Source: Candidatus Zapsychrus exili (GTDB lineage: Bacteria; Omnitrophota; Gorgyraeia; Zapsychrales; Zapsychraceae). From it: DNA of 37,481 nucleotides. Every line of letters begins with the position of its first letter. The stretch's first letter is position 1. The notes under the pieces were generated by a model that worked only from the letters and a program-made list of their open reading frames with translations, was not told the origin of the DNA and did no database searches. The DNA is taken from the NCBI GenBank assembly GCA_030765585.1, contig JAVCCJ010000075.1, positions 1 through 37,481 on the forward strand, given 5' to 3'. Made by a program: the position numbers and the translations under genes. This document shows positions 1 through 37,481 of the stretch, one piece after another.

Positions 1-12
1 AATCTTAATATT

Positions 13-546
13 TTGGCAAAGATTTCTTTATGCGTTGTTTTTGTGTTCCTTTTTTGTGGGTGCGATGTTTTATATGGCATTCTAGATAAAAGAGGTGCAG
101 AAGAAAAAGAAATAGTAGGCGAGGTCAATCTTGTAGACATAAACTACAATATTGTCGAAATACAGATTTTGCTTAAATTGTACGGTTATGATCCTGGGAC
201 AATTGATGGGGTTTTAGGTCTTAAGACCAGAGACATGATAGCAAGGTTTCAAAAGGATAATGATCTTGAGCCAAGTAGATTTGTAGATAAAGATACATGG
301 CAGAAGCTTGAGGTTTTTAAAGTTAATGGTTTTGTAGTTGATAGTAAATTAAATGTCAAACAAGTTCAGTCGGCTTTAAAGGCAGCTGGGTTTAATCCTG
401 GCCGTATTGATGGCCGAAGCGGTTTTAAGACAGAAAGCGCTATAAGGCGCTTTCAAAAAACAAGTGGTTTAAAAGCTGACGGTAAAGTTGGCTATAAGAC
501 ACTTAGTGCATTGTCAGAATTTTTTAAAGAAGATACTGAAGATTAA
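13..546 (+). CDS. Peptidoglycan-binding domain lipoprotein (two PG_binding_1-like domains)
   Basis: Hydrophobic N-terminus ending FCGC (lipobox-like). Two repeats of the type Q..L...G(Y/F).PG.IDG..G.KT...I.RFQK...L...G.V...T. The TTG start is close to the window edge and uncertain. Confidence 0.8.
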   Translation: MAKISLCVVFVFLFCGCDVLYGILDKRGAEEKEIVGEVNLVDINYNIVEIQILLKLYGYDPGTIDGVLGLKTRDMIARFQKDNDLEPSRFVDKDTWQKLEVFKVNGFVVDSKLNVKQVQSALKAAGFNPGRIDGRSGFKTESAIRRFQKTSGLKADGKVGYKTLSALSEFFKEDTED

Positions 547-572
547 TACTTTGTTATGTTAGTATATAAATA

Positions 573-1241
573 ATGAAAAAGAATATATTTCTAGCGATAC
601 TATTTTTTCTTTTAGTAGTTACCCCTTGCTTATCAGGTCAGGTAAGCCTATCCACGTATTATCCATCTCCATCAGGCGCATACAGCAAGCTTATATTAGT
701 TCCACAAGACAAAAAAAATACGAAAGAATGCGCGGTAGGAACACTTTATGTTGATAAAGAGGGTTTTTTAAACTTTTGCGAGGAGAATGGTGAAGAAAAA
801 GGAGAATGGGGATCTATTAAATCATATGATTATTCAAAAAGTGAGACAGGATTTTGTATAGGAGAAAGCTGTATAAAATCATGGGAAAAAAGCTCCGGTA
901 CAAGCGTTATGTCTTTAGAGAGTCTTTGTATCCCAGATGGTAAAGGAGATTGTACTGCGCAAGAGCCAAAGGAATGTCCCGCAGATTGGATAGAGGCTGA
1001 TTATAATATGAAAAGCGTTGGATCAAATAATGTCATAGCAAGGACATGTTATTCAGAGCAAGCATGTCGAGTTATGTATTTAGAAGGTTTGTGTGTTCCA
1101 GATGCGCATGGAGAGTGCACTGAAGATGGCCCTGCTCAATGTCCTTCTGGATGGAAGACTGCTGATTATAAAATTGCTAGATGGTATAACCTCGTAAGAA
1201 CATGCTATAAGTGTACAAGTAACCTACCTTTAGAAGAGTAA
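573..1241 (+). CDS. Secreted Cys-rich hypothetical protein with N-terminal TYYPSP motif and two ~55-aa tandem Cys repeats
   Basis: Signal peptide followed by LSTYYPSPSGAY; repeats begin at 906 and 1071. Confidence 0.75.
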   Translation: MKKNIFLAILFFLLVVTPCLSGQVSLSTYYPSPSGAYSKLILVPQDKKNTKECAVGTLYVDKEGFLNFCEENGEEKGEWGSIKSYDYSKSETGFCIGESCIKSWEKSSGTSVMSLESLCIPDGKGDCTAQEPKECPADWIEADYNMKSVGSNNVIARTCYSEQACRVMYLEGLCVPDAHGECTEDGPAQCPSGWKTADYKIARWYNLVRTCYKCTSNLPLEE

Positions 1242-1287
1242 TTTTAGCCATAAAACTTACCTAAGCTGCATATATTCTTTTGCCTTC

Positions 1288-1316
1288 TTGAAATATGGAC
1301 TTTTTAAGCGTATAAT
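1288..1316 (+). promoter_or_regulatory. Sigma70-type promoter for the HAD-GH65-DRTGG-ANTAR gene run
   Basis: TTGAAA (1288-1293), 17-nt spacer, TATAAT (1311-1316). Confidence 0.65.
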
Positions 1317-1380
1317 AGTTTAAATTATTAATATAAACATATTTAGTAGTATTAATATATAAACAGAATAAGGATTAGAG

Positions 1381-2145
1381 ATGGATAAACTTGAGTTTAA
1401 GGCTGTTATTTTTGATTTAGATGGTGTTGTAACAAAAACCGCTATAGTTCATTGTGCTTCTTGGAAGGTTATGTTTGATGAATATATGCGAGAAAGAGAA
1501 GCAAGAGATAATGAGTCGTTTGTAGAATTTAGACATGAGCAAGATTATTTGGTTTATGTTGATGGCAAGCCTAGATATAAAGGAGTTCAGAGTTTCTTAG
1601 AATCTAGAAATATTAATATTGAGTTTGGCGACCCTTCCGATGATCCTTCCAAAGAAACAGTATGCGCTTTAGGAAACAGAAAAAACCTTAAATTTAGAGA
1701 AGTTTTAGAAAAAGATGGAGTTGAGGTATATCCTTCTACTATTGCTTTTATCAAAAAGCTTAAGGATAGAGGGTGCAGAATAGGTGTGGCATCATCAAGT
1801 AAAAATTGTCAATTTATTATGCAAGCAGCAAATATTGAAGATTTATTTGAAACTCGCGTTGATGGTGTTGTTTCAGCTAAATTAGGATTAAGCGGTAAAC
1901 CAGATCCTGATATTTTTGTTAAAGCTTGCGAGAATTTAGGTATTGATACAAAAGATTCTATTGTTGTAGAAGATGCTGTATCAGGTGTTCAAGCAGGCGC
2001 AAAGGGTGGCTTTGGATTAGTTATTGGAATAGCGCGCGAGAACAATGAAGAAGAGTTAAAGAAAAATGGAGCTGATTTTGTGATAATTGATTTTGAAGGA
2101 ATAACAATAGATATGATAGAACAAGAGCTGAAAGAAGCCAAATAG
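1381..2145 (+). CDS. HAD hydrolase, beta-phosphoglucomutase family
   Basis: Motifs FDLDGV, ASSSKN, GKPDPDIF and VVEDAVSGVQAG; adjacent to a GH65 gene. Confidence 0.85.
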   Translation: MDKLEFKAVIFDLDGVVTKTAIVHCASWKVMFDEYMREREARDNESFVEFRHEQDYLVYVDGKPRYKGVQSFLESRNINIEFGDPSDDPSKETVCALGNRKNLKFREVLEKDGVEVYPSTIAFIKKLKDRGCRIGVASSSKNCQFIMQAANIEDLFETRVDGVVSAKLGLSGKPDPDIFVKACENLGIDTKDSIVVEDAVSGVQAGAKGGFGLVIGIARENNEEELKKNGADFVIIDFEGITIDMIEQELKEAK

Positions 2146-2155
2146 GAGACCTAGA

Positions 2156-4576
2156 ATGAATACTTGGAAACTTACTTATAATAAGTTTAATCCTGAAGAA
2201 GAAAGTTTAAGAGAAGCTCTATGCACTTTGGGTAATGGCTACTTTGGAACAAGAGGTGCTGCTTCTGAATCTCAGGCAGGCAAGTTGCATTATCCAGGAA
2301 CATATATAGCAGGTGTATATAATACTTTGCCAACAGATGTTTCAGGAAGAACAATTTATAATGAGGATTTTGTTAATTGTCCAAATTGGCTTTTTTTGAA
2401 TTATCGTGTTGATGGTGGATCATGGTTCGATAGGTCAAAGACTAAAATACTTACATGGAAGGTAGAGCTTAATACGCGCAAAGGTATGCTTTCTCGTCGT
2501 ATTCGCTGGCAAGATGAAAAAGGACGAACCACATTAATTGAGGAACATCGCATCGTTAGTATGGCGCAGCCGCATAATGGCGCACTAGTATGTACAATTA
2601 CGCCAGAAAATTATAGTGGTAATGTTTCAATTAAAAGCGGAATTGATGGAAGCGTTATAAATGCTGGAGTTGAAAGATATAAACAACTTAATTCAAAACA
2701 TCTTGAGCCTGTGTCTCATGGAAAGTTTGGAGAAGATGGAATATTTTTACAAACTCGCACCAATCAAACTGAAATTAAGATAACAGAGGCGTTAAGAACT
2801 CTTGTCTATAAAGGTCGAGATAGGATTAAGCCTGAAATGAAAGTTACTGTTACTCATGGTAGACAAAAAATTATTCAAGAATTTAATATAGCTGTAAAGA
2901 AAGGTGAGAAATATACAATTGAGAAATTAGTTAGCATTTATACATCTCGCGATCATGGTGTTGCAGATGATTGTGATATGGCACAAGAGTCAGTAAACCA
3001 GATAGATAATTTTGATAATTTGTATAAACCTCATCGTGCAAAATGGAAAGCTTTGTGGAAGAAGTTCGATATAATTATTGAAGGCGACGCCTTTACACAA
3101 ATGGTTTTAAGATTACATGCATTTCATCTTCTTCAAGTTGCATCAACTTACAACGAAGACATAGATGCTGGTATGCCTGCAAGAGGACTTCATGGAGAGG
3201 CTTATCGTGGACATATTTTCTGGGATGAGCTTTATGTATTTCCATTCTATAATTTGCATGCTCCTGAAATCACGAGAGCGCTTTTGATGTATCGTTATAG
3301 ACGCCTTGGAGCTGCAAAGGATTATGCAAAACAGAATGAATATAGGGGAGCTATGTTTCCTTGGCAAAGTGCGTCTGCAGGAGATGAGACGACACAGACA
3401 ATACATCTTAACCCTATGTCTGGAACCTGGGGAGACGATTATAGCTGTTTGCAAAGACATGTTTCGATTGCAATTGCCTACAATGCATGGACGTATTATT
3501 ACACAACAGGTGATAGAGGGTTTTTAGATCGTTATGGTGCAGAGATGATATTAGAAATAGCGCATTTTTGGTCGAGCGTAGCTACATTTAATAGTAAGAC
3601 AAAACGCTATGAAATAGATGGTGTTATGGGGCCTGATGAATATCACGAAAAACTACCTGGCGATAAAAAGGGTGGGCTTAAGAATAATGCTTATACAAAT
3701 GTTATGGCTACTTGGGTTATTGAAAAAGCATTATATATTTTAGAGAAAATGATAACGGATGAAGATAGAGACGCATTGCTTTTAAAAGTTGGAGTGTCTG
3801 AAGAAGAGCTTTCCAGATGGAATGATATAATTCATAAGATGACAGTAGTAATGAATAAGAAGGGAATAATACATCAATTCCAAGGCTATATGGATTTAGA
3901 AGAACTTGATTGGGATGATTATACGGAAAAGTATGAAAATATCAGACGAATGGATAGAATTTTAAAGGCCGAGGGCCTTTCTCCTGATGATTATAAGCTT
4001 GCAAAGCAGGCGGATGTTTTGATGTTGTTTTATACATTAAATATAAAAGAGTTAAAGGAAATTTTTAAGCGATTAGGGTATAAATTTAATATAGAAATAA
4101 TGAGAAATAATTTTGATTATTATTTCAAAAGAACTTCGCATGGATCGACGCTGAGTTTGGTTGTTCACGCTTATGTGTCAGAGCTTTTAGGGTATAAGGA
4201 TAAAAGCCAAGAGTATTTGTTGGGCGCTCTTGAAAGTGATGTTTATGATACGCAAGGAGGAACAACGCAAGAAGGAATTCATACAGGTGTTATGGGCAGT
4301 ACATTAGATTTAGTTTTGCGAATATATGGAGGCTTATCAATATCAGAGGATCGTATTTGTATAAATCCTCAATTGCAAGAACATTGGAAGAGCATGAAAT
4401 TTAGTGTTCGTTATAAACGTATTTGGTTTCATGTAAAAGTTTTTAAAGGCAAGGTAGACGTTTTAGCCGAAGTTCCAAGAGGAGTCTCCTTAAGTCCGTC
4501 TAAAGAAATTCCAATAGAAATAAAAAATAAGTCTTATACGTTAATTGCAGGAAAGACGACAACGGTTTCATTATAA
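2156..4576 (+). CDS. Glycoside hydrolase family 65 (alpha-glucoside phosphorylase of the trehalose/maltose/kojibiose type)
   Basis: EALCTLGNGYFGTRG, ARGLHGEAYRGHIFWDE, GPDEYHE, KQADVLML, HGSTLS; 806 aa. Confidence 0.92.
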   Translation: MNTWKLTYNKFNPEEESLREALCTLGNGYFGTRGAASESQAGKLHYPGTYIAGVYNTLPTDVSGRTIYNEDFVNCPNWLFLNYRVDGGSWFDRSKTKILTWKVELNTRKGMLSRRIRWQDEKGRTTLIEEHRIVSMAQPHNGALVCTITPENYSGNVSIKSGIDGSVINAGVERYKQLNSKHLEPVSHGKFGEDGIFLQTRTNQTEIKITEALRTLVYKGRDRIKPEMKVTVTHGRQKIIQEFNIAVKKGEKYTIEKLVSIYTSRDHGVADDCDMAQESVNQIDNFDNLYKPHRAKWKALWKKFDIIIEGDAFTQMVLRLHAFHLLQVASTYNEDIDAGMPARGLHGEAYRGHIFWDELYVFPFYNLHAPEITRALLMYRYRRLGAAKDYAKQNEYRGAMFPWQSASAGDETTQTIHLNPMSGTWGDDYSCLQRHVSIAIAYNAWTYYYTTGDRGFLDRYGAEMILEIAHFWSSVATFNSKTKRYEIDGVMGPDEYHEKLPGDKKGGLKNNAYTNVMATWVIEKALYILEKMITDEDRDALLLKVGVSEEELSRWNDIIHKMTVVMNKKGIIHQFQGYMDLEELDWDDYTEKYENIRRMDRILKAEGLSPDDYKLAKQADVLMLFYTLNIKELKEIFKRLGYKFNIEIMRNNFDYYFKRTSHGSTLSLVVHAYVSELLGYKDKSQEYLLGALESDVYDTQGGTTQEGIHTGVMGSTLDLVLRIYGGLSISEDRICINPQLQEHWKSMKFSVRYKRIWFHVKVFKGKVDVLAEVPRGVSLSPSKEIPIEIKNKSYTLIAGKTTTVSL

Positions 4577-4603
4577 ATATTGATGGACGATTAGGAGAAT
4601 ATT

Positions 4604-5704
4604 ATGGGTAAGAAACTTAAGAATATATTTTTATCTTCAATACATCAGAATGCTGGTAAGACAGCAATTTCTTTAGGGCTTTATAAAGCCCTAAAAGATA
4701 GAAAACAAAAGATAGCTTTTATAAAACCCGTTGGACAACAATTGGTTCATGTAGGAAAACTATCAATAGACAAAGATTCGTATTTAATAGGCGAGGTTTT
4801 TAAGTGTAGGAGAAAATTTAAAGATATGAGCCCTGTGACAATAGGTCCAGGGGATACACAAAAATATATTCTTAATCCAAATAAAGATAAGAATCGTCGT
4901 GCGATAGAAAAAGCTTTTAATTCTTTGATAAAAGATAAGACGGCTATTATTGTCGAGGGTACTGGTCATGCCGGAGTTGGAGCTGTAATAGATTATTCTA
5001 ATGCTGATGTTGCAAGTCTGCTTGGTTCTAAAGTTATTATTATTAGCGAAGGTGGTATTGGTAAAAGCATAGATGAGATTATTCTCAATAAAGCATTGTT
5101 TGATTTAAAAGGAGTTGAAGTATTAGGAGTTATAATTAACAAGGTTTTGCCAGCAAAATATGACAAAATTAAGATGATACTTACTAAGGGTTTGGCAAGA
5201 AAAGGATTAAAGCTCCTAGGCTGCATACCTTTAGAACCACTTCTTAGCTGTCCTACAATTGAGCAAATATCAAAAAAATTAAATTTGAAACTATTGTATG
5301 ATAAAGCTGATATAACCAAGCGTGTAAAGAATACAATGGTTGCTGCAATGGAACCGCATAATATGATTAACTATCTTGAAGACGGGACACTTGTTATAAC
5401 TTCGGGCGACAGAGTTGATAATATTTTGTTAGCCGTTAGTTCTCATTTAATGAGCGGAGGTACTGGATTTCATATCCCAGGTATTATTTTAACAGGAGGG
5501 CTGATACCTAGCTCTCAAATAGTTGATTTACTTAAACAAAGTCAGATACCGGTTCTTATCACGGAAGATGATACATATACGGTTGCTGCTAATTTGGAAC
5601 ATTTAATTTGTAAGATACAAAAAGAAGACAAGGACAAAATTAGAGAAGTGACACGTTTAGTTAAGAAGTATGTTGATGTAAAAGCAATTTTAGATAGCTT
5701 CTAA
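4604..5704 (+). CDS. Stand-alone BioD-like P-loop (AAA_26) plus DRTGG domain protein, resembling the Pta N-terminal region
   Basis: NAGKT P-loop, FIKPVG, IVEGTGH, then TSGDRVD...IILTGG; no PTA catalytic domain. Confidence 0.85.
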   Translation: MGKKLKNIFLSSIHQNAGKTAISLGLYKALKDRKQKIAFIKPVGQQLVHVGKLSIDKDSYLIGEVFKCRRKFKDMSPVTIGPGDTQKYILNPNKDKNRRAIEKAFNSLIKDKTAIIVEGTGHAGVGAVIDYSNADVASLLGSKVIIISEGGIGKSIDEIILNKALFDLKGVEVLGVIINKVLPAKYDKIKMILTKGLARKGLKLLGCIPLEPLLSCPTIEQISKKLNLKLLYDKADITKRVKNTMVAAMEPHNMINYLEDGTLVITSGDRVDNILLAVSSHLMSGGTGFHIPGIILTGGLIPSSQIVDLLKQSQIPVLITEDDTYTVAANLEHLICKIQKEDKDKIREVTRLVKKYVDVKAILDSF

Positions 5705-5721
5705 AATAAGTTTAAAATATT

Positions 5722-6957
5722 ATGCCTACTAAAATATCTAAGACTAAAAAAACAAGCATAAGCCAAGCGCAAGAGCTTGTTATCTTAAGAGAAATTGTTG
5801 AGATTACAAATTCTAAGTTTGATTTGGAGTCTATTCTTGATCAAGTGGTTAAGATTGTAAATAATACGATGAAGTCAGATTCTGTATTTGTTTATTTGTT
5901 TGATGAACAGTATAAAGAATTTGTTTTGATGGCATCAAAAACACAGCATAAAAAAGAGTTGGGTAAAGTATCTTTGAAAATGGGAGAAGGCATTACGGGT
6001 TGGGTTGCTCGCAAGAACGAATCAGTTGCGATTAGCAAAAATGCATACAAAGATAAGCGTTTTAAGAGTTTTGATGTTCTTCCGGAAGATAGATATGAGG
6101 CTTTTCTTTCTGTCCCGATTATATATAAAGCAAAATCTATCGGCGTTGTTAATATTCAACATAAAAAATCTCATGAATATACAAAGGCTACAGTTGATCT
6201 AATATCTCTTGTTGCAAAACAGATGGGTGGTGTTATTGATAATGCTAGACTTTATGAAGAGACAAAAAAGAAGGCTTTACAGTTTGATAGCTTAGTTAAG
6301 GTAAGCTATTCAATTACATCAGAGGCATACTTAGAGGAAATTCTAAGTTTAATTGTTGTCGTTACCGCCGAGATGTTAAATTCTAAAATATGCTCCATTA
6401 TGCTCTTAGATAAAAAAGGAAAAGACTTAGCTATAAAAGCAACGCAATTTTTAAGTAAGAATTATACAAAGAAGCCGAATGTTAAATTAGATTCAAGTAT
6501 AAGCGGAGAGGTTTTTAAGACAAAGAGTCCCATATCTATTTATGACGTTCGAGAAGAGAAAAAATATGGTTATCGTAATATAGCTGTTAAAGAAAGTTTA
6601 ACGTCAATGCTGTCTGTTCCTATGGTTGTAAAAGATAAGGCAATTGGTATTGTTAATGTTTACACAAAGAAACCACATGTCTTTACAAAAGAAGAAATTG
6701 ATATATTGCAGATGGTAGCTAATCAAGCAGCGGTTGCAGTTGAAAATACAAAGCTTATGGAAGAAACTTTAAAGGCGAAGGAAGCCTTGGAAACTAGAAA
6801 GATTGTTGAGCGCGCAAAAGGGGTATTGATGAAAATAAGCGGCTTAAACGAACAAGAAGCATATAAATTGATTCATAAAAAAAGTATGGATTCTTGCAAA
6901 ACAATGAAAGATGTTGCCGAATCTATACTTCTTATGGAAGAGTTTCGTAAGAAATAA
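5722..6957 (+). CDS. GAF-GAF-ANTAR RNA-binding antitermination regulator
   Basis: Two GAF domains (GEGITGWVA...FLSVPI...IGVVN; SMLSVPM...IGIVN...NQAAVAVEN). C-terminal ANTAR signature LETRKIVERAKGVLM...EQEAYKLIHKKSMD...MKDVAESIL. Confidence 0.92.
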   Translation: MPTKISKTKKTSISQAQELVILREIVEITNSKFDLESILDQVVKIVNNTMKSDSVFVYLFDEQYKEFVLMASKTQHKKELGKVSLKMGEGITGWVARKNESVAISKNAYKDKRFKSFDVLPEDRYEAFLSVPIIYKAKSIGVVNIQHKKSHEYTKATVDLISLVAKQMGGVIDNARLYEETKKKALQFDSLVKVSYSITSEAYLEEILSLIVVVTAEMLNSKICSIMLLDKKGKDLAIKATQFLSKNYTKKPNVKLDSSISGEVFKTKSPISIYDVREEKKYGYRNIAVKESLTSMLSVPMVVKDKAIGIVNVYTKKPHVFTKEEIDILQMVANQAAVAVENTKLMEETLKAKEALETRKIVERAKGVLMKISGLNEQEAYKLIHKKSMDSCKTMKDVAESILLMEEFRKK

Positions 6958-6972
6958 AAAAAGGGTGAAAAT

Positions 6973-7332
6973 ATGTTTATTAAGATATTAGGTTGGATTT
7001 GGTTGATAATGGGAATAACTTTCTTAATAAAACCAGAATGGTGTAAATCATATCTCCAGAATAAGGGTATAAAGAAAATAAAAAAGGTTTTAATGGGGAT
7101 AACTATTGTTATAAGCATTTGGCTTATAACTGCAAGTTTTCAATTTTCGGGCATTACTTCAAAGGTTTTGATAGTTTTGGGAATTATTGGAGTAATTAAA
7201 GCATTTATGTTTTTGCGAGGCACAATAGCTGATAAAATGATTAAATTTTTTGCTGACGAACCTCTTTCTTTCTTTAGAATTGCAGCGTGTGGACATATTA
7301 TACTTGCTCTAGTTATAATTTTTATAAAATAA
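6973..7332 (+). CDS. Small integral membrane protein (about 4 TM), function unknown
   Basis: 119 aa with four hydrophobic segments; SD-like GGGTG upstream. Confidence 0.7.
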   Translation: MFIKILGWIWLIMGITFLIKPEWCKSYLQNKGIKKIKKVLMGITIVISIWLITASFQFSGITSKVLIVLGIIGVIKAFMFLRGTIADKMIKFFADEPLSFFRIAACGHIILALVIIFIK

Positions 7333-7360
7333 TTTTTTGACCCCGTGTATTAAAAAACAT

Positions 7361-7389
7361 TTGACAAATAATTTATTTTATTGTATATT
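7361..7389 (+). promoter_or_regulatory. Sigma70 promoter upstream of the ANTAR/terminator array
   Basis: TTGACA (7361-7366), 17-nt spacer, TATATT (7384-7389). Confidence 0.8.
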
Positions 7390-7399
7390 TTAGACAGTT

Positions 7400-7451
7400 G
7401 GGCAAAGAAGTCCTTTTTAAAAACAAAGATGTTTTTGAAAAGGTTTTTTTT
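7400..7451 (+). promoter_or_regulatory. ANTAR-type dual hairpin fused to intrinsic terminator 1
   Basis: GGGC-AAAGAA-GTCC (7400-7413) and AAAAAC-AAAGAT-GTTTTT (7419-7436); 13-bp terminator stem 7412-7443 followed by T8. Confidence 0.7.
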
Positions 7452-7502
7452 ATTTTTATTATTCAATTGTTTGTCTTTTGACGGATTAAACAATTGGTTA
7501 GA

Positions 7503-7552
7503 GACGATGACGTCCTCTTTTAAGGTATAATTCCTTTAAAGAGGATTTTTTT
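7503..7552 (+). terminator. Intrinsic terminator 2 overlapped by a single ANTAR-like hexaloop hairpin
   Basis: GAC-GATGAC-GTC (7503-7514) overlaps the stem TCCTCTTTTAAGG/CCTTTAAAGAGGA (7513-7545), which is followed by T7. Confidence 0.65.
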
Positions 7553-7634
7553 ATTTAGCACAGAAGCTAAATAAACTGGACAAAGCAGTCCTTCTTACAA
7601 GCTTGACATAAAAGCTTGAGTGGAGGACTTTTTT
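7551..7634 (+). promoter_or_regulatory. Canonical ANTAR dual-hairpin motif overlapping intrinsic terminator 3
   Basis: TTATTTAGC-ACAGAA-GCTAAATAA (7551-7574) and GGAC-AAAGCA-GTCC (7578-7591). The second hairpin overlaps the 5' arm of terminator AGTCCTTC...GGAGGACT plus T-run (7587-7634). Confidence 0.8.
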
Positions 7635-7803
7635 GTAGATGAGTAAGCGGCTCCTAAGTTAACGAAGATAAGGTTCTTATGATTTAAAAAATAATCACAA
7701 GGAACCTTTGCTTTTCTGAAAAAGTTGAAAGGCAACAAAGGTTTCTGGGGCTTAAAAGAGTAATTATGGGGTAAATAAGTTTTTATTGAATAAAAGCCCA
7801 AGT

Positions 7804-7812
7804 TGCTATAAT
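7804..7812 (+). promoter_or_regulatory. Possible second, proximal glnA promoter (extended -10)
   Basis: TG-c-TATAAT at 7804-7812; TTGAAT at 7786-7791 is only 15 nt away, so the -35 is doubtful. Confidence 0.45.
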
Positions 7813-7861
7813 ATTAATAATTATATTAAGATTATAAACTATTAAGTTTAGGGAGAGCAAT

Positions 7862-9955
7862 ATGAAAGAAAAAGAAGATGAGATAAAATCAGTTCCAGAT
7901 TATTATGGAGAAAATGTATTTAGTTTAAAGACTATGCGTAATTATCTCTCAGACAAGGCGTATAAAACTTTAAGCGCCACTATAAGAGAGGGTGGAGATT
8001 TAGATCCTAAGATTGCAGATGAAGTGGCTGACGCAATGAAAACTTGGGCTGTATCTAAAGGGGCCACACATTTTACTCATTGGTTTCAACCCTTAACTGG
8101 TACGACAGCAGAAAAACATGACTCTTTTATTTCTCCAGATGGAGAAGGTGGAGTTATGTTGAAGTTTTCTGGTAGAGAACTTATACAGGGTGAGCCGGAT
8201 GCATCAAGTTTTCCTTCAGGAGGTTTAAGACCTACTTTTGAAGCTCGTGGATATACAGGATGGGATCCAACTTCGCCTGCTTTTATTAAGGAGGGACCGA
8301 AATGTTCTACGCTTTGCATCCCGACATACTTTGTTGGTTGGAGAGGCGAAGCTTTAGACAAGAAGACTCCATTATTGCGTTCTATGAAAGTTCTTTCTAG
8401 GGAAGTTTGTAGATTGGGAAAGTTGTTTGGTATTAAATCAGAAGGAAAACAAGCTTATGCAACATTAGGTGGAGAACAAGAGTATTTTTTAATTGATAGA
8501 GATTATTATTACCAAAGGATAGATCTTATACAAACAGGTCGCACATTGTTTGGTAAAGAGCCTGCAAAACATCAGCAAATGTCTGATCATTATTTTGGGG
8601 CTATAAAGAGTAGAATAATGGGTTTTATGGAAGACCTAGATAGAGAAATGTGGAGATTAGGTGCTCCTATTAGAACCCGCCATAATGAAGTTGCGCCTGC
8701 TCAGTTTGAAGTAGCTCCTGTTTTTGAAAGTTTAAATTTAGCAGTTGATCATAATATGCTTTGTATGGAAGTATTGCAAAAAGTTGCTGAGAAGCACGGA
8801 CTTGTTTGTCTTCTTCATGAAAAGCCATTTGCAGGCGTAAATGGTTCAGGAAAGCATAATAATTGGTCAGTTGTTGGTCCAGATGGGAAGAACTGGTTAT
8901 CACCTGGAGATAATCCGCATGAGAACGCAAAGTTTTTAATTATGATTTGCGCTGTTATAAAAGCGGTTGATTCGTATGCTGAACTTCTTCGTGCATCTAT
9001 TGCCTCAGCAGGTAACGATCACAGGCTTGGTTCTCATGAAGCACCACCAGCTATTATTTCAATTTTCTTAGGAGATCAGTTAAATGATATTATTGAGCAA
9101 ATTGAAAAAGGTGGGGCAAAGAGTTCGAAGAAAAGTGGAGAGCTTAAGATAGGTGTAGATGTTTTGCCTGATCTTCCTAAAGATGCAACTGATAGAAATA
9201 GAACTTCTCCTTTTGCTTTTACAGGAGCAAAGTTTGAATTTCGTGCAGTTGGTTCAAATGCGTCCTTAGCTGGTCCAAATATTGTATTAAATACAATTGT
9301 GGCTGAGGCTCTTGATGAGATTTGTGCTGAACTTGAAAAAGCTTCGAAGAAAGAATTCAATGTAGCAGTACATAAGTTATTACAAAAAATAATTAAGAAA
9401 CATAAAAGAGTAATATTCAATGGTGATAATTATACTGATGCTTGGGCGAAAGAAGCGAAATCAAGAGGTTTACCAAATCTTAAGACAACGCCAGAAGCTT
9501 TAGAAGCTTTAAAGGATTCTAAAGTTCTTAGTCTTTTTGAAAAGCATGCTGTTTTAACTAAAACAGAGCTCATGTCTCGTTATGAAGTTTATAAAGAGGT
9601 ATATGACACAACTATTGATTATGAAGCAAAACTTGCTGCTGATATGGTTAAGACAAGCATACTTCCTGTCGCTATTAATTATCAGGAAGAACTTGCTAAC
9701 GCGATAGGATCAGTTGAAGCTACTAATAAAGTAAAATCAACGTCTTCTCGTAAACTTCTTCGCAAGATAACAAGTTTAGTTGAAGAAGCTATAGAGCGTG
9801 TTCATAAATTAGATACAGCTATAGAAAAAGGAGCATCGCTTAAGTCGAAAGCAGCTATGGTTGATTTAAGAAAAACAATTGATGCTCTTGAAGGTTTAGT
9901 GCCAGCCGATATGTGGCCACTTCCTTCATATGCAGAGATGTTGTTTATATTATAA
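7862..9955 (+). CDS. glnA: Glutamine synthetase type III
   Basis: 697 aa; ATHFTHWFQPLTGTTAEKHDSF, GEPDASSFPSGGLRPTFEARGY, HEKPFAGVNGSGKHNNWS, DRNRTSPFAFTG, WPLPSYAEMLF. Confidence 0.96.
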   Translation: MKEKEDEIKSVPDYYGENVFSLKTMRNYLSDKAYKTLSATIREGGDLDPKIADEVADAMKTWAVSKGATHFTHWFQPLTGTTAEKHDSFISPDGEGGVMLKFSGRELIQGEPDASSFPSGGLRPTFEARGYTGWDPTSPAFIKEGPKCSTLCIPTYFVGWRGEALDKKTPLLRSMKVLSREVCRLGKLFGIKSEGKQAYATLGGEQEYFLIDRDYYYQRIDLIQTGRTLFGKEPAKHQQMSDHYFGAIKSRIMGFMEDLDREMWRLGAPIRTRHNEVAPAQFEVAPVFESLNLAVDHNMLCMEVLQKVAEKHGLVCLLHEKPFAGVNGSGKHNNWSVVGPDGKNWLSPGDNPHENAKFLIMICAVIKAVDSYAELLRASIASAGNDHRLGSHEAPPAIISIFLGDQLNDIIEQIEKGGAKSSKKSGELKIGVDVLPDLPKDATDRNRTSPFAFTGAKFEFRAVGSNASLAGPNIVLNTIVAEALDEICAELEKASKKEFNVAVHKLLQKIIKKHKRVIFNGDNYTDAWAKEAKSRGLPNLKTTPEALEALKDSKVLSLFEKHAVLTKTELMSRYEVYKEVYDTTIDYEAKLAADMVKTSILPVAINYQEELANAIGSVEATNKVKSTSSRKLLRKITSLVEEAIERVHKLDTAIEKGASLKSKAAMVDLRKTIDALEGLVPADMWPLPSYAEMLFIL

Positions 9956-9970
9956 AAACAGTATTTATCT

Positions 9971-10003
9971 TTTAGCGGGTGGTGGTTTAAGCTGCCCGCT
10001 AAA
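9971..10003 (+). terminator. Stem-loop between glnA and nadE (weak terminator or mRNA stabiliser)
   Basis: TTTAGCGGGTGGT / GCTGCCCGCTAAA inverted repeat; poor U-tract. Confidence 0.5.
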
Positions 10004-10029
10004 TATTATTCGTCAATCAATATTAAAAT

Positions 10030-11670
10030 ATGAGAGTCGCTTTAGCACAAATTAATCCAACAGTCGGAGATTTATCTGGCAATAAGCAAAAGGTCATTAG
10101 TTTTATAAAAAAAGCTAAGAGCTTTGATGCAGATATTGTTGTGTTTCCTGAGCTTGTGATATCTGGATATCCGCCGCAGGATCTTATGTATAAAGAACAT
10201 TTTATTAAGAATAATATTAAGACTCTTAATTCGATAGTTAAAGGCATCAAGGGCATCACAGCCATAGTTGGTTTTGTTGATACTGACAGACAAAAAAATA
10301 TTTATAATGCTGCAGCTGTTATATCTGACGGGAAATTAAAAGGAGTTTATCATAAGCAAGAGCTTCCTAATTATGGTGTATTCGATGAGAAAAGATATTT
10401 TAAAAAAGGTGGAAAGGCTAAAAGTTTTTCTTTAAAAGGCGTAAAATTTGGATTAAGTATTTGTGAAGACATTTGGATTGATAATGGGCCATGTAAGCTT
10501 CAAGCGAAATCAGGTGCAAAAGTTATTTTCAATATATCAAGTTCTCCTTATGACCTTGGCAAGTTAAAAGAAAGGGAAAGCCTTTTAAAGAAACGCGCTA
10601 AGGAAACTAGAACGTTTATTTGTTATACGAATTTAGTTGGTGGACAGGATGAACTTGTTTTTGATGGAGGAAGCATTATTGTTGATCCTGGCGGTAACAT
10701 TGTCGCATCTGGAAAGTTATTTGAAGAAGATTTAGTTGTCTATGATTTGCCATTGTTAGATGTAAAAAAGAAAAAAGATTTATGCTCATCAAATACAAAA
10801 CATTTATTTAAGAAGATTAATAAAACAGAACGTATTTACAAGGCATTGGTTTTAGGGACTAGGGATTATATAAAAAAGAATGGTTTTGAAAAGGTTGTTA
10901 TTGGGCTAAGTGGAGGAATAGATTCAGCTCTTGTTGCTACAATAGCAGCTGATGCAATAGGGAGCGCAAATGTTATTGGAATTTCAATGCCATCGAGATA
11001 TACGTCAAAATCTACAAAATCTGATGCTAGTAAGTTTGCTAAGAATCTTGGAATTGATTTTAAAGAGATAGCGATCGAAGATACATTTAAAGTGTATTTG
11101 AAGACTTTAGCTTGTGATTTTAAAGGCAAGAAATCGGATATTACTGAGGAGAATATTCAGGCTCGTATTCGTGGCAATATATTGATGGCGCTATCTAATA
11201 AGTTCGGGTGGATAGTTTTAACAACAGGTAACAAAAGCGAGACTGCTGTTGGATATTGCACATTGTATGGAGATATGTCTGGAGGTTTTGCTGTAATTAA
11301 AGATTTGCTTAAAACAAAAGTATATGAATTGGCAAAAATGAGAAATGCAATAGTAGGTACAGATATCATTCTTAAGTCAATTATAGAGCGTGCGCCAACA
11401 GCTGAATTGAGGAATAATCAGAAAGATCAAGATACTTTGCCGCCTTATGATGTTTTAGATGATATATTAGTTGAATATATAGAAAAGCATAAATCAGTTT
11501 TGCAAATTACAAAGAATAAATATAGTAGATCGATGGTTGAGGACGTTATAAGCAAAGTAGATAGAAGCGAGTATAAGAGAAGGCAGGCTCCACCTGGAAT
11601 TAAAATAACGCAGCGCTCATTTGACAAAGATTGGCGACTTCCTATTACAAATAAATATAAAGGATTTTAG
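10030..11670 (+). CDS. nadE: Glutamine-dependent NAD+ synthetase
   Basis: Nitrilase domain (VFPEL, LPNYGVFDEKRYF, ICEDIW) plus synthetase domain (GLSGGIDSA, ENIQARIRG, TTGNKSE, EYKRRQAPPG). Confidence 0.96.
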   Translation: MRVALAQINPTVGDLSGNKQKVISFIKKAKSFDADIVVFPELVISGYPPQDLMYKEHFIKNNIKTLNSIVKGIKGITAIVGFVDTDRQKNIYNAAAVISDGKLKGVYHKQELPNYGVFDEKRYFKKGGKAKSFSLKGVKFGLSICEDIWIDNGPCKLQAKSGAKVIFNISSSPYDLGKLKERESLLKKRAKETRTFICYTNLVGGQDELVFDGGSIIVDPGGNIVASGKLFEEDLVVYDLPLLDVKKKKDLCSSNTKHLFKKINKTERIYKALVLGTRDYIKKNGFEKVVIGLSGGIDSALVATIAADAIGSANVIGISMPSRYTSKSTKSDASKFAKNLGIDFKEIAIEDTFKVYLKTLACDFKGKKSDITEENIQARIRGNILMALSNKFGWIVLTTGNKSETAVGYCTLYGDMSGGFAVIKDLLKTKVYELAKMRNAIVGTDIILKSIIERAPTAELRNNQKDQDTLPPYDVLDDILVEYIEKHKSVLQITKNKYSRSMVEDVISKVDRSEYKRRQAPPGIKITQRSFDKDWRLPITNKYKGF

Positions 11671-11708
11671 AAGTAAGGTAAGAGGTAAAGGGTGAAAGGC
11701 AAAAGTAT

Positions 11709-11826
11709 TGTCATTCCGGTTTTTTGCTTGCAAAAAGACCGGAATTTCCTTAATAAAAATATTAGACTCCTACTCGTAAAGGGACGTGGTCCCAACGGGA
11801 TTTTACGTGCCTTTGTAGGAATGATA
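11709..11826. repeat. REP/REPIN-like palindromic element of the GTCATTCC...GGAATGA type
   Basis: Terminal inverted repeat TGTCATTCC / GGAATGATA enclosing two hairpins (11713-11745 and 11768-11820). Confidence 0.55.
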
Positions 11827-11840
11827 GCAAAGAAAATAAA

Positions 11841-14800
11841 ATGAACATGTATCCAAAAAAACAAGGACTTTATGATCCAGCTTTTGAGCATGACGCTTGT
11901 GGAGTTGGACTTGTAACCAATATTGATGGCAAGAAATCGAATGATATCGTCTTAAAAGGAATAGAGGTTTTAAATAATTTGCTTCATCGTGGTGCATTGG
12001 CAGGAGACGAGAAAACGGGTGATGGGGCTGGCATTCTTGTGCAAATTCCAGATGCTTTTTTAAGGCGCGAGTGCGGTTCTCTTGGGATTACTTTACCTCC
12101 ATTAGAGAATTATGGTGTGGGTATGATATTTCTTCCTCAAGATAAGAAAGAAAGAAACAAATGCAAAAAGCTTATTGAACAGGTTATTTCAGAGGAAGGA
12201 TTGTTTTGTTTAGGATGGCGCGATGTACCTGCTGATTCAACAGATCTTGGTCAAAAAGCAAAACAGGAGCAGCCTTTTATTGCGCAATGTTTTATTGATG
12301 GTAAAACTTTTGTTGATATTGATTTAGAAAGAAAACTATATGTCATTAGGAAGGTAATTGAAAATCGAGTTAAAGATTCTATAAAGGACCAAGATAGTTT
12401 TTATGTTGTAAGTTTATCGTCGAGAACTATTATCTATAAAGGACTTTTGACCGGGTCGCAGATGATAAGTTTTTATAAAGATTTAAATGATAAAGAATTT
12501 GTTAGCGCTCTAGCTGTTATACATCAACGTTATAGTACAAACACCTTTCCCTCTTGGAAACTTGCTCAGCCATTTAGATATCTTGCCCATAACGGTGAAA
12601 TAAATACGTTACGAGGTAACATAAATCAGATGAAGTCGCGAGAAAAATTGTTAAAATCTGATATTTTTGGAGATGACATAAAAAAACTTTTACCCGTTAT
12701 TGATATATCTGGTAGCGATTCTGCATGTTTAGATAATATGCTAGAACTTTTGGTTGCTTGTGGTAGAGATTTGTCTCATGCGATGATGATGCTTATCCCA
12801 CAGGCCTGGGGATTAAAATATCCAATTGGTCCTGATTTACGAGGTTTTTATGAGTATCATGCTGGGCTGATGGAGCCATGGGATGGTCCTGCTGCTATTG
12901 CATTTACTAATGGAAAACAACTTGGAGCTTTATTGGATCGAAACGGTTTAAGACCAGCTCGATATACAATAACAAAAGATGGTTTTATGGTTCTCGCGTC
13001 AGAGGCTGGTGTTTTAGAGTTCAAGCCAGAGGATATAGTTGAAAAAGGAACGCTAAAGCCAGGAGAGATTATTTTAGTAGACTTAGATAAAAAACGTTTA
13101 ATTAAAAATGGCGAAATTAAAACGTTTTATTCTAGGAGACATCCTTATCGTCGTTGGGTCCAAGAAAATAAATTTGAGCTTAGAGGGCTTTTTAAAGATG
13201 TAGACCCTATGTCGGCTGATTTTCAAAGTTTGCTAAAGCGCCAATCGCTTTTTGGATATACGCGAGAAGATTTAAAAATGATTATAAATCCTATGGCGGC
13301 ACGAGGCTATGAGCCAGTAGGTTCTATGGGAACTGATACTCCTCTTGCAATCTTTTCAGAGAAGCCACAGTTGCTTTATAATTATTTTAAGCAACTTTTT
13401 GCGCAGATCACTAATCCTGCGATTGATCCAATAAGAGAAGAATTGGTTATGTCGCTTATGACTTTTTTAGGGAACGTAGGCAACATACTCACTGAAATTC
13501 CTCAGCATGCTAAGTTGATTAAATTTAGACATCCTATTCTTTCTAATAATGATTTAGATAGAGTGTGTTCTCTTAAAATGAAAGAATTTTGTACTACTAC
13601 TTTGAAAATGTGTTTTGAGTATGAAGGTTCTGGCAATGATTTAGAGAAAGCTTTGCAGAAATTATGTAATGATGCCGAAGCGTCGGTTGTTAAAGGCTGT
13701 TCTATTATTATTTTAAGCGATAGAGACTTAGAAGAAGGTATGACGCCAATTCCAGCATTGCTCGCTGTATCAGCTGTTAATCAACATCTTGTAAGAAAGA
13801 GTATGAAAACAGTTGTTGGTATTGTTGTTGAAACTGGCGAGGCGCGTGAAGTACAACATATGGCGCTTTTGTTAGGTTTTGGAGCAGCTGCAGTGAATCC
13901 TTATCTTGCGCTTGAGACAGTAGCTAATATGTCTGCTCGAAAAATGTTTGATCAAGATGTTGGCATTGCAAAAGCTTTAGAAAATTATATTAATTCTTTG
14001 CGTAAGGGTCTTTTAAAGGTTTTGTCTAAGATGGGAATTTCAACCTTAAGAAGTTATAGAGGGGCTCAAATATTTGAAGTAATAGGAATTAGTTCAGATG
14101 TTATTGATCAATATTTTACTGGAACGTCCTCTAGGATTGGTGGTATTGGGTTAGATGAAATAGCTAAAGAAGCTAACGCACGTTATAAAAGAGCATATTG
14201 TCAGTCGCCGAATGAAGATAAAGTTTTGACTGAAGGTGGTCATTACAGATCTAGGAAAGATGGAGAGAGACATTTGTGGACCGCCGAGTCTGTTAGTAAA
14301 TTACAGTTTGCTGCTAAATCTAATAATTATAAGATTTATAAAGAATATACTTCTTTAATTGATGATCAGTCAAAAAATACTAGCACTATTAGAGGAATGT
14401 TTAAGTTCAAAAAGACAAAGCCTATTTCTATAGATGAAGTTGAGCCTGTTTCTTCTATAGTTAAGCGTTTTGCAACATCTGCGATGTCTTTTGGATCAGT
14501 TAGTCGGGAAATTCATGAAACTTTAGCAATTGCAATGAATAGACTTGGCGCGATGAGCAATAGCGGTGAAGGAGGAGAAGACCCAGAAAGATATAAGTTG
14601 ATGCCTAACGGTGATAATAAATCAAGCGCTGTTAAGCAAGTTGCAAGTGGACGTTTTGGAGTAACTACTGAATATCTTACTAATGCTCGAGAAATTCAGA
14701 TTAAAATAGCGCAAGGAGCAAAACCTGGAGAAGGCGGTCAGCTTCCTGGTCATAAAGTTAATGAAGAAATAGCAAGAGTTCGTCATTCAACTCCAGGAGT

Positions 14801-16373
14801 AACATTAATTTCACCACCACCACATCATGATATTTATTCTATAGAAGATATTAAGCAGCTTATTTTTGATTTGAGAAATGTTAATCCTCAGGCTCGTGTA
14901 TCAGTTAAACTTGTTTCAGAAGCGGGAATTGGAACAATTGCAGCCGGTGTTGCTAAAGCAAAAGCTGATATGGTTTTAATTAGCGGATACGATGGAGGGA
15001 CAGGAGCATCTCCTTTATCATCTTTAAAACATGCAGGTGCTCCATGGGAATTAGGTCTTGCCGAAACTCAACAGACTCTTGTTTTAAATGCTCTTAGAAG
15101 CAGCATACGTATTCAATCTGATGGGCAAATGAAAACAGGACGAGATATTATTATCGCTGCTTTGCTTGGAGCTGAGGAGTTTGGTTTTGCGACAGTTCCT
15201 CTAGTTGTTTGTGGTTGTATTATGATGCGCAAGTGTCATTTAAATACATGTCCTATTGGAATTGCAACTCAAGATCCTGAGCTACGTAAACGATTTGTCG
15301 GTAAACCTGAACATGTGGTTAATTTCTTTAACATGATAGCAGGGGAAATAAGAGAGTATATGGCAGAGCTTGGTATTAAGAAAATGGATGACATGATTGG
15401 TAGAAGTGATCTTTTAGAAATGAATGATGCTATTGATTTCTGGAAGTCAAAAGGATTGGATTTGTCTAATATTCTTGCGCGCCCCTATGACGGGAAAGAC
15501 GTTGCAATGAGATGTTTTAAGGGGCAGAAACATAATATGGAAAAGCTGCTAGATGTTGAGCTTATTGATAAGGCCAAAGAAGCGTTAGAATCTAAAAAAC
15601 CTGTAAAGATTGATTTGCCTATAAAAAATACAAATTTAACTACAGGAGCGATGTTATCAGGAGAGATTACAAAACGTTATGGTCGCGAAGGCCTTTGTGA
15701 AGATACGATTGTGTGCGCATTCAAAGGGTCTGCTGGTCAGAGTTTTGGAGCTTTTGCTACTTATGGACTAACTCTTGTACTTGAAGGTGAAGCTAATGAT
15801 TATTTAGGAAAAGGTATGTGTGGAGGTAAAATTATTGTAAAGCTGCCGAAAGGCTCAACGCTTGATGCGTCTAAAAATACTATTTGCGGAAATGTTCTTT
15901 TGTATGGAGCAACTTTCGGAGAGGTCTACATTAATGGTTTAGTTGGAGAACGTTTTGCTATAAGAAACAGTGGAGTTAATGTTGTAGTGGAGGGCGCTGG
16001 AGATCATAGCTGTGAATATATGACAGGAGGACGTGTTGTTATTTTAGGTGATACTGGGGTAAATTTTGCTGCAGGTATGAGCGGAGGTATAGCCTATGTT
16101 TATGACCCTAATAGCAAGTTTGATGGAAGATGTAACCTTGATATGGTTGATTTAGAAATTGTTTCCGAAGACGAGGATATTGTTGAGCTTCGTACTATGA
16201 TAGAAAAACATTTTCAGAATACAGGCAGTTTAAAGGCTCGTGATATATTGGATAATTGGGAAAGTTGTTTGCCTTCGTTTGTTAAGGTTTTTCCTATGGA
16301 ATATCGTAAAGTTTTAGGAAAAATGACTAAAGAAGACGAGAACACAGAAAGAAAAGAAGTTTTATTTAAATAA
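11841..16373 (+). CDS. gltB: Glutamate synthase large subunit
   Basis: 1510 aa; HDACGVG, HQRYSTNTFPSW, MEPWDGPA, AQGAKPGEGGQLPG, CIMMRKCHLNTCP, CEYMTGG. Confidence 0.97.
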   Translation: MNMYPKKQGLYDPAFEHDACGVGLVTNIDGKKSNDIVLKGIEVLNNLLHRGALAGDEKTGDGAGILVQIPDAFLRRECGSLGITLPPLENYGVGMIFLPQDKKERNKCKKLIEQVISEEGLFCLGWRDVPADSTDLGQKAKQEQPFIAQCFIDGKTFVDIDLERKLYVIRKVIENRVKDSIKDQDSFYVVSLSSRTIIYKGLLTGSQMISFYKDLNDKEFVSALAVIHQRYSTNTFPSWKLAQPFRYLAHNGEINTLRGNINQMKSREKLLKSDIFGDDIKKLLPVIDISGSDSACLDNMLELLVACGRDLSHAMMMLIPQAWGLKYPIGPDLRGFYEYHAGLMEPWDGPAAIAFTNGKQLGALLDRNGLRPARYTITKDGFMVLASEAGVLEFKPEDIVEKGTLKPGEIILVDLDKKRLIKNGEIKTFYSRRHPYRRWVQENKFELRGLFKDVDPMSADFQSLLKRQSLFGYTREDLKMIINPMAARGYEPVGSMGTDTPLAIFSEKPQLLYNYFKQLFAQITNPAIDPIREELVMSLMTFLGNVGNILTEIPQHAKLIKFRHPILSNNDLDRVCSLKMKEFCTTTLKMCFEYEGSGNDLEKALQKLCNDAEASVVKGCSIIILSDRDLEEGMTPIPALLAVSAVNQHLVRKSMKTVVGIVVETGEAREVQHMALLLGFGAAAVNPYLALETVANMSARKMFDQDVGIAKALENYINSLRKGLLKVLSKMGISTLRSYRGAQIFEVIGISSDVIDQYFTGTSSRIGGIGLDEIAKEANARYKRAYCQSPNEDKVLTEGGHYRSRKDGERHLWTAESVSKLQFAAKSNNYKIYKEYTSLIDDQSKNTSTIRGMFKFKKTKPISIDEVEPVSSIVKRFATSAMSFGSVSREIHETLAIAMNRLGAMSNSGEGGEDPERYKLMPNGDNKSSAVKQVASGRFGVTTEYLTNAREIQIKIAQGAKPGEGGQLPGHKVNEEIARVRHSTPGVTLISPPPHHDIYSIEDIKQLIFDLRNVNPQARVSVKLVSEAGIGTIAAGVAKAKADMVLISGYDGGTGASPLSSLKHAGAPWELGLAETQQTLVLNALRSSIRIQSDGQMKTGRDIIIAALLGAEEFGFATVPLVVCGCIMMRKCHLNTCPIGIATQDPELRKRFVGKPEHVVNFFNMIAGEIREYMAELGIKKMDDMIGRSDLLEMNDAIDFWKSKGLDLSNILARPYDGKDVAMRCFKGQKHNMEKLLDVELIDKAKEALESKKPVKIDLPIKNTNLTTGAMLSGEITKRYGREGLCEDTIVCAFKGSAGQSFGAFATYGLTLVLEGEANDYLGKGMCGGKIIVKLPKGSTLDASKNTICGNVLLYGATFGEVYINGLVGERFAIRNSGVNVVVEGAGDHSCEYMTGGRVVILGDTGVNFAAGMSGGIAYVYDPNSKFDGRCNLDMVDLEIVSEDEDIVELRTMIEKHFQNTGSLKARDILDNWESCLPSFVKVFPMEYRKVLGKMTKEDENTERKEVLFK

Positions 16374-16401
16374 GATCAAAGGTAGGGGTAAATAAGAAAA
16401 G

Positions 16402-17829
16402 ATGGGCGATATAAAAGGTTTCATGAAATATGAAAGACAGGATTTACAAAAAGAGCCTGTTGAGGTGCGCTTAAAACATTGGAAAGAGTTTACAAAAGAT
16501 CTTTCTGAAGAAGAGCTAAAAAATCAAAGTGCTCGCTGCATGGATTGTGGCATACCTTTTTGTCATTGGAAATGTCCTGTTACGAACATCATTCCAGATT
16601 TTAATGATTTTGTTTATCAGGGAAGATGGAAAGAGGCTGTTAAGCGATTGCTTGAAACAAACAATTTTCCTGAGTTTACAGGTAGGGTTTGTCCTGCGCC
16701 TTGCGAGAATTCCTGTGTTTTAGCTATAAACCAGCCGGCTGTTACAATAAAAAATATTGAGCTCGCAATTATTGAGAAGGCATATCGAGAGGGATGGATT
16801 AAACCAAATCCTCCAAAAGCACTTAGCGGCAAGAAAGTGTCAGTTGTTGGCTCTGGTCCTGCTGGGCTTGCCTGTGCTGATCAGCTTAGGAAATTTGGGC
16901 ATAAGGTTACTGTTTATGAAAAAAATGAAGATGTTGGCGGGATTTTAACTTTGGGTATACCTGATTATAAGCTAGAAAAACGAGTGGTTGAAAGACGGAT
17001 AGAGCTTATGTGTCAAGAAGGAGTTGTTTTTAGAACAGGAGCTCATGTAGGTGTTGATATTAAACTAGAGTATCTTCGAAAGAGAGATGATGCTGTAGTT
17101 TTGACAGGTGGAGCAGAAAATGCAAGAGGATTAAATGTTCAAGGAAAAGAGCTTAAAGGAATATATCAGGCGATGGAATATCTTACTCAGCAAAATAGGG
17201 TGAATAAAGGAAATAAGATAGACGCAAAGACTCACATTGTTGCAAAAGGAAAAGATGTTATTGTTTTAGGCGGTGGAGACACTGGTTCTGATTGTGTGGG
17301 TACGGCTAATAGGCAGGGGGCAAAGTCTGTTAAACAATTTGAAATTATGCCTAAGCCTCCAGAGACAAGAGCGGATGATAATCCTTGGCCAGAGTGGGCA
17401 AATATATATAGAGAAAGCACATCTCATCAAGAAGGCGTTGAACAAGAATATTGCGTTATGACAAAAGCTTTAACTGGAGACAATGGAAAGCTTAAGAAAC
17501 TTCATGCAGTGCGTTTAGAGTATGGCGAAAAAGATCCAGAAACTGGACGTCGCGGTTTTAAAGAAATACCAGGTTCAGAGTTTGAGGTTGATTGTGATTT
17601 AGTATTTCTTGCGATGGGATTTTTAGGACCAGTTAAAGATGGTATGATAGAAGAGTTGGGATTAGAACTAACAGAACGTGGTAATGTAAGAACAGATGAT
17701 GATTATAAAACGAGCGTAGAAGGTATTTTTTCTGCTGGAGATATGCGAACAGGACAATCTTTAGTTGTCAAAGCCATTGATGAAGGACGATCCGCGGCAG
17801 AGAGTGTTAATAATTGGCTAATGAAATAA
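16402..17829 (+). CDS. gltD: Glutamate synthase small subunit
   Basis: RCMDCGIPFC, NNFPEFTGRVCPAPCE, GSGPAGLA, GGGDTGSDC, GDMRTGQSLVV; follows gltB. Confidence 0.96.
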   Translation: MGDIKGFMKYERQDLQKEPVEVRLKHWKEFTKDLSEEELKNQSARCMDCGIPFCHWKCPVTNIIPDFNDFVYQGRWKEAVKRLLETNNFPEFTGRVCPAPCENSCVLAINQPAVTIKNIELAIIEKAYREGWIKPNPPKALSGKKVSVVGSGPAGLACADQLRKFGHKVTVYEKNEDVGGILTLGIPDYKLEKRVVERRIELMCQEGVVFRTGAHVGVDIKLEYLRKRDDAVVLTGGAENARGLNVQGKELKGIYQAMEYLTQQNRVNKGNKIDAKTHIVAKGKDVIVLGGGDTGSDCVGTANRQGAKSVKQFEIMPKPPETRADDNPWPEWANIYRESTSHQEGVEQEYCVMTKALTGDNGKLKKLHAVRLEYGEKDPETGRRGFKEIPGSEFEVDCDLVFLAMGFLGPVKDGMIEELGLELTERGNVRTDDDYKTSVEGIFSAGDMRTGQSLVVKAIDEGRSAAESVNNWLMK

Positions 17830-17888
17830 GAAGCAGGGAATGAAAGCAATAAATATAATACAAAACAATCCATTTTAAGAGGAAAAAT

Positions 17889-19394
17889 ATGAAAGTATAT
17901 TTAGCAGGTTTTAATGTTGATACAGCTGTTCTAGAAGAATTACAAAAAAAGGCAGAGCCTAGAGAAGATGTCACACCCGAAGTTATATCTGCTGCATATG
18001 CCAGAATAAGTAGAGATCCGAGAAAAATTAACGAGATAAGAGAGGCTGCTCGAGGAGAAGTTGAGCGTTCGCGCAAGTCTAACTCAACAATCATATTTAA
18101 AATGGGGCATCATTCAGTTGCTGAGCATGCTGTTTTTAATTTGGATGTGATAGGTCTTTCAAGATTTTGCATGGAAGATTTAGAAAAATTTCGCCTATGT
18201 TCTTATACAGAAAAGTCTCAAAGATATATAACCCTTGATAATGATTATGTTGTGCCGAAAGAAATAAAAGACACAAATTTAGAGAGTAAATTTGTCGATA
18301 TGATTCAAAAACAAAATGAGGCATATTTTGTTCTTTTTGAAAAATTGAAGAAACATGTTTTTGAAAAACATTCTGATTTAGCTCTTGATTCAAAGAATCA
18401 TAGTTTACTAGAGGGATGGGCAAAAGAAGACGCTAGATATATTACGGCTTTGGCAACTGAATCTCAAGTAGGATTAACGGTTAATGCTCGTAATTTTGAG
18501 CTTATGTTAAGAAGATTTGCGTCACATCCGCTAGCAGAGGTTAAGCAGCTTGGTCGACAACTGTATGAGAAAATAGAAAAGGTTGCTCCATCAATTGTAC
18601 TTTTTCATCAAGAAAATGATCGAGATAGTAAAACTTTTTCTGATTTAAAAGAAGTTGCAAATAAAATAATAAATGATTCTGGTGAATCTACAAAACAATC
18701 AAAAGAGGTTGAGTTAGTTGAATATACAAAAGAAGGCGATCTCATTGTTGCAGCATCTTTGTTGCATGTTTCAACTAAACAGCCGTATGAAAAATGTAAG
18801 GACATCGTAAGAAATCTTTCTAGGGAAGAATTAGAAAAAATATTTAAAACAGCATGGGGGAATATGCAATTTTATGATTCTATGCTTCGCGAGTTTGAAT
18901 ATGTGAACCTTACCTTTAATGTTGAATTATCTTCTGCATGTTTTGGCCAACTTAAGCGTCATAGAATGTCAACAATAACAGCGCAACCTTATGATATAGA
19001 TTTAGGTATAACAATTCCTGATAGAATTAAAGAAATTGGCGCTGATGGATATTTTAAAGAAATAGTTGAACGGACAAATGAAGTTTATAAAGAGTTAAAA
19101 GCTCAAGTGCCAGAAGTAGCTCCATATATTTTAACAAATGCGCATAGAAAGCGCGTATTAATAAGAGTAAATGCACGCGAACTTTATCATATATCTCGTT
19201 TAAGAGAAGATGCCCATGCCCAGTGGGATATACAAAATGTTTCTTGTGATATGGTAGCACAAGCCAAAGAGGTTATGCCGCTAACTTTTGGTCTTATTGG
19301 TGGAAAAGATAAATATAATGAGATTTTTAAGAACATTTATGGCAAATTGCCAAAAGTAACAGAAGCTGTTTTGCCTGCGGCAAGGAAGATATAA
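17889..19394 (+). CDS. thyX: Flavin-dependent thymidylate synthase, long tandem-domain form
   Basis: GHHSVAEH, SYTEKSQRY, KEDARY and NARNF in the first half; QLKRHR, NARELYH and AQWDI in the second half. Confidence 0.85.
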   Translation: MKVYLAGFNVDTAVLEELQKKAEPREDVTPEVISAAYARISRDPRKINEIREAARGEVERSRKSNSTIIFKMGHHSVAEHAVFNLDVIGLSRFCMEDLEKFRLCSYTEKSQRYITLDNDYVVPKEIKDTNLESKFVDMIQKQNEAYFVLFEKLKKHVFEKHSDLALDSKNHSLLEGWAKEDARYITALATESQVGLTVNARNFELMLRRFASHPLAEVKQLGRQLYEKIEKVAPSIVLFHQENDRDSKTFSDLKEVANKIINDSGESTKQSKEVELVEYTKEGDLIVAASLLHVSTKQPYEKCKDIVRNLSREELEKIFKTAWGNMQFYDSMLREFEYVNLTFNVELSSACFGQLKRHRMSTITAQPYDIDLGITIPDRIKEIGADGYFKEIVERTNEVYKELKAQVPEVAPYILTNAHRKRVLIRVNARELYHISRLREDAHAQWDIQNVSCDMVAQAKEVMPLTFGLIGGKDKYNEIFKNIYGKLPKVTEAVLPAARKI

Positions 19395-19429
19395 ATATTT
19401 TAGCGCTAAATGTTAAAACAAGAAAATAT

Positions 19430-19458
19430 TTGACAAGAATGTGCTTGGAGAGTATATT
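19430..19458 (+). promoter_or_regulatory. Sigma70 promoter for the nfnAB-orf-gdhA unit
   Basis: TTGACA (19430-19435), 17-nt spacer, TATATT (19453-19458). Confidence 0.8.
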
Positions 19459-19468
19459 AACTTTGCTT

Positions 19469-19524
19469 GATAAGGCGATGAAGTCTTATTGGTAATCTTT
19501 TTATACAGGTTTCAAAGAGGGAAC
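19469..19524 (+). promoter_or_regulatory. ANTAR-like hairpin pair in the nfnA leader
   Basis: GATAAGGC-GATGAA-GTCTTATT (19469-19490) and GTTTC-AAAGAG-GGAAC (19509-19524). Confidence 0.6.
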
Positions 19525-19563
19525 TGATCTGATATTCTAGATTCTTGTGTCCATAAAGTAAAC

Positions 19564-19601
19564 ATCCTCAAATAACTGCTAAAGGTTTTTGAGGGTTTTT
19601 T
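19564..19601 (+). terminator. Leader (attenuator) terminator upstream of nfnA
   Basis: ATCCTCAAA...TTTGAGGGT stem followed by a T-run, between the promoter and the ATG at 19637. Confidence 0.65.
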
Positions 19602-19636
19602 ATGCCTAAAAACTTAGTATTAAAATTTCTAATAAA

Positions 19637-20500
19637 ATGAACAAAATTATTCAAAAAATACAATTGTCAGAAGAGGTTTTTAAGATTATGGTTGAAGCTC
19701 AACTAATATCTGAAGAATGTCTTGCTGGCCAATTTATACTTTTGCAGGTTGATGAGAATGGAGAAAGGATTCCTTTAACTATTGTAGATTCTGATAAAGA
19801 AAAAGGAACGATTGATCTTATATTTCAGGCTGTAGGCAAAACAACACATTTACTTGCCGAGCTAAATGTTGGCGATGAAATATTAAATCTTGTAGGTCCT
19901 TTAGGAACGCCAACACATATTGAAAAATTAGGAACTGTTGTGTGTGTAGGTGGTGGTATTGGGGTCGCGCCAGCATATCCTATTGCAAAGGCAATGAAAG
20001 CTGCAGGAAATAAACTTATTGTAATTATCGGTGCGCGCAATAAAGATCTGATTATCCTTGAAGAAGAAATGAAAGAAATAGCTGATGAGCTAATAATATG
20101 TACTGATGACGGTTCTTATGGACAGAAAACTTTGGTTACTGGTCCTTTAAAGGAATTATGCGAAAAAGATAATAAGCCTGATTTGGTTGTTGCTATAGGT
20201 CCTCCTATTATGATGAAGTTTTGTGCTGAAACTACTAGGCCTTATGAGGTCTCTACAGTTGTTTCTCTTAATACTATTATGATTGATGGAACCGGTATGT
20301 GTGGAGGCTGTCGTGTAACGGTAGGGGATAAAGTTAAATTTGTATGTGTCGACGGCCCAGAATTTGATGGACATCTTGTTGATTTTGATAATATGATGCA
20401 ACGTCTTAAAACGTATAAAAAACATGAGGACAAAGCTCATGAGCAATGTCATTTAGATATGAAAATAAAGAGTAAACAAAATAGAAATGAACCTGCCTAA
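19637..20500 (+). CDS. nfnA: NfnA/SudB-like FAD/NAD-binding [2Fe-2S] subunit of electron-bifurcating transhydrogenase
   Basis: GERIPLTI, VGPLG, GGGIGVAP, MIDGTGMCGGCRV, CVDGPEFDGH. Confidence 0.85.
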   Translation: MNKIIQKIQLSEEVFKIMVEAQLISEECLAGQFILLQVDENGERIPLTIVDSDKEKGTIDLIFQAVGKTTHLLAELNVGDEILNLVGPLGTPTHIEKLGTVVCVGGGIGVAPAYPIAKAMKAAGNKLIVIIGARNKDLIILEEEMKEIADELIICTDDGSYGQKTLVTGPLKELCEKDNKPDLVVAIGPPIMMKFCAETTRPYEVSTVVSLNTIMIDGTGMCGGCRVTVGDKVKFVCVDGPEFDGHLVDFDNMMQRLKTYKKHEDKAHEQCHLDMKIKSKQNRNEPA

Positions 20501-21926
20501 TCATAAAGAATTAAAGTCCAAAGAACGTATGGCTATTCCTGCTCAAGAGATGCCTGTGCAAGATGCTAAAGTGCGAAGAGATAATATGAGCGAGGTTGCT
20601 TTAGGATATACTCAAGAACAGGCGCAGCTAGAAGCTATGCGATGTCTTCAGTGTAAAACAGCTCCTTGTGTAGCAGGTTGCCCTGTTCAAATAGATATTC
20701 CAGGATTTATTGGTGCAATAGCAAATGGAGATAATAAAGCTGCAATAGACATTCTTAAACAAAATAGTTTGTTACCTGCTGTTTGTGGAAGAGTTTGTCC
20801 TCAAGAAACGCAATGTCAGGCGCCATGTACTGTTGGGAAGAGCCTTAAAGATGTAAACAAAGCTGTTTCTGTTGGAAGACTTGAGCGTTTTGTTGCTGAT
20901 TGGGAACGCGATAATAATATGGTTACATCTCCAGAAGTAAAGAAAGAGACTGGCAAAAAAGTTGCAATTGTTGGTAGCGGTCCTGCAAGTATAACAGTCG
21001 CAGCTGATGTAAGACGCCAAGGACACTCAGTTACAATGTTTGAAGCATTTCATAAAACAGGTGGAGTTATGGTTTATGGTATTCCTGAGTTTCGTTTGCC
21101 TAAAAAGATTGTACAAATGGAAATAGATTCTCTTGAGGCGATGGGGGTTGAAGTTAAGACTAATTTTGTTGTTGGCCGCACAAGAAAACTTTTAGACTTT
21201 ATGGAAAAAGATGGTTTTGATGCAATATTTGTTGGAACAGGAGCAGGTTTGCCGCGCTTTATGAACATTGAGGGAGAAAATCTTGTAGGTGTTTTTTCTG
21301 CAAATGAATATTTGACTCGTACAAATTTAATGAAAGCTTATGATAAAAAAAATTCTCATACTCCGATTTTTAATTCGCGTAAGGTTGCTGTATTTGGTGG
21401 CGGTAATGTAGCGATGGATGCAGCACGAACGGCGGTACGTCTTGGCGCAGATGAAGTACATCTTATATATAGGCGTACAGAAGTTGAGATGCCAGCACGG
21501 GTAGAAGAAGGTCATCATGCAAAAGAAGAAGGAGTTATTTTTCATTTACTTGAAAATGCGAAACGTATTTTAGGAGACGAGAACGGTTGTGTGAAGGCAA
21601 TAGAGTGTCTGCGTTATAAATTAGGAGAGCCAGATGATTCAGGAAGACGTCGTCCAGTAGTTGTTGAGGGGAGCGAATTTATTATAGATTTGGATACTGT
21701 TATTGTTGCGATTGGTAATGATTCAAATCCTTTAATAAAACAAACAACGCCAGATTTAGAAACCAACAAGTGGGGCAATATTATTGCAGATGAAAATTGT
21801 AAAACCTCAATTGATGGTATTTATGCTGGAGGAGATATTGTTCTAGGAGCAGCGACAGTTATTTTGGCAATGGGTCAAGGAAGAGCTGCTGCAAAAGCTA
21901 TAAATGATTATTTGAATATTTTGTGA
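20487..21926 (+). CDS. nfnB: NfnB/SudA-like large subunit (GltD-like; often annotated as homotetrameric glutamate synthase)
   Basis: RCLQCKTAPCVAGCPV, CGRVCPQETQC, YGIPEFRLPK, GGGNVAMDAARTA, GAATVILAMG; overlaps nfnA by 14 nt. Confidence 0.85.
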   Translation: MNLPNHKELKSKERMAIPAQEMPVQDAKVRRDNMSEVALGYTQEQAQLEAMRCLQCKTAPCVAGCPVQIDIPGFIGAIANGDNKAAIDILKQNSLLPAVCGRVCPQETQCQAPCTVGKSLKDVNKAVSVGRLERFVADWERDNNMVTSPEVKKETGKKVAIVGSGPASITVAADVRRQGHSVTMFEAFHKTGGVMVYGIPEFRLPKKIVQMEIDSLEAMGVEVKTNFVVGRTRKLLDFMEKDGFDAIFVGTGAGLPRFMNIEGENLVGVFSANEYLTRTNLMKAYDKKNSHTPIFNSRKVAVFGGGNVAMDAARTAVRLGADEVHLIYRRTEVEMPARVEEGHHAKEEGVIFHLLENAKRILGDENGCVKAIECLRYKLGEPDDSGRRRPVVVEGSEFIIDLDTVIVAIGNDSNPLIKQTTPDLETNKWGNIIADENCKTSIDGIYAGGDIVLGAATVILAMGQGRAAAKAINDYLNIL

Positions 21927-21954
21927 AATAAACAACATTTTCAAAGGAGACGAA

Positions 21955-22440
21955 ATGGGCAGATTTACTAAAGATGGAAGATTAGTTATCCCATTAAAGG
22001 AAAGAAAAAAGGTTAAAGCTAAAGAGGATGAGGTTAGGTATGTAATAGATAAGGCATATTGTCCTAAGGGCTGTAACATAATCGATCCTGAGCATAAAAT
22101 AAATAATTATCCTGGATTACGCATTAAATTTAAGAGGCCAAAATCAGAAGGAGAGTTTGTTCTTTCTGCTATTGAAGGAGATTTTGATAAAATAATTTTA
22201 TCAGGAGAGCTAAAAAATAAAGTTAAAGATGACCTTTTTTGCCCTCACTGTGGATGTATGTTTGAGAAGTTAATTGCTTGTAATTGTAAGCCTGATGCAG
22301 ATATGGTTGTAATAGGTTTAACTCCTAAGTTAGATTTTAACAATGCAATAACATTTTGCAATGTTACTGGATGCACAAACGGTACATTTGTTAAATCAGG
22401 AGATGCTATTAGACACATTAGGTTAGGGTTTTCGTATTAA
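21955..22440 (+). CDS. Cys-rich hypothetical protein, putative metal-binding
   Basis: CPKGC, CPHCGC, CNC, FCNVTGC; SD AAGGAG upstream. Confidence 0.75.
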   Translation: MGRFTKDGRLVIPLKERKKVKAKEDEVRYVIDKAYCPKGCNIIDPEHKINNYPGLRIKFKRPKSEGEFVLSAIEGDFDKIILSGELKNKVKDDLFCPHCGCMFEKLIACNCKPDADMVVIGLTPKLDFNNAITFCNVTGCTNGTFVKSGDAIRHIRLGFSY

Positions 22441-22475
22441 AAGAAAAAATAATTTTTTAAAAAAAGGAGATAAAA

Positions 22476-23816
22476 ATGGCAGATTTGACCATAAAAGATT
22501 TTATGGATAAGGTAATTGCAAAAAATCCAGGCGAATCAGAGTTTCATCAAGCAGTTCAAGAAGTTGCAGAAGCAGTAATCCCTTTTATTAATAAAAATCC
22601 GAAGTACAGAGAAGCAAAGATTTTAGAAAGAATAGCAGAGCCAGAGAGAGTAATTATGTTTCGCGTTCCTTGGCTAGATGATAAGGGTGAAGTTCAAATA
22701 AATAGAGGTTTTCGTGTCGAAATGAATAGTGCTATTGGGCCTTATAAAGGAGGACTTCGTTTACATCCAACTGTTTATTTAGGTCTATTGAAATTTTTAG
22801 CTTTTGAGCAAGTATTCAAAAACAGCCTTACAACGCTTCCTATGGGTGGTGGTAAGGGTGGTTCTGATTTTGATCCTAAAGGAAAGTCAGATAATAAATA
22901 TATGAAGTTTTGTAAAAGATTTATGACAGAACCACAAAGACATATTGGACCTGACACTGATGTTCCTGCTGGAGATATTGGTACAGGAGGTCGTGAAATA
23001 GGCTTTATGTTTGGTCAATATAAAAGATTAAGAAATGAGTTTACAGGAATTCTTACAGGAAAAGGTTTAAATTGGGGTGGAAGTCTTATTCGTCCTGAAG
23101 CTACAGGTTACGGATGTGTTTATTTTACTGAAGAGATGTTAAAAGCAAAAGGTGATTCTCTTAAGGGTAAAGTTTGTACTATATCTGGATCAGGAAACGT
23201 TGCGCAATACACTGCTGAAAAAGTAAATCAATTAGGTGGAAAATGTGTTACTCTTTCAGATTCAGGTGGAACAGTTTATGATCCTGACGGAATAGATGCA
23301 GAAAAATTAGCATATGTTATGGAGCTAAAGAATGTAAAACGCGGCCGTATTAAAGAATACGCAGATAAATATGGTTGTAAATATCTTGAAGGTAAAAATC
23401 CTTGGAGTGTAAAATGTGACGTCGCTTTTCCATCTGCTACTCAAAATGAAATAAATGAAGCTGATGCAAAAGAATTAATCAAAAATGGTTGTATGGCTGT
23501 TGGAGAAGGCGCTAATATGCCAACAACTCCTGAAGGCGTAGAAGTTTTCCAAAAGGCTAAAATTTGTTATGGTCCTGGTAAAGCAGCTAATGCAGGTGGA
23601 GTTGCAACTTCTGGTTTAGAGATGTCTCAAAATAGTCAAAGACTTGCTTGGACTCGTGATGAAGTAGATACAAAATTACAAGGAATTATGGTAGCTATTC
23701 ATAAGCAATGTGAGAAATATGGTAAAGATGGCGACTATATAGATTACGTAAAAGGTGCTAATATTGGTGGCTTTGTAAAAGTTGCTGATGCTATGTTAGA
23801 CCAAGGCGTTGTTTAA
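22476..23816 (+). CDS. gdhA: NADP-type glutamate dehydrogenase
   Basis: GPYKGGLR, FEQVFKNSLTTLPMGGGKGGSDF, DVPAGDIG, RPEATGYG, SGSGNVAQY, GKAANAGGV. Confidence 0.96.
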   Translation: MADLTIKDFMDKVIAKNPGESEFHQAVQEVAEAVIPFINKNPKYREAKILERIAEPERVIMFRVPWLDDKGEVQINRGFRVEMNSAIGPYKGGLRLHPTVYLGLLKFLAFEQVFKNSLTTLPMGGGKGGSDFDPKGKSDNKYMKFCKRFMTEPQRHIGPDTDVPAGDIGTGGREIGFMFGQYKRLRNEFTGILTGKGLNWGGSLIRPEATGYGCVYFTEEMLKAKGDSLKGKVCTISGSGNVAQYTAEKVNQLGGKCVTLSDSGGTVYDPDGIDAEKLAYVMELKNVKRGRIKEYADKYGCKYLEGKNPWSVKCDVAFPSATQNEINEADAKELIKNGCMAVGEGANMPTTPEGVEVFQKAKICYGPGKAANAGGVATSGLEMSQNSQRLAWTRDEVDTKLQGIMVAIHKQCEKYGKDGDYIDYVKGANIGGFVKVADAMLDQGVV

Positions 23817-23835
23817 ATAATAGCTGAAGTTATAT

Positions 23836-23869
23836 GCCCCCGTTAGAGTAATTTCTGACGGGGGTTTTT
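23836..23869 (+). terminator. Intrinsic terminator after gdhA
   Basis: GCCCCCGTTAGA / TCTGACGGGGGT stem followed by a T-run. Confidence 0.85.
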
Positions 23870-24000
23870 ATATGTTTTTAAGTTTTATCTTAAAATAAAA
23901 GCAAATTAGTGCTCTAAAATAAATAGTTAGACTTTTTGTGTATCTTTAACGTATAATGAAGAACATTTTTAAAGTACTTATTTTAAGAAAGGAATATTAT

Positions 24001-24480
24001 ATGAGAAAGTTATTTATATTAATACTATTAGCTATTATTGTTTCTGGTTGCGCACAAGATTCTACTAAGGCTGTTTCAGAAGAAAGTAAGCCAATAGTAA
24101 ATTATTTAGAAGAGGGCAAGAAATCTTTACAAGAGGGCGATATAGCTGGTGCCATAAGCAATCTTGACAGAGCGGTAATACAAAACCCTAGAGATTTGAC
24201 AGGTTATGTTATTTTAGGTCAACTTTATATGAGACTTAACAATGTCCCTAAAGCAATAGAAGTTTTGTTAGCTTCTACAAGAGTTCGTCAAGATAACGGA
24301 GAAGTTTATTATTTGCTAGCTAATTGTTTTATGATTCTTGGCAAGAGCACTGAAGCTATAGAAACTGCAAAAAAGAGTGTAGATATATTTTTAAAGCAAA
24401 AAGAAGAGGGTAGGTTAAAAAAGTCTCTTGTGTTGTTAAAATCTTTAGTGGATGCTAGCGAATCTAATCAAGATAAATAA
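24001..24480 (+). CDS. TPR-repeat lipoprotein
   Basis: Likely start is ATG 24001 (AAGGA upstream; the ORF-track ATG at 23956 overlaps a TATAAT box at 23952-23957). Lipobox VSGC followed by TPR-like helical repeats. Confidence 0.75.
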   Translation: MRKLFILILLAIIVSGCAQDSTKAVSEESKPIVNYLEEGKKSLQEGDIAGAISNLDRAVIQNPRDLTGYVILGQLYMRLNNVPKAIEVLLASTRVRQDNGEVYYLLANCFMILGKSTEAIETAKKSVDIFLKQKEEGRLKKSLVLLKSLVDASESNQDK

Positions 24481-24606
24481 GTAAACCCAACCACGTACTT
24501 GCATTTGTAGAATAGTTAATATAAATTATATTTAAATATAATATTAGTAATAACATATTAATATTACTATTAAATAGAAGTCTATATATTGACTATAAAA
24601 TTGATA

Positions 24607-24634
24607 TTGACAAAATAGAACTTAATGATATATT
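24607..24634 (+). promoter_or_regulatory. Sigma70 promoter for carAB-purF-pyrG
   Basis: TTGACA (24607-24612), 16-nt spacer ending TGa, TATATT (24629-24634). Confidence 0.65.
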
Positions 24635-24815
24635 GATGCAGGCAGCACAAGATAATTAAAAGCAGTAACTCCAATAAGGTTTTTTAAAAGCGTTTCTTGT
24701 AGCATTGAAGTTATAAGATTTATGCTAGCTACAAGAAATCTTTGTTTCTTTAAAAGAAATATTTTAGACTACGAAGCTTTCCTGCCCTAAAACCTTTATT
24801 TAAACAGAAAAATAG

Positions 24816-25916
24816 ATGAATAAAGCAATTTTATATTTAGAAGATGGGACCAGTTTTTGTGGTACCAGTCTCTCTACAAAGGGGACGAGTGCTGGTGAGG
24901 TCATATTTAATACCTCAATGACTGGTTATCAAGAAATCCTAACAGACCCTTCCTACGCAGGTCAGATCGTTGTAATGACTTATCCTTTGATAGGTAATTA
25001 TGGTGTAAACGAAGAAGACATAGAATCTCAAAAAGTACATGTTAAGGGTTTTGTTGTAAAAGAATTCTGCAGGAAACATTCCAATTACAGGGCAACCGCA
25101 AGCATCATAGATTATCTGGATAAGAACAATATAGTAGCAATTGAGGGAATAGATACTCGCGCTTTAACTCGTCATTTAAGAGAAGCTGGCGCAATGAAAG
25201 CAATTATATCTACAGAAGATTTTGATCCTAAAAGTTTAGCTAAAAAGTTAGAAAATGTTCCTTCAATGGAAGGAAGTGATTGGGTTAAACAGGTTTCTAC
25301 AAAAGAGAAATATGTTTGGCCAATGGATGGCAAAGAGGTTCTTTTTAAGGTTGCAGCAATTGATTGTGGAATCAAGTTTAATATATTAAGAATACTTGCA
25401 AGCTTGGGTTGTGAAGTGCATGTCTTTCCAGCAAAGTCTACTTATGATGAGATTATGGCAGTTGAACCCGACGGTCTTTTTGTTTCAAACGGACCAGGAG
25501 ATCCTGCAGCGATTGATTATGTAATTGAGAATATAAAAAAGTTTTTTGGAGTTATTCCAATTTTTGGAATCTGCCTAGGACACCAAATGATTGGTTTAGC
25601 CTTAGGAGGGAAAACTTACAAATTAAAATTTGGCCATCACGGAGCAAATCATCCTGTTAAGCATTTACTTGATAATAGAGTTTGTATAACATCACAAAAT
25701 CATGGATTTTGTGTAGACTTATCAAGCTTGAGCGAAGATGAAGTAGAGATGATAGATGTTAATCTTAATGACCAGACACTTGAAGGTGTCAGACATAAGA
25801 AATATCCAATACTTTCGTTTCAGCATCATCCTGAAGCTTCTCCTGGACCTCATGATGCGAAGTACTTGTTTAAATATTTTGTTGATATGATAAAAGAAAA
25901 GAAAGCTAAAAGTTAA
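24816..25916 (+). CDS. carA: Carbamoyl-phosphate synthase small subunit
   Basis: [48 protein letters not shown]. Confidence 0.97.
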
Positions 25917-25918
25917 AT

Positions 25919-28900
25919 ATGCCACGACGCAATGACATAAAAAAGATATTAATAATTGGATCAGGTCCAATAGTGATTGGCCAGGCTTGTGAATTTGATT
26001 ACTCTGGAACACAGGCTTGTAAAGCATTGAAAGAAGAGGGATACGAAGTAGTGCTCGTTAACTCTAATCCTGCAACAATTATGACTGATCCTGAGTTCGC
26101 GGATGCTACTTATATAGAACCAATAACTCCTGAATTTGTAGAATATATTATTGAAAAAGAAAGACCATGTGCTGTGCTTCTAACATTAGGTGGACAAACA
26201 GGGCTTAATGTTGCTATGCAGCTTTGTGAGAAAGGTGTTTTTGAGAAATATAATGTAGAGATGCTGGGTGCAAATTATGATGTTATTAAGAAAGCTGAAG
26301 ACAGAGAATGCTTTAAAGAGGCAATGCAAAAGATTGGTTTAGATTTACCAGAGAGTGCTTTTGCGCGGGATATGGAGCAAGCAAAGGTTGCTGCAGAACA
26401 GATAGGTTTCCCTCTAATTGTTCGCCCTAGCTATACATTGGGAGGTACTGGTGGCGGATTCGCACATAATATGGAAGAGTTTTTTGAGGTTGCTCGTCGG
26501 GGAATAGAAAGCAGTATGATAAATGAGATCTTAATTGAAGAGTCTATTGTCGGATGGAAAGAATATGAACTCGAGGTTATGAGAGATAATAAAGACAATG
26601 TTGTTATAGTTTGTTCTATTGAGAATCTTGATCCAATGGGAATTCACACCGGAGACAGTATTACAGTTGCACCTGCACAAACTTTAACTGATAAATGTTA
26701 TCAAAATATGCGAGATGCATCCCTTGCTATTATTCGTGAGATAGGAGTTGAAACAGGCGGATCAAATATTCAATTTGCAGTTAATCCCGCAAATGGACGA
26801 ATGATAGTTATTGAAATGAATCCACGAGTTTCTCGTAGCTCTGCTTTAGCATCTAAGGCAACAGGATTTCCAATTGCAAAATTCGCTGCAAAACTTGCTG
26901 TAGGGTATTCATTAGATGAGATTCAAAATGATATTACAAAAGAAACACCAGCATCATTTGAGCCAACGATAGATTATTGTGTTGTTAAGATACCGCGTTT
27001 TACATTTGAAAAGTTTCCAGAAGCAAAAGATATTTTAGGTGTTCAGATGAAATCCGTTGGAGAAACTATGGCAATCGGACGAACTTTTAAAGAGGCATTA
27101 CAAAAAGGATTGCGTGGTCTTGAAATAGGACATATTGGTTTTGATAATAAATTAGATTATAGAAAGATATCTGACGAGAAGATAAAATTAAGATTAGAAG
27201 AGCCAAATGCATCACGTATATTTTATGTTAAATATGCACTGCAAAAAGGATGGAGCATAGAGAAAATCTTTGATGCAACCAAGATAGATATTTGGTTTTT
27301 ATATCATATAGAGCAAATTTTAAAACTTGAGCATCAATTGATGGAAGAGTTTGAAAAGGACAAAGATATATCAATTGAGCTTTTAAGAAAAGCAAAAGAG
27401 TATGGTTTTAGCGATAGGCAATTAGCTCAAATAATGAGCAAGACTGAAGTTGAGGTAAGGCGCTTAAGAAAAGAAAAGGGTATTGTTGCTACTTTTAAAT
27501 TGGTAGATACATGCGCAGCCGAATTTGAAGCATATACGCCTTATTTTTATTCTACTTATGAAACAGAAGATGAAGCAGAAATACAAATTGCAAAGTTTGG
27601 CGAAGGTAAAAAAGGTTCTCGTCGCAAAGTTATGATTCTAGGTGGTGGACCAAATAGAATAGGCCAAGGTATTGAATTTGATTATTGTTGCTGTCATGCG
27701 TCTTTTGCATTAAAAGATATGGGTTTTGAAACCATTATGGTTAACTCAAACCCTGAGACAGTTTCAACAGATTATGATATTTCTGATAGGCTCTATTTCG
27801 AACCGCTTACTTTTGAAGATGTAATGAATATTGTTGATATTGAGAAACCTGACGGAGTAATTGTCCAATTTGGAGGACAAACATCACTTAATCTTGCACA
27901 TAGTTTACAAGAAGCAGGAGTTTCTATATTAGGGACAAGTGTCGCGTCTATTGATTTAGCTGAAAATAGAGATAAGTTTTCCAATGTAATTGAGAAGCTT
28001 GGACTTATGCAGCCACCTAATGGTTCCGCGCTTTCTACAGAAGATGCTATAAAGGTTGCAGAGCAAATAGGGTATCCAGTTCTAGTAAGACCGTCTTATG
28101 TTTTAGGTGGTCGCGCTATGAAAATTGTTTATGACAGAAAAGCAATCCTTTCTTTTATTGATGAGGCAAAAGAAGTATCAGGAGATCATCCGATACTTAT
28201 TGATAAATTTATTGAAGATGCAACGGAGGTTGACGTAGATTCTATAAGCGATGGAGAGAACGCGTTTGTTGCAGGTATTATGGAACATATTGAGAATGCT
28301 GGAATACATTCAGGGGATTCCGCGTGCGTTTTACCTCCTGCGACAATAGGGCAGGGAATGATAGATAAAATAAAAAAGGCTACAATAGAGATAGCAAACG
28401 AGCTTAATGTTATCGGTCTTATGAATATTCAGTTTGCGATTAAGGGAAGAAATTTATATATTTTAGAAGTCAACCCAAGAGCATCCCGTACGGTTCCGTT
28501 TGTAAGTAAGGCGACAGGCAAGCCCTTAGCTAAAATAGCATCGCAAATTATGGCTGGCAAAAAATTAGCAGATTTTAATTTATCTTATGATGATTTCGAG
28601 AAAATGCCGCATATATCAGTTAAAGAATCCGTTTTGCCTTTCTCAAAGTTTTCTGGAGTTGATATTGTTTTGGGCCCTGAGATGAAATCTACTGGTGAGG
28701 TTATGGGAATAGGCATGAGCTTTGGAGAGGCTTTTGCAAAGTCACAAATAAGCGCACATCAAAGCTTGCCTGAAGAAGGAAAAGTCTTCTTATCTGTTTG
28801 CGATGAAGACAAAAGAGTCTCTGTTTTAATTGCAAAGAAACTAAAAGACCTTGGATTTTCTGTTGTATCTACACCTGGAACAGCAAGAATTTTAAAATCT

Positions 28901-29206
28901 AATGATGTTGAAGTTGAGATTGTAAAGCGTTATAATCAAGGGGAAAATGACCCTACGAGCTTGATGTCTTTAATCAAAAAAGATGATATAGCATTAATTA
29001 TTAATACTCCTTCTGGAGAGAGTAGCCAGTATGATATGCGTTCTATTCGTGCTGCTGCGATTTTACATAATGTACCTTGCATTACAACTCTTCAAGGAGC
29101 ATGGGCAGCTATTAACGGAATAGAATCAAGAAAAACAAAAGAATATAAAGTGCGTTCCTTACAAGAATGTTACAAGATAAGCAGAGGTGAGTCATGTGCG
29201 GCATAA
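25919..29206 (+). CDS. carB: Carbamoyl-phosphate synthase large subunit
   Basis: [17 protein letters not shown], duplicated ATP-grasp domains, C-terminal MGS domain; 1095 aa. Confidence 0.97.
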
Positions 29207-30569
29207 TAGGTGTATCGCAAAATGAAAATGCAGCTAAGATTGTTTTTTAGGACTGTATTCTTTGCAACACAGAGGTGAAGAATCCGCAGGTATTGCATCT
29301 TACGATGGAAAGGAAATATATCTTGAGAAAGAAAAAGGCTTAGTTGCTGATGCATTTGATGAAAGAAAAGTTGAAAGCTTAAAAGGTAATGTTGCAATAG
29401 GACATTGCAGATATTCTACAACTGGTTCTAGTAATTATAAAAATATCCAACCATTTTTAGTAACTCATAGAGGAACTCCAATAGCTGTTGCTCATAATGG
29501 TAATTTAACAAATACAGAAGAGCTTTATAGAAAGCTTGAGAATGAAGGATCAATATTTCAGACATCAATGGATTCAGAAGTTATTATTCATTTGCTTGCA
29601 AGAACGAAAAATGGAGATTTGAAGAAGTGGTTTGTAAATGTGTTATCTCAGCTTGAAGGTGCATTTTCTTTGATATTTCTAGTCGGAGATACTATTATTG
29701 GAGCTCGTGATTCACACGGTTTTAGACCTTTATGTTTAGGTAAGCTAGATGGTAAATATGTTTTAGCGTCTGAAAGCTGTTCTCTTGATTTAATTAAGGC
29801 AGAGTTTGTTCGCGAAATTGAATCAGGAGAAATTGTTCTTATAAATGGTGATAAAATAGAATCTGTGTATCTTCCGGGAGCTAATGAAGCTAAAAAATGT
29901 CAGTGCATATTTGAAGAAATTTATTTTGCTCGTCCAGATAGTGATATATTTGGAGATAATGTTTACGAAGTAAGAAAAAGATTAGGCGCACAACTTGCAA
30001 AAGAGCATCCTGTTGATGCAGACTTTGTTATGTCTATACCTGATTCAGGTAATTATGCTGCAACAGGTTTTGCTCAAGAACTTGGCATGCCGCTTGAGGT
30101 TGGTATTATACGAAATCATTACATTGGAAGAACTTTTATACAACCGTCGCAGTTTTTAAGAGATTTTAGAGTAAGGGTTAAATTAAACCCGATACAAAGC
30201 GTACTTAAGGGAAAGAAAGTTATTGTAGTTGAAGACTCTATTGTTCGCGGTACGACTTCAAAAAGTCGTATTGAAGAGCTTCGGCGTGCAGGAGCAAAAG
30301 AAATTCATATGAGAATAAGTTGCCCTCCTATAATTTCACCTTGTTTTTATGGTATTGATTTTCCTAGCAAGAAAGAATTAATCGCTGCGAATAATTCAGT
30401 TGCTGAGATAGCAAAGTTTATTGAAGTGGATTCGTTAGAATATTTAAGTTTAGAAGGAATGATGTCAGTCTTTAAAGAACCTACAAAATTTTGTGATGCA
30501 TGTTTTTCAGGAAATTATCCAGTTAATGTTCCAGCGAATAAAAGTAAATATCTATTAGAAGGGAAGTAA
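29194..30569 (+). CDS. purF: Amidophosphoribosyltransferase, frameshifted at a T6 run (29243-29248) as sequenced
   Basis: [18 protein letters not shown] starts at 29194 (SD GAGGTG) and hits TAG at 29248-29250. [15 protein letters not shown] and the PRTase motif [11 protein letters not shown] continue in the -1 frame. Confidence 0.9.
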
Positions 30570-30571
30570 GT

Positions 30572-32179
30572 ATGGCAAAATTTATTTTTGTAACAGGAGG
30601 AGTTGTTTCTAGTTTAGGAAAAGGTATTGCTGCAGCATCAATTGGAAAGCTTTTAGAGGCTCGTGGAATTCGTATAGCTATGATTAAATGTGATCCGTAT
30701 CTTAATGTTGATCCTGGGACAATGAGTCCTTTTCAGCATGGAGAGGTTTATGTTACAGATGATGGAGCAGAGACGGATTTAGATTTAGGGCATTATGAAA
30801 GATTTACAAATTCTCCAATTAACCAAGATAGTAATATTACAACAGGCAAGATTTATTATTCCGTTATTACCAAAGAAAGACGCGGAGATTATTTGGGCAA
30901 GACAGTTCAAATCATTCCTCACATTACAGATGAGATTAAGAAAAATATAAAGAAAGTTCCTAGGTCAAGCGATGTTGATGTGGTTATTATTGAGGTTGGA
31001 GGGACGATAGGAGATATCGAAAGCTTGCCTTTTTTGGAGGCCATTAGACAGCTTCGTTGGGAATTAGGTGAACATTACGCATTAAATGTTCATGTTACTT
31101 TGTTGCCTTATATAAAGTCCGCAGGAGAGCAAAAAACTAAACCAACTCAACATAGCGTAGGACGCCTCCGCGAAATTGGCATTACTCCAGATATTTTATT
31201 GTGTAGAACAGAGAGGCGTATGACTAAAGAGCAAAGAGATAAAATATCTTTGTTTTGTAATGTTGATAGAGAAGCTGTTATTGAAGCTGCAGATGTAAAA
31301 CATATTTATGAGGTGCCACTTGCTCTTAAGAAAGAGGGACTGGATAATCTTATTTTGAAGAAACTAAATATTAAGAAAGAAGACAAAGATCTAACAGCCT
31401 GGAGAGATTTAGTTGTAAATAGATTAAAGAGTCCGGAGAAAGAAGTAACTATTTGTGTGGTGGGAAAATATATTGCGCTTCAAGATGCTTATAAATCTAT
31501 TTATGAGGCTTTGGTGCATGGTGGCATTGCTAACAAAGCGAAAGTTAATATTATAAGAATAGATTCAGAGCAATTAGAAAAAGAAGATGTTAATAAAAAA
31601 TTAAAAGATGCAGATGGAATTCTTATACCAGGAGGGTTTGGAGATAGAGGGATAGAAGGCAAAATAAAAGCCGTTCGTTATGCGAGAGAAAATAGTATTC
31701 CTTATTTTGGTATTTGTTTAGGCATGCAAGTAGCAACCATTGAATTTGCTAGAAACGTTTGTAAATTAAAACAATGTAATTCAACAGAATTTGATAAAGA
31801 TGCAAAGAATCCAGTTATATCTTTGTTAGAGGAGCAAAAAAGTGTTAAGAATCTTGGGGCATCTATGCGATTGGGAGCGTATCCTTGCAAGATCTCTAAG
31901 AAGTCTTTAAGTTTTAAAGCTTATAAAAAAGAAAATATTTCTGAGAGACATCGTCATAGATATGAATTTAATAACAAATATAAGAAATCTTTTGAGAAAA
32001 ATGGTATGGTTTTTGCTGGTATAAATGCTACTCAGTCATTAGTTGAAATAATAGAGCTAAAGGGTAATCCTTGGTTTGTTGGTTGCCAGTTTCATCCAGA
32101 GTTTAAGTCTAAGCCAGATCGTGCGCATCCTTTATTTAAAAATTTTATTGCTGCAGCATTAACTAATTCTAAGAAATAG
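30572..32179 (+). CDS. pyrG: CTP synthase
   Basis: [57 protein letters not shown]. Confidence 0.97.
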
Positions 32180-32193
32180 TAGAAACGTTTTGC

Positions 32194-32274
32194 GCGCGGG
32201 TGGCGAAATGGTAGACGCGCATGCTTGAGGGGCATGTGAGGAGACTCATGTGGGTTCAAGTCCCACCTCGCGCA
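32194..32274 (+). tRNA. tRNA-Leu(GAG)
   Basis: Acceptor stem GCGCGGG/CTCGCGC; anticodon arm CATGC-TTGAGGG-GCATG; long variable arm; GGTTCAAGTCC; CCA not encoded. Confidence 0.95.
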
Positions 32275-32318
32275 CTATATTTTGATGTTTATTTTAATAA
32301 TTTAGAAAGGCAGATATT

Positions 32319-33026
32319 ATGAATAAAAATATTCAAGTAAGTGTAAGCATATTGTGTGCAGATTTTGCTAATTTGAGCGATGAGATAAAGAAATGTGAAG
32401 ATGCTGGGGCAGATATGATTCATGTAGATGTGATGGATGGTCATTTTGTTCCTGTTATAACTGTTGGACAGCTTATAGTTGAGGCTGTTCGTCCTTTGAC
32501 AAAGTTGCCAATTGAATCTCATTTAATGGTTCAAGACCCAAGTTCTCATATTGACCATTTTCTTAATGCTGGAAGTGATATTATATCTGTACATGCTGAA
32601 TGTTATGGGGCTTTAAAAAAAGAGTGCAGCGGTTATTGGGAATTTCCTAAAGAAGTAGATTCTATTGATGCTGAGTTAATTAAGAAAGATATAGCAAAAA
32701 TTAAAAGTGCTGGGAAAAAGGCTCACATAGTTGTTAATCCTGGGACACCACTTTGTTTTGACTCGGTTTTGGATGATTTGGATGGAGTGTTGGTTATGTC
32801 AGTTAATCCAGGCTTTGCTAAGCAGAAATTTATGCCGGTTGCGCTTTCTAAGATAAAGGATTTGAGAGCTAAATTTGATGGCGACATAGCTGTTGATGGA
32901 GGAGTCAATGGTCAGACAGCACCAGAAGCTGTTAAGGCTGGCGCAAATATACTTGCAACAGCTAGTTATTTCTTTGGTTCTGATGATCCTAAGGTAGCAG
33001 TTGATTATTTAAAGAAATTGGGATAA
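32319..33026 (+). CDS. rpe: Ribulose-phosphate 3-epimerase
   Basis: SILCADF, HVDVMDGHFVP, HLMV, MSVNPGF, VDGGV. Confidence 0.93.
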   Translation: MNKNIQVSVSILCADFANLSDEIKKCEDAGADMIHVDVMDGHFVPVITVGQLIVEAVRPLTKLPIESHLMVQDPSSHIDHFLNAGSDIISVHAECYGALKKECSGYWEFPKEVDSIDAELIKKDIAKIKSAGKKAHIVVNPGTPLCFDSVLDDLDGVLVMSVNPGFAKQKFMPVALSKIKDLRAKFDGDIAVDGGVNGQTAPEAVKAGANILATASYFFGSDDPKVAVDYLKKLG

Positions 33027-33037
33027 AAGACGTTATG

Positions 33038-33066
33038 TTGCCCATATCTTTTTATTATGTTATATT
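33038..33066 (+). promoter_or_regulatory. Possible sigma70 promoter for the pilin-like gene
   Basis: TTGCCC, 17-nt spacer ending TGt, TATATT. Confidence 0.45.
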
Positions 33067-33103
33067 TTATATATAGGTATTAATTAACTGTTTGGAGATA
33101 GAA

Positions 33104-33313
33104 ATGTTAAAGAAAATAAGTATTAAATGTAGAGAAAATAAAGCACAAGCGGCGGTTACATATTTGATTCTTTTGGCTGTGGTTCTTGCGATTACATTGG
33201 TAGGATTAAATACTTATGTAAATAGAACAAGGTCGGCATCAAATGTTTATTTTGATAAAACTGCAGAAGGCATTATGGGAAAGCCACATCCTGATGCAAC
33301 ACCATCTCAATAG
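33104..33313 (+). CDS. Small pilin-like protein (class III signal peptide-like)
   Basis: ATG at 33104 follows GGAG. Basic leader, then KAQAAVTYLILLAVVLAITLVG hydrophobic helix and a short tail. Confidence 0.6.
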   Translation: MLKKISIKCRENKAQAAVTYLILLAVVLAITLVGLNTYVNRTRSASNVYFDKTAEGIMGKPHPDATPSQ

Positions 33314-33367
33314 AGCTAAAATCTAATCCATTAGGCCCTATAAATTAATTAATAAAATAATAATATT

Positions 33368-34297
33368 TTAATTTGTTCTTTTGTCTCGGACGAAATTGCT
33401 TCCTTCTGTGCCTTTTGCAAACTTCTTCAGTTCTGCAGCAATCTCTCCAACTTGGGCTACGTGAGTAATGTTTTGTCGGGCAGCACTTACAATACCTATT
33501 GATATAGACAACAAGCCAAATTTTTGTTCGTTGCCTTGGCGGTCTTTTGAAATGATAAATCCATTTTTGTTATCTTCCTCGCTATAAAAAGAAGGAGTTT
33601 TCTCATCGAAATCTTCAATTACTTTTTGGCATATTTCGTCTATTCTATCGTCGTTTGCAACAAATACAAAATCGTCACCACCAATATGTCCTACGAAGGT
33701 GTCTGATCCACATACTTGACGAGCACATTTTATAAGAGATCTGGCGGTTTCTTTTAATACCTCATCGCCTTTTTCAAAGCCGTATTTGTCATTATATGCT
33801 TTAAATTTATCAAGGTCAGCGTATCCAACAGCAAAAGGTGTTTTGTCTTCTAATTGCTTTATCATTTCTTCCATTATAGATGTGTTGCCTGGAAGATGTG
33901 TCAAAGGACTAGCATCAAGACTACGTACAGTTCTTCTTAGTATCATTTTAATTCTAGCTAATAGTTCGTCAGGGGAGAATGGTTTTACTATATAGTCATC
34001 TACCCCAGCTTCAATACCACCTATACGATCTTTTACTTCGCCTTTTCCTGTTAACATAATTACGGGTATATGCTGAAGAAGAACGTCTCTTTTAAGTGCT
34101 TTGCAAAATTCTCTCCCATTCATTATGGGCATCGTATAATCGCATATTATAAGATCTGGAAAATGTTGGTGTACAAGATTTAGGCCTTCTTGTCCATTAC
34201 CTGCTTGAAATACATCATAATGTTCCGATAGAGTTAGATCTAAAACATCTAAAATATCAGGGTCGTCGTCTACTGTTATAATTCTTTCTCTTTTCAC
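33368..34297 (-). CDS. Response regulator with GGDEF domain (REC-diguanylate cyclase)
   Basis: REC motifs VDDD, DLIICDYTMP, MLTG, DYIVKPF; cyclase motifs DLDKFKAYNDKYGFEKGD and HIGGDDF. Confidence 0.9.
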   Translation of the reverse strand: MKRERIITVDDDPDILDVLDLTLSEHYDVFQAGNGQEGLNLVHQHFPDLIICDYTMPIMNGREFCKALKRDVLLQHIPVIMLTGKGEVKDRIGGIEAGVDDYIVKPFSPDELLARIKMILRRTVRSLDASPLTHLPGNTSIMEEMIKQLEDKTPFAVGYADLDKFKAYNDKYGFEKGDEVLKETARSLIKCARQVCGSDTFVGHIGGDDFVFVANDDRIDEICQKVIEDFDEKTPSFYSEEDNKNGFIISKDRQGNEQKFGLLSISIGIVSAARQNITHVAQVGEIAAELKKFAKGTEGSNFVRDKRTN

Positions 34298-34316
34298 GTG
34301 TATATTCCTTTGATTC

Positions 34317-35789
34317 TTATTGTTTTATTGGTATTGTAAAATGGAAAGTAGTTCCTTTGCCGATTTCACTTGTAATCCAGATTTTACCATCATGAGCTTC
34401 TATAATTTTCTTGGCTAAAGGAAGCCCTAAGCCAGTACCTTTTACATTTTGATTTATGGTGTTTTCTACTCTATAAAACTCATCAAACAGTCTGGATATG
34501 TCGTCCTTACTAATTCCTATTCCAGTGTCAGATACTTCCACAGTAGCTGTATCATTGTCGTAATCAGCTTTCACTCCGATAATTCCATTTTGAGGAGTAA
34601 ATTTAGTAGCGTTCCCTATTAAATTAATAAATATACGTTCAACCTGATGTTTGTCTAATAGCATTTCAGGAATGTTTTCATTTATTTCAGCTTTCCAGTT
34701 TATATCTTTTTCTCTCATTTGAGGGTTAAGAAGGTCGCGGACGTTTTCTATAATATCAGGTAAGCTACATTTTTCTATACTCATTTCAACTCTTCCTGAT
34801 TCTATTCTTGATATATCAAGCAGATTGTTTATAAGCTGTACTAAATTATCAGAATGTATATTAATTTTTTCTAAACGTTGTTTAACTTGTTCTGGAACCT
34901 CACCTAACTTTCCAGCTATAAGTATAGATGCATATCCTTTTATTGATGTAAGGGGAGTACGAAGCTCATGAGACACAGCAGAGATAAACTCAGATTTTGC
35001 TTTGCTTATATATTTAACTTCTTCTAAGATAGATGCTAATTGTTTTGTACGCTCTTTGACTTTTGTATCTAGAATTTGACTTGCTCTGAAAGCCTCTTCA
35101 AATAGTCTTGCGTTCTCGAGAGATTGTCCTATTTGACTAGCTAAAATAGAAACCATTTCTTTATCTCCTTCTGTAACGGCAGAGGAAATTGTACCGTTGC
35201 CTACAAACATGATTCCAATCATTCCGTTCTTTGTCATGATAGGAGAGATTATAAAATGTTCAACATTGAAAATCTTTCCAATAGATAGTTTCATATCTTG
35301 AGGAGATGTTGCAGAGGATAGGGTGTCACCTTCATTTAAGAACTTAAGGACTTCAGCGCTTTTTTCCAATTCAGATATTATAGAGGCAATATTTTCGTCT
35401 TCTATTCCTAATTTAATGCGTGATATAAATTTTTTATTTTTGTCTTGGATAAGGATAATATTCTTCTCAAATCCTAAGCCTATTACAAGAGATTTGTCTA
35501 AACGATTAAAGATTTCATTTTCATCAAGAGTTGTGCTCATACTCCTAGATGTTTGTTGTAATGCATCTAATCCATTAAGACGTTTATCAAGCTCTTCTTG
35601 AGCTTTGTTGAGCTCCAGGTCAGTTTTTACAATTAATTTAGCTTGTTCGTCAAGACGATCAAAAGATTTTTTTAATTTCTTTAAATCTTCTTCGGACTTG
35701 TTAAGGCTTTTTGTTTGGAAGACAGCGAAAGCCGACAGTCCAGCTAAACTTGTAAAGATTATTATGTTTAATATTAGGTTAGAAGACAT
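34317..35789 (-). CDS. Membrane-anchored sensor histidine kinase (TM, coiled coil, GAF, HisKA, HATPase)
   Basis: SHELRTPLTSI, NLIGNATKF, DTGIGI, GTGLGL; GAF domain ending SLENARLF. Confidence 0.93.
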   Translation of the reverse strand: MSSNLILNIIIFTSLAGLSAFAVFQTKSLNKSEEDLKKLKKSFDRLDEQAKLIVKTDLELNKAQEELDKRLNGLDALQQTSRSMSTTLDENEIFNRLDKSLVIGLGFEKNIILIQDKNKKFISRIKLGIEDENIASIISELEKSAEVLKFLNEGDTLSSATSPQDMKLSIGKIFNVEHFIISPIMTKNGMIGIMFVGNGTISSAVTEGDKEMVSILASQIGQSLENARLFEEAFRASQILDTKVKERTKQLASILEEVKYISKAKSEFISAVSHELRTPLTSIKGYASILIAGKLGEVPEQVKQRLEKINIHSDNLVQLINNLLDISRIESGRVEMSIEKCSLPDIIENVRDLLNPQMREKDINWKAEINENIPEMLLDKHQVERIFINLIGNATKFTPQNGIIGVKADYDNDTATVEVSDTGIGISKDDISRLFDEFYRVENTINQNVKGTGLGLPLAKKIIEAHDGKIWITSEIGKGTTFHFTIPIKQ

Positions 35790-35798
35790 ATTTATTTT

Positions 35799-36989
35799 TT
35801 AACTTATAGCTACTATAGCTATACTTTCGTTTTGTAATAATGGCTTTTTAAACTTTTCATCAGTTTGAAAAGGGAAGATTTCCCCGTTTGAGTACATCCC
35901 TATAATATTAACTTTTTCTCCGAATATTTTTCTTATACCTTGTATTTCAGATGATGCCATTCGCCCAAGCAATTTTAGCCTAGCCATTGACTCAATAATT
36001 ATAACTAATTTAGCTTCTTTTCCTAGAAGATTTTTCTTTGCTTCTTTTGCTGCTTCTATTGCGGCTTTTTTACAAGAGTCTTTATTCCCTATCATAACAT
36101 GCACCTCAGAGCCTACAGGCACATCACCTTGGCAAATAATACTTCCATCATGTAAAATATTGATGGGGTTTCTTAATAAGTATTCATTATTTCTTCCAAT
36201 GAATATTCCTAAAGGATAAAGAATGGTTATTTTGCTTAGATGTTCTATCCCTAAGTTCTTAGCTTCTTTTCCGAAATACTCTTCATATAAAAGAGAAGCT
36301 TTCTTGTTGTCTATTTTTTTTATTATGTTTCCATTAGATTCAGTTACTATACGAGGCTTACCTAATGGGCGCCAGCCATGCCTGCCTGCTATACCAGCGC
36401 TTACTTGTCCTCCTAAAATTAGCCCTGTTGCTGAATGCTGGGTGACCTTTTCATCGTATATTTGAAATGTATTTTTAAATTGAAAATTATCAGAACTGCA
36501 TGCTCCTATAATAGGAAAGATGTTTCCCATAACTTCTTGTAAGCCTTTCAATAATAATGAGCTATTTCCTATTTGCCCATCTATAAAAAATAAAGAAACT
36601 TGTCTTCCGTGTTGTCCAAAATTTTCAAGAGTGCTTTTAGCGAGAGCTATACCAGCTTCTCTAACATTTTCCGAAGTTATATTAAATGTTGATCCTATTC
36701 CACATTTAACTTGGTCTGAGCACATAGTAAGAACAGCAATGCCTCTTGTTTCAATAGAATCTGATAAGATTATGCCTGCAGAAGAGCATCCTAAGATGTT
36801 TGTTTTGCTTTTGAATGCTTGCTTAATAATCGGAATAGTTTTCTGTGGAGGATAATGTATTGTGCTAAAAACTAAGCATAAGTCTACGCGTTGTTTACCT
36901 AACTTTGTTATTGATTCCGAAACAGCTTTTGCCGCTGCTAATTCTATATTTATATCTTGGCTGAATCCTATGCCGATGTTTATAGACAC
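35799..36989 (-). CDS. FIST N/C domain sensory protein
   Basis: LGCSSAGII, FPIIGACSSD, HGWRPLG, GMYSNGEI; GTG start. Confidence 0.85.
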   Translation of the reverse strand: MSINIGIGFSQDINIELAAAKAVSESITKLGKQRVDLCLVFSTIHYPPQKTIPIIKQAFKSKTNILGCSSAGIILSDSIETRGIAVLTMCSDQVKCGIGSTFNITSENVREAGIALAKSTLENFGQHGRQVSLFFIDGQIGNSSLLLKGLQEVMGNIFPIIGACSSDNFQFKNTFQIYDEKVTQHSATGLILGGQVSAGIAGRHGWRPLGKPRIVTESNGNIIKKIDNKKASLLYEEYFGKEAKNLGIEHLSKITILYPLGIFIGRNNEYLLRNPINILHDGSIICQGDVPVGSEVHVMIGNKDSCKKAAIEAAKEAKKNLLGKEAKLVIIIESMARLKLLGRMASSEIQGIRKIFGEKVNIIGMYSNGEIFPFQTDEKFKKPLLQNESIAIVAIS

Positions 36990-37143
36990 GTTATTTTCTT
37001 TCTTTAATAATAAATAATATTAAAATTAATAATTTCTATTAATATTTTATTAAATTATATAAGCTTAATCTGTGTTATTTCTTTTTTTTAAAGAATCTTA
37101 GTTTCTTTAGAAAGTTTTAATGCCGCGAAACTTTCTTGAGTTT

Positions 37144-37172
37144 ATTTTATATACGGTAGTAGGCTGTGTCAA
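37144..37172 (-). promoter_or_regulatory. Sigma70 promoter for the FIST-HK-GGDEF operon
   Basis: Minus strand: TTGACA (37172-37167), 17-nt spacer, TAAAAT (37149-37144). Confidence 0.65.
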
Positions 37173-37188
37173 TGGACAATGTTTATTG

Positions 37189-37216
37189 TTGACCGCACAG
37201 CAAAATATGTTATTAT
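37189..37216 (+). promoter_or_regulatory. Possible divergent promoter toward tRNA-Glu
   Basis: TTGACC, 16-nt spacer ending TGt, TATTAT. Confidence 0.4.
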
Positions 37217-37322
37217 TTCTTATGCTTGCAATATTATAGAGATGCAATATAACTTGCATAAGGAATCTTCACTTATCTGCAAAGAAGTTTTAATGCAGTG
37301 AAGCTTTGTTAAACAAAATAAA

Positions 37323-37396
37323 GGCCCCATCGTCTAGCCTGGTCAGGACATATGGTTCTCAGCCATAAAACACCGGTTCAAATCCGGTTGGGGCTA
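37323..37396 (+). tRNA. tRNA-Glu(CTC)
   Basis: Acceptor stem GGCCCCA/TGGGGCT; anticodon arm TATGG-TTCTCAG-CCATA; GGTTCAAATCC; CCA not encoded. Confidence 0.95.
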
Positions 37397-37481
37397 TTTA
37401 ATAATAAAATTCCTATCTAGAAAATGTTTAAATATATAAAAGAGAAATTCCTTTCCTTTAGAATACCCGTAATGATGTTCA

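Follow-up and report, generated by a model that had tools for sequence, protein, structure and literature searches.

Gene order and domain composition at the glnA locus

The window analysed here is a stretch of 37,481 nucleotides from Candidatus Zapsychrus exili (Omnitrophota), in which the gene for an ANTAR-domain protein lies upstream of glnA, nadE and gltBD:

5722..6957, + strand, regulator gene (paralogue 1), 411 aa, Pfam assignment
6973..7332, + strand, 119-aa hydrophobic orf between the regulator gene and the glnA leader, no family match
7361..7389, + strand, promoter-like TTGACA-17-TATATT in the glnA leader, hexamer match
7862..9955, + strand, glnA, type III glutamine synthetase, Pfam assignment
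10030-11670, nadE, downstream of the regulator gene
11841-16373, gltB, downstream of the regulator gene
16402-17829, gltD, downstream of the regulator gene

The 411-aa protein carries an ANTAR domain (PF03861, 72.3 bits against a cut-off of 27.3) and has no Pfam match to Response_reg, and its layout comprises GAF1 (residues ~17-176), a helix (155-199), GAF2 (~204-342), a second helix (323-373) and ANTAR (352-403). Pfam and gene order thus bear out what had been read from the sequence alone, namely two GAF domains and an ANTAR domain, without a receiver, encoded upstream of glnA-nadE-gltBD. Sequence matches in the PDB are 3ci6, 5w10, 1s8n, 4akk and 6wsh. The AF2 model (mean pLDDT 82) retrieves tandem-GAF proteins in Foldseek, and the modelled order GAF1, helix, GAF2, helix, ANTAR resembles that of dimeric tandem-GAF regulators. 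The ANTAR part can be aligned to Rv1626, NasR and EutV, and its Tyr381 corresponds to the EutV tyrosine stacking on loop base G4 (PMC8934654). GAF2-ANTAR constitutes the phylum-wide core of the family, in which the GAF domain is not of the PtsP type.

The protein is one of two paralogues in the genome. Clostridial NitR is a REC-ANTAR protein linked to glnA/GOGAT genes. ANTAR regulator genes adjoining glnA are listed for Firmicutes in Table S2 of PMC3369931, and PMC3369931 (2012) and PMC7496416 (2020) describe GAF-ANTAR proteins as uncharacterised to date, in agreement with the sequence-only reading, to which this architecture was not known as characterised.

None of the 25 annotated ORFs of the window is ntrBC, glnR or a PII gene. 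The reported absence of these genes holds for the window and not, in the case of PII, for the genome, where glnK is present on another contig (C12). Genome-wide we find a single glutamine synthetase, encoded by glnA, and a single PII, and in this 96% complete genome we found no sigma-54, no match of bEBP (NtrC) grade, no GlnD and no GlnE. The hexamers said to be common to the glnA and nfnAB leaders are indeed present at both (see below for nfnA); they are ordinary near-consensus sigma-70 hexamers rather than a special signature, and a third copy, TTGACA-16-TATATT, precedes carA (24607-24634, hexamer match). Downstream of glnA lies a terminator of its own (9971-10003), and the gltB leader (11671-11840) yields no RNA unit of the kind described next at E <= 10.

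Three hairpin-terminator units in the glnA leader

The glnA leader (7333-7861, about 530 nt) contains three tandem units, each a hexaloop hairpin (P1) followed by a terminator:

7400..7451, + strand, unit E1, covariance model E 3.2e-9
7503..7552, + strand, unit E2, covariance model E 1.6e-7
7578..7636, + strand, unit E3, covariance model E 1.1e-5

P1 follows the pattern G-G/A-C, hexaloop A/G-N-N-G-N-N, G-U-C-C, with the 3' arm doubling as the 5' base of the terminator. In E1, P1 (GGGC-AAAGAA-GUCC, 7400-7413, -4.6 kcal/mol) runs into a terminator (7412-7443 plus U8, -17 kcal/mol) whose apex is itself a hexaloop hairpin, AAAAAC-AAAGAU-GUUUUU. In E2, P1 is GAC-GAUGAC-GUC (7503-7514) with the terminator at 7512-7546 plus U7, and in E3 it is GGAC-AAAGCA-GUCC (7578-7591, -5.2 kcal/mol) with the terminator at ~7587-7630 plus U6 (-25.9 kcal/mol). 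Because the apical loops of E2 and E3 comprise 7 nt, E1 alone satisfies the 'dual hexaloop' rule in the window. The glnA units in general combine a weak P1 (~ -5 kcal/mol) with strong terminator stems (-15 to -26 kcal/mol), and the leader folds far better than its shuffles (z -7.58).

A search leaving the six loop positions free, across 79 loci plus the window, gave 110 matches, or 100 after merging identical 40-mers with obvious coding false positives kept; of these 100, 64 have A at the first loop position and 81 have G at the fourth. The preference corresponds to the A1/G4 rule described for ANTAR targets (PMC3369931), with departures from A1 in loops beginning with G (GAUGAC, GAUGAA). Covariation within P1 is almost nil, two pairs being invariant and one changing on one side only (GU/AU), and the status of P1 as a helix therefore rests on its likeness to known ANTAR targets; terminator covariation is partly circular, since the filter demanded pairing. 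Taken with the three units, which substantiate the ANTAR-type hairpins and terminators reported before glnA, the domain composition suggests that the receiver-less GAF-GAF-ANTAR protein is likely an RNA-level regulator of glnA, as the sequence-only reading had proposed for glutamine synthetase.

Distribution of the units in the genome

A whole-genome scan (regular expression plus overlapping terminator) identifies six units in 2.04 Mb, all within three nitrogen or regulator leaders, compared with 1, 1, 1, 0 and 1 matches in five locally shuffled genomes. The model R1, whose training set includes these six units, recovers the identical six with E values between 6e-10 and 2e-5; no other match is better than E 0.19. 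The units outside the glnA leader are confined to two sites on contig C12: one precedes the gene for the second GAF-GAF-ANTAR paralogue and the other precedes the porin-like orf263, amtB, glnK and ptsP. The motifs anticipated before amtB/glnK are thus found there, the sole glnK adjoining amtB behind a unit of the glnA-leader type. An additional hairpin at C12:8067, AGAC-GAUGAU-GUCU, has no terminator and is located ~55 nt upstream of a start codon.

Conservation of regulator and units

In relatives, the association of regulator, RNA unit and nitrogen genes is maintained. Full-length orthologues (63-75% identity) are present in 36 of the 40 other genomes of the order, with fragments in 2 more, and R1 matches occur in 39 of 41 genomes. 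The expected linkage of orthologues to nitrogen genes is observed at 12 of 20 public loci, where amtB/glnK or glnA lies within 10 kb downstream; at the remaining 8, mostly the contig end was reached or no such gene was detected with the queries used. On contigs or at places outside the training set, 16 of 19 readable regions (20 were fetched, one just 264 bases) have units before amtB-glnK or glnA, and the other 3 before porin genes or carAB. Likewise, 43 of 55 regular-expression units (24 loci) are situated at most 700 nt upstream of orf263, amtB, glnA or a regulator gene, and in one genome (G003) a nirB-like and nirC-like pair also lies downstream of a unit. Units are present in G017 (83% complete) and G026 (90% complete), in which no orthologue was found; in G028 the gene is at a contig end and no unit was found, and in G024 both gene and element are missing. 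In two loci (L037 and L050) the corresponding place showed no 119-aa orf; the gap there measures ~360-390 nt.

A divergent leader before nfnAB-orf161-gdhA

The second leader of interest in the window contains the following features:

19430..19458, + strand, promoter-like TTGACA-17-TATATT in the nfnA leader, hexamer match
19467..19492, + strand, hairpin A, AUAAGGC-GAUGAA-GUCUUAU, -8.1 kcal/mol, z -3.25
19508..19525, + strand, hairpin B', GGUUUC-AAAGAG-GGAACU (loop A1, G4), no terminator overlap
19564..19602, + strand, leader terminator CCUCAAA..UUUGAGGG plus U6, conserved with the G015 leader
19637-20500, + strand, nfnA
20487-21926, + strand, nfnB
21955-22440, + strand, orf161, no family
22476-23816, + strand, gdhA

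The two hexaloop hairpins and the terminator that had been noted here are present, but neither hairpin overlaps the terminator. Hairpin A has a homologue, also termed hairpin A, in both the G015 and the G001 leader. In hairpin B', the last loop base and 3' arm hold a GGG, which in the alignment corresponds to the 5' arm of the ancestral P1. Alignment places an insertion of ~37-43 nt, relative to G015 and G001, between this GGG and the UCC of the 3' arm, splitting P1, the partner hairpin of the terminator, which the G015 homologue retains. R1 scores 18 bits on this leader, needing a 43-nt insertion in the hairpin, compared with 36-50 bits for the glnA units; forcing GAGGG to pair with UCCUC costs 11.6 kcal/mol relative to the terminator fold, and the fold of the leader on its own is no more stable than those of shuffled sequences (z -1.03). 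These features argue for a decayed ANTAR leader whose terminator would serve as a constitutive attenuator or respond to another factor, in which case the regulon of this genome would be restricted to glutamine synthetase and ammonium uptake, and we give this reading an even chance. Against it, the loops GAUGAA and AAAGAG survive, with the sequence of hairpin A conserved, and an operon whose strong promoter feeds into a strong terminator would stay silent unless termination were relieved. Moreover, G015, G033, G036 and G020 have a full unit, and G030 a variant, ahead of nfnAB-gdhA or gdhA, and full units are likewise found ahead of gdhA adjoining single-GAF regulators of another class.

With no unit found for gltBD and the nfnA leader having lost its terminator-overlapping hairpin, the proposal that both ammonium-assimilation routes are covered within the window is not supported in that form. 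GDH appears to belong to the regulon in relatives, but not demonstrably in the source genome, where nfnAB-orf161-gdhA is a candidate member.

Comparison with known ANTAR systems

GnfK/GnfR of Geobacter sulfurreducens is similar in that premature termination in nitrogen leaders, including those of glnK and amtB, is overcome by an ANTAR protein (PMC2995071). The GnfR site CAGGCAANGGCGCC is almost identical to the Omnitrophota hairpin (GGC, hexaloop AANGGC, then GCC or GUC) and, like P1, occupies the 5' part of terminator hairpins (PMC2995071). GnfR is, however, a receiver-ANTAR protein dependent on phosphorylation by GnfK and placed under a sigma-54/GnfLM cascade (PMC2995071), whereas the Omnitrophota regulator has two GAF domains as its putative sensor.

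This likeness bears on whether the GGRC-N6-GUCC element could be read by a non-ANTAR agent, either a ligand-sensing RNA or another RNA-binding protein, with the GAF-ANTAR protein acting elsewhere. In favour of such an agent, compensatory changes are absent from P1, and the terminator-less C12 hairpin would fit translational control as in mycobacterial ANTAR targets (bioRxiv 10.1101/660928). Yet the leader has no Rfam family match, a metabolite pocket would not fit in a 14-nt hairpin, the loops follow the rule known from ANTAR targets, genomes of the order generally have the gene together with the element (G024 lacks both), and the GnfR site is the closest tested one; a non-ANTAR reader is therefore very improbable.

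The eut leaders of Enterococcus faecalis, read by EutV/EutW, share A1/G4 hexaloops that exclude an intrinsic terminator, several terminators per locus and the conserved tyrosine (PMC3369931, PMC8934654). By hand reading, an eut-like second hexaloop lies 5-12 nt downstream in 23 of 37 units with a UCC-U/C terminator start, including E1. In eut it is P2 that shares bases with the terminator (PMC3369931, PMC8934654), whereas in the units described here P1 shares the terminator base and P2 is the terminator apex, the units are arranged two or three in series per leader, and the predicted sensor is a GAF pair rather than a phosphorylated receiver. As EutV is intolerant of long linkers (PMC3369931, PMC8934654), the 20-40-nt spacing from 'hairpin A' to the next hairpin represents a non-canonical geometry.

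NasR of Klebsiella oxytoca likewise joins ligand and RNA binding in one antiterminator chain acting on a leader terminator of a nitrogen target, but uses a helical NIT domain for nitrate/nitrite instead of GAF, has the single target leader nasF rather than a multi-operon regulon, and is transcribed under NtrC and sigma-54 (PMC7496416, PMC12591593).

Proposed mechanism and signal

We suggest that a strong sigma-70-type promoter would drive transcription into the glnA leader, where P1 can form immediately 5' of each of the three serial intrinsic terminators. Since its 3' arm GUCC provides the first bases of a far stronger stem, termination would be the default. In its RNA-binding state, the regulator may clamp P1, and in E1 also the apical hexaloop, keeping the terminator base unavailable and thereby enabling read-through into glnA. 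Units of the same type would gate the second regulator gene, amounting to autoregulation, and likewise the porin-like orf, amtB, glnK and ptsP.

The GAF domains would sense nitrogen status directly. The closest counterpart of GAF1 is the N-terminal GAF domain of PtsP (EI-Ntr; 3ci6, 3trc), the match to that of 3ci6 having E 1.4e-25, 33% identity and TM 0.87, and the C12 operon placed under the units includes a ptsP whose product has such a GAF. PtsP acts through PTS-enzyme autophosphorylation (PMC4848567), whereas the output of the regulator is predicted to be RNA binding. Glutamine binding is reported for this type of GAF domain (PMC4848567), which makes glutamine sensing by GAF1 plausible; high glutamine would then switch RNA binding off.

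The similarity to a glutamine-binding domain speaks against a protein partner in place of a small ligand, in which binding of PII (GlnK) would determine whether the GAF-ANTAR protein is able to bind RNA, the GAF domains serving for docking or dimerisation, much as in AmiC-AmiR or NasS-NasT. Partner-controlled ANTAR proteins are known (PMC7496416, PMC3795266) and glnK lies within the regulated operon in the source genome and most relatives; with GlnD not found, which also counts towards this reading, PII would need to read 2-oxoglutarate and ATP directly. Elsewhere in the phylum, however, the single-GAF form often adjoins gdhA or nadE with glnK not nearby, and we consider PII control unlikely.

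The physiological signal may not be simple nitrogen limitation. In Geobacter, GDH and glutamine synthetase are under reciprocal control and gdhA is GnfM-repressed under nitrogen limitation (PMC2995071), whereas the gdhA leaders of the Omnitrophota relatives carry the glnA-type unit, which implies the opposite, co-induction of GDH and glutamine synthetase. The switch is of a type already known; the sensor is an unstudied one, and in this Omnitrophota bacterium the one-component GAF-GAF-ANTAR antiterminator quite probably gates glnA and ammonium-uptake genes through hexaloop/terminator units.

A tandem-GAF ANTAR gene upstream of glnA

The window makes up the opening 37,481 bases of C59, a contig in a metagenome-assembled genome (2.04 Mb, 34% G+C, 96% complete, 129 contigs). 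Pfam annotation of the plus-strand genes gives the following order.

Gene order of the window
Plus strand, 5' of the regulator gene: HAD hydrolase, GH65 enzyme and AAA_26/DRTGG protein, in that order (Pfam)
5722-6957, plus strand: regulator gene, two GAF domains and ANTAR, 411 aa (Pfam)
Plus strand, between the regulator gene and a 530-nt leader: 119-aa hydrophobic orf
7862-9955, plus strand: glnA, type III, with its own terminator at 9971-10003
Plus strand, downstream of glnA: glutamine-dependent nadE, then gltB and gltD (Pfam)
Plus strand, 3' of gltD: 501-aa double ThyX-like protein, then a 240-nt leader
Plus strand, behind the 240-nt leader: nfnA, nfnB, a 161-aa orf and gdhA, with a strong terminator at 23836-23865 after gdhA
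Plus strand, after the gdhA terminator: TPR protein, carA, carB, purF-like gene and pyrG (Pfam)

As the sequence-only reading had stated, NtrB/C, GlnR and PII genes are missing from the 25 annotated ORFs of the window, though PII exists elsewhere in the genome, on contig C12. One glutamine synthetase and one PII are found genome-wide. The sigma-54 DNA-binding domain and a GlnD/GlnE domain are reported here as not found, rather than absent, since the genome is 96% complete, and the sigma-54 activator family yields weak AAA+ matches only (best E 1.4e-7), within frames of 801 aa and 873 aa. Three DNA runs, labelled salt lake metagenome, are listed for window positions 5700-10100 (shares 0.82, 0.13 and 0.05), and no RNA runs.

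The AAA_26/DRTGG gene (4604-5704, plus strand) ends 17 nt 5' of the regulator gene, and paralogue 1, as we term the regulator encoded in the window, therefore has no leader of its own. The order HAD, GH65, DRTGG, regulator is found again in the relatives G001 and G005 and at locus L046. Between gltD, which lies directly 5', and the nfnA leader, the double-ThyX gene (17889-19394, plus strand) encodes two Thy1 (ThyX) stretches in one 501-aa chain, a tandem-duplicated flavin-dependent thymidylate synthase. The 161-aa orf separating nfnB from gdhA (21955-22440, plus strand) draws no Pfam match, even at E 0.1; since G015 leaves too little room for it between nfnAB and gdhA, it looks to have entered the operon recently. 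On the minus strand, an operon at 33368-36989 encodes a FIST-domain protein, a GAF histidine kinase and a REC-GGDEF response regulator, and is a separate sensory system making c-di-GMP.

Domain architecture of the regulator

The ANTAR domain of the regulator (Pfam PF03861) scores 72.3 bits against a cut-off of 27.3 and spans profile positions 3-54 of 54, with 66.5 bits for a second paralogue on C12 (paralogue 2), and this part of the protein matches Rv1626, NasR and EutV. Tyr381, in the context ...EEEAYQML..., aligns with a Tyr of EutV (6wsh) that we read from the alignment as EutV Tyr164, a residue described as stacking on loop base G4 in the EutV-RNA structure (PMC8934654). An AF2 monomer model (mean pLDDT 82, pTM 0.54, 34-sequence alignment) is laid out as GAF1, helix 155-199, GAF2, helix 323-373 and ANTAR bundle, where the continuous helix 323-373 is followed by helices 377-391 and 395-410. 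Neither paralogue matches Response_reg, and Pfam assigns two GAF stretches plus ANTAR, bearing out the proposed architecture of an ANTAR protein with two GAF domains and no receiver. The regulator is thus not a receiver-ANTAR response regulator, as defined by a receiver and a cognate kinase; its putative action at the RNA end is alike.

The pair of GAF folds, with a long helix linking them, is recovered both as two Pfam stretches and by Foldseek (3lfv, E 4e-18, TMq 0.56; also 1ykd, 1mc0 and 3ibj), where the top ranks are tandem-GAF modules of PDE5A, PDE2A, PDE6 and CyaB2. GAF1 (residues 17-176) aligns with PtsP's GAF domain (3ci6, E 1.4e-25; 3trc, E 8.5e-18), reaches a Foldseek TM of 0.87 against 3ci6 when taken alone (TMt range 0.87-0.88), and is 32% identical to the PtsP GAF of the same genome, while GAF2 matches a GAF annotated as cGMP-specific phosphodiesterase (5w10, E 7.7e-10). 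Glutamine binding is reported for the GAF domain found in EI-Ntr (PtsP) (PMC4848567), and because GAF1 resembles this type of GAF, we suggest glutamine as the best ligand candidate for GAF1.

Hairpin-terminator units of the glnA leader

The glnA leader contains three units (E1-E3), in each of which the 3' arm of a small upstream hexaloop hairpin (P1) doubles as the 5' base of an intrinsic terminator.

Features of the glnA leader
7361-7389, plus strand: promoter-like site TTGACA-17-TATATT
7400-7413, plus strand: P1 of E1, GGGC-AAAGAA-GUCC; terminator 7412-7443 with U8
7503-7514, plus strand: P1 of E2, GAC-GAUGAC-GUC; terminator 7512-7546 with U7
7578-7591, plus strand: P1 of E3, GGAC-AAAGCA-GUCC; terminator ~7587-7630 with U6

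The overlap renders P1 and the intrinsic terminator mutually exclusive in all six units of the genome. P1 alone is weak (-4.6 to -5.3 kcal/mol) and the terminators are strong (-15.8 to -25.9 kcal/mol), therefore the RNA alone should terminate. The whole leader folds with a z of -7.58, with 0 of 100 shuffles folding as well. The loops of E1 (AAAGAA) and E3 (AAAGCA) fit the A1/G4 pattern, and that of E2 (GAUGAC) has G at position 1. In E1, the terminator apex forms a second hexaloop hairpin (P2; AAAAAC-AAAGAU-GUUUUU) 6 nt past P1, whereas E2 and E3 have 7-nt apical loops, such that a downstream second hexaloop with a 5-12-nt linker occurs in E1 only within the window. Among relatives, hand reading places a G4 hexaloop at the apex in 23 of 37 units with a terminator starting UCC-U/C versus 3 of 16 UCCG-type units. 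Against Rfam, the window gives two tRNAs at gathering score and no other family; within the glnA leader the sole match, to a snoRNA on the minus strand, is sub-threshold and due to chance.

Specificity and conservation of the units

Both strands of the genome were scanned for the core G-R-C, R-N-N-G-N-N, G-U-C together with a terminator overlapping the 3' arm. The core occurs at 66 sites, and a terminator accompanies it at six, split evenly between the glnA leader and C12; no sigma-factor gene follows any of the six. Local shuffling of the genome, done five times, left 1, 1, 1, 0 and 1 such units. A covariance model (R1), built from 60 units of this genome and relatives, recovers the same six units (E 6e-10 to 2e-5; next best match E 0.19), which demonstrates specificity, not discovery, as all six are training sequences. 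Among the loose motif hits is a tandem repeat on contig C54 (~10135-10215, plus strand), with a ~37-nt unit containing CCGUAAGG-CGAAGAGGUUGUAAUCCGUAAGG.

Among 100 distinct matches of a search with free loops, false positives included, 64 have A as the first loop base and 81 have G as the fourth. Strong covariation of the terminator helix in the 60-unit alignment is partly built in by the selection filter; in P1, two pairs never vary, one is GU or AU, and a G-C pair is broken in 9 of 60. P1 is thus kept as sequence, and its helix is suggested by resemblance to known ANTAR sites.

With R1, units turn up in 39 of 41 genomes (1-6 each at E <= 0.001), many of them training sequences. As independent cases we took 20 fetched regions with R1 matches on other contigs or at other places (19 readable, one only 264 bases), and in 16 a unit lies directly upstream of amtB-glnK or glnA; two further units precede porin genes (BBP2 and Alginate_exp families), one precedes carAB and one a glycosyltransferase cluster. 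In 24 loci, 43 of 55 regular-expression units are located within 700 nt upstream of amtB, glnA, the regulator gene or orf263, a gene for a 263-aa signal-peptide protein. The others fall inside coding matches (3), before a DRTGG gene (2, which look like coding false positives) or before other genes (7). The anatomy of the unit, its restriction to nitrogen and regulator leaders and its co-conservation with the regulator gene are established here.

One relative (G003; locus L106, contig C35, minus strand) has two units ahead of genes for a nirB-like reductase (Pyr_redox_2, Fer2_BFD, NIR_SIR_ferr) and a formate/nitrite (nirC-like) transporter, followed by a further unit and then amtB-glnK-glnA. 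The units before the nirB-like/nirC-like pair would therefore place nitrite assimilation under the same putative control in that genome.

Distribution of the regulator and its second paralogue

Full-length orthologues (63-75% identity) are present in 36 of the 40 other sampled genomes of the order, with fragments in two more. In 12 of 20 public loci, the regulator gene has amtB/glnK or glnA downstream within 10 kb, so that the linkage to nitrogen genes extends beyond the window; most of the other eight loci are cut by a contig end or showed none of the query genes. The order seen most often is regulator, (orf263), amtB, glnK, glnA, nadE, (gltB). A phylum-wide sample of 151 genomes yields 92 with a match at E <= 1e-50. 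Outside the order, the homologue is mostly ~240 aa long and matches residues 185-410 (GAF2 and ANTAR), and the N-terminal GAF1 is an addition in this order and three other sampled genomes. The short form, viewed at 20 loci, is found beside gdhA (seven adjacent, one further off), nadE (six), amtB-glnK or glnA. Six of the seven gdhA leaders beside it have a GGAU-AAUGAC-GUCC-type hairpin, with varying loops, that overlaps a terminator, and a seventh unit of this kind stands ahead of two glnK-like genes at locus L098.

Units before amtB/glnK, for which the sequence-only reading had proposed a search, are present in the same genome on C12. On the minus strand of this contig the order is two units, paralogue 2, one unit plus a terminator-less hairpin (AGAC-GAUGAU-GUCU), orf263, amtB, glnK and ptsP, where glnK encodes PII, ptsP encodes GAF-EI, and the 263-aa signal-peptide protein belongs to no family. 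Paralogue 2 (C12 8240-9517, GAF-GAF-ANTAR, 425 aa, 68% identical to paralogue 1) appears to be autoregulated, given the two units ahead of its gene. The two-paralogue arrangement, split here between C59 and C12, forms one supercluster on one contig of G001: GH65, DRTGG, regulator a, units, amtB-glnK, units, amtB-glnK-glnA, units, regulator b, unit, orf263-amtB-glnK-ptsP and nadE. Having two paralogues thus does not set this genome apart, and two regulator copies are seen in G005 and G019 as well. Assigning UCCUCUU- and UCCGAC-type terminators to one paralogue each was considered and dropped, because genomes with one regulator gene found (e.g. L042) have both classes in one leader.

Outer-membrane-type proteins head ammonium-uptake operons behind units, for example orf263 here (C12 7216-8007, minus strand) and, in relatives (with loci L109 and L124), a BBP2 porin (G011) and an Alginate_exp-like barrel (G027), which hints at a porin devoted to ammonium or some other nitrogen compound.

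The nfnAB-gdhA, gltB and carA leaders

ANTAR-type hairpins and terminators had been read before both glnA and nfnAB. This holds for glnA, with its three full units, whereas the nfnA leader contains two hexaloop hairpins and a terminator, neither hairpin overlapping the terminator, and as a whole folds no better than shuffles.

Features of the nfnA leader
19430-19458, plus strand: promoter-like site
19467-19492, plus strand: hairpin A, AUAAGGC-GAUGAA-GUCUUAU, -8.1 kcal/mol
19508-19525, plus strand: hairpin B', GGUUUC-AAAGAG-GGAACU, hexaloop
~19564-19602, plus strand: terminator

The orthologous leader of G015 (nfnA 80% identical) comprises hairpin A and, ~26 nt on, the full unit GGGC-AAUGAU-GUCC-UCAAAUAA (R1 E 1e-9). 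In a three-way alignment, the nfnA leader of the window is homologous to this leader and to one in G001 located ahead of a Glu_synthase-domain gene and gltB, and it carries a ~37-43-nt insertion between the GGG 5' arm and the UCC 3' arm of the old P1. The nfnA leader is a rebuilt copy of the leader found in relatives. An antiterminator pairing GAGGG:UCCUC was rejected, as it lies 11.6 kcal/mol above the terminator fold in energy and comes level with it (-19.2 vs -19.5) only before the terminator 3' arm is transcribed. There is a low probability that the sign of control has changed in this genome, where binding of the regulator to hairpin B' may sequester the GAGGG strand from the terminator 5' arm, so that one protein would switch glutamine synthetase on and glutamate dehydrogenase (GDH) off.

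The gene gdhA is found in 12 of the 41 genomes of the order. A unit precedes nfnAB-gdhA in G015, G033 and G036, and as a variant in G030 (R1 18.7 bits); G020 has a unit ahead of monocistronic gdhA (R1 16.8 bits), with a 12-bp terminator that by reading overlaps P1. In G016, gdhA follows nadE within the regulator's cluster and in G005 it follows a coding region; G035 has no unit before gdhA, and the fetched loci of G012, G019 and G002 give no R1 match at E <= 1. The units before GDH operons in relatives therefore make GDH a recurrent predicted member of the lineage's regulon, with NfnAB as a plausible supplier of NADPH for GDH. The proposal that the regulon covers both routes of ammonium assimilation stands at the level of the lineage; in this genome it is unproven. 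In Table S2 of Ramesh et al. (PMC3369931), glutamine synthetase is mentioned 25 times, ammonium transporter 18 times and glutamate dehydrogenase not at all, which makes the GDH link the least anticipated part.

For gltBD, no unit is present in the window and an R1 search of the gltB leader is empty at E <= 10; two hairpins seen there by eye were rejected as not of the P1 type. The carA leader has the same promoter hexamers, yet no R1 match at E <= 10, and a unit does precede carAB in G033. In the window it lies at 24607-24815 (plus strand) and has TTGACA-16-TATATT as its promoter and UUUCUUGUAGC...GCUACAAGAAA as a long hairpin with a U-rich tract after it, but no ANTAR-type unit, and it may be a pyrimidine- or arginine-responsive attenuator. 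The idea that shared TTGACA/TATATT hexamers mark the regulon was abandoned, since these are the sigma-70 consensus and the leaders of relatives carry ordinary variants.

Model and comparison with known ANTAR systems

We suggest that a dimer of the regulator would bind P1, together with the apical hexaloop where present, and that bound P1 would keep GUCC off the terminator base and thereby permit read-through, an effect that two or three units in series would multiply. The GAF domains would set the RNA-binding state by nitrogen status, with glutamine as the candidate for GAF1.

The closest tested system is GnfK/GnfR of Geobacter, where a receiver-ANTAR protein is reported to bind CAGGCAANGGCGCC, with sites in terminator-bearing leaders of nifH, glnK, amtB and others (PMC2995071). 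EutV serves as the reference for RNA recognition (PMC3369931, PMC8934654) and NasR for one-component ANTAR proteins (PMC7496416). The geometry of P1, 6-9-nt linker and P2, which the window shows in E1 only, is canonical; unlike in eut, P2 is here nested in the terminator, and P1 rather than P2 shares the terminator bases.

In the portions of the ANTAR literature available to us, characterised regulators sense through a receiver or pseudo-receiver, a NIT or a LOV domain, not GAF. No ANTAR protein with PAS or GAF domains was characterised in 2012 according to the available text of PMC3369931, the sections of PMC7496416 to hand name only NasR and PAL as one-component ANTAR proteins in 2020, and extracts of a 2025 review list GAF-ANTAR among abundant architectures and table AmiR, NasR, EutV and Rv1626 as studied cases (PMC12591593). 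Our search, which lay outside subscription journals, met GAF-ANTAR only as mentions of uncharacterised genes, such as Streptomyces SCO7423, an ANTAR-GAF protein of unknown function (PMC12838073); PMC10066038 mentions neither ANTAR nor glutamine synthetase nor ammonium. To the extent of these sources, the architecture is uncharacterised, as had been supposed: antitermination by ANTAR proteins, nitrogen genes included, is already known, GAF-ANTAR belongs to the most frequent architectures, and the GAF-pair sensor is unstudied, with no characterised GAF-ANTAR named in those parts of the literature of 2012, 2020 and 2025.

The predicted ANTAR antitermination regulon for glutamine synthetase and ammonium uptake, with its unstudied tandem-GAF sensor, is real and well conserved. 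A broader reading, which taken as a whole we hold to be possible but rather doubtful, is that the tandem-GAF ANTAR protein is the order's master nitrogen regulator, replacing NtrBC/sigma-54, GlnR-type repressors and GlnD, reading glutamine through its PtsP-type GAF, and acting purely on nascent RNA at every nitrogen entry point (porin/AmtB/PII, glutamine synthetase, GDH with NfnAB, nitrite reductase, carbamoyl-phosphate synthetase and its own gene).

The system offers a compact case, with a 411-aa protein, 14-nt RNA sites, three terminators in one leader and a ligand hypothesis in glutamine and the PtsP-type GAF. Terminators in series that each come with a separate protein site deserve attention as a route to graded (multi-step) attenuation and as synthetic-biology parts. 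If true, the regulon would provide a first picture of nitrogen-assimilation control in an uncultured phylum in which sigma-54 and GlnD have not been found.
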